From Candidatus Bathyarchaeia archaeon (GTDB taxonomy: Archaea; Thermoproteota; Bathyarchaeia; Bathyarchaeales; Bathycorpusculaceae), in NCBI GenBank assembly GCA_049516875.1, contig JBEKSS010000003.1, positions 160,001-224,000 of the forward strand: a stretch of 64,000 bases of DNA, given 5' to 3'. The notes beneath the pieces are model-generated. The model saw only the letters and a list, made by a program, of their open reading frames with translations, was not told the origin of the DNA and made no database searches. Within the stretch, counting starts at the first letter, position 1. Each line of letters opens with the position of its first letter. Below, piece after piece: positions 1-64,000 of the stretch. The translations under genes were made by a program, and so were the position numbers.

Positions 1-480
1 TGAAACGGTAGATTTACCGCTTCCGGGCAGGCCGGTAACCCAGACACACCAACCATTCTTCGCCACCAACACCATCCTGCGGAAGGGCTTTAACCCTATT
101 TCCCCCATGATTTCACTTAAATGTTCGTAGGCTTCAACCCTGAAAAGATGACCCTTGCAAGAGCAGTCTGACGAACCGAACCCCATTATGGGACTAGCTA
201 TTTCGGCCATCCTTTCAGCAACTCTGCACTCTTCAGGCCTTCCAGCTTCCTTGTAGAACACCTTGAGAACTTTTGCTTCACGATTGTTGAGCAGATAGTC
301 GATGTGCCAAAACTTTCGTTTCACTCTTCTGAGGTGCCGCTCCACTCTTTTCTCCAGGTTGTTCTGAGCCGAACCGACGTATGCATAAAGCCCTTCCTGA
401 AAACTCTTATCGCCCAAACCGCCAACGCGTACGCTTATGTTCTTGGCTATCGAAACCAGGAGGACATAGATTCCTTTCAT
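1..480 (-). CDS. DUF123/GIY-YIG (Uri) family protein fused in frame to an adenylylsulfate-kinase-like P-loop domain (runs off window edge)
   Basis: Manual translation: MKGIYVLLVSI...LYAYVGSAQNNLEKRVERHL...FWHIDYLL...GFGSSDCSCKGHLF continues without a stop into GWCVWVTGLPGSGKSTVS. Confidence 0.8.
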   Translation of the reverse strand, partial: MKGIYVLLVSIAKNISVRVGGLGDKSFQEGLYAYVGSAQNNLEKRVERHLRRVKRKFWHIDYLLNNREAKVLKVFYKEAGRPEECRVAERMAEIASPIMGFGSSDCSCKGHLFRVEAYEHLSEIMGEIGLKPFRRMVLVAKNGWCVWVTGLPGSGKSTVS

Positions 481-650
481 GCCTTTCTGTCAACGCTGCC
501 TTATGATTAACAACCTGATGGTGTTTTCGGCGAATAATCTTATTGTATTATGCTTTCTTCGTGGATGGGAGGATCGTTATGGAGTTTATGGAGGTCGTGG
601 CCGCAAGGAAGCGCGTCCGCTAGAAGCACATAAGCTACCGTGCAAACGAA

Positions 651-671
651 TTTAGGAACACGCATGTGCGC
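651..671. repeat. Degenerate solo terminal repeat of the GCGCGC-ended MITE family
   Basis: TTTAGGAACACGCATGTGCGC resembles MITE right end TTTTAGGAACAACCATGCGCGC at 51036-51057. Confidence 0.5.
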
Positions 672-817
672 TTCTATTTCTGCCTGAGTCTCTAAAACTT
701 TCGGCAAGCTCTAGGCTTGATGTTGCGAACAAGTTGTACGAAAATCCTTTCGAAACCTTCATAAATGCTGAAGGGTGTTCGAGAAACGCTGAAGAGCGCA
801 GGAAGAGAACAACAAGG

Positions 818-2050
818 ATGGAAAGACGTAGACTTGCAGTATTCGATGTTGAAGGTGTGCTAATTCCTAAAAGGCGCTATCTACTCTTTGAGGTAGGCAG
901 GAAACTTGGCTTTTCGCAGTTTGCAAGAATAGCTTTATATGGAGTATTCTACGAGCTGGGTCTGATCTCACTGAAATCCGCAATGAAGCATGTGTTCAAG
1001 TTTTTCGAAGGTTTCCCGGCCGATGAGCTTCTTCAGATTTTTAGGCAGATTCCATTATTGCCTGGTGTAAAAGAGGTTTTTAGGAAACTGAGCAGCGCAG
1101 GCTGGAAGACCGCGTTGATAAGCTCTGGGTTGCCAACTTTTGTCGTTCGAGATTTGGCGTCAACGCTTGGCGCTGACTATGCTTTCGGTTTTGAGTTGGG
1201 AACGAAAGACGCTGTTGTGACAGGAGAGATATGGGGAGACACTATTGAGCATGAAGGAAAGCTTACGATTTTGAGGAGGATCTTGGAAACCGAGGGATTA
1301 ACCCCAGAAGACTGCGTTGTGGTTGTAGACGACCGAAATAACGCTCCAATAATGCTTCCAAAGATGCTGAAGATAGGCTACAACCCTGATTTTATGGTCC
1401 GTATGAAAGCGGATTATGTAGTGACTGGGGATCCAATCAAAATCCTTTCCATGATTGAAGGTCAACCGAAAAGCCGAAGTTTGCCAACTAAGAATGATGT
1501 CCTTCGAGAGATCATTCATGCGTCCGGCTTCGCAGTACCCGTTCTTTCGAGTCTGATGGGTGTCTACACCATTGCTTACCTCATCTTGTTCGTGACCGCC
1601 TTCTACGTTATCTCCGAGTTAACAATGATGGAGAAAAGGAGCTTGCCAGTAATCTCGTCAATAACTCGCCATGCCGCCACACCAGAAGAACTCTATGAAT
1701 TCCGCGCCGCACCCGTATTCTTTGCTTTCGGAATACTGCTCACTCTACTCCTTTTCCCACGTCCTGCAAGCAGCGCCGCCATTGTGATATTCGCGCTTGG
1801 AGACAGCACAGCTTCAATCTTCGGAAAAATGTTTGGAAAGAAAATACTCTTTTTTAACAAAGGAAAAACATTAGAGGGTTCACTCATTGGTTTCGCTTTT
1901 GCCTTCTCGGCGGCCGCATTCTTCGTGACCCCGTTGAGGGCAGCATCAGGGGCAGCTGTAGCCATGTTGATTGAAAGTCTGCCATTGCCAATAAACGACA
2001 ACCTGGCTGTCCCATTAGTCACAGGAGCTTTGCTGACTTTCATGCGTTAG
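818..2050 (+). CDS. HAD-family (SerB-like) phosphatase fused to a CTP-dependent polyprenol/diacylglycerol kinase-like membrane domain
   Basis: LAVFDVEG, LISSG and VDDRNN HAD motifs; C-terminal REIIH, ALGDSTASIFG, KGKTLEGS and DNLAVP motifs of the dolichol/phytol kinase family. Confidence 0.8.
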   Translation: MERRRLAVFDVEGVLIPKRRYLLFEVGRKLGFSQFARIALYGVFYELGLISLKSAMKHVFKFFEGFPADELLQIFRQIPLLPGVKEVFRKLSSAGWKTALISSGLPTFVVRDLASTLGADYAFGFELGTKDAVVTGEIWGDTIEHEGKLTILRRILETEGLTPEDCVVVVDDRNNAPIMLPKMLKIGYNPDFMVRMKADYVVTGDPIKILSMIEGQPKSRSLPTKNDVLREIIHASGFAVPVLSSLMGVYTIAYLILFVTAFYVISELTMMEKRSLPVISSITRHAATPEELYEFRAAPVFFAFGILLTLLLFPRPASSAAIVIFALGDSTASIFGKMFGKKILFFNKGKTLEGSLIGFAFAFSAAAFFVTPLRAASGAAVAMLIESLPLPINDNLAVPLVTGALLTFMR

Positions 2051-2141
2051 CGCGCGCGAAAAATAGAAAATTCCGAGAATATTCTGTCAGGGTTCGCCAT
2101 AGAAAAATAAAACAACGCGCGCTAGATATCTCCCGCGCGCG

Positions 2142-2761
2142 GTAAGGGTCTCCTGGCTTGATCAGCACAGGTTCCTTGCCGAAGATTCGCATACCCAGTT
2201 TTTGCTTAATAGCCTCCTTAATTAATTCCTGAAGATGCAATAGAAATTTCTCAAATCCTTCTTCGTCCTTCAACATGTACTCGTAGGCAGTTCTGTCGAT
2301 GAAATGGGTTTTGAGGACGTCAAGGAGCTCTTTTTCGTCACCATTATATTTCTCAAACAGTAATTCCTTCAAGTACACCGACGGCTCTTTTGCCTTGGCT
2401 ATTTTTTGATTTGTATTATTCGTCAACCATGTGATATTCAGTACCGAGTCCAATAGATATGGGGATTCTGAGGCAATGGCCCCTTTAGGGAATATGTGAT
2501 GTTTCTGATATGAAGCTGCATGCCCAACCTCCTTTTTCTCTGCAAAATCCCTTGCATGCTCGAGGAAAAATAAGGATAGAATTCCTTTGTAAATGGCGTG
2601 GTAGTGAGACTCCATCTTTGTTAGATCCAATAAATCTATCTGGCGTCTCTCTTGTTCCACGACGGTGGGAACCTGACTTTCATCATCAAACCACGACATC
2701 AGCTCTTTGTAATGTGCACTCATTGTGCTGTCAACCGCGCCGGAATAGGCGTTGGTAAAAA
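2142..2761 (-). pseudogene. Internal fragment of a GmrSD/DUF262-DUF1524-like (HNH) restriction gene
   Basis: VFTNAYSGAVDSTMSAHYKEL...QKHHIFPKG...LNITWLTNNTNQKI; both ends cut at (CG)n runs. Confidence 0.65.
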
Positions 2762-2762
2762 C

Positions 2763-2935
2763 GCGCGCATGTCTGTTTCGAAAATGGTCAAAAATGGTTT
2801 TAATTCCGTTTCGAATTCCCAGAGCCCTGATTGCTTAAAAGAAAATACGAGCATATAGGGAGTACAGAATTGCCCCCAAGCCCGAAGAGAAGAATAAAAA
2901 CCATTTTAGGCCAATTAAGGAACAACCATGCGCGC
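2763..2935. mobile_element. MITE-like element, copy 1 (173 bp, ~44-bp imperfect TIRs ending GCGCGC)
   Basis: GCGCGCATGTCTGTTTCGAAAATGGTCAAAAATGGTTTT ... AAAACCATTTTAGGCCAATTAAGGAACAACCATGCGCGC; homologous to 50884-51057. Confidence 0.75.
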
Positions 2936-3180
2936 CAAAAGAAGTTTAGAATAAGAGAGAAAGTAGGGGACGGCAATTTCCTGAGAAAATGACGAGTTAG
3001 TGTCGAGTTTGTTTGAAACAGGTTTTTCCATCATTTTAGGCTTAAACCACTTTCGCAGGTAAGGCGTGAATTCGGTCAGCAACAGGGCTTGGGGGTTTTT
3101 GTGCGCAGGCTGACGTTGAACAGGTACAACTATATAACGGGTCCTGCCAAGTAGTCACTAGTATTGGACCTTGATGTGAG

Positions 3181-3441
3181 TTGTCTGCGAGCATCTCTTA
3201 CGTTCTTGCTAGATTCGCCTTGTTCTTAGAGCCAATATCACCTCGTTTCATCTCTTTCCTGCTTCGAAGAAGACTCAGTGAATGGGAAAGAAAAGGGCTG
3301 ATTGCAGGGTCCAAGACAAAAACACGAAGAATCGGCAAGTTCCACTATAGAATTGAGGTTGATTTGGATTTGACACAGCAACAGGCCAACCGGATATTGG
3401 CGGTGACGCTGGCTCGAGTATTTAGAAGGTTGAGGAGGTGA
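3181..3441 (+). CDS. Small basic hypothetical protein
   Basis: 86-aa ORF with TATATAA upstream (~3131), coupled to the next ORF. Confidence 0.6.
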   Translation: MSASISYVLARFALFLEPISPRFISFLLRRRLSEWERKGLIAGSKTKTRRIGKFHYRIEVDLDLTQQQANRILAVTLARVFRRLRR

Positions 3442-3445
3442 TGTG

Positions 3446-3601
3446 ATGGTTGAAGAGAAGAAGGGACACGCAAAAATCACCCTCGAAATCGAGTTAAACG
3501 AGGCCTTGATGGAAATCATGAAAGAGGGCATGAAGAACATGCCTCAAATGGGCGGAATGATGCGAAGGATGATGCAAGGAAGAAACAAAGAGAGCGAATA
3601 G
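3446..3601 (+). CDS. 51-aa Met-rich small protein (not in ORF track)
   Basis: GGAGGTG SD at 3434-3440; MVEEKKGHAKITLEIELNEALMEIMKEGMKNMPQMGGMMRRMMQGRNKESE. Confidence 0.7.
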   Translation: MVEEKKGHAKITLEIELNEALMEIMKEGMKNMPQMGGMMRRMMQGRNKESE

Positions 3602-3805
3602 CGTCAGCAGCCCAGCACAACTTCACGCGCTGTTTTTGATGTCTGTTCAACAGTCGAGATGCCTCTGCTACCGCTGGGTATCGCTCAGCCGCCGCACGTG
3701 ATGCAGCAGAAAAGCTGTCGATAAGTCCCAAACGAGTAGTCCTTCTTGCCCGGTGCCTTTCAGAGGGGAAAATGCCGCTTTTTTTCCGGCGCCGAACGGG
3801 CCGCG

Positions 3806-4111
3806 TTACTGTTTTTCGGGCTCTCTCTTCTCTGTTTCCTTTGTCTCGTTCGCGCTTGTTATTTCTTCTATTGGTTTTGGTGGTGGTGTGGTGGCCATGG
3901 TCCAGCCTATCCACGCGCCTATTCCCATTACTGCGGTGAAGGCGATGAACACTGGTATCGCTATGACCCAGAATTGGGCGTTAGAGAGCCATTGAACTTG
4001 CACTCCGAACACCGAAAGCCATTGAGGATAGAAGAGTGTGACTAGGTAGAAGAGGGCTACTAGAACGCAGACAACAGTAATTGCCGCACCGAGTGCTTGG
4101 TCTCTGTTCAA
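3806..4111 (-). CDS. Conserved archaeal two-TM membrane protein (WIGWTMATTPPPKPIEE family), paralog of 12160-12558
   Basis: Two hydrophobic helices plus the conserved motif; GGAGGTG SD upstream. Confidence 0.85.
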   Translation of the reverse strand: MNRDQALGAAITVVCVLVALFYLVTLFYPQWLSVFGVQVQWLSNAQFWVIAIPVFIAFTAVMGIGAWIGWTMATTPPPKPIEEITSANETKETEKREPEKQ

Positions 4112-4218
4112 GAAAGTTTCACCTCCGTGACGTGTTTGGCGATGTGTATTTGTGTTGTTAATGTGAACAATAATGTTTATTAAGATTCACGATTCAGTTC
4201 TTGACTTGATGAAAGATT

Positions 4219-4662
4219 ATGGCAATGCAAAAGGCAACCATGGCATCAGTCGTCGTAATGGTGGTCATGGGCTTAATGGTGAGCGCCCTGGGTGCACTTG
4301 TTGCAACTCGCACGATTTCTAACAGCGGAAGCATTACAGCAGTAGGAGTAGGTGTATACTCAGACAATGCTTGCGCAACTGCGCTCTCCACTATCGGTTG
4401 GGCAACCCTGAACCCCGGCGATGTAAAAACGTACACGATGTACGTGAGGAACGAGGGCACTGTGCCAGTAACCTTGAACATGGCAGTACGTAACTGGAAT
4501 CCCGCATCCGCTTCGAGCTACATTACTTTGACTTGGAACAAAGAGAATTACGTGCTGCCAGCCGGCCAAGTCGTCCAAGCAGTGCTGACCCTCACGGTCT
4601 CATCAGGCGTCAGCGGAGTCACAACGTTCAGCTTCGACATAACCATAACAGGAACACAGTAG
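4219..4662 (+). CDS. Secreted/surface beta-rich protein
   Basis: N-terminal hydrophobic signal followed by a Thr/Ser/Val-rich beta-sandwich-like body. Confidence 0.8.
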   Translation: MAMQKATMASVVVMVVMGLMVSALGALVATRTISNSGSITAVGVGVYSDNACATALSTIGWATLNPGDVKTYTMYVRNEGTVPVTLNMAVRNWNPASASSYITLTWNKENYVLPAGQVVQAVLTLTVSSGVSGVTTFSFDITITGTQ

Positions 4663-4881
4663 TTCCATACGGGGCGCGCAACAGCAGTAATATCGGAAAC
4701 CAGAGATGGTGCTGAGAATCAAGAAGGGCAGCTTCTTTTTGTTTCTGTTAGTGATTCAACGACTGACGAGTACCGGCGCGTTGGTTCCTGTCGCGCGCGG
4801 TTGAAACGACTCGCGCGACCTCTATGTTGACGTTAGCATTCCATAAATGCGAGTGGCCACTTCCTCCTGCGGCGAGTTTCG

Positions 4882-4950
4882 TTACGCTGCAACTATTATC
4901 TCGTAAATGCGTATGGCGACTGTTGCCAAGAAGAGCAGGCCCGTTGCTAG
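4882..4950 (-). pseudogene. 3' fragment of a paralog of the 5573-5758 membrane protein
   Basis: LATGLLFLATVAIRIYEIIVAA* aligns with LTMGILFLTTVTIHIYTIIAST*; begins at CTAGCGCGCGCTAG. Confidence 0.65.
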
Positions 4951-5029
4951 CGCGCGCTAGGTTTAAGGTACAAACGAATTAGTTGAAGGACCGCCGAAAA
5001 TTTTAAATCGGCATCTACAATATGTACTT

Positions 5030-5290
5030 GTGGTGTTTTATTTGGTTAAAGTGAAGAAACATTCGGGAGCTACGCAGGATTTCGATAAGGCAAAACTTAA
5101 AGCTTCTGTTAAGAAAGCTGGAGCTAAAGAGGAACACGCAACAAAGGTTGCCGACAACGTTGCAAGTAAAGTGAAGGAAGGAACGGTGACTGTCGAGATA
5201 AGGCGATGGTGTATAACCGAACTTAGACCACTAGACCCCAAAGCTGCAAAAGCCTACGAGACATTTGAAAAACCAGCAAAGAAAAAGTAA
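5030..5290 (+). CDS. Stand-alone ATP-cone domain protein
   Basis: VKKHSGATQDFDKAKLKASVKKAG...EIRRWCITEL...AAKAY pattern typical of ATP cones; T-rich terminator follows. Confidence 0.8.
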   Translation: MVFYLVKVKKHSGATQDFDKAKLKASVKKAGAKEEHATKVADNVASKVKEGTVTVEIRRWCITELRPLDPKAAKAYETFEKPAKKK

Positions 5291-5447
5291 GTCTAGCCAA
5301 AAATCCAGATACTTCTCTTTTTTTAGAAAAGTCACTTCTGAAGGGTTAATTCTGTCTAATACAACAGTGCGCTAAACAGTATTTCTATTTAACAAAATTC
5401 ATAAACAAAGAACTATAATTATTTGTTCTTAGCGAGGTTTGAGCAAG

Positions 5448-5486
5448 ATGCCAAAGAGCAAGAAGAAAAAAGGAAAGAAGAAGTAG
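5448..5486 (+). CDS. Candidate 12-aa lysine-rich micropeptide MPKSKKKKGKKK
   Basis: GAGGT SD-like at 5434-5438, AT-rich promoter-like sequence upstream, stop followed directly by GCGCGCGC. Confidence 0.35.
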   Translation: MPKSKKKKGKKK

Positions 5487-5572
5487 GCGCGCGCTCCTGG
5501 GTTTGCGGCGGAAAAGCTGTCGACAAGTTCAGACTGGGCTATAAGCTGGAAAAAAGCAGCTCGGCTGATGCT

Positions 5573-5758
5573 TCACGTTGACGCTATTATCGTGTATATG
5601 TGTATGGTCACTGTTGTTAGGAAGAGTATTCCCATCGTGAGTGCTGCGGCTTTCAGTTTCCTCGAGTCTATCAGCAGCGTTGCGGGCCCGTCGTATGCTG
5701 ACACGAGCTGAGCGGTTATGAGGAGTATTATGGAGGTTGCTGCGAGCCAGAGGCTCAA
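5573..5758 (-). CDS. Small two-TM membrane protein (original start codon possibly mutated)
   Basis: Hydrophobic ORF; upstream in-frame QVPLDFWN preceded by GCG rather than ATG/GTG. Confidence 0.6.
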   Translation of the reverse strand: MSLWLAATSIILLITAQLVSAYDGPATLLIDSRKLKAAALTMGILFLTTVTIHIYTIIAST

Positions 5759-5788
5759 GTTCCAGAAGTCTAAAGGAACCTGCGCTGT

Positions 5789-6423
5789 CTAGTCCTCCAG
5801 CATTCCGTATTGGATGGTTGTCGTCTGGTCTGACGTGGTTTCTTCTTTTTGTATGACTATGGGTTTTCCAGTTGCTTTGGCTAGGACGCAGGCTAGTGCG
5901 CTGGACAGGGGGGAGCCTACTGTTTCATGTGCCCTTCTTAGCTTGGCTGTTTCTTCGCAGAGGTGTATGAATATGTGTTTGGCGATTCTGATGGTTGCGG
6001 TTGTGTCGTTTGCTTCTATGATTGTGTCTTTAGATATTTCGAACTTCTCGAAGAGTCGTGGGAGTTCCTTCTGGAGATATTTCAGGTCGGTTTCCGTGAA
6101 TGAAACGTTCCGTTCCTTCTCGAACAGCCTCGATAAAGCTAAGCCGGGCGGCGTGAGATAGATGCCGTCTGGCTTCTTGGAGTAGAGTTTCTCCATGTCC
6201 ACTTCTTCCCGTTTTGGCAGGCCAGCTTCAGCGTTTGAAGGAACAAACACTAGGCTGGACCTGTAGTCTTTCAGGAGCTTTGGAGGCAGATAGACGCCTT
6301 TCGCAGTCGAGCCCGAGCTTGTGAGTATTCTTTCGATGTCCGCGAAGCTTGAGATACCTGTTGCCGTCAGCAGGTCCAGTCTCACGCGTTTGGACGGGAC
6401 GAGATAGAGCAGGAGGGCCCCCC
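5789..6423 (-). pseudogene. 5'-truncated archaeal membrane-associated hypothetical protein
   Basis: Protein-like from WGALLLYL to GSPLSSALACVLAKATGKP; the N-terminal part of ORF 5789-6523 looks non-coding. Confidence 0.55.
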
Positions 6424-8043
6424 ACGGATAAGAAAAATTCAAGCAGCAGATGGTCTGACAACTAGCCTCTTTTCGCCTTCCTCCTTTCTCACTTAACCCT
6501 GAATAACCAAGGTAGAACAACATATTGAGGAATACTGTATTAAAAACTAATGGAACTTAGTTCTATAACATCAACACTGTAGGCTGTGCCGACTCTACGT
6601 ATCAAATGATTCACAGAGCCCGAGCAAACACGACCGTCAAGAAGCATTAACAACAACAGTTATCATCATCTGCCCAAAATGTCAGCATAAGATACAGAAA
6701 AAACACGCTAAACAGCATATCCCAGATGCTCCGATACTGCTGCAACGCTACAAGAAGAAAACAAGGAACTAAAAGGAAATTTGGACCGCCTCAAAACGAG
6801 ATACGACGAACTTGAACGTCAACATCAAGACGCCGTAGACATGAGACTCCGAGATCCCACGGTCAAGTCAAACAGTCAGGAGCCACCAGAGTGTAAGTTT
6901 TAAAGGCCTTATCAGCGCGTGCGAATACCCCAACAATCCTAAAACACAATATCTGGTCAAGGGCCCATGCTAACACTTCGAAAGCAAATTGAAAATCCCA
7001 GAACGCGCGTGCACCTACGATTTCCAAAATCAATATGCGCATTGTTCAATCACTGAGGAGAGCACCAGCTCCCTTTTTCTGTGTATGGAAAGCAGGCGCA
7101 AGATCGAACTTGTGCTTAGCGCGCTATGTGCTGCGAAGCTTCGTTTGTTCATCTGCTTTTCGCATGAAATCCATAATCATTGGTTGCATGGCTTCAGGAT
7201 ATCGTCTAATGCATGCATTCCCTTCAGATGGCTTCAAGAAACATTGTACTAGCTTCTTTTGCAGGATTTCCTGTTGAACCTGCCTTCTAACTTTCCAGCC
7301 AAGCTTAATGCTTTCGGCAGCTTTGACGTCAAGCAGTTTAACCCTTTTCTGTTTCTTCATACCCCAACATCCTGTGCCATCACAATTCTATATCGTAAAT
7401 CTCAATAAAGCACTTCTTTCAGCTTTCGATATGTATCAAAAACCGGAATATCAGAGTTGTCGGTTGCACAATGAAATGGACGGCGCGCGCGGTAGGCTGA
7501 TCCCTGATTGAGACTCAGTGCCTGTTCTTTCATATTCGACTTTCAGCGCGCTTCTTAACATGGTTACCGTGCTTATCAACGGTAAATACTACGGCTAAAC
7601 AAGCTTCTCATAACCCGAAGCGTCAAATTGACTATGCAAACCAATATTGCATACTCGCTCATGGGACAAAATGCAAGGCTGCTAACAGAATTGTGGAAAC
7701 GACGAAAAAGCAAAGCCGCGAATGAATTAATGTTGGTTCTCCGTTACGAGCTTCTGAGAATTGTGTGCGAAATGATTTGGGATCTAAATTTGCTCAAGAC
7801 GTCCATACTTGTAACCAAAACGCCATGGACTACACTCAAGTGTCTATCTCGCAAGCACGTTGGCCGCAAGCGCGCTAGCCACGCCTCCGTCAGCAATGTG
7901 AAAGAGAGAATGCTCGGAGCAGCCAAAGACATTAAAGAAAATTCGCTTCGGGCTTTGATCCAGTTCGTCGATCACCGCTAATGTCGTCTATACCTAAGCT
8001 CAAAATGAAGTGTTCGCAGTGCGACTGATGGAACAGCGCGCGC

Positions 8044-8290
8044 TCTTTCAACGAAAAAGCTAGAGAAGAATTCGGGCACCATTCTAGGTTTGCCCACGTT
8101 CTACCAGACTCCTGAGGAACTGATTCTGGCAAAGCTGCGCAGGACAAAGGCCACCGTTACTCGAGAAAGGGCTCTAAAGGACGAGGAAGACATGAAAGCA
8201 ATCTTAAGTTCACCAAAGTAAACGTCCTCAGAAAAAAAGAGTCAAGGAACAACACACTTTCAATACTCACAGACATACTCAAAGAAACAA
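8044..8290 (+). pseudogene. 3' fragment of a nucleotidyltransferase homologous to 33241-33795
   Basis: LSTKKLEKNSGTILGLPTFYQTPEELILAKLR...KDEEDMKAIL vs LSNKKFQKRTGTVAGVQTFFQTPEDLISAKLR...KDKEDVRAIL; starts right after GCGCGCGC. Confidence 0.8.
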
Positions 8291-8437
8291 AAGGCCAGCG
8301 CAAACAGACGTGTGCACGCTGGACGCACGTGGATGAGCGGCCGCTTAATCACGGTTGCAACATATTGGTTTCAGCCAAACCTTAAGGGGAGATGTATCCC
8401 GCAACTGCCTTCTTTTTTATGCAAAGCTTCTGAATCA

Positions 8438-9706
8438 TCACTGGAAGGTATGTGACTCCAAGATTTTGTCGATTCGTTCTACTCTTTCTTTCTCGTTGTT
8501 TCTCGTCGCGCTTGCTCTCCAGCTCCATAAGCACTTTCTTAAACGTTCTGTCTCATCTTTGTCCAACCTGCTTAACTCTATTGAATTGAAGAGGTTCTGA
8601 AATTCGATTGGTGTCCAAGTCTCGATTGCATCTACAACAAGCGTGTTCATGATCTTTGGGTCGTATCTTTGTAGCCTCTGAATAATGCCCAAAGCGTCAC
8701 TTTTTTCTTCGGTTGAAAGAGTAGAATACATTCTGTGGATTCTGTCCAGAAACAATTCTTTCATCTTTGCATTTACCACTTCGTCCCTTCTCCCTGACAC
8801 TATCGATAGAATGTCGAGACAACGCTTTCTCATTGTTTCACTGTTGCATTCATTTTCCAGAGCAGATAGTAAGGCTATGACGTTGCTTCGGATACTGTCA
8901 GGCATTCCGTCGTAGGGCAGGTAAGTAGTTTGATGCCGTATGGTTTCCAAGATTTTCTCCTTCGTGTCTCTTTCCTGAATATCTTTGAATATGGAGATGT
9001 TGGAAGAGAATCTCTTTACGTCGAACTGGGATTCATATCTGGTTTCCGGCAGCCAGACCATTTCTTGGCCTATCCTGGCGCCAAATCTTTTCAAGGTTTC
9101 AAGTACAGACTGCGATTTTCGGTGCGGAAGCAGTATTGATGCTATTCCCGTTCTTTTTCCACCCAACTCGTTAACGAGCCCCTTCATTTTGCTGGTGTAC
9201 ACCTTTCCTTTGAATGATCTTCTGGTTTCATATCCGTACAGTGCCCTCTTAACCTTCATTTTGTCTGACGAGCTAAGATTCGTCAATTCATAGTGGATCA
9301 ATACGTGTGGAGAGAACCCGAGCTTGTTGTCCAGCATTATGATGGGTCTTCCGAAGAGCAGGATGCCTTCTCTCAAGAGTTCTTCGATGAATTGACCATC
9401 AAGCTTGTCGAATCTTATGTTGGAGAAAACAAGCTGGATGTTCCTGTCAAATCTCTTCTCCAAGTCTAAAGCGATCTTGGACACTTTGCCTCTTTCGTCC
9501 AGTAGGTCTGGATCCTGTTCCGTGTCCAGAACTACCAGGAAGTCTATGTCGCTTCTTGCGTCTGCTTCTCCTTTAGCAACCGATCCAAACAGGAAGACGC
9601 CATATATGTTTGGCATGCTTGAGATTTGTTTCACAAATTCAAAAACAGCATCCTGAAACTGTTCCTGCAAACGGACCATCCTAATACAGTATTGCGGGGC
9701 GTCCAA
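8438..9706 (-). CDS. MNT (Pol-beta) nucleotidyltransferase with additional central and C-terminal domains
   Basis: LFGSVAKGEADARSDIDFLVV (GSx10DxD) motif; 422 aa. Confidence 0.85.
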   Translation of the reverse strand: MDAPQYCIRMVRLQEQFQDAVFEFVKQISSMPNIYGVFLFGSVAKGEADARSDIDFLVVLDTEQDPDLLDERGKVSKIALDLEKRFDRNIQLVFSNIRFDKLDGQFIEELLREGILLFGRPIIMLDNKLGFSPHVLIHYELTNLSSSDKMKVKRALYGYETRRSFKGKVYTSKMKGLVNELGGKRTGIASILLPHRKSQSVLETLKRFGARIGQEMVWLPETRYESQFDVKRFSSNISIFKDIQERDTKEKILETIRHQTTYLPYDGMPDSIRSNVIALLSALENECNSETMRKRCLDILSIVSGRRDEVVNAKMKELFLDRIHRMYSTLSTEEKSDALGIIQRLQRYDPKIMNTLVVDAIETWTPIEFQNLFNSIELSRLDKDETERLRKCLWSWRASATRNNEKERVERIDKILESHTFQ

Positions 9707-9707
9707 T

Positions 9708-10076
9708 TTATGGGTTTTGTAATACTGTATTGCAAACGCTTTCTATTCTTTTCATAACATCTTGAGCCCGTTGGAGCTGAGGACCATCGATTCTGCCACC
9801 ATATGCTTGACCAGGACGAATTTGATTTTCAAGTTCTTGGAAAGCTCGCCACACTAATTCAGAATTCTCTCCAAAAACGCTTTCGTGTTCGTTTATCATT
9901 GATCTCACGTTGCTATGCTTGTTTATGTGCAACCCTTCCTTTGCCATGCATGCCTCAATCAAGTGAAAACACGCCTCGAATATTGTCTCGATTCTGGTAG
10001 GGATGGAGTTCTGTTCGTTCTCAGAGTCTCGCTTGAACATTCCGTATTTCTGCAAATAAACGTCTTGGGAGGCCAT
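9708..10076 (-). CDS. HEPN-like protein (partner of the adjacent MNT)
   Basis: Helical ~122 aa with FEACFHLIEA, H and RPGQAY motifs; directly upstream of the MNT. Confidence 0.7.
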   Translation of the reverse strand: MASQDVYLQKYGMFKRDSENEQNSIPTRIETIFEACFHLIEACMAKEGLHINKHSNVRSMINEHESVFGENSELVWRAFQELENQIRPGQAYGGRIDGPQLQRAQDVMKRIESVCNTVLQNP

Positions 10077-10303
10077 GTTATATACAGTATTGCGAACAAA
10101 GACCACTTAATCCTTTCTGTATACTGTATAACGAATTTCTGTGGGTACCAAAGACAACAGAAGCGGAGACGTCTCCTACGAACACCTTTTTCTCTGTCGA
10201 GTTTCAACGCATTATTCTCGTCTATCAGAAATGCACGATTGTTGGATGCCAGTGTGACGAATGGGATATGTGTTATATGCTAAGGAAACAAAATCGCGCG
10301 CGC

Positions 10304-10369
10304 CAAAGCACCAACGCTTACGCTGATGTTCTTGGCCATCGAAATCAGAAGAGCACAGATTCCTTTCAT
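10304..10369 (-). pseudogene. Truncated 5' copy of the DUF123 gene at 1-480
   Basis: MKGICALLISMAKNISVSVGAL vs MKGIYVLLVSIAKNISVRVGGL; ends at CGCGCGCGC 10295-10303. Confidence 0.85.
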
Positions 10370-10378
10370 GTCTTTCTA

Positions 10379-10483
10379 TCAATGCCTCTGCTCATACCAT
10401 TTCAGAATTTCTTTAACGGCACTGTCCGAGTAGCCTGTCTCTCTAAGCTTTTTTTCAAGGTCATTGAGAGTCTCAACCTTCAA
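10379..10483 (-). CDS. 34-aa small helical protein (TTG start, not in ORF track)
   Basis: MKVETLNDLEKKLRETGYSDSAVKEILKWYEQRH, amphipathic, same orientation as flanking genes. Confidence 0.5.
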   Translation of the reverse strand: MKVETLNDLEKKLRETGYSDSAVKEILKWYEQRH

Positions 10484-10587
10484 GCCGGGGCACCATCCAA
10501 CAAAGAGCTTTACTAGGCATATCCTATTTATCCTTTGACCCGCGTGTCGATACATGCCTGCACTTTCGGAAGAAGCTTTGCCTAATG

Positions 10588-11685
10588 CTACTTCAGATAG
10601 GACTCTGGCCTTTCGAAGTCAAACTTTTTGGCCTTAAGCACTTTGGTGGCGAACCGAAGAATCTGTTTGCGCACTTTTGTTGACAGGTGTGGATACCACA
10701 GGGGTGAGGCTAGGACGAGGCTGCGCCAGGCGTAGAAGGGTTGGATCACGGTTAGGATTTCTTCGTCGTCAGTCTTGTCCAGATAGTTCCGCCAGAAGAG
10801 CCGAAACAGCCTCTCGAACGGCGTTCCGATAATCTCTCCGAATGCTTGCAGGGAATAGAACAGGTAGTTTATGGTCATGGTGCTCACGTCGTCGGCGGGT
10901 TCACCCCACTCGCCTCCTTTGCGGTCCAGCACCGTGAAGTCTAAGCCCTGCCTGAACATGACGTTCCAAGGGTGAAAGTCTCCGTGCACCTGCGACAGCC
11001 TGTGAACCTTGCGTCTGAGCCGCCAGCGCCACTCCACACACGATTTCTCGAGATTAACAAAGAATTTCTCATCAGCGTACTCTAGACCGCTCGGATAGCT
11101 GTCCGTCAACCCGAAGATTCCCTCGCCGTGCCCCAGCAAATCGCGCACACGCCTAACATACAGTCCCGGCGAATCCTTCTTCTTAACCGAGTGAATCCCA
11201 ACAAGATAGTCGGACAGAGCTAAACAGCGCTCCTCATCCAGACCACTCACGTCGCAGACCACCCTAATCTTATCCAAGTCAGCATGGTAGAGCACACCAT
11301 CAACAAACTCGGTCAGAATGAAGAACTCGCAGCAATCACCCAACGACTTAAGCGTCTCACCGTCACCCGTGAACGAACCGACGTCAACGGAACGCACGTG
11401 CCGGGGCAGCTTGTTAAACGTCGAATGCTGCATCAGCAGAACCGCCGCACGGTCAGCAAAGTGATCATGCCCGAAACCCTCCTGCCGCAACGTCTCCAAA
11501 ACCACATTCCGAGTCTCCCCTCCCACGCTGAACTCTATCAAGCACGGCACACCATAACCGAAACCCTTCAACTCCTCAGCGCCCTCCGCCCCCTGTAGCG
11601 GAACGACACGAGAAACCTCCACAGGTTCCTTGTACACGCATGAAAGATACTGCTGCACCCGCTCAACCTTCAACTCCAACAACAA
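10588..11685 (-). CDS. Aminoglycoside phosphotransferase/choline kinase-like phosphotransferase
   Basis: QVHGDFHPWNVMF...VLDR Brenner-type motif. Confidence 0.85.
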   Translation of the reverse strand: MLLELKVERVQQYLSCVYKEPVEVSRVVPLQGAEGAEELKGFGYGVPCLIEFSVGGETRNVVLETLRQEGFGHDHFADRAAVLLMQHSTFNKLPRHVRSVDVGSFTGDGETLKSLGDCCEFFILTEFVDGVLYHADLDKIRVVCDVSGLDEERCLALSDYLVGIHSVKKKDSPGLYVRRVRDLLGHGEGIFGLTDSYPSGLEYADEKFFVNLEKSCVEWRWRLRRKVHRLSQVHGDFHPWNVMFRQGLDFTVLDRKGGEWGEPADDVSTMTINYLFYSLQAFGEIIGTPFERLFRLFWRNYLDKTDDEEILTVIQPFYAWRSLVLASPLWYPHLSTKVRKQILRFATKVLKAKKFDFERPESYLK

Positions 11686-11792
11686 ACCTCACCGGAACAA
11701 CAGGTGCCAAACAACGGTTAAAAACATAACGATGCGTGCAGCCAACGATCAGAGAAAATCACCCTTGAACACATATGTCGCAGCGCTCGCGA

Positions 11793-11990
11793 GATTGAGC
11801 CTCAAAAGAATCACGGATTGAGTACTCAAACACAAGGACGCCAACTCTAACATGAGAAACTCAGCATGCCGAAACTTTTGACACTCAAAAACCTCGCAGA
11901 ATTGAGTAGAAAAACCTTCAAACCAACATGCTTCAACAATGTTTTGAGGCTCAAAGAAATCACGGGTTGAGTACTCAAACACAAGGGCTC
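11793..11990. repeat. Dispersed palindromic repeat family B, full copy
   Basis: Two CTCAAA(A/G)(G/A)AATCACGG(A/G)TTGAGTACTCAAACACAAG units around a degenerate central unit; homologous (inverted) to 58430-58650. Confidence 0.85.
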
Positions 11991-12159
11991 ACACGTCGAC
12001 ACACCAAAGCGTGCCTTCTCAATAAGAAAACTCTGCGCTTAACACTTGCTAAAGCCAAAACCAGATCCAAGCAGACTATTAGCTGGATGTCAGTTAGTTT
12101 CCAAAATAAGACATGGGCGGAAACAGCTTTCCAGAAAATAGAAGGTTAAGAAGCAGTTA

Positions 12160-12558
12160 CTAGGTCTTCCGCTTCTTTTCGGGCTTCTTCTCTTCTCCCA
12201 CCTTAGGCTGCTCAGGCTGCTCCTCTTCAACGGTCGGCTTCCCTTCCATCGTCGGCTTCTCTTCCGCCACAGGCTTCTCCTCAACCGTCGTTTTCTGCTC
12301 TGTTTCCATCTCACTCGTAATCTCTTCGATGGGCTTCGGAGGCGGTGTCGTGGCCATCGTCCAACCTATCCAAGCGCCTATGGCCAATATGGCGATGAAC
12401 GCTATGAACACTGGAAGCGCTACGAGCGTGAACGAGATATGCCACACGCCGGAGTCCAACCAGTACCCCCAGTAGAACAGTCCGAGACTGTAGAGCACGC
12501 CTATTACCACGCAGACCGTGCAGATTAATCCGCCAATCGCTTGATCTTTGCTAACCAT
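12160..12558 (-). CDS. Conserved archaeal two-TM membrane protein with charged tail, paralog of 3806-4111
   Basis: WIGWTMATTPPPKPIEEI motif. Confidence 0.85.
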   Translation of the reverse strand: MVSKDQAIGGLICTVCVVIGVLYSLGLFYWGYWLDSGVWHISFTLVALPVFIAFIAILAIGAWIGWTMATTPPPKPIEEITSEMETEQKTTVEEKPVAEEKPTMEGKPTVEEEQPEQPKVGEEKKPEKKRKT

Positions 12559-12632
12559 TCACATATCACCACATATTAGCCCTTTTTATGGCTCTAAGAC
12601 CTTTTAAAGTTTACCGTACCTCTTGATATTTG

Positions 12633-13889
12633 CTAACTTGTTCCCGACTCCCACGTCGTCAGATACGTCTTCTGCTCCTCGGTCAACTCGTCTATCCTAA
12701 TTCCCATCGCGTCAAGCTTCAGCCTCGCCACTTTCTCGTCAATCTCCTTGGGCACCGGGTAGACCTTCGGCTCCATCCTTCCCGCCTTGGCCAAGTGTTC
12801 CACGCAGAGAGCCTGGTTCGCGAAAGACATGTCCATGACCTCCGACGGATGGCCCTCCGCCGCCGCCAAGTTGACAAGCCTGCCCTCGGCCAGAAGGTAC
12901 AGTCTCCTGCCATCCTTGAGAGTGTACTCGTCCAGGTTGGGCCTTATGTTCCTCTTCGACGTTGCAAGCTCTTCAAGGTACTTCGGGTTAACCTCAACGT
13001 TGAAGTGTCCGCTGTTGGCCAACAACACCCCGTCCTTCATCCTCAGCATGTGCTCCTTCCTGATGACGCTCGTGTCGCCCGTCGCCGTGACGAACACGTC
13101 GCCCACGACAGCGGCCTCCGCCATGGGCATCACACGCAGACCGTTCATAGCCGCTTCAAGAGCCCTCGTGGGGTTCACCTCGGTGACTATGACGTTTGCG
13201 CCCATCCCCTGCGCTCTCAGGGCTATGCCCCTTCCGCACCAGCCGTAGCCGCAGACAACGAAGTTCTTGCCCGCGAAGAGAACGTTTGTGGCCCGTAGAA
13301 TGCCGTCCAGAGTGCTCTGGCCGGTTCCGTAACGGTTGTCGAACAGGTACTTCGTGTAAGCATCGTTCACGGCGATTATCGGGTACTTGAGGGCTCCGTC
13401 CTTCTCCATGGCTCTGAGCCTTAAGACGCCGGTTGTGGTTTCCTCCGTGCCGCCTTTGACGCCCTGTAGGAGTTCTGCTCGTTTGCTGTGGAGTGTGCCC
13501 ACGAGGTCGGCTCCGTCGTCTAGGGTGATGGTGGGCTTGGTGTCCAGCACTTTTTCTACGCACCAGTAGTACTCGTCGGTGGTTTGGACGCGCCAGGCGT
13601 AGACTCTGGTTCCTTCTCGTGCCAGGGCGGCTGCGACGTTGTCCTGTGTTGAGAGGGGGTTCGACCCGCACAGTGCGACGTTTGCTCCGCCCGCGAGGAA
13701 TGTTTCGACGAGAAATCCGGTTTCTTTGGTCACGTGCAAACAGGCGGCCAGCATCAAACCCATGAGGGGCTTCTCCTTGGCAAACCTGTTTTTGATCTGG
13801 GCGAGAACGGGCATGTGTTTCGACGCCCATTCGATTTGTAAGCGTCCTTCAGGAGCCAAACTCGCATCCTTAACCTTGAAGTCCTCCAT
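12633..13889 (-). CDS. ahcY: S-adenosylhomocysteine hydrolase
   Basis: [53 protein letters not shown] motifs. Confidence 0.98.
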
Positions 13890-13964
13890 AAACGTTTCAC
13901 TCTCCCTATGTCCATTTGCCGTTTGCTATATAAAACTAAGCGTCTAAAAGTCTGCAGCTTGTGA

Positions 13965-14037
13965 TTGTCATGTTGGGTTTCGAGGCCTTGTGTTTGAGTA
14001 CTCAATTCGTGTTTTTTTTGAGGCTCAATTCGTTGAG
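13965..14037. repeat. Repeat family B, single-unit copy (inverted)
   Basis: TGTTGGGTTTCGAGGCCTTGTGTTTGAGTACTCAATTCGTGTTTTTTTTGAGGCTCAAT joins the left and right flanks of the 58430-58650 copy. Confidence 0.8.
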
Positions 14038-14351
14038 CAACGGGCGCTTTGAGGGAATAGGGGCGATTGCGTTTTTTTTTGTCTTTGGTGTTTTTTTCTG
14101 CATCTTTTTTCGTCTAAAGCGGTTCGTAGCTTGAGTGATGGATGTTATGGTGTCTGGAGGCCGCGGGGAGAAGTCTGGCTGCGTTGCATGAGTCATGGTG
14201 GACGGCGAGTTTGTTGGAGTTCATGTGGATGCTGTGACAACGGTTGATAACTCTGAAGCTTGGCATGTTAAGGCAAACTTTTATGGGTGAAATAGTCAAC
14301 GGAGATCAGCTTCCAAGTTTGCAAAGAGGAGCATGGAACCTATCAGGTTAA

Positions 14352-14558
14352 GATAATGGACAAACAGGCACCATAACCGTCGTTCCGGAGTTGCCATCCC
14401 TGTTAGGCCTGCTAATGTTGTTAGCATTGTTGACTGCATTAGTGGTCTATGCGAAGAGAAGATCCAGAGTGAAACAAGGATTACCCAAAGAAGGTTCTAA
14501 GACTGACGGAACCATCTTCCCATCAGCTTCTTCAGCAGACGATGCTGTTTACGTTTGA
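14352..14558 (+). pseudogene. C-terminal remnant of a PEF-CTERM-type surface protein
   Basis: TITVVPELPSLLGLLMLLALLTALVVYAKRR; in-frame TAA immediately upstream. Confidence 0.6.
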
Positions 14559-14875
14559 AAATTGCTTAGCGTCCGCTTGGGTATGCTTCTCCCCTAGATA
14601 GAAAAAGCGAGCGCGCGCACTTTTTGCCGACTCTACTTTAGCATGTTACTCATGTTTTTGCAGAACTTGCACGCGATCAATCACTCTTCTCTATTCTATC
14701 TGTTTTGTCCTTGATTCCACTGTAAGCTTCGTGCGCTGTGAAGAGAAGGCGGCTGATTGTTAGTCGGTGATCTGGTTGTAATCTGTTCTTTTCACATTCG
14801 AGTTGAGGTGTCTTCCGGGCAACCTTCTTTTTAGTTGCACTTGAGCGGGTCCTTTGGAGGGCTTGCTACGGTGTA

Positions 14876-16279
14876 TCATTTTGTTGCGAATTCTTTGAGT
14901 TCTTTGAGTTTGTGTATCTCAATCAGGTTGCTTGCGTGTTTTCGAGAGGTTCTGAAGGCAGCCGTGAACAGTATCGTTTCCTCGTCGTTGATAAGGCCTG
15001 TTGATTGAAGCTTCTTTGCAACCGCCAGAATTCGGTCGTTCTCTTCGCGGTAGTCCATTTGCATTGTGGATACGCCGAAGGCCAGTTCAAGTTGCCTCTT
15101 GACTTGCGCGTCGGGGGTCACGGCGATTATCGGCTGGGTTATCTTGAATCTTGAGATCATTTTGGCTGTGTAGCCTGATCTGGTCAGGGTGACGACTTTG
15201 CCTACGGGCATCTCTTGGCATATTCTTTGAATTGCCCTGCTTATGGTGTCTGAGATGTTGATGAAACCCTCGTCTTCGACGTGGTTTTCGACTGCCTTTT
15301 CAGTTTCGACCGCGATTCTGGACATCATCGAGACGGCTTCTACTGGGTACTGTCCTACTGCTGTCTCGCCTGAGAGCATCGTTACTTCTGTTCCGTCCAG
15401 TATTGCGTTGGCTACGTCGCTGACTTCGGCTCTGGTCGGGATTGGGTTGTGCATCATTGATTCTAGCATTTCTGTTGCCGTCACAACGGTCTTTCCTCTC
15501 TGGTTGCACTGTCTGATTATTGATTTCTGGACGAGCGGAACCTTTTCAGGTTCTATTTCAACGCCTAAGTCGCCTCTTGCCACCATGATTCCGTCTGCAG
15601 TGTTCAGGATTTCGTTGAAGTTGTTGACGCCTTCATAGTTCTCTATCTTGGCGATGATTGCGCCCTTGCACCGGTGAGCCTCTTTCCTGAGGTTTTCTAC
15701 GTCTCGAGCGTTTCTTGTAAAAGAGAGAGCTATGAATTCAACGTCCCTTTCCTTTGCCAAGCCTAATATCTCGCGGTCCCTGCCTGAGAGGGTTGGAACT
15801 GCAAGTCTCTTGTAGGGGATGTTAACTCCCTTTCCGTCATCTATTTCTCCAGGGGTCAAAGCCACTAGTTTTAGGGTGCTCTTCTTTTTTTCGGCGATTT
15901 TCAGTCTCAGCTTTCCGTTGTCAACCATGACATTGTCGCCGACATCCACGTCGTCGTAGAAATTCCTGCTGAAGCTTATTTTCTCGCGTTTGAAGCCGGC
16001 TTCGAAAACGTCTCCTTTGTCGATGGCCCTCTTGTTTTTTACTCTGAGCCTTATTTCAGGCCCTTTAATGTCAACTATTACCGGGATATCTGCGACTTTG
16101 CGAACGGTGTCAATCATGTTCTTGTATTGGTCGAGTGTTCCATAGGCAGTGTTTATTCTGGTGCCATTCATTCCCGCACGATACATTTTCTGAAGCGTTT
16201 CCTTAGAAAGGCTGGTCGGACCAATCGTGCAGACGATTTTGGTTTTCTTCAAAAACCCATCTCCGATGCCCAGCTTCAA
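14876..16279 (-). CDS. pyk: Pyruvate kinase
   Basis: KTKIVCTIGP, DIKGPEIR, IIAKIEN, DGIMVARGDLG, TRAEVSDVANA, MLSGETA. Confidence 0.98.
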   Translation of the reverse strand: MKLGIGDGFLKKTKIVCTIGPTSLSKETLQKMYRAGMNGTRINTAYGTLDQYKNMIDTVRKVADIPVIVDIKGPEIRLRVKNKRAIDKGDVFEAGFKREKISFSRNFYDDVDVGDNVMVDNGKLRLKIAEKKKSTLKLVALTPGEIDDGKGVNIPYKRLAVPTLSGRDREILGLAKERDVEFIALSFTRNARDVENLRKEAHRCKGAIIAKIENYEGVNNFNEILNTADGIMVARGDLGVEIEPEKVPLVQKSIIRQCNQRGKTVVTATEMLESMMHNPIPTRAEVSDVANAILDGTEVTMLSGETAVGQYPVEAVSMMSRIAVETEKAVENHVEDEGFINISDTISRAIQRICQEMPVGKVVTLTRSGYTAKMISRFKITQPIIAVTPDAQVKRQLELAFGVSTMQMDYREENDRILAVAKKLQSTGLINDEETILFTAAFRTSRKHASNLIEIHKLKELKEFATK

Positions 16280-16410
16280 AGATACTGTTGATCTTTGCTT
16301 TAACGCTAGCGTTTAGTCTTCAGTGGCACGTGTTAGAAGCATTTCTTTCTCTATCGCAACTTTCCAAAAGTCATTTATATTATGGCTGCAAGAGTGAAAA
16401 ACGATCTTGA

Positions 16411-16716
16411 ATGAAGTTCTTGATAATTGCGAAAGTGAGACAGACTCCTGTGGATGTCTGGGCTAAGCTGCTCCCAGCCCACTTCAAGTATCTTGACGAG
16501 TTGGAGAGGAAGAAGACTATCGAGGTTTCGTACCATCTGATTGGTCATCAGGGCGATGCTTTGATTGTCAACGCGAATTCAGATGAAGAGTTGGCGAGCA
16601 TAATAGGTGAAGATCCACTGTTCTTCTACACCGAAAGAGAAGTCTACCCGCTTACGACGCGTGAGGTTCATAAACGAAGACTGGAACAGATGTTCGGAAA
16701 GACCCGCCCGCGCTGA
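16411..16716 (+). CDS. Muconolactone isomerase/YCII-like dimeric alpha-beta barrel protein
   Basis: HFKYLDEL...ALIVNANSDEEL...DPLF...EVYPL pattern. Confidence 0.65.
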   Translation: MKFLIIAKVRQTPVDVWAKLLPAHFKYLDELERKKTIEVSYHLIGHQGDALIVNANSDEELASIIGEDPLFFYTEREVYPLTTREVHKRRLEQMFGKTRPR

Positions 16717-16827
16717 GACGGCTTTGAATATCTTCTACACTTGGCGATGCTGTGCTGTTCCACGATGGGATGTAGATTCGGAAATCATTGGATTCCAATT
16801 CGCACCTGTAGTTGAGCGGGTGGTTGC

Positions 16828-17559
16828 GTGGTTATTCGGGTTGATCTTGAGTTGTGGGCGAGAGATGCGGGGAAAGCTGTTGGCCGAGGAGACTTGATCA
16901 TTGTTATCGATGCTTTGAGGTCTGGAACGAGCGTCTTGAACGCGTTGACCAACGGTGCAGAGGCTGTGATTCCGGTAGTAAGTCTGAAAGAGGCTTACAG
17001 GCTTCGCAGTCAACATCCAGAATATCTCCTAGCGGGTGAGAGAGGGGGACACAGGCCCGAGGGCTTTGGCCTTGGAAATTCACCTTTAGAATTTACGCGT
17101 GAAAAGGTTGCTGGTAAGAGCCTGGTGATGACGACCACGAGCGGCACGGCGGCTTTGGTTAAGTCTCAGGAGGCGAGATGGGTTTTGGTTGGAGCATTCT
17201 TGAATGCTGGGGCAGTGGCGGAAAAAGCTGAGGAGATAACTGCGAAGGAAAGGGTAGGGGTGTCGTTTGTCTTGGCTGGAGAAAAAGGCGGTTTTTCTTT
17301 GGAAGACTTCCTGTGTGCAGGCGCAATCGCTGAGGGTTTTACCGCAGGGGGTGCTGGTTTTTCAGACAAGGTTCAGGCGGCGCTGTTGGCGTTCAGACAG
17401 GCAGCAAGCGATTTGACCGGAAGCGTCATGGGGGCGGAGCACGCGAAGCATTTAGTCAGACTCGGGTTCAAGGGGGACGTGGATTTTGCCTGTCAACTGA
17501 ACGTGTTGCGAACAGTGCCGATATACAGCCTTGGCAGAATAACGTTGCAAAGTAGATAA
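16828..17559 (+). CDS. comB: 2-phosphosulfolactate phosphatase family protein
   Basis: VIDALRS, GERGG, GNSP, TTTSGT, FSLEDFLCAG. Confidence 0.9.
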   Translation: MVIRVDLELWARDAGKAVGRGDLIIVIDALRSGTSVLNALTNGAEAVIPVVSLKEAYRLRSQHPEYLLAGERGGHRPEGFGLGNSPLEFTREKVAGKSLVMTTTSGTAALVKSQEARWVLVGAFLNAGAVAEKAEEITAKERVGVSFVLAGEKGGFSLEDFLCAGAIAEGFTAGGAGFSDKVQAALLAFRQAASDLTGSVMGAEHAKHLVRLGFKGDVDFACQLNVLRTVPIYSLGRITLQSR

Positions 17560-17749
17560 TCTGCGGTGTTCAGGACCGTGATGATGTGACAGTGTGCACA
17601 GTCTGTGTTAGGACTATCTTCCTTGTTTTTCATGCGTGCAGTGGTAATTCTGACAGTGGTTGCGGTTCTTTTTTGCCATTGGCAGAAGAGGATGTGGGTA
17701 ACAAGGAGTGTTGCAATATTCCTAGTCAGTGCTGGGGCACTGGCATGAT

Positions 17750-17950
17750 TTATCTTTTGATTCTCCAGACTAGGTATACTACTGAGAAAATCAGGAACGA
17801 CGCGTCTAAGACGTTCGGGAACGATGGAAAGTAGACCCATTTGTTGAAGTACGTTGTGAATTTGAGTGCTATCCCGATCGTGCCGAAGACCATTGCCAAG
17901 AGTACGCAATCATTGAGCAGTTCTTTCCAATTTCTGTACATGGACTTCAT
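17750..17950 (-). CDS. Small two-TM membrane protein
   Basis: Two hydrophobic segments and basic C-terminus. Confidence 0.5.
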   Translation of the reverse strand: MKSMYRNWKELLNDCVLLAMVFGTIGIALKFTTYFNKWVYFPSFPNVLDASFLIFSVVYLVWRIKR

Positions 17951-18097
17951 TTTTCCACTGAGGAGCCTCTTGGTGTGCCCCGGTTTTGGTTTACACACTG
18001 CATATTTTAGGTTTTCATCAATCGCAGGTGTGGTTGCTGTTGTTAGAGTCAGCTTTTGTTAGACACTTATATAAAAAACTTTGTTGAGGTAGAGTGT

Positions 18098-18748
18098 TCA
18101 GGTTATCCTTGTTGCTGTTTCTATTGTGAAGCCTCTTTCTCCTATTGAGTAGGGAAGCATTCGTGTTGGAACGATGGCTCCGCTTATCTTCTTTATCATT
18201 ATGTGTCTGGAGGTGGCTTCGGTTCCCTGTGTGGTCGTGAAGACTATGACGCCGTCCGCGAAATGCTGCATTGCGGTTTCAGTTTTCCGCTGCTGCATCC
18301 CCTTGGTCAGGAGGACTAGGTGCAATTCTGCGCATTCTCTGTTCTGAGTTGACATAGAGTTGAGCAGAGTGGCTACTTCTTGGGTTTTATGCGTGAGGAC
18401 GAGTTCAGAGAGGGAGTCCACGACGACGCTTCTGTGTTGTTTCATCTCTCCTGTGATAGCGTCCATCAACGAGTCGGTTTGGGTGAAGTTGACAAACCTC
18501 CATCTTCCCGCTTTCTCCAATGATGATGTCTGCCACCCGTAAGCGGACATGTCGTCCCTGACGGAGTCTGCGGATCTCGTCACGGTGAAATACGTGATCC
18601 CAACCTCCTTGGCCCTCCAGTGGGCGACCTGTCTGGCGAAGACTTCGCTCCCTGACCCGGGTGAGCCTAAGAGCAAGAAGACTCTTGGGGGTAGGCCTCC
18701 TTGGAGGAACTCGTCGAGACCGGCGATGCCTGTTTTAAGCAGTTTCAT
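18098..18748 (-). CDS. RAD55/KaiC-family ATPase-like protein (degenerate Walker A)
   Basis: KTGIAGLDEFLQGGLP, GSPGSGSE, VVVDSLS, ADGVI. Confidence 0.85.
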   Translation of the reverse strand: MKLLKTGIAGLDEFLQGGLPPRVFLLLGSPGSGSEVFARQVAHWRAKEVGITYFTVTRSADSVRDDMSAYGWQTSSLEKAGRWRFVNFTQTDSLMDAITGEMKQHRSVVVDSLSELVLTHKTQEVATLLNSMSTQNRECAELHLVLLTKGMQQRKTETAMQHFADGVIVFTTTQGTEATSRHIMIKKISGAIVPTRMLPYSIGERGFTIETATRIT

Positions 18749-18940
18749 TCGTGTTCTTCCTTGTTGAAGTTTGTGACGCATTATGTTATAATGCTTTTCT
18801 ATCGGGATCTTTGGACTCGAGTAGGCTTGTTCAGAAGCGCGCTATTGTGGTACTAGAGGTTAGCTCTATAGGATTAATCCTTGGCTGTTTAAATAACTGC
18901 TTTGGGAAGTTGAATATGTCAAAACATGAGGAGGAGAGAA

Positions 18941-19372
18941 ATGAAAATGAAGAGTTTCAGAAGGAACAAGAAAGGAGTTTCGGATGTTATAGCCGTGCTA
19001 CTGATGATAGCAATCGCTGTCGCAGCTTCGCTCATAGCCTACGCATGGGTTATGGGATACTTGGGAGGCACAACCAACAAAGTGGGCAAGGCAATACAAA
19101 TACAAAGCATGTACTACAGCGGCACAACCTTATACGTCTACGTGCAGAACGTCGGAACTGCGCCGGTGACGTTAAGCAGTGTTTACAGAAACGGAGTTCT
19201 TGACACTACAGCTACTTTCACCAACAACAGTCCAACATTAGCAATAAACCAAACATCCATGGTAACCACTCTGGTTCCGGCCGGCTTCAATCCCACCAAC
19301 GCAGTTGACGTCAAGGTGGTTTGCAGCGACGGGACTTTCATGGAAGCCACGCAGACAATTCCAGGCTCTTAG
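18941..19372 (+). CDS. Archaeal type IV pilin (candidate major pilin)
   Basis: Class III signal KKG|VSDVIAVLLMIAIAVAA. Confidence 0.9.
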   Translation: MKMKSFRRNKKGVSDVIAVLLMIAIAVAASLIAYAWVMGYLGGTTNKVGKAIQIQSMYYSGTTLYVYVQNVGTAPVTLSSVYRNGVLDTTATFTNNSPTLAINQTSMVTTLVPAGFNPTNAVDVKVVCSDGTFMEATQTIPGS

Positions 19373-19468
19373 CACCAAGCAGTTGAAGTCGAAGACTGAT
19401 CGGGTCATGCGACCGGTCAGCTAGTTCCCCTTATTCTTTAGTCTGCACGTTAATGAATGATCGTGTAA

Positions 19469-21091
19469 ATGGAGGATTCATTGCCGTTGGCTCTTAAGGA
19501 TACGCTGAAAAAGCTGTTCGCTCGTAAAAGACCAGTTCATATTCCTAAATGGGTATCTTCGCCTCAGGCATCAATTGTAGAACCTGTTTCAAAAGTTGCA
19601 AGCACGCGTATTGAAGAACCTAACCTAGTCGAAACGTACCCACTGAACGAGCCGTACGCCTACGCAAATATTGTGCGAAATCCGACCCGTGGAAACCTAA
19701 CGTATATGGTTGACGAGCCGAAGCTCAGCCAAAACGATGTTCTTCAGCTGGAACGTTTGAAAGGCTTGTTAATGGAAGTTCTGGACGTACACATGTCGAA
19801 GTTGGAGTCGAAGGAAACGGCTAGAGGGTACCTTGGACGGAAATCCGAGGAGGTGCTGGACCACTACGACTTCAAGTTGGACAAGGCAGCCAAAGGCAGA
19901 CTTCTGTATTACATGCTCAGGGACAACCTTGGGTTCGGGAAGATAGATCCTCTGATGCATGATCCGTCCATAGAAGACATATCGTGTGACGGGACAGGAA
20001 TAAGAATCTACGTCTGGCACAGAAAATACGAGTACGTGCCTACAAACGTTCGGTTTGAAACCACGGAAGAACTCAACTCTTACGCGTTGAGACTGTCCTA
20101 CTTGTGCGGGAGCCACGTCTCGATTGCGCAGCCGATGCTGGATTCTTCGTTGCCTGATGGAAGTCGTATCCATCTGACCTACGGAACGGAGATCACGAGG
20201 AGGGGGTCTACGTTTACGATTCGGAAGTTCAAGACGGACCCGCTGACCATAATCGACTTGATAGGCTTCAACACTGTCTCGGCAGAGGTCGCTGCCTATT
20301 TCTGGTATGCAGTAGAGAACCGTGTCTCAATCATGGTTTCCGGGGGAATCGCTGCAGGAAAGACAACTATGCTCAACTGCCTCAGCATGTTCATCAAACC
20401 AGACTTAAAGATAGTTTCAATAGAGGACACGCCAGAGCTGAATCTTCCTCATGAAAACTGGATACCCGCAACCACGAGGGCGCACATCGGCCTCGGTACC
20501 GAGGCGACTGATATAGGCCTGTTCGAGCTGCTTAAGGCCTCGCTCCGGCAGAGACCGGACTACATAATCGTTGGCGAAGTTAGGGGTGCTGAAGCTTACA
20601 CGCTTTTCCAAGCGATGAGTACTGGACACCTTGGAATGTCAACTCTTCACGCCGAGTCCGTGGAATCCGCAGTTTACAGGCTTGAATCAGAGCCGATGAA
20701 CGTTCCGAGAACTCTGATTTCAGGGATAGACGTAATCACTATTCAGAAACGGGTTGAACACGTTGACAAACCGACTAGAAGGACTGTGACGACATCTGAG
20801 ATAGTCGGTCTGGACCCAAGGTCGAGGGAGATTTTGACGAATGAAGTCTACAAGTGGAACCCGGCGAAGGATGCCTTCGAATACACTGGAAGAAGTTACC
20901 TTGTGGAGAGGATAGCAGAGAAAAAGGGCATTACCACGGATGAAGCGAACGAGGAGATCCAGCGCAGATCTCGCGTACTTGAATGGATGCGTGAAGGGAA
21001 CGTGAGAAAATACATGGACGTCTCGGATGTCATAAGGCGATACTACGAGAATCCAGAACGCGTTTACAAGGAGGCGACGAATGGTGGATAA
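19469..21091 (+). CDS. Type IV pilus assembly ATPase (FlaI/PilB/VirB11 family)
   Basis: GGIAAGKTT, SIEDTPEL, LRQRPDYIIVGEVRG, TGH...STLHA. Confidence 0.95.
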   Translation: MEDSLPLALKDTLKKLFARKRPVHIPKWVSSPQASIVEPVSKVASTRIEEPNLVETYPLNEPYAYANIVRNPTRGNLTYMVDEPKLSQNDVLQLERLKGLLMEVLDVHMSKLESKETARGYLGRKSEEVLDHYDFKLDKAAKGRLLYYMLRDNLGFGKIDPLMHDPSIEDISCDGTGIRIYVWHRKYEYVPTNVRFETTEELNSYALRLSYLCGSHVSIAQPMLDSSLPDGSRIHLTYGTEITRRGSTFTIRKFKTDPLTIIDLIGFNTVSAEVAAYFWYAVENRVSIMVSGGIAAGKTTMLNCLSMFIKPDLKIVSIEDTPELNLPHENWIPATTRAHIGLGTEATDIGLFELLKASLRQRPDYIIVGEVRGAEAYTLFQAMSTGHLGMSTLHAESVESAVYRLESEPMNVPRTLISGIDVITIQKRVEHVDKPTRRTVTTSEIVGLDPRSREILTNEVYKWNPAKDAFEYTGRSYLVERIAEKKGITTDEANEEIQRRSRVLEWMREGNVRKYMDVSDVIRRYYENPERVYKEATNGG

Positions 21092-21965
21092 CAGGCTGGT
21101 CACTTTCCTCTGGAAGTTCTCAAAGATAGTTCATCCAAGCATCGTCTCAAAACTCGGGGGGCTGGAGAAGAGTTTGGGTAAAGCCAGTGTGAGGACAGCT
21201 TTCAGGGTGTATGTCGGGTTGATGATGTTTACCTCCTTGGTCGCTGGCGTAGGTGTCTTTGCGGTGTCCTATTCTTTGCTCTTGTACGCTAATTTTCAGA
21301 TTTTGCATCCTCTCGTCGTGCCAGCTCTCGTCGGCGTCCTGGTAGGAGTTTTGTCGATGGGTGTTTACTTCATCTACCCCGGTTTTGTTGCCCGTTCGAG
21401 AGCGAGCAATATCAACGCGAACTTACCTACGATAGCAAATTTCATGTCTGTTCTGGCGAGTTCTGGAATGCCCGCTGAGAGCGTGTTTCGGTCCTTGGGC
21501 AGGGTGGGAGAAGAGTTTGGCGTCAGCAAAGAGGTCGAGGGGATCATGAGGGACATCCAGCTTATGGGCATGGACCTTCACACGGCTGTTAAAAAAGGCG
21601 CTGAGAAGTCACCTTCAAGAGGGTTTGCAGCGCTGCTGGACGGGATAGTCACGACTTCTCATATGGGAGGCGATTTGGCTCTCTATCTAGGGGAACAATC
21701 CGAAAAGTACAAACGCGAAAGAATGCTGAACGTGAAGCATTTTATTGACAACCTTGGTATAATCGCCGAGACCTACATCACCTTCATGGTGGCTGGTCCG
21801 CTCATGCTCATAATAATGCTGTCGGTAATGTCCTTCATAGGCGGCGGGATCACCATCGCGGATGTGGATCCAACGATCCTCCTGAACCTTCTGACGTTTG
21901 TTTTTCTGCCGGCTGGAGTCGGCATGATGATCCTGGTAGTCGACGGCATGAATCCGCAGAGGTGA
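21081..21965 (+). CDS. Type II secretion F domain membrane platform protein (TadC/FlaJ-like)
   Basis: TM helices with T2SSF pattern; overlaps the ATPase stop. Confidence 0.9.
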   Translation: MVDNRLVTFLWKFSKIVHPSIVSKLGGLEKSLGKASVRTAFRVYVGLMMFTSLVAGVGVFAVSYSLLLYANFQILHPLVVPALVGVLVGVLSMGVYFIYPGFVARSRASNINANLPTIANFMSVLASSGMPAESVFRSLGRVGEEFGVSKEVEGIMRDIQLMGMDLHTAVKKGAEKSPSRGFAALLDGIVTTSHMGGDLALYLGEQSEKYKRERMLNVKHFIDNLGIIAETYITFMVAGPLMLIIMLSVMSFIGGGITIADVDPTILLNLLTFVFLPAGVGMMILVVDGMNPQR

Positions 21966-21972
21966 ACGAACG

Positions 21973-22824
21973 GTGAAAATCTCCATAAAAACAAGACAAA
22001 TTGCAGCCGCAATTTCTGTGGTCGTTGCCTTGGGCTTCTGCGTCGGGCTTTTCATCTTTCAGCCTGACACGGTCGCCGTTTTCTTCAGCGAGATATTACT
22101 TGTTGCGATTGTCATCGTGTTGGCTCCGTCGGCGATTCTCGAACACGTGAATCAGAAATGGATGAACGGTATAGAAGATCAGATGCCCGTTCTGGTGAGA
22201 GGCATCAGCGAAAGCCAAGAGACGGGTATTACCTTCATAAAGGCCATCGAGAAGGTCGTGGAGGATAAGATGATTCGTCCACCGCTTTCCGACGAAGTGA
22301 AGAAACTCACGGTTCAGATGTCTTGGGGTCTGTCTTTTGAGGATGCTCTCAAAGGGTTCAGGAACAGGATCAATTCGTCCATTGTGAACCGATTCTGCAC
22401 CCTTGTTTTGGAGGCAAGCCGTTCGGGCGGTCAGATAAGGAAGGTTTTCACGGCGACATCCGGGTTCATGGAGGATATGAGGCAGATGGATAGAGAGACG
22501 ACCTCTCAGATGAAACCCTACACCATCGTGGTCTATGCGGCATTCTTTGTTTTCGCGTTCACGTCCGTCGTCCTCGTAAGGTCTTTCTTCGCTCCGCTTC
22601 AAGGGCTTCCCCAGATACTCAGTCCTCTCAGCGTGGGAGGCGTCAGCGATTTGAAAGACTTCTTCTACAGGACCATGTTGATCTCCGCCTTGGTAGGTGG
22701 TTTGATGGCGGGGAAGATAGGTGAGCGTCGCGTTGCAGGAGGCCTGAAGCACTCCATCGTGTTGATGGTCGTGGGATACTTCATATTCTATTTCCTGATT
22801 CCACCAAACTGGGCGGGGAAGTGA
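21973..22824 (+). CDS. Second type II secretion F domain membrane protein
   Basis: SWGLSFEDAL, EASRSGG, GLMAGKIGE...GLKH. Confidence 0.9.
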   Translation: MKISIKTRQIAAAISVVVALGFCVGLFIFQPDTVAVFFSEILLVAIVIVLAPSAILEHVNQKWMNGIEDQMPVLVRGISESQETGITFIKAIEKVVEDKMIRPPLSDEVKKLTVQMSWGLSFEDALKGFRNRINSSIVNRFCTLVLEASRSGGQIRKVFTATSGFMEDMRQMDRETTSQMKPYTIVVYAAFFVFAFTSVVLVRSFFAPLQGLPQILSPLSVGGVSDLKDFFYRTMLISALVGGLMAGKIGERRVAGGLKHSIVLMVVGYFIFYFLIPPNWAGK

Positions 22825-23247
22825 ATGAGCGGGTTGTCGAGAAACAGGAAGGCAGTTTCATCCGTCATCGGTACAATCTTGATGATTCTAGTCGTAGTCA
22901 TCGGCATGAGCATGGCGTTCGGCTATTTCGTAAACTTCGTGAAGGATTATCAAGCTGGCAGAGGCGCATCGGTGATGGAGTTGATAAGCGTCGAGGACGT
23001 CTGGTTCAAGGTCGGCGGAAACAATGTCGAGATGTGGCTCTACAACTATGGAAAGGTGGGTGTCAAGATGAGCACTTTCTACGTCGACGGTAGACAGGTC
23101 AGCCTAAACAGCGTCGACGTTCCCGTCGGCGGACATGTACCTGTGACTGTGCAAACGCAATGGCTCCCGGGCGTAACATACCATTTTAAACTGGTGACGG
23201 ACAGGGGCTCGGTTTTCGAGGGTGATTACGCATCTTCAAGCATATGA
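22825..23247 (+). CDS. Type IV pilin
   Basis: Class III signal RKA|VSSVIGTILMILV. Confidence 0.85.
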   Translation: MSGLSRNRKAVSSVIGTILMILVVVIGMSMAFGYFVNFVKDYQAGRGASVMELISVEDVWFKVGGNNVEMWLYNYGKVGVKMSTFYVDGRQVSLNSVDVPVGGHVPVTVQTQWLPGVTYHFKLVTDRGSVFEGDYASSSI

Positions 23248-23265
23248 AAATGAGGTTAGAGAAGG

Positions 23266-24144
23266 ATGAAGAGACTGTTGAAGAACCGCTCTGGCACCGC
23301 TGAGATAGTGGGAACGGTGCTGTTTCTCGTGATACTGTTCTTCTTTTTCTCCAATGTATTCCTCTGGCACAACCAGGTAACCCGAGAAATGGACCAAGTA
23401 GTCGCTGACAAGACAAACTCAGCGGTCAGAATAGAAAAGACAGTGCTCCTGGGGATACCTGTGAACAGCAGTGATTGGCGGCCATATCAGTATCTACGTG
23501 AGAGCAAGACGCCTAATGGTTATTGTCTAGTAGGGGAGACCTATACGTTTATCACGGGAGTAGATGAGGCTGAAGAGACGCTGGTCGCGGATATTCGTGT
23601 TAGCATTTATGCAAGTTACAATGACCCCTACAGCGAATCATGTTTCGTATACATTAAGGACTTTAATCAAGTGGCATGGGTGAACACGGGACTGATGATA
23701 ATGAACGGATACAGATGGTGCAACACCACTCTGTCACTTCCGGGCAGTTACATAGACACCGGAGGGAACGTCGAAATCGAGATCGCGGATGCCAGCTCGC
23801 AATTGGGTTTCAACGATACTGCACAGGGGACACTTAGCATAGCGTCCATGGACGTCTGTGCAGATTGGATAGCGCTACAGGTCACTAACATTGGCGGATC
23901 AGATGCTGCTTTGTCTCGTCTGTGGATAGTCACGGCCACAGACCATGCCTACAGAGATCTTAATGATGCATTGGTCGCTGGTGGATCGACGCGAACCATC
24001 ATGTTCACCACCGAAACCACAATGGTGGCTGATGATGCTAGCAGCTTGGTTGTCAACTATGCTCCGACAGCTGGACAGGCTACGTTTAGGGTTCTGACCA
24101 CACTGGGAAACAATGCCGCTTGTAGCATTGACTTTCCTGACTGA
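23266..24144 (+). CDS. Minor pilin-like protein
   Basis: Class III signal RSG|TAEIVGTVLFLVIL. Confidence 0.8.
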   Translation: MKRLLKNRSGTAEIVGTVLFLVILFFFFSNVFLWHNQVTREMDQVVADKTNSAVRIEKTVLLGIPVNSSDWRPYQYLRESKTPNGYCLVGETYTFITGVDEAEETLVADIRVSIYASYNDPYSESCFVYIKDFNQVAWVNTGLMIMNGYRWCNTTLSLPGSYIDTGGNVEIEIADASSQLGFNDTAQGTLSIASMDVCADWIALQVTNIGGSDAALSRLWIVTATDHAYRDLNDALVAGGSTRTIMFTTETTMVADDASSLVVNYAPTAGQATFRVLTTLGNNAACSIDFPD

Positions 24145-24252
24145 ACAATGATCTCCAAACTCGTGCAACTAGAGCTTTGCTCTATAGGTTTATTCCACGG
24201 CTGTTTAAATATCGCCAGCATGAGATTGAATAATGGAAGGGGAGATATCGAA

Positions 24253-25467
24253 ATGAAAGTGAAATTCCTTGGTAAGCGCAAGAGAATTGTGCATGTTGTG
24301 AGATTTGTGAAGGCTGTTTCAACCGTTGTTGCAGTTTTGTTGATGATAGCTATCGCCGTGATCGCCTCGCTCGTGGCCTACTTCTGGGTGACGGGATACT
24401 TTAAAACAACCAGCACAAAAATCAGCAAAGCCATACAGATAGAGAATGCATACTACACTGGCCAATATCTTGGCGTCTACGTGGAGAACATCGGTCAAGG
24501 CAAAGCCACGTTAATCGCGAATCAATGCCTTTACGTTGACGGAGCACTACGAACGTCAGCAAACGTAAACCCAGGCAAACTGCAGGAGACTTCATATATG
24601 TTGCAGGAAAGCGACATCGCATTGGTGGTTGACGCTATCTCCCTGAACTTGGGTCAGACTATCAAGATTAAAATCGTCACATCTGAAGGGACTTTTGTTG
24701 AATATTCATTCACGATTAACACATTCCAGGGACAGAATCCGTATTCACTTGCCCTATTTGCTAACCCACCTGCTGGAGGCTCTGTGGCGGCGGACAACAA
24801 TGGACCCTACAGCTACGGCGACGTGGTCGAATTGACGGCTAACCCCGCTGCAGGATGGAGCTTCTCAGGCTGGAGCGGAGACGCTTCTGGGTCTACAAAC
24901 CCAATTAGCATCGTGATCAATGGCACCAATACGGTGACTGCCACTTTCACTCAGAACGAATATGCGTTGACATTGGACATAGTCGGCGGCGGTTCAGTGT
25001 CCAAGCTTCCTGACAAGGCAACCTACCATTCCGGTGATTCTGTCCAACTGCAGGCGAATGCTGCTTCGGGCTGGACTTTCTCCGGATGGAGCGGGGACTT
25101 GACTGGCACAACCAACCCAAGCTCGGTCGTCATAGATGAGACTCCAGAAGTGACTGCGACCTTCACTCAGAACCAGTACACGCTAACGGTTAATATGGAT
25201 CCATTAGGAAGCGGCCTTGTTTCATTGAACAACACTGGACCCTACTACTACGGCGATGTGGTCGAATTGACGGCTAACCCCACCGTGGGCTGGAGCTTCT
25301 CAGGCTGGAGTCAAGATCTGACTGGGTCCATGAACCCTGGTGGGCTGGAGCTTCTCAGGCTGGAGTCAAGATCTGACTGGGTCCATGAACCCTGCGACCA
25401 TTCTGATCGACGGTGGCAAGACTGTTACCGCTACCTTCACTCAGAACCAGTACACGTTAACGGTTAA
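24253..25467 (+). CDS. Giant pilin-adhesin, N-terminal part (pilin domain plus InlB B-repeat/Listeria-Bacteroides-like repeats); frameshifted
   Basis: KA|VSTVVAVLLMIAIAV signal; repeated GWSFSGWSGD...VTATF units; frame broken by a 55-bp duplication. Confidence 0.8.
   Translation: MKVKFLGKRKRIVHVVRFVKAVSTVVAVLLMIAIAVIASLVAYFWVTGYFKTTSTKISKAIQIENAYYTGQYLGVYVENIGQGKATLIANQCLYVDGALRTSANVNPGKLQETSYMLQESDIALVVDAISLNLGQTIKIKIVTSEGTFVEYSFTINTFQGQNPYSLALFANPPAGGSVAADNNGPYSYGDVVELTANPAAGWSFSGWSGDASGSTNPISIVINGTNTVTATFTQNEYALTLDIVGGGSVSKLPDKATYHSGDSVQLQANAASGWTFSGWSGDLTGTTNPSSVVIDETPEVTATFTQNQYTLTVNMDPLGSGLVSLNNTGPYYYGDVVELTANPTVGWSFSGWSQDLTGSMNPGGLELLRLESRSDWVHEPCDHSDRRWQDCYRYLHSEPVHVNG
25285..25394. 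repeat. Exact 55-bp tandem duplication causing the frameshift
   Basis: 25285-25339 is identical to 25340-25394. Confidence 0.95.
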
Positions 25468-28075
25468 TGTGGATCCATTAGGAAGCGGCCTTGTTTCATT
25501 GAACAACACTGGACCCTACTACTACGGCGATGTGGTCGAATTGACGGCTAACCCCACCGTGGGCTGGAGCTTCTCAGCATGGAGCGGAGACGTGGGTGGT
25601 AGCAACAATCCCGAGAACATACTCATCGATGGGGACAAGAGTGTCAATGCAGCATTCAGTCAGCAGACACGGGTCATCCATGCTTCTGCCGGCCCTCACG
25701 GGCTCATTTCGCCTTCTGGAGACGTAACTGTCACCTACGGGGGCGACCAAGATTTCACGTTCACCCCAGAAGCGGGATACAGCGTTGAGGATGTGCTGGT
25801 TGACTTCGTATCGCAGGGTCCATCGGACTACTACAACTTCACGAACGTCGTCGCGGAACGCTGGATATCAGTCTCCTTTGTGCCGAGCACGTACACCATC
25901 ACCGCTTCTTATGGACCTGGCGGAACAATTGATCCGTCGGGATCGGTGTCCGTTGGCTATGGCAATGACCAGGCCTTTGTCATCACGCCTAACGTGGGCT
26001 TCCACATTGGAAATGTCCTGGTTGACGGTGGCTCGATAGGTGTCCCAAGCGGATACACGTTCTACTCTGTTACAGCTGATCACACGATACAAGCCTTCTT
26101 TGCTCTGGACGTGTACACGTTGACGGTCAATGTGAATCCACTAGGAGCTGGCATTGTTTCATTGAACAACACTGGGCCCTACCACTATGGCGACTGGGTT
26201 CAGCTGACTGCTAATGGCAACCCTGGCTGGAGCTTTTCAGGCTGGAGCGGGGACGCGTCTGGATCTGCGGGTTCCACAGTTATTCTTATGGACGGCGATA
26301 AGACTGTTAACGCAGCTTTCACTCAGATTGAGTACACGTTGACGGTTACCACGATTGGCAACGGCGTTGGCACCGTGACCAAGACTCCGGACCTAGCTAC
26401 ATATCACTACGGTGACAGTGTTCAACTTAACGCTGCAGCTAATGTTGGTTCCTACTTTGCAGGTTGGAGTGGCGACCTCTCTGGTATGACTAGCCCTGTC
26501 AACATTACGATAGACGGCAACAAGGCGGTAAATGCAAACTTCACCCGTACTCAGGTTCAAGTGTCGTTTGTTGCAGAGCCATCAGGAAGGGGCACGACGA
26601 GTCCAACAGGAACTCAGACATATGATTTGGGACAAACCGTTTCAATATCTGCTATTGACACCAACGCTAGCGATAGTTATGCATTCGGCTACTGGAGTGC
26701 AACAGGATCGATAACCTTCGGGAACTCATCAGCGGCATCCACGACAGCGGTCATGAACAGTGCAGGTACGATAACAGCCCACTTTAGAATCCCAACCTCA
26801 ATCAAGTGGATAAACACCCCAGCAACCTTAACCATCGGCGATACCGAGACTATCTATGGTCAACTTGTTGAATACGGCTACACCGGCTATCTGAATATCG
26901 ACAATCCGACGGCGATGAACGGCAAGACGATCTCTTTAGTCTACACGAGACCGAACGGTACCACTTTCACTAGAACCGACACAACTGGAGTTTATATTCT
27001 CTTTTGGAACGGCGTCTTCTCTGATAGCTACGTGCCCGATGCTGTTGGAACTTGGCACGTATACGCTCGTTTCGACGGAGATGGAACATTCAACGCAAGT
27101 GTGAGCACAACTGGCAGCTTCACGGTGACGCAAAGCTCGACATCGCTGACCTGCACCGTTTCCCCCACAACCATACAAATGGGCAGTACAGTAACAGTCT
27201 CAGGCACCCTGACCGATTCGAGCAGCAACGGAGTACCCAGCAAAACCGTCACTCTGACCTTCACTAGACCCAATAGTTCAACAATCCTCGTAAACGTAAC
27301 GACTAGTACCTCGGGCTCCTACACGTACACGTTTGCCCCTGATGCCATTGGACAATGGAGCGTTCATTCCACATGGGCCGGAGATGCAAACTATCAACCA
27401 TCCACAAGTCCAACCCAACAGTTCACAGTCGAGCCCCGCCATGTGACTTTTGTTTCTGCTGGAACAGGTTCGGGGACAACAAGCAACCCATCGCCAGCAT
27501 ATCCTTCAGGCTTAGCAGCCAACGACCTAATCCTATTACAAGTTACCGTAAGAGACACAACCAATACTCCAACAACACCAGCTGGCTTCACTTTACTGTA
27601 TGGACCCGACTCCACAGGAACAGGAAGACAGTGGATCTACTACAAGTTTGCCACTGGAACTGAATCTGGAACAATAACCATCACCATCAGCGGTAGCAAT
27701 TGCAAGATAGCGAGAATGTATGCTTTCAGAAACGTGGCTCTCTCAAGCTTCACTGAAGGCGGAGGCTTTGGTTCTGGAACTAGTAGGACAATTTCAGCAC
27801 AGTCAGTAACTACAACTGGTACTGGACGACTTACCGTTTCATTTGTCTTTGTGAACAATGATAACTCTGTTGGAAGCTTTACGGGAGAAGCAGGCGGAGA
27901 CTGGACTGAAGCTGTGTCGGAATTCACAACGAGCGCTGGAAGTAACGGGTGTGTTCAGCTTCAAACTGCAACTATGGCAAGTGCTGGAACAATTTCTGGT
28001 GGAAGCTACGATATGGGTTCTGGCAACTCAGACCCTTGGGGCGTAAGAGCGTTTGCACTAATACCCTCGCCCTAA
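25340..28075 (+). CDS. Giant pilin-adhesin, C-terminal part (B-repeats, Ig-like domains, terminal beta domain)
   Basis: Continuation of the same repeat units; removing one 55-bp copy joins it in frame to the ORF at 24253. Confidence 0.8.
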   Translation: MGWSFSGWSQDLTGSMNPATILIDGGKTVTATFTQNQYTLTVNVDPLGSGLVSLNNTGPYYYGDVVELTANPTVGWSFSAWSGDVGGSNNPENILIDGDKSVNAAFSQQTRVIHASAGPHGLISPSGDVTVTYGGDQDFTFTPEAGYSVEDVLVDFVSQGPSDYYNFTNVVAERWISVSFVPSTYTITASYGPGGTIDPSGSVSVGYGNDQAFVITPNVGFHIGNVLVDGGSIGVPSGYTFYSVTADHTIQAFFALDVYTLTVNVNPLGAGIVSLNNTGPYHYGDWVQLTANGNPGWSFSGWSGDASGSAGSTVILMDGDKTVNAAFTQIEYTLTVTTIGNGVGTVTKTPDLATYHYGDSVQLNAAANVGSYFAGWSGDLSGMTSPVNITIDGNKAVNANFTRTQVQVSFVAEPSGRGTTSPTGTQTYDLGQTVSISAIDTNASDSYAFGYWSATGSITFGNSSAASTTAVMNSAGTITAHFRIPTSIKWINTPATLTIGDTETIYGQLVEYGYTGYLNIDNPTAMNGKTISLVYTRPNGTTFTRTDTTGVYILFWNGVFSDSYVPDAVGTWHVYARFDGDGTFNASVSTTGSFTVTQSSTSLTCTVSPTTIQMGSTVTVSGTLTDSSSNGVPSKTVTLTFTRPNSSTILVNVTTSTSGSYTYTFAPDAIGQWSVHSTWAGDANYQPSTSPTQQFTVEPRHVTFVSAGTGSGTTSNPSPAYPSGLAANDLILLQVTVRDTTNTPTTPAGFTLLYGPDSTGTGRQWIYYKFATGTESGTITITISGSNCKIARMYAFRNVALSSFTEGGGFGSGTSRTISAQSVTTTGTGRLTVSFVFVNNDNSVGSFTGEAGGDWTEAVSEFTTSAGSNGCVQLQTATMASAGTISGGSYDMGSGNSDPWGVRAFALIPSP

Positions 28076-28101
28076 ACTATGAACTCTCAGAAAAGCTAAA
28101 A

Positions 28102-28129
28102 GGACGACGACCCAATCGTCCATTTTTTT
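28102..28129 (+). terminator. Hairpin plus T-tract after the pilus operon
   Basis: GGACGA-N8-TCGTCC followed by T7. Confidence 0.6.
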
Positions 28130-28845
28130 GTTAACTTGAAATTCGCATGAGAATATTGTCTTCTTGACTCTTTGCCAATGATGATTTACCTATGATAACT
28201 CAAGGCTTGAACTGCTCTACCTGCAGAATAGCATAAACAGCAAAAGCATTTCAAGCCTCCAGACGCTTAACAAGTAGCACTCTCTTGCGCCAGAACTTTA
28301 TCCGTTGTTCCAAACACGCGCGCGCTCTACTAGTTTGATGCCATAGGATATCTCTCTTCCAGACAGCCATCCATTCAAGAGATGGCGATCATACTTTACT
28401 GATTCGTAGCCAGTTACTGACAATTGGTAGAGTATCCGCACGCGTCACATCTGTCACATGATCGATCGATGAACTGGGATCTCCAAGGGGGTGGAAGGGT
28501 ATGCAAAGATAGTATATATACTAGATTCGCGCGAGCTAAGATTGGGCAATGATTGCGAATGTGGCAAAGCAAGCACTGTAAACACCTACTTCACTGGCGT
28601 CCCGATTTTTTCATCATTTTTTAAGTTCAAAATTGGCTGTTCTCTCTAGCTATTTTTATGTCAAAATATGGAATCTTGAATTTTGAAGCGACCACACCCT
28701 GGAGATTGTTCTTGAAGCAAGAGTGCAATTCCTCTGGGTTTCTATTATTTGCCAACTATTCTTAAATACGCAAAGGACAGAGTTATACGCGGTGTCATAC
28801 GTCATGAATCATGCGTTCAACGGGAGAATTGTATTCTCTGCGAAC

Positions 28846-30387
28846 ATGCGGAAGCTAGGGTTCGCTTCCAGCTTACTGGCTACTGTTCTGCTGTTGCTAG
28901 TTCTGTCTGCAATGCTCCCTAGAATACAAGCTTCAGGCAATGATGATTGGCCGATGTTTCATCACGATTTGCAACACAGCGGCTACTCCACATCCACGGC
29001 TCCAAACACGAACTACAAACTGTGGAATTACACAACAGGCGGTTGGGTTTCTTCTTCGCCAGCGGCGGTCCACGGAGAAATCTACGTAGGATCCAACGAC
29101 AATGAGATCTACTGCTTGAACGCTTCGACAGGAGCATTGATATGGAATTTCACAACAGGCGGTCCAGTTAGCTCTTCACCAGCCGTTGCTGACGACAGAG
29201 TGTACGTTGGATCCACGGGCAGCCAAGTCTACTGCTTGAACGCTTCGACAGGAGCATTGATATGGAATTTCACAACAGGCGGTCCAGTTAGCTCTTCACC
29301 AGCCGTTGCTGACGACAGAGTGTACGTTGGATCCTTCGACGGAAATGTCTACTGTTTAGACGCTTCCAATGGGGCACTAACGTGGAATTATGCAACAGGC
29401 GGTTTCATTGTTTGCTCTCCTGCTGTCGCCTATGGTAACGTGTACGCGGGATCAGGGGATAAGAACGTTTATTGTTTGAACGCTTCGACAGGAGCATTCG
29501 TGTGGAACTTCACAACAGGTGCAGGAGTTTTTTCTTCACCTGCAATTTTCAACGGCAATGTGTACATAGGATCCGATGACAACAGAATCTACTGCTTGAA
29601 CGCCTCGACAGGAGCGTTGATATGGAAAGTTTCCACGGGTGGTTTGGTCGAATCCTCTCCAGCTGTCAGCTACGGCTATGTGTACTTCGGATCTTACGAC
29701 AGAAACGTTTATTGTTTGAACGCTTCGACAGGAGCATTAATATGGAACTTCACAACAGGCGCTGAGGTTTTTTCTTCGCCGGCTGTTGCTTACGGCAACG
29801 TGTATGTAGGGTCCTTCGACAGGAATATTTACTGCTTAAATGCCTCCACGGGAGCATTGGTGTGGAACTACACAACGAATGATGAGATCAATGGCTCTCC
29901 CGCCATAGCCTATGGTAACGTCTACATAGCATCTGGAGATTACAAGATTTACTGCTTCGCTTTTGTCGATATAACTCCTCCAAACATCACGGGTGTGTCT
30001 CAAGCTCCGCCCAAAAACAATGTTTCGTCACAAGATATAGTTGAGGTCAACGCCACCGTCACCGACGACGCAAGCGGAGTGAAGGAAGTCACTCTGAGCT
30101 ACGCCAGCAACAATGGAGCATGGACAAACGTCACTATGTCAAACCTCTTGGAAAACGTGTGGAGCGCCAGCATACCAGCGTTTCCGTACGGCACAAACGT
30201 AACGTACATAATCATAGCACAAGATAACGCAGGCAACGCGATAACAACTCTAGGAACAGCTTACGAACATCAATACGTGGTGATCCCTGAGTTTCCAACT
30301 CCAACAATAGCGCTACCATTATTCATGATATTCACACTGCTAGCAGTCGGATTTCGCAGAAGAAAACAACTCAGACACCAGAACTGA
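28846..30387 (+). CDS. PQQ-like (BamB-type) beta-propeller surface protein with PEF-CTERM anchor
   Basis: Signal peptide, WPMFHHD, eight SSPAV...YVGS...YCLNASTG repeats, VIPEFP + TM + RRRK. Confidence 0.92.
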   Translation: MRKLGFASSLLATVLLLLVLSAMLPRIQASGNDDWPMFHHDLQHSGYSTSTAPNTNYKLWNYTTGGWVSSSPAAVHGEIYVGSNDNEIYCLNASTGALIWNFTTGGPVSSSPAVADDRVYVGSTGSQVYCLNASTGALIWNFTTGGPVSSSPAVADDRVYVGSFDGNVYCLDASNGALTWNYATGGFIVCSPAVAYGNVYAGSGDKNVYCLNASTGAFVWNFTTGAGVFSSPAIFNGNVYIGSDDNRIYCLNASTGALIWKVSTGGLVESSPAVSYGYVYFGSYDRNVYCLNASTGALIWNFTTGAEVFSSPAVAYGNVYVGSFDRNIYCLNASTGALVWNYTTNDEINGSPAIAYGNVYIASGDYKIYCFAFVDITPPNITGVSQAPPKNNVSSQDIVEVNATVTDDASGVKEVTLSYASNNGAWTNVTMSNLLENVWSASIPAFPYGTNVTYIIIAQDNAGNAITTLGTAYEHQYVVIPEFPTPTIALPLFMIFTLLAVGFRRRKQLRHQN

Positions 30388-30434
30388 AGCAAACCGCTGA
30401 ACCAGGAGCAGACGACCAGTCTGCTCAGGCACAG

Positions 30435-30685
30435 GCAAGCCTGCTTGCCGCAATCTTGTCGGAAACCCTGACCACTAAATCGCCGTCTATCGCAGTTCTC
30501 GGCAAACCGTAGAAACTTGCCGCCAAAGTCCCAGAAAACGCATAATCAAGTCCAACAGTTCCAAAAGCCTTGGCCAATCGCCTGATCAAACGTGATGAGC
30601 TTCCACCCTAATTCACGTGTCAGCCTCGTGTTTCCACCTGTTTCCCACTTCAAGCCTCTCCTCCACATCCCGACTCCGAGACGCG
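30435..30685 (-). pseudogene. Decayed copy of the 33241-34063 nucleotidyltransferase/antitoxin pair
   Basis: Nucleotide match GTTCTCGGCAAACCGTAGAAACTTGC...TAATCAAGTCCA...CAAGCCTCTC...CACATCCCGACT to 33620-34040. Confidence 0.8.
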
Positions 30686-30902
30686 CTCTCTCTCGCGCTA
30701 ATGAGCTACCTCGGCAGCTTTTCACGCTTGGCACTCGAATCCAAAATGAACAAACTTTTACGTGGATAACACTCGCGACCACCTATAATCTACGCGCGAT
30801 GTCTCACGATAGGACGTAGCTTGTTCACTCCAAAGACGATAGAAGAGTGTTCCATAAGTGTTAATTCTTCGAATTTGCCCTTCTATGTCAGTAGAGGGGA
30901 GA

Positions 30903-32003
30903 ATGTTGAGGAGAGCAGTGTCTTCAGCACTTTTGATTCTTCTAATTATCAGCATATTGTCCTTGGGCGTTGTTCCAGGCACACGCTTGAACGAGGTATC
31001 AGCTTCTCATGAATGCCGGCTCTGGGGGATCACCTCGACTTCACTTTCCTCGTATGTGGTTCTGAACCAACTGATCTACCTGCCTAATTCGCTAAAGGCT
31101 CTTGGAGCTAGCAATCCGAACGGATGGGGCCTCGGCTTCTACAACAACACCGAACCAACCGTCCTGAGGGGTCAGTCTGCTGCCAACACGGACCCGAACT
31201 TCGATTTGGCCGCGAGTGAGGTCGCGGGAAGTGGGGCGATAATAGCCGTTGGCCACGTCAGAAGAGCCTCTTCTGGACTTGTGAACATACCCGATCCGCA
31301 CCCGTTTGAACGCTATAAGGACGGCAAGTGGTGGTTGTTCTGCCACAACGGCGGGATCGACAAGACCATCCTCATTAATCTTATCGGAACAGAATATTTG
31401 GCGCAGAATCCACCTTCCGTTGGCAGCAACCAAGGCGAATGGATAGACTCAGAACTCTACTTCATCTACATACTGAAGTGCTGTGAGCAGAGCAACTGGA
31501 ACGTCCAAGAAGGAATAACGAAGGCGATAGTGGGCATCTGCAACGCAGTTTCAGGAACAGGTGAAACGTTGAACTTCCTCCTAACGGATGGACAAACGCT
31601 ATGGGGCTTCAGCAAGGGAAACACCCTCTATTACTACCGTGACCCGCAATACCTGGCAATCGCCTCTCAATACCCTACGGCCTCTCATGGAGCATGGATG
31701 ACCGTAAGCGACTTCTACTTAGTTACGCTCTTCAGAGGCAACGCGCCCTCTGTACAGCGCCTGTGTTACAGTGTAACGGCACTCGTGAAGGACTCTTCGA
31801 CCGGAAGGTCTGTTTCCCAAGCCAATGTGACTCTTGATGGTGCCTATATCGGAATGACGGATAGCTCTGGCAAGCTTTTCCTGCAAGCCGTAGCGCCAGG
31901 ATCGCACACTCTAACCGTCACTAAGACGGGATATTACAACGCCGCAGCCTCAATAAACGTCACATCTGACGTGACAGCAACGGTGCGCTTGAAGAGGAAG
32001 TGA
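30903..32003 (+). CDS. Secreted class II glutamine amidotransferase-like Ntn hydrolase (EgtC/YafJ-like) with C-terminal PEGA/Ig-like domain
   Basis: Signal peptide; CRLWG, NPNGWG, HVRRAS, PHPF, HNG, DSE motifs. Confidence 0.85.
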   Translation: MLRRAVSSALLILLIISILSLGVVPGTRLNEVSASHECRLWGITSTSLSSYVVLNQLIYLPNSLKALGASNPNGWGLGFYNNTEPTVLRGQSAANTDPNFDLAASEVAGSGAIIAVGHVRRASSGLVNIPDPHPFERYKDGKWWLFCHNGGIDKTILINLIGTEYLAQNPPSVGSNQGEWIDSELYFIYILKCCEQSNWNVQEGITKAIVGICNAVSGTGETLNFLLTDGQTLWGFSKGNTLYYYRDPQYLAIASQYPTASHGAWMTVSDFYLVTLFRGNAPSVQRLCYSVTALVKDSSTGRSVSQANVTLDGAYIGMTDSSGKLFLQAVAPGSHTLTVTKTGYYNAAASINVTSDVTATVRLKRK

Positions 32004-32127
32004 GTGTCAGAATTAAACGCTAAGAAAACGCGCGCTGTATGTTTGATCGGTTTTCGGCGTTGAAATACATCCAAGCTTGAAATAATGTCTATAATAGTTC
32101 ATGTGCATTCTTCACTAGGGTAGTGAG

Positions 32128-32358
32128 ATGGTTAACTGTCCCGAATGTGGAAAGCCCTTGAAGAAGGGATCAAACGGCCTAAGTAGGTACTATTGCGATA
32201 ACCAGCGTTGCATCGTTGCATTCGTGCGTTACCCTTTTGAGCCAAACAAAGCTAGGATTGCTTACACAGGACTTGCTCGATCGATCTCAGTGAATCCTCC
32301 AAGTCAACCTAAATGGACCTCAAGATCGACCGATCATTCAGCTTTCCAAACATTCTAG
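32128..32358 (+). CDS. Small zinc-ribbon protein
   Basis: CPEC...CDNQRC; stop is part of CTAGCGCGCGCTAG. Confidence 0.6.
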   Translation: MVNCPECGKPLKKGSNGLSRYYCDNQRCIVAFVRYPFEPNKARIAYTGLARSISVNPPSQPKWTSRSTDHSAFQTF

Positions 32359-32425
32359 CGCGCGCTAGCCAAAGAGGCTTAATTGAGAACCCAATGCAAC
32401 GTTAACAAAAAGGAAATGGGAGAAT

Positions 32426-32951
32426 TCAATACCAGTATGTTATCGTCACTGTCTCCGAGGCACTAGCAAAAAAGTTGTTGTTAATCACTCGGACACCTAT
32501 GTTGTTTGCGGGAAGAACAGGGAACCATGCTGAACCGCCTGAACCAACGTTTACAGTACTGTTATAGTTAACTTCATTCCATGAATATTTCAATTCAACA
32601 TAGGTGTTCGAATTCGAAGAAGACAGGATGTCTACAACGACATAACCCGCATAGCTTACAGAGTAAGACCAAGAAGTATAGGTGTTGGAGGAATTTCCTG
32701 CTGGTTGATTTATAGATTCATTATTCACCCAGACCGTTGAATTAGACAGATTAACTATGGCAGTAAGCCTATCAATCGTGGAATTATCAAACTTGACTTG
32801 GCTTTGAAGGTTGGCTATTTGAGAATCCTTATTGTTTAACACTGATGTATAATCAACTACCAGTCCAATCATAGTAACCAATAGAACAATGCACAACACT
32901 CCGATTCCTATTGCAACGTTCCTGTTTACAACTTTCTTTTTTTTCACTCAT
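32426..32951 (-). CDS. Membrane-anchored coiled-coil/beta-domain protein, paralog of 35939-36448 (ATG out of frame in an A8 tract; in-frame GTG at 32947)
   Basis: High identity to 35939-36448; T8 at 32937-32944 versus T4 in the paralog. Confidence 0.75.
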
Positions 32952-33093
32952 TCTTGAATCGCCGTCTTCTCTTTTTGGCCATTACAAATATAACATTTTA
33001 TGCGGGCCTCTTTCTGAGTTTTCGTGTGTGTCCATGTCTTCTATGGCAACCATCTCTTTCCTGGAATATGAGAGCAGAATCAAAAGCATTGTT

Positions 33094-33120
33094 CACCATT
33101 TTCGGAACAAGCATGCGCGC
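33094..33120. repeat. Solo terminal repeat of the MITE family
   Basis: CACCATTTTCGGAACAAGCATGCGCGC is nearly the reverse complement of the left end at 50884. Confidence 0.75.
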
Positions 33121-33240
33121 TAATGCGACTCTCAATCGGTCTGAGAGCGACACAATTCTAATCTCATATTTTCTGTCTGACTTATCGGGTAGGTGCGTTT
33201 GCTGCGCGCGCTTGACGATTCGTTCTAGACGATAACGTAC

Positions 33241-33795
33241 TCATATATTTCCTTCAGCAGTCAAGGCTTCAAGAATCGACAGTGTTGTCTCTTCCTTGGC
33301 TTTTTTCTTTATCGCTTTAAGATCTACCGCAGTGAACCTCAAAATTGCTCTGACGTCCTCTTTATCCTTCACGGTCCTCTCCTCTGGCAAAGTTGCCTTG
33401 ATCATTCGCAGCTTTGCTGAAATCAAGTCTTCAGGCGTCTGGAAAAAGGTTTGAACGCCGGCAACGGTTCCAGTTCTCTTTTGGAATTTCTTATTCGAAA
33501 GTATGACGTCAACACTGTACGCGGTCTTTCTGTCGGCAAACGTCGCAATCCTGTAACCTGATGTGAGCGCCTTATCGACTTCTTTCTTATCAACGCTCAT
33601 TCCAGCGCGCTCTAGGGCACAGACAAGCTTGCTTCTCGCGTCCTTGTCGGACACTCGCACTACCAGATCGACGTCTGTTGTCGTTCTCGGCAAACCGTAA
33701 AAACTTGCTGCCAACGCCCCAGTAAACACGTAATCAAGTCCATCAGTCCCCAAAGCTTTGACCAGTCGCCTTATCAAACCGTGATAGGCTTCCAT
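33241..33795 (-). CDS. AbiEii/DUF6036-like nucleotidyltransferase (toxin-antitoxin type)
   Basis: GALAASFYGLPRTTTDVD, PEDLISAKL, KDKED. Confidence 0.8.
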   Translation of the reverse strand: MEAYHGLIRRLVKALGTDGLDYVFTGALAASFYGLPRTTTDVDLVVRVSDKDARSKLVCALERAGMSVDKKEVDKALTSGYRIATFADRKTAYSVDVILSNKKFQKRTGTVAGVQTFFQTPEDLISAKLRMIKATLPEERTVKDKEDVRAILRFTAVDLKAIKKKAKEETTLSILEALTAEGNI

Positions 33796-33796
33796 C

Positions 33797-34063
33797 CTAC
33801 TTCACGCATCCGTCTCCCCTCTGCGACCGTTTCGCCCATCCAAGCCTCTCACGCAGCCTCTCCTTCAACTCCTCTTCCGTCATGTTCGGATTCTGCGCTC
33901 TCATCCCCTCCATACATACGCTGGCCATAGCCTCAGTCAATTCAACCGCCATGTTAACCTTCACTCCGGGTTCCAGTCGCCCCAGCCGCTCCATATTCAC
34001 CCTCCGCACAGGCCCAACTCTCTCCCACACATCCCGACTGCGAGATCTGTGCAACACGTTCAC
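33797..34063 (-). CDS. Small putative antitoxin partner
   Basis: Coupled upstream of the NTase; GMRAQNPNMTEEELKERLRERL pattern. Confidence 0.7.
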   Translation of the reverse strand: MNVLHRSRSRDVWERVGPVRRVNMERLGRLEPGVKVNMAVELTEAMASVCMEGMRAQNPNMTEEELKERLRERLGWAKRSQRGDGCVK

Positions 34064-34241
34064 CCCACAAAGCTAAACTATGACACATTCCCTTAAGAAA
34101 CATTCCCTGAAATGTCCAGTCTCAAACAAACACATAGACCATTGAAAACCATAAAATCGTGGCCAACTCCGAACTTGCTTGGATTCAGAAAACACAAACG
34201 ACTATCACAGGAACCATCATACTACCTTCTTGAGTCTTCTT

Positions 34242-34373
34242 TGTAGCGGGCAGGGTGGGATTTGCACTTCATCCTCACCGGAGATACAGCGCAATAATAG
34301 AAAACGTTCACTATGCCGGGCGCTCCGTTTAACCATCCGCTCCTGTCAGCGTCGAAACCGAAGCTCGTGTACC
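34242..34373 (-). ncRNA. Candidate structured tRNA-like RNA or decayed tRNA
   Basis: TTATAT box upstream, cUUCGg hairpin, CGGAG/CTCCG and AGCGG/CCGCT stems, T-arm-like GTGCAAATCCCAC. Confidence 0.35.
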
Positions 34374-34440
34374 AGCGCATTCCCAAGTCACCATATAATT
34401 GGAGTGCAAAATTCCTTGTGTCCGCTGCTGCAACGCCGCC

Positions 34441-35772
34441 TCAAACACTGTGAGAGTAGCGAGCTCTAACGAGCACCTTGGTCGGCCTTGGCAGAGCCAT
34501 CCCGTTGGCTATCCACTCGCCCGTCGTCAACTGAGGCAGCAGAGCAGACTTCTCGCCAACCGTGTTCTTGAGGTGCTCCAGGTCTGCATTACCCGTCGTC
34601 CTTCCCATCAACTGGGTGCCCATCTGAGACAAAACCGTCCCGCTGATCTCAGCCGGGTGCTGCGAAAGCAGCAGCAGCGAGACCCCTGCCTTTCTTCCTT
34701 CGGAGGCAACTTTTCTAAGCGTCTTCGCCTCAACCATCTCAGCGTCTTCAATCACCAACACAAAAGGTTCCACGCTCCTGTCAAACCTGGCACTCCAAAA
34801 ACTCCTGATTATACACGTGAAAAGGCTGCCCCGCTCTTCGGCAGCCAAGCCCTTGGCATCAACAACCGTCACCTGTTCAGGCTTGACTCCCTCCATCAAC
34901 GCGTCCTTGATCTCGATCTCAGTCTTCTCGTCGCACACCTTCCCCCACCGACTGGAAATGCCTCTGACAGAATACCTGTCCTCTCTCGCGAGCTCAACCC
35001 CGCACTTCTTCAGAGTCTTCGTCGTCCCTTCAACATCGCTGGCGTACACTGAAACCTTGAAGTCAAAGGGATAATCCTTAGCCGATGCAAAACCTTCCGC
35101 ATCCAGCTCTTTAAGGCGCTTTCCAACCACACCAACAGTCACGTACTCGCCGTAGGCATCCAACACGACCACGGGGCATCGGCATTTGTTCGCCAACTCC
35201 TCAACGATGACAGCACCCGCGTGAGTCTTCCCTACTCCGGACATCCCAGTGATAAGAAAATGCTGCTTCACAAAGTCCTCACCGTTAAGATAGAAATTTA
35301 GCGGTCTAGAATCCCCGTTTCCATAAGCCGCACGCGATTCCAACGTTCCCACGTGAAGAGCGTGCCCAAACCGTTTCCCATCCTGATTCCTCAGGAAAAC
35401 ATCCTCCAGAAACTCGTAAAACGGCAAGTAGACCTTGCTTCCCGGCGACGGCGGCACCGACAACCTGCGCAACGGCCGCGCGTCAGCATCCCTGAGGTCC
35501 ACGTACCCCAGTATCTCACCCGTAGCCAAGGTCTCAACAGTCTTCTCATTAACAGTCGTCCCGACAACCTGCTCGTAATTCCTGATTTCCTTCACCACAG
35601 CCAGCAACGGGCACAACTCGCCGTAAACGGGGTGATCCACCATGACGTAGTCTTCCATCCCAATCCACATCCTATTCCTCAGGGGGGTCACAAAAAAACC
35701 GAACTGACGCGTACTCGTATCGCTCGTTACAATCCCCACGTGCTCCCTCAGCCGAATCTCGTTCTGACTCAT
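34441..35772 (-). CDS. HerA/DUF87-family ATPase with N-terminal HAS-barrel
   Basis: HFLITGMSGVGKT, VLDAYGEY, EGRKAGV...SQHP. Confidence 0.85.
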   Translation of the reverse strand: MSQNEIRLREHVGIVTSDTSTRQFGFFVTPLRNRMWIGMEDYVMVDHPVYGELCPLLAVVKEIRNYEQVVGTTVNEKTVETLATGEILGYVDLRDADARPLRRLSVPPSPGSKVYLPFYEFLEDVFLRNQDGKRFGHALHVGTLESRAAYGNGDSRPLNFYLNGEDFVKQHFLITGMSGVGKTHAGAVIVEELANKCRCPVVVLDAYGEYVTVGVVGKRLKELDAEGFASAKDYPFDFKVSVYASDVEGTTKTLKKCGVELAREDRYSVRGISSRWGKVCDEKTEIEIKDALMEGVKPEQVTVVDAKGLAAEERGSLFTCIIRSFWSARFDRSVEPFVLVIEDAEMVEAKTLRKVASEGRKAGVSLLLLSQHPAEISGTVLSQMGTQLMGRTTGNADLEHLKNTVGEKSALLPQLTTGEWIANGMALPRPTKVLVRARYSHSV

Positions 35773-35938
35773 CAAGACCGCCTGCAACGATTCCCACTTA
35801 TCGGCCCCAACATTTTAACTTATTGCACACGAGTTTTGCTAACTCTTAGGGGCTTGAGCGTATTTTGGAACTGCCTGTCAACCAGAGGATCTTAATCAAG
35901 AATCCACATGCACAGCTGACAGAAAATGGAGACGGACT

Positions 35939-36448
35939 CTAGTACCAGTATGTTACCGTCACTGTCTCCGAGGCACCAGTAGAAAAGTTCCCGTTAATCA
36001 CTCGAACACCTATGTTGTTTGCGGGAAGAACAGGAAACGATGCTGAACCGCCTGAACCAACGTTTACTGTATTGTCATAGTTAACTTCGTTCCACGAGTA
36101 TGACACTTCAACATACGTGTTGGAAATCGAAGAAGACAGAACATCCACAACGACATAGCCCGCATAGCTTACCGAGTAAGACCAAGAAGTGAAGTTTCCT
36201 GCTGGTTGATTTATCGATTCATTATTCACCCAAATCGTTGAATTAGACAAATTAACTATGGCAGTGAGCCTGTCAATTGTGGTATTAGCAAACGTAATCT
36301 GGTTTTTAAGGTCGGCCATTTGAGAATCCTTATTGTTTAGCATTGACGTGTAGTCAACCACTACTCCAACCACAGCAACCAACAGAACAATGCATAACCC
36401 TCCGATTCCTATTGCAACGTTTCTGTTCACAACTTTCTTTTCACTCAT
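35939..36448 (-). CDS. Membrane-anchored coiled-coil/beta-domain protein, paralog of 32426-32951
   Basis: N-terminal TM, coiled coil, Asn/Ser-rich beta domain. Confidence 0.8.
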   Translation of the reverse strand: MSEKKVVNRNVAIGIGGLCIVLLVAVVGVVVDYTSMLNNKDSQMADLKNQITFANTTIDRLTAIVNLSNSTIWVNNESINQPAGNFTSWSYSVSYAGYVVVDVLSSSISNTYVEVSYSWNEVNYDNTVNVGSGGSASFPVLPANNIGVRVINGNFSTGASETVTVTYWY

Positions 36449-36499
36449 TTCTGAAGCACCGGCTTCTCTTTTTCGCCCCTGGCAAATATAAGATTTTTT

Positions 36500-36841
36500 A
36501 TGCAGGCCATGCCGTTAACTGAGTGGGTGACCCGCGTGAAAGATGAGCCGCTCACAATTCGCTCGGCAGAAATCAGTGATTACTCTGCTTGTTTACCTCT
36601 TTTCAAACTGCTTTACCCTGGAAACATAGGCCCAAACTTCCAAAATCTTTTCCCAAAATATGCCGAGCGGGACGCAATTCTGTTAGCTGAAGCATCTGAT
36701 AAACTACTTGGAATCTTGATGGGAAGCCATAATTTAGATATTGATTGTGAAGGGAGAATCGCAAGGGTTGACGCAGTAGTAGTGGATGAGAACCATCGAA
36801 TGAAAGGAATCGGCAAAAGACTCGTAAAATGCTTAGCGCGC
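36500..36841 (+). pseudogene. 3'-truncated GNAT acetyltransferase
   Basis: VVVDENHRMKGIGKRL motif A; GNAT-like sequence ends at TTAGCGCGC 36833-36841. Confidence 0.7.
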
Positions 36842-37105
36842 TCCAAGGTATTGATGGTTTTCCTTTTACCAACCGACGGCTTTGCAGACGGCGGATACAC
36901 GTGCCCACAGCAAAAAAAGCGCGGAAGCAGAAGCTCTAACGGAATTCGTCTTCAACTATGCTACCGGGCTCGTTCAATCTGCATCAGATGGCCAATGGAT
37001 ATGGTAACCTTGACGATGGCATAGGAGCATTTCCCCAACACCTCAATGCTTATATCGATATCGGTTTTTCGTAGGCGCGCGCGAAAGAGTGACGGTTGCA
37101 AGCAG

Positions 37106-37438
37106 TTACTTGCCAAACATGGATTCTACGAAAAGGTGAACGTTTTCGATGTTGAGCAGAATGTTCGTGATTTTTTCTTCTCCCTTCTTGGTTAGTTTGT
37201 AGACCCTCTTTCTGTTGACCACGATGCCCTCCACAAGTTCTTTTCTCTCCATAGCGTACATCACTGAGTATACAGTGCCAGGGGAAGGAAGCGTGTAGAA
37301 CTTTCTGCGAAATGAAGTGATAATGTCATAGCCGCTCATACCTGCACTGTTTCTGAGTTCTTTCAAGATTACAAGATCCATAAAACTTCTGATAAGCCGT
37401 TCACGCAACTCTTCAGAAATCCTCCGCAACATGTTCAT
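37106..37438 (-). CDS. PadR-family transcriptional regulator
   Basis: MSGYDII...SPGTVYSVMYAMERKELV...RKRVYKLTKKG. Confidence 0.88.
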   Translation of the reverse strand: MNMLRRISEELRERLIRSFMDLVILKELRNSAGMSGYDIITSFRRKFYTLPSPGTVYSVMYAMERKELVEGIVVNRKRVYKLTKKGEEKITNILLNIENVHLFVESMFGK

Positions 37439-37527
37439 CAGACTCCGAATGGAACTCGGAATTGTGTTTTCAAAGTTTATTTGACTTTCGGTGCAAAAAA
37501 ATACAAAAAATGGCAAAAAGTGAAAAG

Positions 37528-38661
37528 CTAGGTAGCTTCCAGGAACCGCTTCACTGTGGACTGCAACTTTTCCAAGTATGCCTCATGGTCGTACAGCCAC
37601 GTGTTGTCCTTGAACAATTGATAAGGGATAGTATCTCTCTGTGTCTTAGCCAAGTCTTGAATGACATATTCATAAGTGTTCAAGAACCCAGCCCTCACCA
37701 GTTTTGAAAGCGCTTCGGTGAGATTTCTTAACTGCTGTCTTGGCAAGTATACTTGGACGAATAGCTGATTCCTGCCATACACTTTTCCCGCCGCTCTGGC
37801 AAACGGCTTGTTCATTAATGAACAAGCGAATTTGGTAAGACTCTCATAACTGTTGAAGACAAATCGGAAATAATGCGTGTCTGGAGATAATCCTTTATAA
37901 TGATCTGCTAGGATTTGGGGGTTTTCGAACATTTTCTCTTTGATGACGTGGTTTTCCAGATGATATTTCACTCCTTGCGAGCTTATGCCGAGCATTTTGG
38001 CTATATCTTTCAACTTGATAACACAATTCTTTTCAAATTCTTTTAATATCATAATGTCTATCCAATCTGCCTTCTGTGGGTAACCGTCAGGATCTTTAAG
38101 TGTGTAAGGCAGCCTTCCTTTCTTCGTCATGACTTCTTTTAACCATGAATCCCACGAAAAGATCCATTCTTCAGAGGCGTTGTCAAACCATGCGCTTGTC
38201 ACGTTTATGTTTTGGAAACATGTGGAAAAGTAAAATTTAACGTTACATACTGAATCCAACTCTTCAAGCTTGTGCAAGAACTCTTCAAATTCTTTTTCTT
38301 TTCCTGCAGGGATTCCGTATATCGCCAAACACTTGGGAGACCCAACACATTGACTTACGTACAACCAATAATCATTGGTTTTTAAGCACTGATAAAGTAG
38401 TTCCTCATAACCTGGCCTTGACTCCGCGAAAACTACGACTTTTCTAAGTCCGATGTGAGTATGGTAGATGTTTCCTTGAAGAAACAGAGAAAAATAGGAG
38501 CGTAGATAGTTGATTCTGCGGCGCAGGGTTGCGGTAGGCATGTTGAGCTTCGCTGCAACTTTTGACACGTTTCTTGGGCCATATAACGCCAATCCTTCCA
38601 GTACTTTTACATCGATGCCGTGAACCTTATTCTGCTTGCAGGGCTTCACTCGTTTAATCAA
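37528..38661 (-). CDS. Tandem (double) Lrp/AsnC-type wHTH regulator
   Basis: Two AsnC-like HTH modules: IDVKVLEGL...VAAKLNMPTATLRRRI and IDIMILKEF...IAKMLGISSQGVKYHL. Confidence 0.8.
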   Translation of the reverse strand: MIKRVKPCKQNKVHGIDVKVLEGLALYGPRNVSKVAAKLNMPTATLRRRINYLRSYFSLFLQGNIYHTHIGLRKVVVFAESRPGYEELLYQCLKTNDYWLYVSQCVGSPKCLAIYGIPAGKEKEFEEFLHKLEELDSVCNVKFYFSTCFQNINVTSAWFDNASEEWIFSWDSWLKEVMTKKGRLPYTLKDPDGYPQKADWIDIMILKEFEKNCVIKLKDIAKMLGISSQGVKYHLENHVIKEKMFENPQILADHYKGLSPDTHYFRFVFNSYESLTKFACSLMNKPFARAAGKVYGRNQLFVQVYLPRQQLRNLTEALSKLVRAGFLNTYEYVIQDLAKTQRDTIPYQLFKDNTWLYDHEAYLEKLQSTVKRFLEAT

Positions 38662-38727
38662 GGACTATCGCTGTGTATTTACTGCAACAAGGAATTCTTA
38701 GCACTTTCCCCTAACGGTTTGATATCC

Positions 38728-38958
38728 TTATGGATGTCCCCCACCGCCCACCGGGTCGCCGCCGCATAGTGTGTATCGGCCGTCTGCTGGGTCGCTGATG
38801 TATGTCAGGGTTACACTGTTTTCGCTACCAACGCGGTTTGCGGGATTACCCGTCATCGCGTGGACTGCATACAAGCCTATGGAAACCATCGTGACAGCAA
38901 AGACTGCTGAGCATAGCAAGACCGAAAGCAGTAGGGATTTACCAATATTCAAATTCAT
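38728..38958 (-). CDS. Small secreted peptide precursor ending GGDPVGGGGHP
   Basis: AAGGAGGTG SD; hydrophobic signal with VHA cleavage-like motif; Gly-rich C-terminus. Confidence 0.75.
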   Translation of the reverse strand: MNLNIGKSLLLSVLLCSAVFAVTMVSIGLYAVHAMTGNPANRVGSENSVTLTYISDPADGRYTLCGGDPVGGGGHP

Positions 38959-39049
38959 GACGTTTTCACCTCCTTCACTTTTGGTCAGAAAAATGTATGA
39001 ACTCGACCAAAAATAAAAACGTATGGAGCAGTGCGCACTTATTCCTAAA

Positions 39050-39271
39050 ATGATTAGAGTCCTGACGAGCTAGGGCACAGTCTTTTCATTGCTTTATTCT
39101 ATCGAAGGAAACGGCTGGATAAAGGGCGCCTGGAACCAGCGAAAAAGAGTCTATGCGCTAACCGAGGAGGGAGAACGGCACGTGGAAGTCATCGAAGAAT
39201 CAGCCGAGGAAACCCGAGACTTCCTAAGGGGCATCTCGTTGCTCAATGCACCCAGCGGACCACCAAATTAG
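39050..39271 (+). pseudogene. PadR-family remnant
   Basis: S*GTVFSLLYSIE...RKRVYALTEEG with in-frame TAG; N-terminus missing. Confidence 0.7.
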
Positions 39272-39429
39272 CTTTCCGACACCGTTACTTTTTTTACCTC
39301 TGCAAGCCATGGGATACTGGGCAGGTCTTTTGAAAGACTCTCGAATATCTCCTTCTCAATCTCCTCATTTGATTTCTCTGCACTCTCTTCAACAAGCTGG
39401 ATGATGATGACAGCCTTTTTTGTTTTCAA
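39268..39429 (-). CDS. 53-aa acidic small protein (TTG start, not in ORF track)
   Basis: MKTKKAVIIIQLVEESAEKSNEEIEKEIFESLSKDLPSIPWLAEVKKVTVSES. Confidence 0.6.
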   Translation of the reverse strand: MKTKKAVIIIQLVEESAEKSNEEIEKEIFESLSKDLPSIPWLAEVKKVTVSES

Positions 39430-39511
39430 TCATAGTTCCCGCTCTATATGAGATCATTAGAAGAGAAAAAGGTTGTGACTCATGCATGAGTCAACGTGAA
39501 CCTGAAAACAA

Positions 39512-39685
39512 TCATTCACTCTCGAATCTTATTCTGTGAATACGCCAACAGTAGTGAAGCCTAACGGCATCTTTAACAAAATCTGCGTTGCTAGAGTATC
39601 CCCACTCTGGATGATCCTTAATGAGCAGCTCGATTGCCTCAAGCATCTTGGAAGGCAACTTGACAGTTCTATATTGCTTGGTCAA
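39512..39685 (-). CDS. Ribbon-helix-helix (CopG/Arc-like) protein (TTG start, not in ORF track)
   Basis: YRTVKLPSKMLEAIELLI...GYSSNADFVKDAVR. Confidence 0.75.
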   Translation of the reverse strand: MTKQYRTVKLPSKMLEAIELLIKDHPEWGYSSNADFVKDAVRLHYCWRIHRIRFESE

Positions 39686-40023
39686 CTCCGAAAGCCAGCC
39701 GAGATCCGTTTCTTCTCTACAGGCTTCAGAAAAACCAAAGATTAAACTTGTGAAAGCAAAATATGGAGACCCAGTTTTTACAATTCAGATTTCGACTTCA
39801 ACCTTAAAGCTAATCTCCAAAAGCTCCAGGATACTCTGTTTGATGTTGAAGAACATCCTCTTGAAAACGTAGAGAATTATCAACAAAACAAGGATGGTGA
39901 TACCGCTCAAGAATAGCGAACGGCACGCGCAGGTGAATATGATGACGGGGGAAAATTGTTTAAGAAGCAAAAACTGTTATACCTTGGCTCCCAAAGCTAA
40001 AAAGGCCTGTAGCCCAGGTGAAA

Positions 40024-40102
40024 GGGCCCGTGGTCTAGGCTGGATTAGGACGCTGGCCTGCGGAGCCGGAGATCCAGGGTTCAAATCCCTGCGGGCCCGC
40101 CA
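40024..40102 (+). tRNA. tRNA-Arg (GCG), CCA encoded
   Basis: GGGCCCG/CGGGCCC acceptor, CTGGC-CTGCGGA-GCCGG anticodon arm, CAGGG-TTCAAAT-CCCTG T arm. Confidence 0.97.
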
Positions 40103-40247
40103 AAACCCTCCCTTGCAACCTGCCCTATGAAGATTGAGATGTAGGATGTCGTGCCTGCGTTTCGTCCAGTGTTTAGGTGCTGAGGTTCAGACAAAAAAGG
40201 AATTTCCTTAAGAGACCATACAATACTATGGGTTTGGAAGGAGACTG

Positions 40248-41165
40248 ATGCCCGAAGTCCTCATCAGAGCAGAGAGCCTGACCAAGAAGTATGACGATTT
40301 CTTGGCAGTGGACAGGATAGACTTTGAGGTTTTCAAGGGTGAGTGCTGCGGTTTCCTCGGGCCTAACGGTGCAGGGAAAACGACAACCATAAAGATGATT
40401 CACTGCGTTCTGCCTTTGACTTCGGGCAGCTTAACTGTGGCCGGTATGAATGTTTCTGAAAAGCCTAGAGAAATAAAGAAAATGATAGGCGTTGCTCCTC
40501 AGGAAGAAAACCTTGACCCAGACTTCGCAGTCATCACAAACCTTCTCGTGTACGCTCGATACTTTGACGTCCCAAAGCCTGAAGCCGTCAAACGCGCAGA
40601 AAACCTTCTCAAATTTTCCCAGTTGGAAGAAAAGCGAAACGTCATCATTGACCAGCTGTCAACCGGCATGAAAAGACGGCTGATACTGGCCAGAGCGTTG
40701 ATTAATGAGCCGCATATCCTCCTGCTTGATGAGCCCACAACGGGCCTCGATCCGCAGGCGCGGCATCTGATTTGGGACAAAGTCAGAGGCCTAAGAAAGC
40801 AGGGTGTCACCATAATCTTGACCACGCATTACATGGATGAAGCAGCTGAACTCTGCGACCGCACACTGATAATGGATCACGGCAAAATCATCGAAGAAGG
40901 CAAACCTGCCGACCTGGTCAAGAAGCACGTTGGCGAAGACGTTCTCGAAGTAGACTATGACGCTGAGATGATGAAGACCTTGCAGGAAAAGTTTCCCGAA
41001 GCCATGCTGGAAACGGTGGGCGACAGGATTCGAGTGTTCACCGCTCAACCCCACGGCGTCTTTGAAGACTTCCTCAAGAACTTTCCAACCAAGGGTGCGA
41101 CAATCCGAAACGCCAACTTGGAAGACGTTTTCCTGAAATTGACTGGGAGGCAGCTTAGAGAATGA
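40248..41165 (+). CDS. ABC transporter ATP-binding protein (NodI/DrrA-like)
   Basis: GPNGAGKTT, LSTGMKRR, LLLDEPTTGLD, TTH. Confidence 0.95.
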   Translation: MPEVLIRAESLTKKYDDFLAVDRIDFEVFKGECCGFLGPNGAGKTTTIKMIHCVLPLTSGSLTVAGMNVSEKPREIKKMIGVAPQEENLDPDFAVITNLLVYARYFDVPKPEAVKRAENLLKFSQLEEKRNVIIDQLSTGMKRRLILARALINEPHILLLDEPTTGLDPQARHLIWDKVRGLRKQGVTIILTTHYMDEAAELCDRTLIMDHGKIIEEGKPADLVKKHVGEDVLEVDYDAEMMKTLQEKFPEAMLETVGDRIRVFTAQPHGVFEDFLKNFPTKGATIRNANLEDVFLKLTGRQLRE

Positions 41166-41965
41166 AGAGGCGTGACCGAATCGCGGCAAGCTTCAAGCTT
41201 CCCGAGCTGACGTACCGCGTTTGGAAAGTGTGGCAGCGAAACTTTGACGTGTTCATGAAAACGTGGAAAGTGAACTTTTTCCCGCCTCTGCTCGAGCCCA
41301 TCTTTTATCTAGTCGCCATGGGCTTCGGGCTTGGCCAGCTCGTTAAAACCGTAGAAGGCGTACCGTACATACAGTTCATTGCCCCCGCATTGGTGGCCAT
41401 TTCAGTAATGAACAGCTCATTCTTTGAGTGCACCTACGGCTCGTTCGTGCGGATGTACTACCAAAAGACCTTCGACGGCATCATCGCCACACCCATAAGC
41501 GTTGAAGAGGTCATAGCCGGAGAACTGCTTTGGGGAGCAACGCGAAGCCTGATAAGCTCAACCATAGTCCTAGGCGTCGTCGCAGCCTTCGGCCTGATAA
41601 GCAGCCCCCTGTTCATCCTGATCCTACCAATCGCGTTCTTGGGCGGCCTGATGTTTTCATCAATAGGCATGTGTTTCACAGCAATCGCGCCCAACATAGA
41701 CTTCTTCAACTACCCCGGATTCCTGTTCATAATCCCAATGTTCCTGCTCAGCAACACGTTTTTTTCGCTCAGCAATTTTCCCCAAGCCCTGCAGACTTTC
41801 GCAGTGGCCGTCCTTCCTCTCGTGCATCAAGTAACGCTGACCAGAGGATTAATGCTGGGAAACCTTCAGTCCCTAATGCTTCTCAGCATCATCTGGATCG
41901 CAGCTGTCACGCTTTTCTTCTTCATTCTAAGCATAAACTTTATGAAAAAAAGACTCGTCAAATAG
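41162..41965 (+). CDS. ABC-2 type permease (NodJ-like)
   Basis: Six TMs; YIQFIAPAL, GELLWG; overlaps the ATPase. Confidence 0.92.
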   Translation: MKRRDRIAASFKLPELTYRVWKVWQRNFDVFMKTWKVNFFPPLLEPIFYLVAMGFGLGQLVKTVEGVPYIQFIAPALVAISVMNSSFFECTYGSFVRMYYQKTFDGIIATPISVEEVIAGELLWGATRSLISSTIVLGVVAAFGLISSPLFILILPIAFLGGLMFSSIGMCFTAIAPNIDFFNYPGFLFIIPMFLLSNTFFSLSNFPQALQTFAVAVLPLVHQVTLTRGLMLGNLQSLMLLSIIWIAAVTLFFFILSINFMKKRLVK

Positions 41966-42027
41966 AAGAGTACAAGCTCAGAGAAGTCACGTGGCCAGCG
42001 TGTGTTCCGGCTCAACATTCTGCCATT

Positions 42028-42876
42028 CTAGCCTGCGGCTTCGAAGCCTTTCAACAGAGCGTCTATGTCTCTTCCCACGTTTTCGCCTGAGTATCCGCCT
42101 TCTAACACAAAGAACGTGGGCTTCTTCAATCCGGCAACCCTTTTTCCTATACCCTGATAGGCTTTCTCTGTCAGGCCGAGCGACGCTAGGTCTCCGTCGT
42201 GCGTGTCAAACCCAGCTGAAACAGCCACCACTTCAAACTTGCCGGTGTCAACAGTGCCTAACGCTTTCTCAAGAGCCTTCAAGTAGAAGGTGTCTCCACA
42301 GTCTCGCGGTAACGGATAGTTCAGGCAGTTCCCTTCAGAAACAGTGCCTGTGCCAGGATAGTTTGGATGCCTGTGCAGGGAAACGTACGCCACTTTCTTG
42401 TCGCCGCGGAAGATTTCTTGGGTTCCGTTTCCATGATGCCCGTCAATGTCCAAGATCAAAGTGGGCTTGTCCAAGCTTTTCACAGCGATTGCGACATTGT
42501 TGAAATAGCAGAATCCTCTTGTAGCCGCGCCCAAAGCCGTACCGCTCCTTCCTGCATGATGTCCAGGTGGACGCATAAGCGAGAACCCCTTGACATTCGC
42601 CGCCAAGATCGCTCCTCCAGCTGAAAGTCTTGCATACTCAAAAATGTTGTCATAAGCCGGGGTGTCGCCGTCCTCAACCAGTCCCTTCTTGACCGCCCAC
42701 AGGTATTCGCTGTCATGAACCCTGAGCAAATCCTCCTCTGACGCTGGTTCGGGCTTCAAAAACTCGTAGCCCTTACCGCTCAGGATTTCATGGGCTTTCC
42801 CGACTCTTTCAGGTCCTTCAACATGCCAGGACCCGTAGCCTAGACATTTACCCGAAAACACGATTTTCGTCCTCAT
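42028..42876 (-). CDS. Histone deacetylase family (AcuC/AphA-like) amidohydrolase
   Basis: RPPGHHA, GFCYFNNVA, DIDGHHGNGTQ, SAGFD, LEGGY. Confidence 0.95.
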   Translation of the reverse strand: MRTKIVFSGKCLGYGSWHVEGPERVGKAHEILSGKGYEFLKPEPASEEDLLRVHDSEYLWAVKKGLVEDGDTPAYDNIFEYARLSAGGAILAANVKGFSLMRPPGHHAGRSGTALGAATRGFCYFNNVAIAVKSLDKPTLILDIDGHHGNGTQEIFRGDKKVAYVSLHRHPNYPGTGTVSEGNCLNYPLPRDCGDTFYLKALEKALGTVDTGKFEVVAVSAGFDTHDGDLASLGLTEKAYQGIGKRVAGLKKPTFFVLEGGYSGENVGRDIDALLKGFEAAG

Positions 42877-42965
42877 AACCACGCGCACCCGTTTCCAGAT
42901 AGATTGATATTTTTCAAATTAAAATATAACTTCACCTCTTAAACTGTTGGAGAAACATCAACAAA

Positions 42966-44930
42966 ATGAAAAAAGCATCCCCCGTTGCCGAGAACCCTTT
43001 CGCAGTGTTCCGGACAGAATGCGAGAACAGCCTAGCCTCGGCTTTCAAGAAACTGTTTCCCGAAATCCAGATTGAAAACTTGGCAATAGAAAAGCCGCCA
43101 AACCCAGCGTTTGGACAACTGGCTTCCTCGCTGTGTTTTGAGCTTGCCAAAAAACTGGGAGAGAAACCTTTAGCGCTAGCTGAACGCTTGGCCAAAGCCG
43201 TAGACCCCACAGAGTTTTCTCTGATAAGCAATGTTACCGCTGCCGGGGGAGGCTACGTCAATTTCCACGTGAACTTTGTCAAGTTCTCAGCCTTGACCCT
43301 TGAATCTGCTGGGAGATTGGACGCTGGATATGGTTTTGTCAAAACGGAGAAGCCTTTGAAAATCATCGTGGAACACACGAGCGCAAACCCTCTTCACCCT
43401 CTCACCATCGGCACCGCAAGAAACCCCGTGCTCGGCGACACCCTTTCTCGCCTACTCAGAAGCAGAGGATACGCAGTCAGTCGCCACTTCTACATTGACG
43501 ATGTGGGCCGCCAGTCATCTGTCATCGCTTACGGCTACGAAAAACTGGGAAAGCCCAAGCCGGAAGGCAAGCCTGACCAGTTTATCGGCAAGATCTACAC
43601 TATCACGAGCTGTCTCGTTGAGATAAACCGACTGAAAAAAGAGCTTGAAAACGCGAAGGGCGTTTCAGGAGCAGAAGAGACTGCAAAAATCACCAGGGAG
43701 CTGGACGATTGGGTTTCCATCGCGGCGGAGATGAAGGACAAGTATCCAGCTCTCTTCGATGAACTGCTCGGAAAAATAGTCAAAGACAAGAATCCTGAGG
43801 ATTCGATAAAGATACTGAACAAGGCCTACGAGGTGAAAGAAGAGAAGGCCAAGCAGCTAGTCAGACAGGTCAGTGAACTGTGCTTGGAAGGGTTCAGGGA
43901 GACGCTTGGCAGAATCGACGTTTCACTCGACTCATGGGACTGGGAGAGCGACCTCGTCTGGAGCGGCCGCGTCAACGAGGTTTTCCAGAAACTCAAGAAG
44001 TCACCGTACACTTTCGCTGAAGGCGGCGTTTTGGAGTTCGACGCCGAAAAAGTCGTCAAACAACAAGGGCTTTGGGCCAAGCTTGGCGTAAAAGAAGGCC
44101 ATGAAGTTCCACCCTTAACACTGGGACGTGCTGACGGCACGACACTCTACACCACGAGGGACGCCGCGTACACCCTGTGGAAGTTCGAAAGAGCCGAGAA
44201 AGTCATCAACGTTATTGGCATGGAGCAGAGTCTTGCTCAACTACAATTGAAAATAGCTTTGCACGCTCTGGGCTACGGCAAATTCGCCGACAACCTGATT
44301 CACTTCGCCTACAACCTAGTGACACTTCCAGGCTACAGGATGTCCAGTCGAAGGGGACGGTACATAACCCTTGACGAAGTCATGGACGAAGCTGTAAAAC
44401 GAGCCTACGAAGAAGTTTCGAAGCGTTCCCCACAACTGTCAGACAAGGAGAAACAGGAAATAGCAAACTTCGTGGGTCTGGGCGCCGTTCGCTACGCGCT
44501 CGTCGAAGTTGACATTTCGAAGCCTGTTGCTTTCACTTGGGACCGAGTGCTGAACTTCGAGAAGAACAGCGCACCCTACATCCAATACACCCACGCCAGA
44601 GCCTGCAGCATCCTGAAGAAAGCAGCTGAAAGAACAGGAGAACCAGCCTTCGAACTGCTAAACGAAACGTTGGAGCACGAAATAATCTTGACACTAGCCA
44701 GCTTCCCAGACACATTCATCGAAGCAGCGGAATACCTGAAGCCAAACCTCATCGCCGACTTTGCAAATTCTTTGGCAGACAAGTTCAACACGTTCTACAA
44801 CGCGTTCCCAGTGATAAGAGCCGAACCGCAAGGACTAAGCAACGCAAGACTCGCTCTGACAGACGTAGTTAGAATAGTGCTTCGGAACGCCCTCAACCTG
44901 ATAGGCATCTTGGCCCCCGAAAAAATGTAA
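42966..44930 (+). CDS. argS: Arginine--tRNA ligase
   Basis: EHTSANPLHPLTIG, RADGTTLY, MSSRRG, PYIQYTHAR, C-terminal PEKM. Confidence 0.97.
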   Translation: MKKASPVAENPFAVFRTECENSLASAFKKLFPEIQIENLAIEKPPNPAFGQLASSLCFELAKKLGEKPLALAERLAKAVDPTEFSLISNVTAAGGGYVNFHVNFVKFSALTLESAGRLDAGYGFVKTEKPLKIIVEHTSANPLHPLTIGTARNPVLGDTLSRLLRSRGYAVSRHFYIDDVGRQSSVIAYGYEKLGKPKPEGKPDQFIGKIYTITSCLVEINRLKKELENAKGVSGAEETAKITRELDDWVSIAAEMKDKYPALFDELLGKIVKDKNPEDSIKILNKAYEVKEEKAKQLVRQVSELCLEGFRETLGRIDVSLDSWDWESDLVWSGRVNEVFQKLKKSPYTFAEGGVLEFDAEKVVKQQGLWAKLGVKEGHEVPPLTLGRADGTTLYTTRDAAYTLWKFERAEKVINVIGMEQSLAQLQLKIALHALGYGKFADNLIHFAYNLVTLPGYRMSSRRGRYITLDEVMDEAVKRAYEEVSKRSPQLSDKEKQEIANFVGLGAVRYALVEVDISKPVAFTWDRVLNFEKNSAPYIQYTHARACSILKKAAERTGEPAFELLNETLEHEIILTLASFPDTFIEAAEYLKPNLIADFANSLADKFNTFYNAFPVIRAEPQGLSNARLALTDVVRIVLRNALNLIGILAPEKM

Positions 44931-45077
44931 ACACTGGCGCCGTGCTGATTGCTGCGCCTAAAGTCGACCAAGCAAAAACCCGATTGGACGTTTGATGCGA
45001 GTCCCTTTTCAAGTTGTATGTCAGAGTACAGAAATGTTTTATGCGGTTTTGACACCTAAGTGAATCGGTGAAATGTT

Positions 45078-45446
45078 ATGGACGACCTTGAAGAGTTTAG
45101 ACGTTACCGTGAAAAAATGAATCAGCGTATTCTTTCTGCAGGAAACCTCGGGATTAAGCGGTTTTTTGCCTTGGACAGTCGCGCGTATGAAAAGGGCGTC
45201 TTAGACGTTAAGACCAAGGAGATGATGGGTTTGGTCGCTTCCACAGTGCTACGATGCAACGATTGCATCACTTATCACGTAGTCCGCTGTGTTCAAGAAG
45301 GGGTTTCAGACGAAGAGCTTTTCGAAGCGTTGAACGTGGCGCTAGTGGTTGGTGGTTCAATCACAATCCCACACGTAAGACGCGCGGTAGATACATTCGA
45401 CCAATGCAGAGAAAAACAGCAGCACGGACAAACAATCAAACTCTAG
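45078..45446 (+). CDS. Carboxymuconolactone decarboxylase/AhpD-family protein
   Basis: LRCNDCITYH motif. Confidence 0.88.
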   Translation: MDDLEEFRRYREKMNQRILSAGNLGIKRFFALDSRAYEKGVLDVKTKEMMGLVASTVLRCNDCITYHVVRCVQEGVSDEELFEALNVALVVGGSITIPHVRRAVDTFDQCREKQQHGQTIKL

Positions 45447-45560
45447 CATGTGCACCGATTCCAGATGCCACAGCTGAACACGCATCTTCGTTCCAGCGAC
45501 TAGCTTCAGCATCAAAAATCTCTTATACTGCACTCTGAATCTAGAACGAGAGGTCTCAGC

Positions 45561-46622
45561 ATGTCCAACTCATATTTCAAGAGGAAGGTAAAGGCCATCG
45601 AGGTTGAAGAGAAAAGCATTTCCAAGCTCTTGGCCGAAATGAGCGAAACAGCTTACCAAGGGAGAAAGCTTGGTGAAGCGGTTGAAGTTTGGGAAGCGAT
45701 GCTGAAGGAGAAGGAACTGGTCATTGTCATGGGTTTTTCAGGCTCGATGAGCACCGCTGGGCAATGGAAAATCGTTAATTGGCTTATAGAAAACCGTTTC
45801 ATCGACGTTCTCGTTTCAACAGGAGCGAACATTTCGGAGGACATCGTTGACGCCATGGGGCTCGGCTACTGGCAGGGCACGCATTACGCTGACGATGAGG
45901 AGCTTCTGAAAGCAGACATAAACAGGTACTACGACGTTTACGGTAAAGAAACCGACTACCGAGAAATGGAGCTGCTCATGACCAACGGGCTCAAGACTCT
46001 CAAAAAAGGGTATCCCTACACCTCCGCCGAACTCTTGTACGTGTTCGGCAAATACCTGAACAAGAAAGGCGTGAAAAGCATAGTCGCCACAGCAGCCGCC
46101 CACGGTGTTCCAGTCTTCTGTCCGGCAATAACCGACAGCGCCTACGGCGAAGCATTTCTGATGGCCAAGAACGAAGGGCACCCTGTCATGCTGGACGAGG
46201 TTAAGGAGTTTGATCAGTTCGTCGGCATAGGCGAAAAGACCAAGGACGTTGGCGTTATCTACATCGGCGGCGGCGTGCCCAAAGACTTCACTCAGTTGCT
46301 CGCCATTTCGGTCTCGCCTAAAACGATGGACGAGGGGGTTCCTGGAAGGAAAGGCTTCCTGCGGAAGGGCATAAAGGAGTATTATTACCCCCATCGCTAC
46401 GCGATTCAAATAACGACTGATTCGCCGCAGTGGGGAGGCTTGTCAGGCTGCACGCTTGAAGAGGCCATAAGCTGGGGAAAAATCAATGAACAGGGAAAAA
46501 GAGCCGTCTGCTACTGTGACGCGACAATCGCGTTGCCGCTGATAACTCATGCGCTTAATGAAAGGGTGAAAACGAAAAGGAAGGCACCGGATCTTTCGTG
46601 GCTTTTCACCCACGCTTCCTAG
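45561..46622 (+). CDS. Deoxyhypusine synthase-like protein (non-canonical paralog)
   Basis: GGGVPKDF, WGGLSGCTLEEAISWGK. Confidence 0.88.
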   Translation: MSNSYFKRKVKAIEVEEKSISKLLAEMSETAYQGRKLGEAVEVWEAMLKEKELVIVMGFSGSMSTAGQWKIVNWLIENRFIDVLVSTGANISEDIVDAMGLGYWQGTHYADDEELLKADINRYYDVYGKETDYREMELLMTNGLKTLKKGYPYTSAELLYVFGKYLNKKGVKSIVATAAAHGVPVFCPAITDSAYGEAFLMAKNEGHPVMLDEVKEFDQFVGIGEKTKDVGVIYIGGGVPKDFTQLLAISVSPKTMDEGVPGRKGFLRKGIKEYYYPHRYAIQITTDSPQWGGLSGCTLEEAISWGKINEQGKRAVCYCDATIALPLITHALNERVKTKRKAPDLSWLFTHAS

Positions 46623-47559
46623 GTTTCCCAACCCTGGCTATCAGCGAGCTCACCATTATAGGAAGAATAAGTGAAGCGTCGCCTTCGATCATGATTTTAT
46701 ACGCCTTCTTATTTATCTTGCCCCATGAAACCGCCTCTCGAGGTCTGGCGCCTGACAAGCTGCCGTCCCATTCAACAGCCGTGCTGATGTAAACGGCGTA
46801 GTTGAGGCCGTCTTTGAACTGGTTCCACCAGAGCGTGTGATGCTTCGATATTCCACCGCCTATGAGCAGCGCGCCACTCTTTTTTGCTGAGAAAACGATG
46901 TCGCTCAGATGTCCAGAATCCTTCAGCAAGTTGAGTTTGAAATCGTGATCTTGCGAGAAAAGCCAGATTTGATATCCCACTGCTCCGTCTGTGATGCCCG
47001 GCACAAAGACTGGAACTTTGTTCTTGGCTGCCCAATAAAGTATGGAACTTTCGTTGCAGATGCGTTTTCCAATCTCACGGCACAGCTGAGCTGATGAAAC
47101 CTCTTTGACGCCTTCTTCGCATAGGCTTTGCAGCAGCTCCTGCATTTTCTTTTCGATGATGAGGCCGTAGCTTTCGTTCGGGACGAGAACGTTTCCAAGA
47201 CGGTTGATGTTTTTTTCGTGTAGTTTGGCGTCGTTCATGACGAAGGAGCCTTTGTAGTAGTTTTTCCAGCTTCGGGCAACGTCATGATCCAGTGTGCCGC
47301 AGGTTGTGACGACAACGTCGATGAGCTTTCGTTTCACGAGTTCCTTCAAAGCGCCCCGGGCGCCGGTGGCCACGAGGTTTCCGGTGAAAGAGAGAAACTT
47401 GACGCACTTCTTGTCCCTGGCCATATTCTCAAGTATTCTCACACCCACGGCCAGTTTTCCAGCAGTAAATCCCCAGGCTTTTTCCATCTGCAGAACGAGC
47501 TCGTCCACGGACATTTTCTCAGAAAAACTGTAATCTTCAACGGCGTCATTCAACATCAC
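46606..47559 (-). CDS. dys: Deoxyhypusine synthase
   Basis: NRLGN, GGGISKHH, DGSLSGARPREAVSWGKI. Confidence 0.93.
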   Translation of the reverse strand: MMLNDAVEDYSFSEKMSVDELVLQMEKAWGFTAGKLAVGVRILENMARDKKCVKFLSFTGNLVATGARGALKELVKRKLIDVVVTTCGTLDHDVARSWKNYYKGSFVMNDAKLHEKNINRLGNVLVPNESYGLIIEKKMQELLQSLCEEGVKEVSSAQLCREIGKRICNESSILYWAAKNKVPVFVPGITDGAVGYQIWLFSQDHDFKLNLLKDSGHLSDIVFSAKKSGALLIGGGISKHHTLWWNQFKDGLNYAVYISTAVEWDGSLSGARPREAVSWGKINKKAYKIMIEGDASLILPIMVSSLIARVGKPRKRG

Positions 47560-48491
47560 TTAAGTCCCCCAAGGGCTTCTAGATAGGTCTTGTAAATTGT
47601 TCCAGCCGCATCTTTGATTGCTTTTTTCTCTGGATCACTCAGCAGGTCCCACAGGTCTGGGCTGAGCGACTTTGCAATCCTCGCGGGTACCGTGACGTAG
47701 ACTGGTTCAGGCGTGGTTTTGAACTGGCTTTGCCTCGAATAGCTCATCACTTTGCCGGTGTTGAGCATGATTCCGCGGATTATTTCGATGAAGGAGCCTG
47801 CTGGACCGTGTCTTGTTCCGCCTAGGACGCGTATTATTTCGCGGCTGACTTCCTTGACATAGTTTTCGCACTTCGCCTCGTCCAGCACTTGCTCGGTTTT
47901 CCTGAGATATTCTTCGAGTGGCAAGCCGTTTATTTTGACGAGGCTCCAAAGGGGAACGGCGGCTTCTCCGTGTTCTCCGCCCACGTACGCTTCGATTGTT
48001 CCTATGGGAACGCTCAGTTCTCTGCTTAGGATTGTTCTGAATCTGGATGTTTCGAGGTTAGTTCCGGTTCCAATCACGTGTCTTTTGTATTCTGCTGCTC
48101 TGCTGGCTATTGTGGCCATGGCGTCAACGGGATTGGTTATAACAAAATACCATGCGTTAGGGTTGTTTTCAACCGTGTTTTCCACTATTTCCTTCACTAT
48201 TCCGGCGTTTTTCGTTGCCAGGTCTCTTCTGCTCATTTCAGGTGTCCTTGGAAACCCGGCAGCTATCACTATTAGATCCGCGTCTTTCACCAGTTTACTG
48301 TTGTCGTAGGCGTTTATTTTGACGTCAAAGCCATGGCTGGCTATAGCATGACACAATTCTTCTTTTGTCATTTCAGCCACACTCGGAGCCCTGTCGACGA
48401 GTGAAAGCTCTGTCACGTATCTTTCGAAGATTAGGCTGAAGGCGACTTCTCCGCCCACGCGGCCGGTGCCTGCAACTGCTATGTGTGCCAT
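47556..48491 (-). CDS. mdh: Malate dehydrogenase (LDH-like family)
   Basis: GTGRVG, PRTPEMSRRDL (Arg specificity residue), TNPVD, GEHG. Confidence 0.85.
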   Translation of the reverse strand: MAHIAVAGTGRVGGEVAFSLIFERYVTELSLVDRAPSVAEMTKEELCHAIASHGFDVKINAYDNSKLVKDADLIVIAAGFPRTPEMSRRDLATKNAGIVKEIVENTVENNPNAWYFVITNPVDAMATIASRAAEYKRHVIGTGTNLETSRFRTILSRELSVPIGTIEAYVGGEHGEAAVPLWSLVKINGLPLEEYLRKTEQVLDEAKCENYVKEVSREIIRVLGGTRHGPAGSFIEIIRGIMLNTGKVMSYSRQSQFKTTPEPVYVTVPARIAKSLSPDLWDLLSDPEKKAIKDAAGTIYKTYLEALGGLK

Positions 48492-48572
48492 GATAACACT
48501 TCCTAAGCCAATTACATTTTGGCTTTAATAAAACAATTGTGGGAATGGATAGACATTTTGTAAAAGCCGAGT

Positions 48573-49451
48573 CTAGTCGACTAAGTACTCGATGATTTTT
48601 CCGTAGAGGTCTTTGTTTCTGGAGTCTTCGTAGCCTGCGTAGATGCTGGGGTTGTCGTTCACTTCCACCACTACGTAGTTGCCGTTGACCTCTTTGATGT
48701 CCACTCCGTAGAGCCCGTGTCCAATGACTTCGCAGGCTTTGAGCGCCACTTCCTTCAATTTGGCAGGAGCGTTCTCTGTTTTAAGTGCAACGGTTCTTCC
48801 CCAGACGAAAGTGGGTTTGCCCCTGCGTTTAGCCCCGTGTTTCCATTTGCCCTTGGGAATCATGTATTTGCAGACGTACAGTGTTTCGCGGTTCAAGACT
48901 CCGACTCTCCAGTCGAAAGCGGTGGGCATGAATGTTTGAACGGCCAGCATGTCGGATTTTCTGAAGTATCTTTTTGCCACATCGCGGAAGCTTGTTTCGC
49001 ACGCAACCTTTTCCACGTATTTTGAGAAGCTTGTGTAAGGGGCTTTCACGACGATGGGTTTTCCGAGGGTTTCGAAGACTTCCAAGAGTCGTTTGTGATG
49101 CAAATCCTCTTTGTTCAAGAAAACCGTTGGGATGTGTGGCACATCGTGTTTTTTGAAAAGATCGTACAGGTGGATTTTGTTTCCGCAAATCTGAATCGAC
49201 TCGGGATCGTCAATTACTCTTCTGCCTAGCTCCCAGGCTGTCTTGGAAACTACGTATGACGTGAAAAGCGGGTCAGTTGTGGCCCTTATGAAAACTGCAT
49301 CATACTTTGGAATTTCAGGTATGCCTTCTCTGAACATGAAGTCGAATTCGTGGCCCATTCTCTGCGCTGTCCGCTGGAAGTTCTGGAGCGCAACTGCTTC
49401 TCTTTGATCTGAAAAGTTGTACTTCTCAACAAAACAGGCTATCCTAGCCAA
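48573..49451 (-). CDS. RimK-family ATP-grasp ligase
   Basis: DWRVGVL, YGVDIK, VEVNDNP. Confidence 0.9.
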   Translation of the reverse strand: MARIACFVEKYNFSDQREAVALQNFQRTAQRMGHEFDFMFREGIPEIPKYDAVFIRATTDPLFTSYVVSKTAWELGRRVIDDPESIQICGNKIHLYDLFKKHDVPHIPTVFLNKEDLHHKRLLEVFETLGKPIVVKAPYTSFSKYVEKVACETSFRDVAKRYFRKSDMLAVQTFMPTAFDWRVGVLNRETLYVCKYMIPKGKWKHGAKRRGKPTFVWGRTVALKTENAPAKLKEVALKACEVIGHGLYGVDIKEVNGNYVVVEVNDNPSIYAGYEDSRNKDLYGKIIEYLVD

Positions 49452-50136
49452 CTAGGTGTTCACCCTTGCTCGACATCCGAGAAACCTCTTCACTAACCAT
49501 CTCCAAATCCGCGGGCAAAATCTCCTCCATTCTCAAAGGTTGGAGCCCGCACAGGTACGCTTCCTTTCCAACCCGTTGAACGTGTATTTTGCAAATGGGA
49601 AGTTGAAAGGCTTCATAAACCCGCATCGATATTCTTGCGGCCTCCCCCTCCATTCTGCATCTTCCAAAAACAGACTTGAACGTAACCATTTCACCCTTGA
49701 GAGGCTGGGCGCAGACAGCGAACTTGTAGTTCATGCTCAGACTCTTGACGGCCCTGTACAGTGCGCTCCTGTTCTGTGCGATGCTGAAACCGTCGTAGCA
49801 GAACGGGTTGACTGCGAAAACGACTAGTGGAAAACCGAGTTCCGAGATTATCTGTTTCACCGATCCGGTGACCAGGTAAGGCAAAGTTGGAATTCCAGCC
49901 TTTGAAGCTCTAAGCAGTAAAATAGGCGTTCTGCTGGCGTCAATTATGCTTTCGCTTGAGGGAACCACACGGTTTCCCAAAACCTCTGCGTGCATGGACA
50001 CGTAGTACCCTGTCTTCAAGTAGCGGTAGTCATTGTTAAGATTGAGAGTAAAATCTTTGATTGACGAGTTCAGGAACGCGGTCGGTTTCATTGCATGCAA
50101 GTTTGTCGGTAAATCGATGTTTGAGACAACCAGCAC
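49444..50136 (-). CDS. RimK-like ATP-grasp N-terminal (RLAN) domain protein
   Basis: NLNNDYRYLKTGYYVSMHAEVLGNRVVPS. Confidence 0.8.
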   Translation of the reverse strand: MLVVSNIDLPTNLHAMKPTAFLNSSIKDFTLNLNNDYRYLKTGYYVSMHAEVLGNRVVPSSESIIDASRTPILLLRASKAGIPTLPYLVTGSVKQIISELGFPLVVFAVNPFCYDGFSIAQNRSALYRAVKSLSMNYKFAVCAQPLKGEMVTFKSVFGRCRMEGEAARISMRVYEAFQLPICKIHVQRVGKEAYLCGLQPLRMEEILPADLEMVSEEVSRMSSKGEHLVG

Positions 50137-50883
50137 CCATGTGACACCAGATGACTGTAAGGTTCGGTATTGCAGCTTACGTATTTAAGATTAACTGTAG
50201 CCAACGCCGAATATCGCTCGCATTTTTCAAATGCGGCTTCTTTTTTAGAGGCGGACTCACGCTCAATATAGGTTGTGAGCTCGAATTCTGAACAGCAAGA
50301 TAGTTGGCCAAGAAAGGTGGTGGGTTTATCGGACTTTTGCCACGTCCTCCCAGCAATAGCAGCAGTATCGGATGGTCTGTCTTTCCGAGTATCGTACGCG
50401 CTGGATAGAAAAAGAAGGGTTGATTATGTTTCTTAACGTTTCTTCTTCTTCTTGAGTCCTGCATGTGGTCTTTTCTTTGGCACGTTCTTACCGGATCTAT
50501 CTATGTCCATTGTTTCTTATAGGTTTGATAGGTTAGTGCCTACAATCCACACGAGCGGTCCTGCATGGTGGCATGGGCATGAGTGGCATACTTTGAGTAT
50601 TTAGGCTAGAATGCTAGTGTGCCTGTGTTTTGTTGATGTCCTGTTTTATGGCCATCCAGTTATCACGGATCAGAGCCTTGCCAATTGGAGTTTCCAGAAT
50701 CAGAATGAAAGGTCTATGCGGTTTGTCCTTATGGCTTAACTAAAAGCAGATTAGTCTTCCGTGAACTCTGAAGTCTTCAACCTCTACAAAAACAGTTTTG
50801 CCTAAGAAATAGTTGGAGGATTGGAAAAAAAGGGAATTGTGCGGGAGACGTCTCCACTTTTCATGTTACTGATTACTAATATA

Positions 50884-51057
50884 GCGCGCATGCGTGTTCC
50901 GAAAATGGTCAAAAACGGTTTTAATTCCGCTTCTAGATTTTAGAAGGGCCAGTTGCTACGATGAAAATAGGGATATGCGCAGGGTTCAAGATTATTCTCA
51001 AGCCTCAAAAGAAGAATAAAAACCATTTTTAGCCATTTTAGGAACAACCATGCGCGC
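50884..51057. mobile_element. MITE-like element, copy 2 (174 bp)
   Basis: GCGCGCATG...CATGCGCGC ends; colinear similarity to 2763-2935. Confidence 0.75.
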
Positions 51058-51183
51058 TAAGAATGTCGCTATCAACCGAAAGTTTCCATGAACCCCAATC
51101 AATCGAAGACTACCCAGAACCGTCTTTAGAAAGCTTTAATTCTTGCAGGATTTTCTGTCATAAAAACAAAAAGGCGAAACGGA

Positions 51184-52248
51184 TTGGCTGGTCTAGGTCA
51201 GTTGAAGTTTGCCATGGGCACAGGCATATTCCTCACAGCCTTCATATTCGCTGCTTTCCTGGCATTAGTGCTGTTCATCATCCAAGTGTTCGTTGCCCCG
51301 TTGACCCTGAGTTTTGACCTGATTCTCGTAGTAGCCCTTCCACTCCTCTTCGTACTGTTTCAGTACGCCATCGGGCCCTCAATCGTGAAGATGTCAACAC
51401 ACCTACAATACCTCAAGCCGGGTGAAAACCCGTGGCTCGAATCCACCGTAAAGGACCTTGCGGACAAGAGCAAGGTGCCCATGCCGCGGCTGGCCATCGT
51501 CCCAGACAACACGCCCAACGCCTTCGTTTTCGGCCGAACCTCCCACTCGGCCACGCTGGCAGTCCACCAAGGACTGCTGCAAAACCTGAACGAGGACGAA
51601 GTTAAAGGCGTAATCGGCCACGAACTAGGACACATAAAACACAAGGACTACGCCATTATGACGTTGCTTTCCGCGTTGCCGCTAGTGGCCTACCTTGTTG
51701 CACGTGGAACAATGTCTGCAGCATGGTTGTCAGGCAGATCTTCGAGAGAAAGAGACCAGGGCGGCATAGAAGCGGCCCTCATCATCATCGCCGTACTGTC
51801 GTTCGTAGTCTACTTCATCTCACAACTGAGCGTAATGCGCCTCAGCAGACTGCGGGAACACTACTCAGATGCTTACTCCGCCTACGTGACGGGTTCGCCT
51901 AGAAGCTTGGAAAGCGCTCTCACAAAAATCACGTATGGCCTGTCCCTCTCACCGAAACCGCCCTCAGGAGTCCGAGCGTTCTACATAAGCGACCCGGTGC
52001 AGGCCAAGCAGGAAATACATGAGATCATCGACAAGAGGGATGAGTACGACTTGGACCACGACGGCGTACTGAACGAGAAAGAGTTGGAGTTGGCCATGGA
52101 GAAAGAGGCCAAGTCTACGTGGAAAACAGTCAACACGTGGTTCTCAACCCACCCGCCAACCTTTAAACGCATAATGCTGCTGCGCGAGATAGAGCAAGAA
52201 ATGCAGAGTGGAAAATACACGAACGACCGTGTCTACGCGCACGTTTAG
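51184..52248 (+). CDS. htpX: HtpX-family M48 zinc metalloprotease with EF-hand-like insert
   Basis: PNAF, HELGH, SRLRE, STHPP; DLDHDGVLNEKE. Confidence 0.92.
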   Translation: MAGLGQLKFAMGTGIFLTAFIFAAFLALVLFIIQVFVAPLTLSFDLILVVALPLLFVLFQYAIGPSIVKMSTHLQYLKPGENPWLESTVKDLADKSKVPMPRLAIVPDNTPNAFVFGRTSHSATLAVHQGLLQNLNEDEVKGVIGHELGHIKHKDYAIMTLLSALPLVAYLVARGTMSAAWLSGRSSRERDQGGIEAALIIIAVLSFVVYFISQLSVMRLSRLREHYSDAYSAYVTGSPRSLESALTKITYGLSLSPKPPSGVRAFYISDPVQAKQEIHEIIDKRDEYDLDHDGVLNEKELELAMEKEAKSTWKTVNTWFSTHPPTFKRIMLLREIEQEMQSGKYTNDRVYAHV

Positions 52249-52651
52249 TCACACGAACGCCAAGATGTTTGCTGCGGAGAAAAAGCTGATTGAAGGGTGA
52301 GGTAGGGAGACCTAAAAAAAGGGATTAAGAAAAAAAGGGATTCTATTGTCGTGAGGGGTCTTTGCTTCCTCGGCACTTTCTAAGACCATCTTAACTATGG
52401 TTGCAAAGCCGCCTATCGACGCGATAAGCGCGCCCATGATGACCCCCGCGAATACGCAATCTTCCTTCGCTCTCGTCCATGTGGTAGAGTCTGAAGGCCT
52501 CGGACAACCGCGGACAGTGAACCTTTTCCCCCTGAAAGCGTCGCGCGCTAACAGTCTTTTCCATCTAGGACCTCAAGAGTTAACAGAACGCATCCAGCAC
52601 ATCTTCATAAGAGCCTTGATCCGATGCACTCTTGCCTTTCGTGTCCATTGC

Positions 52652-52720
52652 AGGGTTTTGACACTCAAAGAAATCACGGATTGAGTACTCAAACACAGGG
52701 TCTCGAATTTCAACATTCCA
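52652..52720. repeat. Repeat family B, single-unit copy
   Basis: TTTTGACACTCAAAGAAATCACGGATTGAGTACTCAAACACAGG. Confidence 0.8.
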
Positions 52721-52873
52721 ACCTTTCGAGATGATGTTCCTCAAATGCCATATGATGCGCTTTCGCGAAGGGCAACAGAAAAACTGGTAACCACAGAAAA
52801 CGCGCGCGTCCTCAAGCTGATCGACAGTTGGAGATATATATGTAAAACAACTATGCATTCTGTGGTGTTACGA

Positions 52874-53116
52874 ATGGTGGAAGCTTTGATTCTCATCCGC
52901 GTAGGTTCAAGTGAGACCATGAACTTCATGAAAACCATGAAAGAAGAACTCTGCAAAATCAAAGGCGTCAAAGATGTTTACGGCGTCTTCGGCCGCTACG
53001 ACTTCGTCGTGAAGGTGGAGACAAGGGCACTGGAGGAACTGGGTAGGCTTGTCACCGACTCCATAAGGGGCATCAAAGGAGTAGAATTCTCCGAAACACT
53101 AGTGATGGGCTTCTAA
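52874..53116 (+). CDS. Stand-alone Lrp/AsnC ligand-binding (RAM) domain protein
   Basis: VYGVFGRYDFVVKV...IRGIKGV...SETL. Confidence 0.85.
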   Translation: MVEALILIRVGSSETMNFMKTMKEELCKIKGVKDVYGVFGRYDFVVKVETRALEELGRLVTDSIRGIKGVEFSETLVMGF

Positions 53117-53272
53117 GAACCGCAACACTAGACACTGAAAATCCTAATACAAATCTCCTTTTTTTCTTTGCAAACGTCATTGAATATTGTCTTATATGCT
53201 CTTGCCGATAATTAATACCTGCTTCCATCAGTCTAACGTTCACGTGCCAGAATGAAATGGTGAGGTTGAAAG

Positions 53273-53971
53273 TTGAAGGTTAATCTTCTCCGCCACACGA
53301 CAGATTCGGAGCTTCTGTGCGGGGCTGCGGCGTCGACGACTATAAAGAGCGGGAGGCCCTCGGAAATCTTGGCCAAAATGGACTTGGAAACGGCCAAACG
53401 GAAGATCAGGCAGGTGACGGGTTACGGGCACGCATCGGTCATCGAGCACGCTTCTTTCACGTTCAGCATTGAGGACGTGTCCAGAGCCATGACGCACCAG
53501 CTTGTCAGACACCGCATTGCCTCGTACACGCAGCAGAGTCAACGCTACGTAACGTATGACACTATAGAAAAGTACGTGACGCCGCCGAGCATAGCTCGCA
53601 ACGCGGAGGCCAAGAAGGTTTTCGGCGAGGCGCTGGAGAAAATCTCCGAGACGTATGGGCAGCTTATGAGAATGACGATTCCGAAGGAGGATGCACGGTT
53701 TATCTTGCCGAACGCTGCGAAAACCAACATCATGGTTACGATGAACGCACGCGAACTGCGGCACTTCTTCAACCTGCGCTGCTGTGCGCGCGCCCAGTGG
53801 GAGATTAGGGAAGTCGCCACGGAAATGCTGAAGCAGGCGAGGAAAGCTGCGCCAGCTCTGTTCGATAACAGCGGGCCCTCATGCGTCGAACTTGGATACT
53901 GCCCCGAAGGAAAAATGAAGCCGCCAGAATGCAGCGTCTCAGAGATAAAGGCAAGGTTTCGAAGTCTGTAG
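53273..53971 (+). CDS. thyX: FAD-dependent thymidylate synthase
   Basis: GHASVIEH, RHRIASYTQQSQRY, AQWEIR. Confidence 0.97.
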   Translation: MKVNLLRHTTDSELLCGAAASTTIKSGRPSEILAKMDLETAKRKIRQVTGYGHASVIEHASFTFSIEDVSRAMTHQLVRHRIASYTQQSQRYVTYDTIEKYVTPPSIARNAEAKKVFGEALEKISETYGQLMRMTIPKEDARFILPNAAKTNIMVTMNARELRHFFNLRCCARAQWEIREVATEMLKQARKAAPALFDNSGPSCVELGYCPEGKMKPPECSVSEIKARFRSL

Positions 53972-54002
53972 CAACTGTTCTGTTCAAATTCAAGCGATGT
54001 AA

Positions 54003-54878
54003 ATGACGGGACTGAAAGTTCTTGCTATACCCACGGAATACTGGAGACCTGGAGAGGACTACCTGAAAGAAACAGTTAAGGCGGTTAGAGGAAAAGTTGT
54101 TGACGATGATTTTGTGGTCGTGTCGGAGAAAGCAATATCAGCCGCCTTGAATAACATCGTGGACGAGAGCAAGGTTAAGCCTGGCCTCGGCGCGAAGTTC
54201 ATTGCGAGTTTTTGGATGAGAACGTGTTGGGGATATTTCCTCGGGCCATTGTGCCATCTTCGGCAGAAGCTGTTGTTGCAGCTTCGCAACTACCCTTTGG
54301 AAATGGGAAGCCGCCACAAGCAGGTTGCTCTGCAACATGCAGGCTTTTTGCAGGCTCTGATGTTTGGTTCCGAGGGAGGCATTGACGGAAGCAACTTACC
54401 GTACTCTTACGTGAGTCTTCCGCTAAACAGGGCTGATGAAGTAGCTGAGACGATACGTCTGCAGATATGGGCGGCTTCGGGAAAGAGGGTGTTCGTGATG
54501 ATTGCGGATACTGATAAGACGTATTCGGTTAGGAACTTTCATTTTACGCCACGGCCAAACCCGTTCAGGGGCATCCATTCTTTCGGAGGGTTTGCTGCCT
54601 ACGTTGTCGGGCGGATGCTTAAGCTTGAGAGGAGGGCTACGCCTTTGGCCTTGGCTGGATGTTCCATGTCGCCCGGAGTGGCTTTGAGAGTCGCTGAGGC
54701 TGCGAATCGTGCTAGAGGTTTTGGGGCGGGCAGAACCGTGTGGGATATGGCTGAAACGTTCAGGGTGTCGTTGGCTGATGTGAGTTGGCAGATGCTTGAG
54801 ACAGTAAGACATAAACCTATAGTCATTGTTAGGAAAAGCGGAGAAATGGGCGGATGGAAGAGGAAACAAGGAAGCTAA
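54003..54878 (+). CDS. CofE-like gamma-glutamyl ligase family protein
   Basis: VVVSEKAIS, GGIDGSNLP, IADTD. Confidence 0.8.
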   Translation: MTGLKVLAIPTEYWRPGEDYLKETVKAVRGKVVDDDFVVVSEKAISAALNNIVDESKVKPGLGAKFIASFWMRTCWGYFLGPLCHLRQKLLLQLRNYPLEMGSRHKQVALQHAGFLQALMFGSEGGIDGSNLPYSYVSLPLNRADEVAETIRLQIWAASGKRVFVMIADTDKTYSVRNFHFTPRPNPFRGIHSFGGFAAYVVGRMLKLERRATPLALAGCSMSPGVALRVAEAANRARGFGAGRTVWDMAETFRVSLADVSWQMLETVRHKPIVIVRKSGEMGGWKRKQGS

Positions 54879-56371
54879 GCGCTTTTTTTAAGCCTCACTC
54901 GGTCGCGATTGTCGGAGCAACGAAGAGGATAGACAAGGCAGGCCACGTGATTTTCAAGAATTTTGTTGAAAACAAGATGAGAGGCGTCTACAAAGGCGAA
55001 CTCTACCCTGTTAACCCGACTGAAGGCTCTATAATGGGCGTTAAATGTTACCCTTCGGTGACTAAAATCCCTGGTGAAGTGGAGCTGGTGGTTGTTGTTG
55101 TTCCAGCGGCTGTTGTGCCGACCATAATGAAGGACGCGGCGGCTAAGAAGGTCAAGGATGCCGTCATAATCAGTTCTGGCTTCGGGGAAGTTGGAAACCA
55201 TGAGCTTGAGCAGCAGATAGTTGACATAGCGAAAGAAGCAGGAATACGCTTTTTGGGACCGAACTGCCTGGGAGTTTACGATTCGCGGACCGGCGTGGAC
55301 ATGCTTTTTCTGCCCGAGACGAAGGTCTTGTCGAATGGAGACGAGGTCATCGCTACACCGCGGCCGATTCCTGGAAACATTGCTATTGTTACTCAGAGTG
55401 GGGCTTTCGGCGTTGCGGCTCTGGATTACCTGGCAGGCCGAGAGGTGGGAGTCAGCAAGTTTGTGAGTTTCGGCAACAAGGCCGATGTGAATGAGGGCGA
55501 AATGCTTCATTACTTGTTGCATGATGATGAAACCAAGGTTATACTGTTGTACGTTGAAGACATCAAGTCTGGGCGCGCGTTCATCAAAGTAGCCGAGAAA
55601 GTCACGCTGAGAAAGCCTGTTGTGGCCATCAAGTCGGGAAGGACAGATGCGGGAGCAAGGGCTGCGACTTCACACACAGGAGCCCTGGCTGGTTCAGACA
55701 GGATTTACGACGCTGTGTTCGAACAAACGGGGGTCTTGAGGGCACAGGACATGGACGAATTCTTCCACATGGGAAAGGCCCTGGCCATGCAGCCGCCTGC
55801 AGCCGGAAAAAACGTGGGAATAGTCACTGACGCCGGAGGTCCGGGCATAATGGCTGTTGACGAATGTGAATTGAAAGGGTTGAATGTCATACGCTTCTCT
55901 GAGAAAACCGTGGGCAAGTTTGAGAAGCTGAAGGTGGAGGGAAAACTGCCCAAGTTTGCGTCAAACCTTAACCCCGTGGATGTAACTGGTTCAGGGACAG
56001 ATGAAATGCTTGACTTGTCAACCAAGATTCTTTTTCAAGACCCAGAGATCTGCGGCATAATACTGCTCGGTCTTCATCATATGCCAGCGTTGCAGGGAGA
56101 TTTCATTGACGATGTGGCAAGAATGGCGCTTGCCTATGACAAGCCTATCGTTGCATGCGACATCGGAGAGACAGAAATGGCTCTGCACATACGTGCCCGG
56201 TTTGACAAGCAAGGTATCCCAGCTTATTCGTCACCGGAAGACGCTGCAAGGGCAATGAACGGTTTAGTGAAGTATGGACGTTACCTGCAGAAGAAGCAGT
56301 GTCTAGAAGAGTATATGCAAAGCTTTCTGCAAAGCAGACGGAAAAGGTTTGGCGTCAAAGCATCACCTTGA
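54854..56371 (+). CDS. acdA: ADP-forming acetate/acyl-CoA ligase, alpha subunit
   Basis: GPNCLG, TQSGA, SFGNKAD, SHTGALAG, NPVD. Confidence 0.93.
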   Translation: MEEETRKLSAFFKPHSVAIVGATKRIDKAGHVIFKNFVENKMRGVYKGELYPVNPTEGSIMGVKCYPSVTKIPGEVELVVVVVPAAVVPTIMKDAAAKKVKDAVIISSGFGEVGNHELEQQIVDIAKEAGIRFLGPNCLGVYDSRTGVDMLFLPETKVLSNGDEVIATPRPIPGNIAIVTQSGAFGVAALDYLAGREVGVSKFVSFGNKADVNEGEMLHYLLHDDETKVILLYVEDIKSGRAFIKVAEKVTLRKPVVAIKSGRTDAGARAATSHTGALAGSDRIYDAVFEQTGVLRAQDMDEFFHMGKALAMQPPAAGKNVGIVTDAGGPGIMAVDECELKGLNVIRFSEKTVGKFEKLKVEGKLPKFASNLNPVDVTGSGTDEMLDLSTKILFQDPEICGIILLGLHHMPALQGDFIDDVARMALAYDKPIVACDIGETEMALHIRARFDKQGIPAYSSPEDAARAMNGLVKYGRYLQKKQCLEEYMQSFLQSRRKRFGVKASP

Positions 56372-56744
56372 CTTCGACAGGGTCACCGTCTGAGAGATGA
56401 TGCTTCTTCCGCAGGTTTTCCGGTCCAATAATCTCTATCAGATCTTCTGGGTAACCGGGGACTTCTGGAACGACAATGGCACACTTCAGTTCGGCCATGA
56501 AGGCGGCTTGGAAACACTTTCCCCTGTGGAAACCTGTAGCGGGCACGATCTTGACGCCGTTGCCTTCTGCCAGTGCTTTTTTGAGTTTGACACTTGCTTC
56601 CGTAATTCTCACATTCAACGTTCCAGGATAGGGGACAAAGCCGAATTCTTCTTTAGTCTGCTTCTTCACCCATGGAAGCTTCATGAACTTTGCTCCCTCA
56701 CCCTTCCCTGAAGAAATCCTGCCTTCCAAACATAGAGTCTTCAA
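56355..56744 (-). CDS. ribK: CTP-dependent riboflavin kinase
   Basis: GRISSGKGEG, PYPGTLN, IEII...LR...L.DGD.V. Confidence 0.9.
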   Translation of the reverse strand: MKTLCLEGRISSGKGEGAKFMKLPWVKKQTKEEFGFVPYPGTLNVRITEASVKLKKALAEGNGVKIVPATGFHRGKCFQAAFMAELKCAIVVPEVPGYPEDLIEIIGPENLRKKHHLSDGDPVEVKVML

Positions 56745-56807
56745 GAATGCTTCCTACTGTATGATCGAAACTGCCGAAATGATGGTTAGGAATCGTGTGT
56801 GGAGGTT

Positions 56808-57176
56808 CTATTTCTGTTCTTTCAGCCACGCTGCAACTTTCTTCATCAGTTTGTTGGTGGACATGTCAACTACTGGCACAATCATTTTTTCTCGAGTTTC
56901 GATTACAGGTTGGTACTTGGGCATGAAAGAGTACCCGAGAAAAGTCCAGTAGACTCGTCCGTGTTCAACAAGCATTTTAGCCGTGGTTTCGGTTGACGCT
57001 GGAAGCGGAAAATACAGAAAAATCGTGCCTTCGGCCCAGTACAGTCCTGCAGTCTTGCCGCCTGCAATGATTGACGCAAACCTTGCTATGTCATCAGGAG
57101 TTGTGAAGAAGTTTCGTTCCATTACGACGACTTCTTTGAAAGGTTCGTATTTTATCACTACTTCCTCTTCGTCCAT
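56808..57176 (-). CDS. Conserved hypothetical protein
   Basis: Clean ORF co-oriented with ribK. Confidence 0.75.
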   Translation of the reverse strand: MDEEEVVIKYEPFKEVVVMERNFFTTPDDIARFASIIAGGKTAGLYWAEGTIFLYFPLPASTETTAKMLVEHGRVYWTFLGYSFMPKYQPVIETREKMIVPVVDMSTNKLMKKVAAWLKEQK

Positions 57177-57304
57177 GATGTTCACCTTTTGAGTTTCTAT
57201 CTGGTTTAAGTTCCCTTTTAATGTTGTCATGGTTCCAGAAAAAGTTATAGAGCAGACGATTGTTAAACGGTTAGACTGATATGCCTTAAGGAGTAGTTTG
57301 GGAT

Positions 57305-58384
57305 TTGCCAGAAATTCGAGTGGCGCTTGTAGGCGTGGGAAACTCGGCGTCGGCGCTTGTTCAAGGGGTGCAGTACTACAAGGATGCCGGAGAGAACGTG
57401 ACGGTGCCGGGTTTGATGCATGTTAATTTTGGAGGATACCACGTTAGGGATGTGAAGTTTGTAGCGGCTTTTGAGGTGAACAAGAACAAGATTGGAAAAG
57501 ACTTGGCTGAGGCCATATTTACGGCGCCGAACTGTTGTGCCAAGTTCGCGGACGTGCCGAAACTGGGAGTAAAAGTCTCACCTGCCCCGGTTCTGGACGG
57601 TGTAGCTGAGCACATGAAAGAAGTTTTCAGTGTTTACAAAGACGGTGAGGTCAAGCCGGCAGATGTTGTGGAAGTGTTGAAGGAATCGAAGGCGGAGATT
57701 CTTGTTAACTATCTGCCTGTTGGTAGTCACAATGCGGCGCGGTTTTATGCTCAGGCGGCCCTGGACGCTGGCTGTGCTTTTATCAATTGTATGCCAGAGT
57801 TTATCGGTTCAGACTTCGCATGGGGGAAAAAGTTTGAGGAAAGAGGGCTTCCGATTGCGGGTGACGATATCAAAAGCCAGTTGGGCGCCACAATCCTGCA
57901 TCGCGCATTGGCCAGGCTTTGCGTAGACAGAGGTGTGATCATCGACGAGACTTATCAGCTGAATCTGGGCGGGGACACGGATTTCTTGAACATGACGGTT
58001 GAGGAGCGGTTGAAGACTAAGCGCATAAGCAAGACGGAGGCGGTTACGAGTCTTGTGCCGTACGATCTGCCCACTCGGATTGGGCCTTCGGACTACGTGC
58101 CTTTCTTGGGGAACAAGAAGATCTGTTATATTTGGCTGAAAGGAAGAAAGTTCGGGGACAGGCCGTTGACGGTGATGGTGAAGCTTGAGGTTGAAGACTC
58201 ACCTAACAGTGCAGGCGTGGTGATTGATATTGTACGAGCGGTGAAGATAGCTCTGGATCGCAAGATATCTGGGCAGCTTCTCAGCATGTCTTCTTACGCG
58301 TTCAAGCATCCGCCTATCCAGGTGCCAGATTCTTTGGCAAGACAGTCGGTGGAAGAGTACATACAGGGAAAAAGAGAACGCTAG
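57305..58384 (+). CDS. ino1: Myo-inositol-1-phosphate synthase
   Basis: GVGNSASALVQG, GDDIKSQLGAT, NLGGDTDF, DSPNSAG. Confidence 0.96.
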   Translation: MPEIRVALVGVGNSASALVQGVQYYKDAGENVTVPGLMHVNFGGYHVRDVKFVAAFEVNKNKIGKDLAEAIFTAPNCCAKFADVPKLGVKVSPAPVLDGVAEHMKEVFSVYKDGEVKPADVVEVLKESKAEILVNYLPVGSHNAARFYAQAALDAGCAFINCMPEFIGSDFAWGKKFEERGLPIAGDDIKSQLGATILHRALARLCVDRGVIIDETYQLNLGGDTDFLNMTVEERLKTKRISKTEAVTSLVPYDLPTRIGPSDYVPFLGNKKICYIWLKGRKFGDRPLTVMVKLEVEDSPNSAGVVIDIVRAVKIALDRKISGQLLSMSSYAFKHPPIQVPDSLARQSVEEYIQGKRER

Positions 58385-58429
58385 TAGCACGCTTCGCTGT
58401 AGAGCGTGCGTTGGTTAGGGAAAGTTGGT

Positions 58430-58650
58430 GGTTGTGTTGGGTTTTGAGGTCTTGTGTTTGAGTGCTCAATCCGTGATTTCTTTGAGTGTCAAAACGTTGT
58501 TGAAGCATGTTGGTTCAGCGCTTTTTTTACTCAATTCTGCATGGTTTTTGAGTGTGGAAAGTTTCGGTATGTTGAGTTTCTCATGTTAGAGTTGACATTC
58601 TTGTGTTTGAGTGCTCAATCCGTGATTTTTTTGAGGCTCAATTTGTCGAG
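58430..58650. repeat. Repeat family B, full copy (inverted relative to 11793-11990)
   Basis: Colinear reverse-complement match over about 200 bp. Confidence 0.85.
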
Positions 58651-58815
58651 TAGCGTGTGCTAAGAATAGAGTCATCTCTTGACACGCTTTCTTCTATTGT
58701 CTCAAAACTTCTGGCGCATCATGAGGATGCAGCTTCGGGTCTACTTGGGCGGGTTTGCGGTGAAAAACGTGTTCAAATTGCATGCAGTTTAACCTGTGCG
58801 AAAGCGGGGTTCGTC

Positions 58816-59136
58816 TTACTCGAGTTTTTCTCCGCATTTGGTGCAGAAGGTGGCATTGGTTGGGCTTTTTTCTCCGCAGCTTTTGCAGGTGACTGGTTGT
58901 CTGCTTCTGGACTCTTTGAAGTCTTCTTTTACGGTTTTGAGGGCTTTCTGTATTTCTTTGGCGGCTGTTTGGAACGCCTTTTCCATTTCGACCCCCATCT
59001 TTGAGAAGGCCTCTCTCCAGTCTTCTGTGGGAGCGGAAACGCCTGCTTCTGCACCATGTTTGGTCCTGAGGCCACACTTGGTGCAGAAATTCGCGTCGTC
59101 AGGGAGTTTTTCACTGCAATTGGAGCAAAAAACCAT
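58816..59136 (-). CDS. Double zinc-ribbon domain protein
   Basis: CSNC...FCTKCG and CKSCG...FCTKCG. Confidence 0.88.
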   Translation of the reverse strand: MVFCSNCSEKLPDDANFCTKCGLRTKHGAEAGVSAPTEDWREAFSKMGVEMEKAFQTAAKEIQKALKTVKEDFKESRSRQPVTCKSCGEKSPTNATFCTKCGEKLE

Positions 59137-59485
59137 GAACATCGCCTACGGCAAACAGTTGAAAAGAACGATTTAAGCATTACTATCCCGTGGATACTGT
59201 TAAGTTAAGCTACCTAATCTGGTCACGGAACCTTTTGAGCGCGAGCCAGTCAAAGCGAAGCTAATCCTCGCACGCTTGTCTCAACTCATTGGTGACTCTC
59301 AAAAGGAATCAAATCAGAGAGTGAAATGAAGCTAAAGTATGAGACGAAGTTTATTGTGAGATTAAAGCATTCGAACTTCGAAATATTCGTGATTCATAAA
59401 GCATATTTATCATATGGTTCAAAACCGAGTGAGTGAGTTCAAGCCTGCGTTAAGATAAATGGAAAGAACTATGCGTTGACAGCGT

Positions 59486-60127
59486 GTGAGTGGAATGGAT
59501 ATAAATCAAAAAACAGCGAAGATCCCGTTTTGGGTTTTGTATGGCTTAGCGGCAGGCATCAGTGTCTTTGATCTCATTTTTACTTACGTATTCTTAAGCA
59601 GTAATTCCGCGGCTCATGAAGGCAACCCCGTACACGCTTATTTTGCCAGCATAATTGGCCTAAGATATTTTCTTTTTCTGATTCCAATATCTCTTCTTGC
59701 CTTTTATGGCATAATCAAATTTGCAGGGTGGGCGATTAGACGCTTAGACAAACGCACCGAAATAAACGGCGAAAATTTCATGGCGGTTATTATTATCTTG
59801 TTGACGTTTCCCAATGTTTTGATAAACGAGATATTCACTGTTCTGTTCGGAAAACAAGTATTACGATTGGGGTTTGATCCTGCCTTGATGTTGGCGGTAG
59901 TTCTCACTTTGGTTTATATTACATTAGCAGATGTAACGGATCGTAAGGCCAAAAAGAAGAAAAAAGACAATGCTACTCTTTGCAAAGATATAACGAAGAC
60001 ATATAGCGCACGCGCCATGTGTGATATTGGTTGTTTTGACTATTCGATCTTTGCTTTTTCCATGATTCGCTTTTCATATTCCGCTTGTGTCAAGATGCCT
60101 TTTCCTCTAGCAGCTCAACAAGGCTAG
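59486..60127 (+). CDS. AT-rich multi-pass membrane protein (DUF5658-like)
   Basis: DLIFTY...HEGNP motif, four TMs; C-terminal tail may be spurious. Confidence 0.65.
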   Translation: MSGMDINQKTAKIPFWVLYGLAAGISVFDLIFTYVFLSSNSAAHEGNPVHAYFASIIGLRYFLFLIPISLLAFYGIIKFAGWAIRRLDKRTEINGENFMAVIIILLTFPNVLINEIFTVLFGKQVLRLGFDPALMLAVVLTLVYITLADVTDRKAKKKKKDNATLCKDITKTYSARAMCDIGCFDYSIFAFSMIRFSYSACVKMPFPLAAQQG

Positions 60128-60336
60128 AAGCATCGTATCCAGAAGGCTATCCCGTGATACTGTAACCTATTCGTATTGACGGAATGCCGATACTTGCTGA
60201 TGCTGGTCAGTTTTAACTTGGTTTACGGTTGTGAAAGGGGAGCCGAGGATGAGTACAAAAACCGCGGACAGTTCCCGAGACCGCAAAGTTTAAGCAAGTT
60301 CTGGACATTTTGTCGTACTCGACTTGGTGTTGAAGT

Positions 60337-61911
60337 TTGGTTGACCTGCTTCTTATTTTTAAAGTCCATCAGCCCTACCGGCTTAGGGAGAGTTTTTTCT
60401 GGGAAAGAAGCATGTTCAAAAGGAAAGCCAGAGGGGAACTGTTTGATTTCTATTTCGACAACTCTAAGAACAAAGAGATTTTCGATCGGGCGGCCAAGAA
60501 ATGTTATTTTCCGGCAAACGGTATTCTGTTTGACCTAATCGACAGGTTCAAAAGGGAAAGAAAGAAGGTCAGAGTCTCATTCAGTATTTCAGGCGTCTTT
60601 CTTGAGCAGTGCGAGAGTTTCAACGCTGACCTGTTGGAATCGTTTAAGCAGTTAAGTGCAACGGGTTGCGTCGAGTTTCTGGATCAGCCCTACTACCATT
60701 CCTTGGCGGGATTGTATCCTGTGAGAGACGAGTTCATGGCTCAGGTCCGGATGCACCGTGAACTCATGAAAGACTTGTTCCACTCTGAACCGGTTGCCTT
60801 CGAGAACACAGAGCTGCTCTACAACAATGCCATCGCAAAGGTCGTGGACAAGATGGGGTACGGCGCCATATTCACGGAGGGAATTGATAGGATCTTGAAG
60901 GGTAGGTCGCCGAACTATGTTTACAAGGCTAAAGGCTGCGATAGACTCAGGATTCTCCTCAGAAACTTCAAATTGACAGATGACGTTGCATTCAGGTTTT
61001 CCGTAAGGTCGTGGAGCGACTGGCCTCTCACAGCCGATAAATACGCAGATTGGTTGGCATCCACTCAGGGAGAATGCGTCACAATCTTTCCGGACTACGA
61101 GACTTTCGGAGAACACCACTGGCCTGAGACCGGCATACACGACTTTCTCAAAAACTTGCCGCTTGAAATCTTCAAGCATGAAAACCTCTCCATGTCAACC
61201 CCGTCTGAAGTGTTAAGTAAACACAGGCCCACAGGAGAAATCGACGTCGAGGAACTGGGCGGCACCGTTTCCTGGGCAGACATCAACAGAGACACGAGCG
61301 GCTGGCTAGGAAACACCATGCAATGGGCCTACTACACGACAAGCAAGGAGCTTGAACCCCTCGTCAGAGAATCAAACGACAGCGAATTCCTCAAGCTGTG
61401 GCGACACTTTCTGACGAGCGACCACTTGTATTACATGTTCTCAGCCGGAGGATCGCCCGGTGAAGTGCACACGTACTTCAGTCCCTACAAAACGCCGACA
61501 GACGCTTTCGTCACTGCACTGGGAGCCCTGCTCGACTTCGAATCAAAACTGCGGGAGTATGTGTGCGCCGCAAACGAACCATTCCTATTCTACGAGGGCC
61601 CGGGAGAACAGAACTTCACGGGGATCAAAGCATGGAGCCTCATGGGCGTCGTCCAGGCAATTCAAAGAGTCGACACAGCCGTTCTCGAGTTTCACGACAG
61701 AGAAGGAGATTTTGAAAAGTGGGCAACCACGTCACTGCGGGACGAGGATCTGGGTAGACGACTGAAACAGATTCGAGACTCTGGAATGCAAGGTGAAGAA
61801 CTCCGTGCCGGCTTATTGACTGCGGCGCAATCCCGGTTGAATGAGCTCAAGAAGCGTTTCCTCCGTGAAGAACAGGTCTTCGACGTCAGGAAAAAGCAGA
61901 CAACACTTTGA
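60337..61911 (+). CDS. GH57 alpha-amylase with C-terminal DUF5752-like domain
   Basis: VHQPYR, NTEL, DYETFGEH, SDHLYYM; C-terminal FH...GDFEKW. Confidence 0.92.
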   Translation: MVDLLLIFKVHQPYRLRESFFWERSMFKRKARGELFDFYFDNSKNKEIFDRAAKKCYFPANGILFDLIDRFKRERKKVRVSFSISGVFLEQCESFNADLLESFKQLSATGCVEFLDQPYYHSLAGLYPVRDEFMAQVRMHRELMKDLFHSEPVAFENTELLYNNAIAKVVDKMGYGAIFTEGIDRILKGRSPNYVYKAKGCDRLRILLRNFKLTDDVAFRFSVRSWSDWPLTADKYADWLASTQGECVTIFPDYETFGEHHWPETGIHDFLKNLPLEIFKHENLSMSTPSEVLSKHRPTGEIDVEELGGTVSWADINRDTSGWLGNTMQWAYYTTSKELEPLVRESNDSEFLKLWRHFLTSDHLYYMFSAGGSPGEVHTYFSPYKTPTDAFVTALGALLDFESKLREYVCAANEPFLFYEGPGEQNFTGIKAWSLMGVVQAIQRVDTAVLEFHDREGDFEKWATTSLRDEDLGRRLKQIRDSGMQGEELRAGLLTAAQSRLNELKKRFLREEQVFDVRKKQTTL

Positions 61912-63361
61912 TTATACCGAGCTTGGTTAGGTAAAATCGGAGCCGGCGGAGGTTGTCTCTGAAAGACACGATGTAGCCAGAGTCTGAGAGCTTCTGAAGC
62001 AGACCATGCAGCTTGGTAACGCCTATCCCCAGTATGTCCGCTAACTCTGCTGGTCGCTTGGCGTTTTCGTCGTCGACGGCTCCAAGAATGTGCATCAAAA
62101 GAAGAATCCTCATTTCCGCAGGATATTCTTCGAACATGAGGAACGGAAATTTCATGAGAATCCCTTCGGGTCTGGGTCTCGCCAGTAATGCACGATTATA
62201 GACTTTCATCGTTCTTTCAACGATTGCGTTCCAATCATACTCTCTGAGGACTTTCTGGTACCCATTCTCGCGAATTCTCTTAGCGACATCAGGGTTTTTG
62301 AGTACCCTCAGGATTCCCCAGGCCAACGAATCCGAGTTGTTCACATAAACCTTAATGCCCGTCTTTTCATGCTCCACTATCTCAGCTAACCCTCCCGTGT
62401 CCGTCACGATGACCGGCGTCTTCGCGGCCATGGCTTCGAGGGCGGTTATGCCGAATGGTTCGTAAAGAGAGGGAAGGACAGCAGCGTCACTCGCTCTGTA
62501 AATTGAAATCAGCGTTTTTTCATCAACAAAGCCTGCGAAAAAAACATGGTCAGCCACGCCGAAATCATACGCTTCCTTCGCCAAGTAATCTTTCAATCCT
62601 CCTTCTCCGACGATTACAAAGTTCACCTTGGGCATTGCTGCCAACACTTTGGGCACTGCGCCGACGAGGACGTGCACTCCCTTCTCGTGCACGAGCCGTC
62701 CGACGAAGGACACTATTCTCTCTCCATTCTTTGCATACCGCTTCTTGACAGGCTTTGTGTTAACTTCGCCGCCGAATTTGGCGGCGTTCACGCCGTTTTG
62801 AATCACGTGAAGCCTGTCACCCTGCACGTTGAAAGCAGACGAAACCTGATCTGCCATGTAATTGCTGCAGCAGATGATCTCGGAACTCTGGTTGACAAGG
62901 TGTCGTTCCACCTCGTTTATGGTCCTCTGATAATCGTTATGGATTCCGCCCCTTCTTCCCATCTCAGTTGCATGAATCGTCGAAACCAAAGGTTTCGAAA
63001 AAGCGTCCCTGACCTTGACGGCCGCTTCCGTAACAAGCCAGTCATGAGCATGAATGACATCCACCTCTTCGCCGTTATCGTTTATGACGTCGATGGCCCT
63101 TTCAGCCATGGCCTGATTCATCGAAAAAATCCATCCTAGGAAGCTCGGAGACGGTATCTTCGAGTTGAAACGATGTACCATCACTCCGCCGACTTGCTCG
63201 TACTCCGGCGCTCCTGGAAAGTCACAGGTGACGACGTGGACCGTTACGTTTCTGCGGGCCAACGCCATCGAAAGATCATAGACATGCGAGGAGATTCCGC
63301 CTATGATTCTTGGAGGAAATTCCCAGCTAAGCATTAGAACACTGAGACGGCCAGCGGTCAT
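61886..63361 (-). CDS. GT4 glycosyltransferase with C-terminal winged-helix domain
   Basis: SWEFPP, HAHDW, GRLVHEKG, EPFGITALEAM; C-terminal wHTH ending RFYLTKLGIIKV. Confidence 0.92.
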   Translation of the reverse strand: MTAGRLSVLMLSWEFPPRIIGGISSHVYDLSMALARRNVTVHVVTCDFPGAPEYEQVGGVMVHRFNSKIPSPSFLGWIFSMNQAMAERAIDVINDNGEEVDVIHAHDWLVTEAAVKVRDAFSKPLVSTIHATEMGRRGGIHNDYQRTINEVERHLVNQSSEIICCSNYMADQVSSAFNVQGDRLHVIQNGVNAAKFGGEVNTKPVKKRYAKNGERIVSFVGRLVHEKGVHVLVGAVPKVLAAMPKVNFVIVGEGGLKDYLAKEAYDFGVADHVFFAGFVDEKTLISIYRASDAAVLPSLYEPFGITALEAMAAKTPVIVTDTGGLAEIVEHEKTGIKVYVNNSDSLAWGILRVLKNPDVAKRIRENGYQKVLREYDWNAIVERTMKVYNRALLARPRPEGILMKFPFLMFEEYPAEMRILLLMHILGAVDDENAKRPAELADILGIGVTKLHGLLQKLSDSGYIVSFRDNLRRLRFYLTKLGIIKVLSAFS

Positions 63362-63450
63362 CAACAATCACATTGACATGCGTTGACATCTATTAAAGGC
63401 CTCTTGCACAAAAGTTATTTGGTGAGTCACCTTCTTGAAAGAAACAGAGA

Positions 63451-63714
63451 ATGATAAAGTTGAACGAGTATGAGACTTCCTTGTCAGAACGGCTTCTGAT
63501 AAGCCTGCACAATCTATGTGCCACCAGCGGCGAAATGGCGAGAAAAAGCGAGGATTTAGCTCAGATTCTCCAGGCAGACATAAACGCGGTCAACCAGAAC
63601 CTGGACAAGCACGTTTCCGACGGATACGTGGCCGCTTACAATGATCATGAGGGAAGCAGAAGATTCTACCTGACAAGTACAGGGATAATAAGAGTCTGTT
63701 CGCTTTTCAGCTGA
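63451..63714 (+). CDS. Stand-alone winged-helix protein homologous to the GT4 C-terminal domain
   Basis: ERLLISLHNL...RRFYLTSTGIIRVCSLFS. Confidence 0.85.
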   Translation: MIKLNEYETSLSERLLISLHNLCATSGEMARKSEDLAQILQADINAVNQNLDKHVSDGYVAAYNDHEGSRRFYLTSTGIIRVCSLFS

Positions 63715-63729
63715 GGACGTGCGCGTTTC

Positions 63730-64000
63730 TTGCGAGTGATAATCTTCACGTGGGAATTCCCTCCAAGAATCGCCGGTCAACTTGCGTATTACGTGAATAG
63801 GCTTGCAGTCGAATTGATAAAGAAAAACGTCGACGTGTACGTCGTCACGTACAACAATTCTTGGACTGGCTTTCACCAGGGCGCAGACGGCATAAAAGCC
63901 TACAGAATCTCGGACAAGGTTCAACCACAGATAAACGTCTTGACGTGGATGCTCAGTTTGAATCAGGAAGCTGAACGGGTTGCTGCAGACATCTATTATT
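63730..64000 (+). CDS. Second GT4 glycosyltransferase, N-terminus (runs off window)
   Basis: MRVIIFTWEFPPRIAGQLAYYVNRLA...VYVVT. Confidence 0.85.
   Translation, partial: MRVIIFTWEFPPRIAGQLAYYVNRLAVELIKKNVDVYVVTYNNSWTGFHQGADGIKAYRISDKVQPQINVLTWMLSLNQEAERVAADIYY

Follow-up and report, generated by a model that had tools for sequence, protein, structure and literature searches.

The variable island and the CG runs of the window

The window, that is, the whole stretch of 64,000 nucleotides analysed here, contains a variable island (497-10302) that is missing between the same flanking genes in four genomes of the same genus. Copies of an 83-nt direct repeat, 84% identical, flank it at 414-496 and 10303-10385. 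The island carries a HAD/CTP-transferase block on the forward strand (772-2055), which occupies another locus in the strain locus L174, and, between two runs of alternating C and G, the block 8044-10301, which comprises genes for a nucleotidyltransferase (8438-9706) and a HEPN protein (9708-10106). The island ORFs that were scanned gave no match to an integrase or recombinase family. Copies of a miniature element, MITE-A, lie on the forward strand at 2763-2935, with a terminal inverted repeat beginning GCGCGCATG, and at 50884-51057, with TA on either side; a solo MITE-A terminal repeat lies on the same strand at 33073-33120.

Maximal alternating CG runs number 15 of at least 8 nt and 40 of at least 6 nt in the window. 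All 14 longer runs listed in the earlier note were recovered at their positions, as were the thyX run (53786-53793), both copies of CTAGCGCGCGCTAG (4947 and 32355) and 13 of 13 cited runs of 6-7 nt. There are 25 runs of that size, the uncited ones being at 4812, 7004, 7119, 18837, 30793, 33605, 35477, 45180, 45381, 46869, 52428 and 55573. The proposed excess holds against a dinucleotide-aware background, which is far exceeded: in 100 dinucleotide-preserving shuffles, GCGCGCGC averaged 0.72 (maximum 4) against 12 observed, and CGCGCGCG averaged 0.72 against 8.

The runs also avoid genes, as had been claimed. ORFs of at least 100 aa, used here as the gene proxy, cover 81% of the genome; 329 of 416 runs of at least 8 nt genome-wide fall outside them or on their borders. 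In the window, the sole genic run of this length is indeed that of thyX (Thy1, 53273-53971), a conserved gene whose run belongs to the chance-level class and reads GCGCGAGC in the orthologue of the same-genus genome G004. Outside the island, runs lie in intergenic DNA without alignment upstream of pyruvate kinase (14611-14618), at another intergenic site (28317-28325), within CTAGCGCGCGCTAG 60 nt from a conserved block (32358-32365), beside the solo MITE-A end and 45 nt from a conserved block (33204-33211), downstream of a GNAT ORF (37075-37083) and, as CGCGCGCG, in the 5' region of an AsnC-type ORF of 123 aa (52801-52808). Three runs were said to follow stop codons directly; only the stop at 2048-2050 ends a listed ORF, while the other two do not.

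One exact octamer, confined to variable DNA

Genome-wide, GCGCGCGC occurs at 447 sites against 24.6 expected (18-fold) and ranks first of all octamers for over-representation under Markov orders 1-3; its excess in non-coding DNA is 83-fold. Among the 416 maximal runs, 212 are exactly GCGCGCGC and 28 are CGCGCGCG, and 23 of 32 TA[GC]8TA words are GCGCGCGC. For TA(GC)nTA, the observed and expected counts are 13 and 15.8 at n=2, 9 and 0.88 at n=3, and 23 and 0.05 at n=4. The preferred flanks are A_T, often TA_TA, with T at the second flank position on 41% of solo-run sides, and the sequence beyond +-3 is random. One-mismatch variants show an excess that falls from the outside inwards (125, 76, 52, 28). 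The motif is thus one exact palindrome with A_T or TA_TA flanks and not generic (CG)n. It is common to this Bathyarchaeia genus and some related genera, being present in each of the remaining four genus members and in additional genera (for example, 69 copies in G003, 23 in G055, 16 in G041 and 11 in G023), with only 0-8 occurrences of a reversed control.

One exact octamer, without tails of variable length, gives no support to the proposal of the earlier note that an undescribed end-joining or cassette-shuffling system appends (CG)n tails. Nor did any polymerase, ligase or restriction gene track the motif across genomes. PF00145 was not found in motif-rich genomes, PF15515 occurs in 4 of 61 genomes, PF01555 and PF01986 are widespread, and the MvaI/BcnI-type restriction-modification pair of G000 is present in 4 of 61. 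The search for a C5 methyltransferase gave no match in G000, G001, G003, G004 and G021 and a sub-threshold match only (19.4 bits) in G002.

The octamer excess is confined to DNA that does not align between species. In a comparison covering 777 kb of G004, alignable DNA holds 8 GCGCGCGC sites against 6.2 expected, and non-alignable DNA 174 against 2.4; 153 runs lie wholly in unaligned and 8 wholly in aligned DNA. In G000, 10-kb bins with at least five runs (n=27) are 72% coding at 45.4% GC, and those without runs (n=94) are 86% coding at 47.7% GC. Where orthologous pairs could be compared (n=15), the run block was ungapped in 12, differing by 1-4 substitutions, and a clean insertion was seen in none. 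Because conserved DNA shows no excess, these pairs represent the chance-level background and not the excess class.

A resemblance exists to HIP1 of cyanobacteria, which Robinson et al. reportedly described in 1995 as GCGATCGC. Both are GC-rich palindromic octamers and the most over-represented word of their genomes; both are lineage-specific and patchy, and both are associated with deletions or excisions. Elhai 2015 on HIP1 and alternate highly iterated palindromes (PMC4390886) adds that one-mismatch variants of HIP1 are likewise biased to the first and last positions, that HIP1 is tied to excision and site-specific recombination, and that a repeat module inserts precisely into it. In a comparable process here, repair or conversion bias, or selection, would make GCGCGCGC by substitution, its likeness to the tips of insertion sequences (IS) would be coincidence or an adaptation of the IS, and its many copies would then act as deletion microhomology. 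The ungapped orthologous pairs are consistent with this, as is the 6-nt run CGCGCG at 4812-4817, which matches CTGCGCATACG in the strain locus L172 and in the metagenome runs X5 and X8 (the shorter and longer alleles are separated by a complex 5-nt difference). However, a genome-wide bias should load coding DNA too, as HIP1 does, whereas GCGCGCGC shows no excess in conserved or coding DNA. Its density is 184 per Mb against 500-2500 per Mb for highly iterated palindromes, i.e. about 3-10 times lower, and 94 of 232 10-kb bins are free of runs even with some 14% of their sequence not covered by the ORF proxy. The searches above identified no cognate methyltransferase and place the MvaI/BcnI-type pair in few genomes; moreover, the host is an archaeon and the octamer matches the tip of an IS/MITE clade. 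Taken together, this explanation appears doubtful.

Runs at the seams of the island

According to the earlier note, the runs lie exactly where genes are cut. In the island this is true of a part of them: by our own tally, five of eight are within 10 nt of a block end. Homology ends at 2050, 4950, 8036 and 10295, and 10 nt from 5487; it does not stop at 2134, 4792 and 7483. The first run, GCGCGCGCG (2050-2058), directly follows the TAG that ends the HAD/CTP-transferase ORF (734-2050), and a contig of X8 joins 2050 to 3128 without it (short side 26 nt). At 4950-4957 the run lies within CTAGCGCGCGCTAG at a seam: cross-species homology ends at 4948, and a 27-nt indel (4959-4985) begins directly after the run in L172 and X5. 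The run GCGCGCGC at 5487-5494 is 10 nt from a strain-level breakpoint: the window and the sequences of L172 and X5 part at 5477 and match again from 10357. No boundary was found within 10 nt of CGCGCGCG at 2134-2141, nor at its copy at 4792-4799, which is kept in L172, nor in the window at GCGCGCGCG (7483-7491); G004 and G002 have CGCGCGCGC at their own copy of the 7568 boundary.

At 8036-8043 two unrelated homology blocks abut, namely 7568-8044 and the 5'-truncated fragment of a gene (8044-8319), whose G021 homologue forms the 3' portion of an ORF of 185 aa. The run at 10295-10303 forms the right edge of the 9.8-kb island and abuts a truncated 5' copy of a DUF123 gene. The proposal that runs were added at such junctions agrees with the intact DUF123 copy, which lacks the run. 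It does not agree with the 8036 run, which is mostly templated, given that relatives already have GAGCGCGC at this position and 7 of its 8 bases are accounted for by native sequence; this further disfavours (CG)n tailing. The GmrSD fragment of the earlier note was not confirmed, as the six ORFs tried in 2040-7981 gave no Pfam or PADLOC family, and 7568-8044 holds an intact 117-aa ORF of equal size in a relative.

Between 27500 and 38800, the 7-nt run at 32029 is the only one that has a cross-species block end at 10 nt or less, and the runs at 32358, 33204 and 37075 are 45-240 nt away. At GCGCGC (36836-36841), one of the cuts claimed, the GNAT domain match does stop: in the ORF starting at 36500, the Acetyltransf_1 match ends at residue 112, profile position 84 of 116, and residues ~112-113 correspond to GCGCGC. 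Of the 136 non-coding runs of G004, 12 come within 5 nt of where an alignment ends; random non-coding positions gave 4.4, and a count of 12 was reached in 3 of 1000 random trials. The other 124 lie farther away. Contact with the end of a repeat within the genome was seen for 34 of the 416 runs genome-wide. A subset of runs sits exactly at the seams of a block mosaic, as found in several strain and species comparisons.

Independent metagenome assemblies span the junctions, which are therefore real and not assembly chimeras. Contigs of the metagenome run X4 are identical to the window over 1955-2808, 4311-5000 and 7176-11837, and L172 and L173 (98% identical) do not differ at the covered window runs of at least 8 nt. 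Chance, or an assembly or amplification artefact, is hence scarcely credible: none of 100 shuffles reached the observed GCGCGCGC and CGCGCGCG counts, the motif occurs genus-wide, independent contigs cross the junctions without differences, and nothing was found in favour.

It is also possible to envisage a sequence-specific activity that moves or deletes blocks at the octamer, such as an IS5-family transposase acting on solo tips as surrogate ends, or a recombinase or nuclease cutting there. This would amount to the earlier cassette-shuffling idea without untemplated CG tailing. The nucleotidyltransferase-HEPN block lies between two runs and is missing from a contig of X8 that keeps a single run (joint 8043->10302). 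The HAD block, relocated in L174, has a run or MITE tip as its right border; its left border in L174 is GGCGCACGCGCT. Two of the four large joints outside the 11.8-kb repeat and MITE interiors touch a run (2050->3128 and 8043->10302), a further large joint (5477->10357) ends 10 nt from one, and the filler joint 8041->10345 starts in one. That the octamer is so sharply delimited suggests that a protein recognises it. However, the island ORFs scanned offer no integrase or recombinase, most G004 runs lie away from alignment ends, the blocks do not recur as run-bounded repeats, both X8 joints have sides of 25-26 nt with 88% likeness that were flagged unreliable by the tool, and deletion between 8-bp repeats requires no special enzyme. 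Such an activity is therefore considered unlikely.

Association with an IS5-family IS/MITE clade

An IS/MITE clade co-occurs with the motif, and GCGCGC is the tip of its inverted repeats. MITE-A has about 36 ends beginning GCGCGCATG, mostly TA-flanked. In G002 an autonomous copy of 1082 bp encodes a 328-aa DDE_Tnp_1 + DUF772 protein, and the IS of G000 (C7, ~36805-37916) has the tip GCGCGCTGSC. Arms were aligned for nine loci, of which six are clear (alignment score 34-48; G002, two copies in G044, G051, G021 and G005) and start with GCGCGC or TAGCGCGC. The G029 element has arms starting with CGTGC, a non-palindromic tip inverted at both ends, and G046 and G008 show weak arms only (score 18-20) with no GCGCGC-type tip. 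A full-length IS homologue is present in 8 of 9 genomes with at least 20 AGCGCGCGCT against about 4 of 46 with at most 4, counts in which the relatives are not independent.

The link to GCGCGC-ended MITEs, one of the options raised earlier, is directly supported: L174 has GTTA followed by GCGCGCATGGGTGTTCC, a MITE-A end, at the position where the window has GTTA followed by the solo run GCGCGCGCG at 2050, with only the left flank in common. Similarly, G021 has an IS end at the place of TTAGCGCAC in the window (5372). The search of G000 against G004 returned no filled/empty site pairs, and no site with both flanks conserved was found in empty, filled and scar states.

The outer four bases of complete MITE-A copies are GCGC on both sides in 16 of 16, which makes the element tip indistinguishable from a target duplication. 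TA flanks 11 of these copies on the left and 14 on the right. IS5-group elements make 4-bp duplications of palindromic targets, and an octamer of other origin may have been a preferred IS/MITE target, the outer GCGC of the tips being duplicated target. Insertion into TAGC[GCGC]GCTA would yield the observed TAGCGCGC-ATG...CAT-GCGCGCTA. Nevertheless, the G029 tip is non-palindromic and inverted at both ends, TA flanks are far commoner at MITE ends than at solo octamers, and the origin of the octamer would remain unexplained. This makes the target reading improbable.

Scars of mobile elements as the preferred explanation

The explanation preferred here, with a probability of about 0.45, is that the runs are scars of the IS5-family IS/MITE clade, reused as microhomology. 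GCGCGCGC is a dispersed element of variable DNA, and its first six bases are identical to the extreme end of the IS/MITE terminal inverted repeats. Solo copies would be remnants at former element sites, the elements having been lost later by excision or by deletion between identical palindromic tips. The 8-bp GC-rich repeat may then serve as microhomology for more deletions, e.g. between 8036-8043 and 10295-10303, and an enzyme that adds CG tails would be unnecessary. We infer all three parts of this account, namely the element origin of solo runs, the step to exactly 8 bp and the microhomology role.

The elements resemble the IS5 family in their DDE_Tnp_1 (PF01609) transposase, terminal inverted repeats of about 20-45 nt, short non-autonomous derivatives of 174-185 bp and preference for non-coding DNA. 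In contrast, solo 8-bp tip copies far outnumber the elements (447 against about 36 MITE-A ends), and to our knowledge hundreds of solo tip copies are not a described feature of this family. Integron attC sites, Xer-dependent dif modules and REP/BIME sequences are 20-140 bp long, with internal structure and a dedicated recombinase or RAYT gene. They share with the octamer that short palindromic sites border exchangeable gene blocks or are scattered in intergenic DNA; however, the conserved part here is 8-12 bp with random flanks beyond, and the island gave no recombinase or RAYT gene. Cut-and-paste transposons such as Tc1/mariner and Stowaway MITEs leave excision footprints (PMC4561436). Like the octamer, they are short element-end residues between target duplications that accumulate where harmless, but they are heterogeneous, whereas one exact octamer dominates here. 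The transposase here is also of another family, and its relatives in eukaryotes (mPing) reportedly excise in a precise manner.

Several observations count against scars. Tip-to-tip deletion at GCGCGC predicts a 6-mer, and the TA-flanked 8-mer is commoner (23 against 9). We know of no cleavage pattern leaving exactly 4+4 bases, nor of such footprints for IS4/IS5-type transposases and their eukaryotic PIF/Harbinger relatives. One could also suppose that excision leaves a 4-bp GCGC target duplication in two copies, but the inverted, non-palindromic CGTGC tip of G029, a single case, weakens this reading. TA is common at MITE-A ends, unlike T at the second flank position of solo runs. The motif is abundant in genomes with little or no IS sign, as G003 has one MITE-A end and G055, G041 and G023 gave no transposase match. 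The outer-biased one-mismatch excess is not uniform neutral decay, and few runs touch within-genome repeat ends.

Even so, element scars would explain why the excess is found only in non-conserved DNA, why the runs cluster in gene-poor islands, and why they are frequent at the seams of inserted, deleted and exchanged blocks. The runs are thus most likely the scars of jumping genes with a common end sequence and not the products of a new DNA-joining enzyme.

Identity and enrichment of the motif

All 14 alternating CG runs of at least 8 nt listed in the earlier note, as well as the one in thyX, were found where it had placed them. The window contains 15 such runs, and 40 if runs of at least 6 nt are counted. 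The enrichment also holds against a dinucleotide-aware background. The exact palindromic octamer GCGCGCGC occurs 12 times and CGCGCGCG 8 times, against 0.72 each in 100 dinucleotide-preserving shuffles, none of which reaches either observed count. In the whole source genome (G000; 2.43 Mb, 47.2% G+C, 20 contigs), 447 sites of GCGCGCGC were counted against 24.6 expected (18x), and it is the most over-represented octamer under Markov models of orders 1, 2 and 3. Set beside these counts, chance or an artefact is an extremely improbable source of the signal.

Maximal alternating CG runs of at least 8 nt number 416 genome-wide; 212 are exactly GCGCGCGC and 28 exactly CGCGCGCG. Their length histogram is non-monotonic, with 204 runs of 7 nt, a peak of 240 at 8 nt, and a near-stop above 10 nt. 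The flanks of GCGCGCGC are preferably A_T (66%), followed by T/A (41%), and are random beyond ±3 nt, giving a conserved site of 8-12 bp. Words of the form TA[GC]8TA contain GCGCGCGC in 23 of 32 cases. For TA(GC)nTA, the count is at chance for n=2 (13 vs 15.8 expected) and in excess for n=3 (9 vs 0.88) and n=4 (23 vs 0.05). Among one-mismatch variants of the 12-mer, 77 of 87 differ at the four flank positions, and the one-mismatch excess of the octamer falls from the outer to the inner positions (125, 76, 52, 28). The element is one specific octamer and not a generic (CG)n tract. The peak at 8 nt and the cut-off above 10 nt rule out microsatellite slippage. Untemplated CG tailing, the first mechanism offered in the earlier note, is likewise unsupported, because the lengths are fixed and because the run at 8036 is templated at seven of its eight positions in the native sequence of relatives, which already read GAGCGCGC.

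Other words are also frequent. GATCGATC is strongly over-represented in the non-coding DNA of G000 (62 vs 3.2 expected, both strands counted). GAGTACTC is also among the top octamers. A second dispersed repeat family, of about 70-90 nt and with a TTGAGTACTCAA core, is present in the window at 11792-11858, 11941-12007, 13959-14048, 52655-52721, 58423-58512 and 58572-58661. Summed contig depth over 11676-12142 is 20-25x that of its neighbours in all four sequencing runs. Rfam and tRNA scans of the window returned one tRNA-Arg and nothing else.

Distribution within the genome

Genes were approximated by a greedy set of ORFs of at least 100 aa, no gene finder being used. Such ORFs make up 81% of the genome, and 329 of the 416 runs lie outside them. 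Relative to an order-1 expectation, the octamer is enriched 83x in non-coding DNA and 4.6x within the ORF proxy. A terminator or promoter role is unsupported, because the three kinds of spacer hold the motif at similar densities (tandem 0.73, divergent 0.69, convergent 0.83 per kb). The runs are clumped: of 232 bins of 10 kb, 94 have none and 27 have at least five. Run-rich bins are 72% coding, compared with 86% for empty bins, and are lower in G+C. The idea that the runs sit in a long repeat or in the body of a MITE was rejected, as the flanks are random beyond ±3 nt; of the 416 runs, only 34 reach the end of a repeat and 6 fall within a self-alignment. No extension word was found to be enriched after runs of at least 8 nt.

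To separate conserved from variable DNA, 777 kb of G004, a genome of the same genus, were compared with G000; the identity is about 80-87%. Alignable DNA of G004 has 8 copies of GCGCGCGC vs 6.2 expected, and non-alignable DNA 174 vs 2.4. Consequently, the octamer excess is assigned entirely to lineage-specific DNA. The placement of runs is similar, with 153 fully in unaligned and 8 fully in aligned DNA. In 15 orthologous run pairs, 12 were ungapped with 1-4 substitutions, 3 had small gaps, and none was a clean insertion; these pairs belong to the chance-level class and therefore carry little information on how the excess arises.

These data bear on an origin like that of the highly iterated palindromes (HIPs). 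Both are short GC-rich palindromes, each the most over-represented oligomer of its genome, and both show a mismatch bias towards the first and last positions. However, HIPs also populate coding and conserved DNA and are denser: PMC4390886 gives their density as roughly 500-2500 per Mb, whereas GCGCGCGC reaches 184 per Mb, leaves 94 of the 232 bins empty and shows no excess in conserved DNA. An origin of this type is considered unlikely.

Alignment seams and the variable island

In the first 20000 nt of the window, cross-species alignments break at 2045, 4948, 8044 and 10308, each time at a run, and at 8044 two different homology blocks abut. In relatives, the copies of the boundaries at 5372, 5572, 5598 and 7568 carry a run or the end of an insertion sequence (IS). 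Four same-genus genomes carry side by side the genes that here lie left of 491 and right of 10308; therefore, the stretch from about 497 to 10302 is an island. An 83-nt direct repeat bounds it, and its right edge is the run at 10295-10303. By a hand count, 5 of its 8 runs are 10 nt or less from the end of a block.

Of 136 non-coding runs in the G004 sample, 12 are no more than 5 nt from an alignment end, compared with 4.4 for random non-coding positions, and 3 of 1000 trials reach 12. Because only these 12 are so placed, most runs are located away from any detectable seam. Within 27500-38800 of the window, the sole run within 10 nt of a block end is the 7-nt run at 32029. The earlier claim that runs mark breakpoints is confirmed in part. 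For the GmrSD fragment named there as one of the cut genes, the ORFs tried gave no Pfam or PADLOC match.

The gene whose 5' end holds the 9.8-kb island (497-10302) is a DUF123-plus-kinase fusion. The direct repeats of the island (414-496 and 10303-10385) are only 84% identical, as if an integrating element had supplied its own copy of the gene start. An integron-like cassette array has an integrase and structured attC-type sites, whereas here the site is 8-12 bp long and scans of island ORFs revealed no integrase family. Elsewhere in the window, two paralogous pairs with their flanks (32426-32947 / 35939-36448 and 30428-30591 / 33616-33779) lie about 3.5 kb apart at 80-89% identity, which suggests a segmental duplication in a region of AbiEii-like and HerA-like genes. 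A 120-nt periodic repeat at 29021-29920 corresponds to ordinary blade repeats of a PQQ beta-propeller gene.

Relation to IS and MITE elements

The window holds two 174-bp copies of MITE-A, a non-autonomous element with GCGCGC tips, at 2763-2935 and 50884-51057, and a solo MITE-A end at 33073-33120. The inverted repeats begin with GCGCGCATG, and TA lies outside most ends. Short non-autonomous copies sharing these repeats are 174-185 bp long and account for 36 ends in G000. Exact matches to the tip number 34 in G000, 44 in G004, 19 in G021, 11 in G051, 1 in G003 and 0 in G044. The autonomous form is a 1082-bp element on contig C7 of the related genome G002, whose 328-aa ORF matches PF01609 (DDE_Tnp_1, 1.2e-23) and PF05598 (DUF772). 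The transposase homologue of G000 itself is 45% identical and lies in an element with tips GCGCGCTGSC, which are also the tips of a second, 303-bp MITE family. Two hallmarks of IS5-family elements are thus present here, a DDE_Tnp_1 gene between terminal inverted repeats and short non-autonomous derivatives.

Nine transposase loci were aligned. Six, from G002, G044 (two), G051, G021 and G005, have well-defined inverted arms that begin with GCGCGC or TAGCGCGC; the arms in G029 start with CGTGC, and G046 and G008 have weak arms only, without a GCGCGC-type tip. Full-length transposase homologues occur in 8 of 9 genomes with at least 20 motif copies vs about 4 of 46 with at most 4, although kinship among these genomes limits the statistical weight of the comparison. 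The motif is present without a transposase match in G055, G041 and G023.

At the stop codon of a HAD gene, the metagenome strain locus L174 has a MITE-A end directly after GTTA, and the window has the solo run GCGCGCGCG at the same place; the two have only the left flank in common. The octamer could also be the insertion target of the IS/MITE clade. TA and GCGC are both palindromic, so a target duplication of MITE-A would be inseparable from its repeat, and imperfect MITE tips did not separate the two. No pair of filled and empty MITE sites was found between G000 and the 777 kb of G004. Such a target role is judged very unlikely.

Occurrence across relatives

The word AGCGCGCGCT, present in 98 copies in G000, was counted in 60 relatives with the reversed sequence as a control. 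Four other same-genus genomes have 29-115 copies, three other genera of the family 63, 53 and 45, and one genome from another family of the order 23; most remaining relatives have 0-1. The reversed control gives 0-8 in all genomes counted.

A HIP would be expected to have a cognate methyltransferase in the genomes that carry it; among the gene families searched for, none was found to track the motif. PF00145 has no match in G000, G001, G003, G004 and G021, and only a sub-threshold one in G002. PF01555 is near-universal among the 61 genomes and thus uninformative for the motif. PF15515 (MvaI/BcnI type) is present in 4 of 61 genomes, one of them motif-poor, and the one restriction-modification pair examined does not follow the motif across the 61. 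PF01986 (DUF123), in 45 of 61, is unrelated to it. In G000 (contig C8, 44521-47578), about 1.3 kb separates a restriction endonuclease of the MvaI/BcnI family from an N4/N6 DNA methyltransferase. The last 122 nt of contig C7 are identical to the first 122 nt of C8 and contain TAGCGCGCGCGCT; consequently, these contigs probably adjoin.

Strain comparisons

Among the matches listed, 24 public sequencing runs contain the stretch, 7 of them with at least half of its sampled words. Parts of a 14-kb stretch at low depth in some sequencing runs were left out of interpretation. The junctions at 2050, 2134, 4792, 4950, 7483, 8036 and 10295 are genuine and not chimeras, because contigs of sequencing run X4 are identical to the window over 1955-2808, 4311-5000 and 7176-11837.

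At the runs of at least 8 nt that they cover, two metagenome strain loci, L172 and L173 (98% identical), do not differ from the window. A 27-nt indel directly follows the run at 4950-4957 in sequencing run X5 and in L172, and in both the stretch 5478-10356 is replaced by about 430 bp. The left break of this replacement lies 10 nt before the run at 5487, and in L172 the right break is 8 nt away from a GCGCGCG. One X8 contig joins 8043 to 10302, between two runs, with a single run kept, and 2050 is joined to 3128 in X8 as well; another contig joins 8041 to 10345 with a 15-nt filler. The X8 joints 8043-10302 and 2050-3128 rest on sides of only 25-26 nt at 88% likeness and were flagged as unreliable. 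For 3 of the 8 strain-level alignment ends, a run of at least 6 nt is found no more than 10 nt away in either sequence; the corresponding background is 1.2% of all positions in the genome and 4.2% of those in non-coding DNA.

The HAD gene in L174 (97.8% identical) occupies another locus, syntenic to G000 contig C5. There (L174 9228-11600 vs G000 C5 88700-92900), the HAD/CTP-transferase gene lies beside a tRNA gene in an insert of about 2.4 kb, apparently flanked by the direct repeat CGGAACTCTT / CGGAACT...CTTTT, which looks like a separate integration event. At 8438-10106 of the window, a 422-aa nucleotidyltransferase and a 132-aa HEPN protein give weak matches to the PADLOC candidate systems PDC-S09 and PDC-M05 and are a probable toxin-antitoxin or defence pair, found in some strains and missing from others.

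Conceivably, these Bathyarchaeia have a sequence-specific activity that breaks and joins DNA at GCGCGCGC. Its likeliest agent would be the IS5-family transposase, acting on solo tips as surrogate ends to cut out, delete and re-insert gene blocks; the nucleotidyltransferase-HEPN pair and the gene for the HAD/CTP-transferase would be examples. Such an activity would assemble variable islands as mosaics joined at 8-bp seams, a form of archaeal cassette shuffling with a minimal site, and for the movement of gene blocks that site would be unusually small. Both the site and this mode of action are regarded as quite unlikely.

Interpretation and significance

The simplest account is that the runs are scars of the IS/MITE clade reused as microhomology, with a probability of about 45%. 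The excess octamers accompany variable DNA and its seams, their sequence is shared with the tips of the resident clade, and at one site a solo run occupies the position of a MITE end in another strain. The estimate is held down because the step that would yield exactly 8 bp is hypothetical, and because the motif is present in several element-poor or element-free genomes. The octamers resemble transposon excision footprints but are far more uniform than known ones. The literature searched, on over-represented words, on highly iterated palindromes in archaea and on MITEs and ISs of Bathyarchaeota, contained no description of GCGCGCGC.

If the scar account is true, the octamer would be a cheap and readable record of past mobile elements in uncultured Bathyarchaeia, and one IS clade would shape much of the variable genome. 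It would serve as a marker by which metagenome bins could be divided into core and accessory DNA. As an archaeal counterpart, with a traceable source, of the long-unexplained cyanobacterial HIP1, it could also help to test whether some highly iterated palindromes begin as transposon ends.
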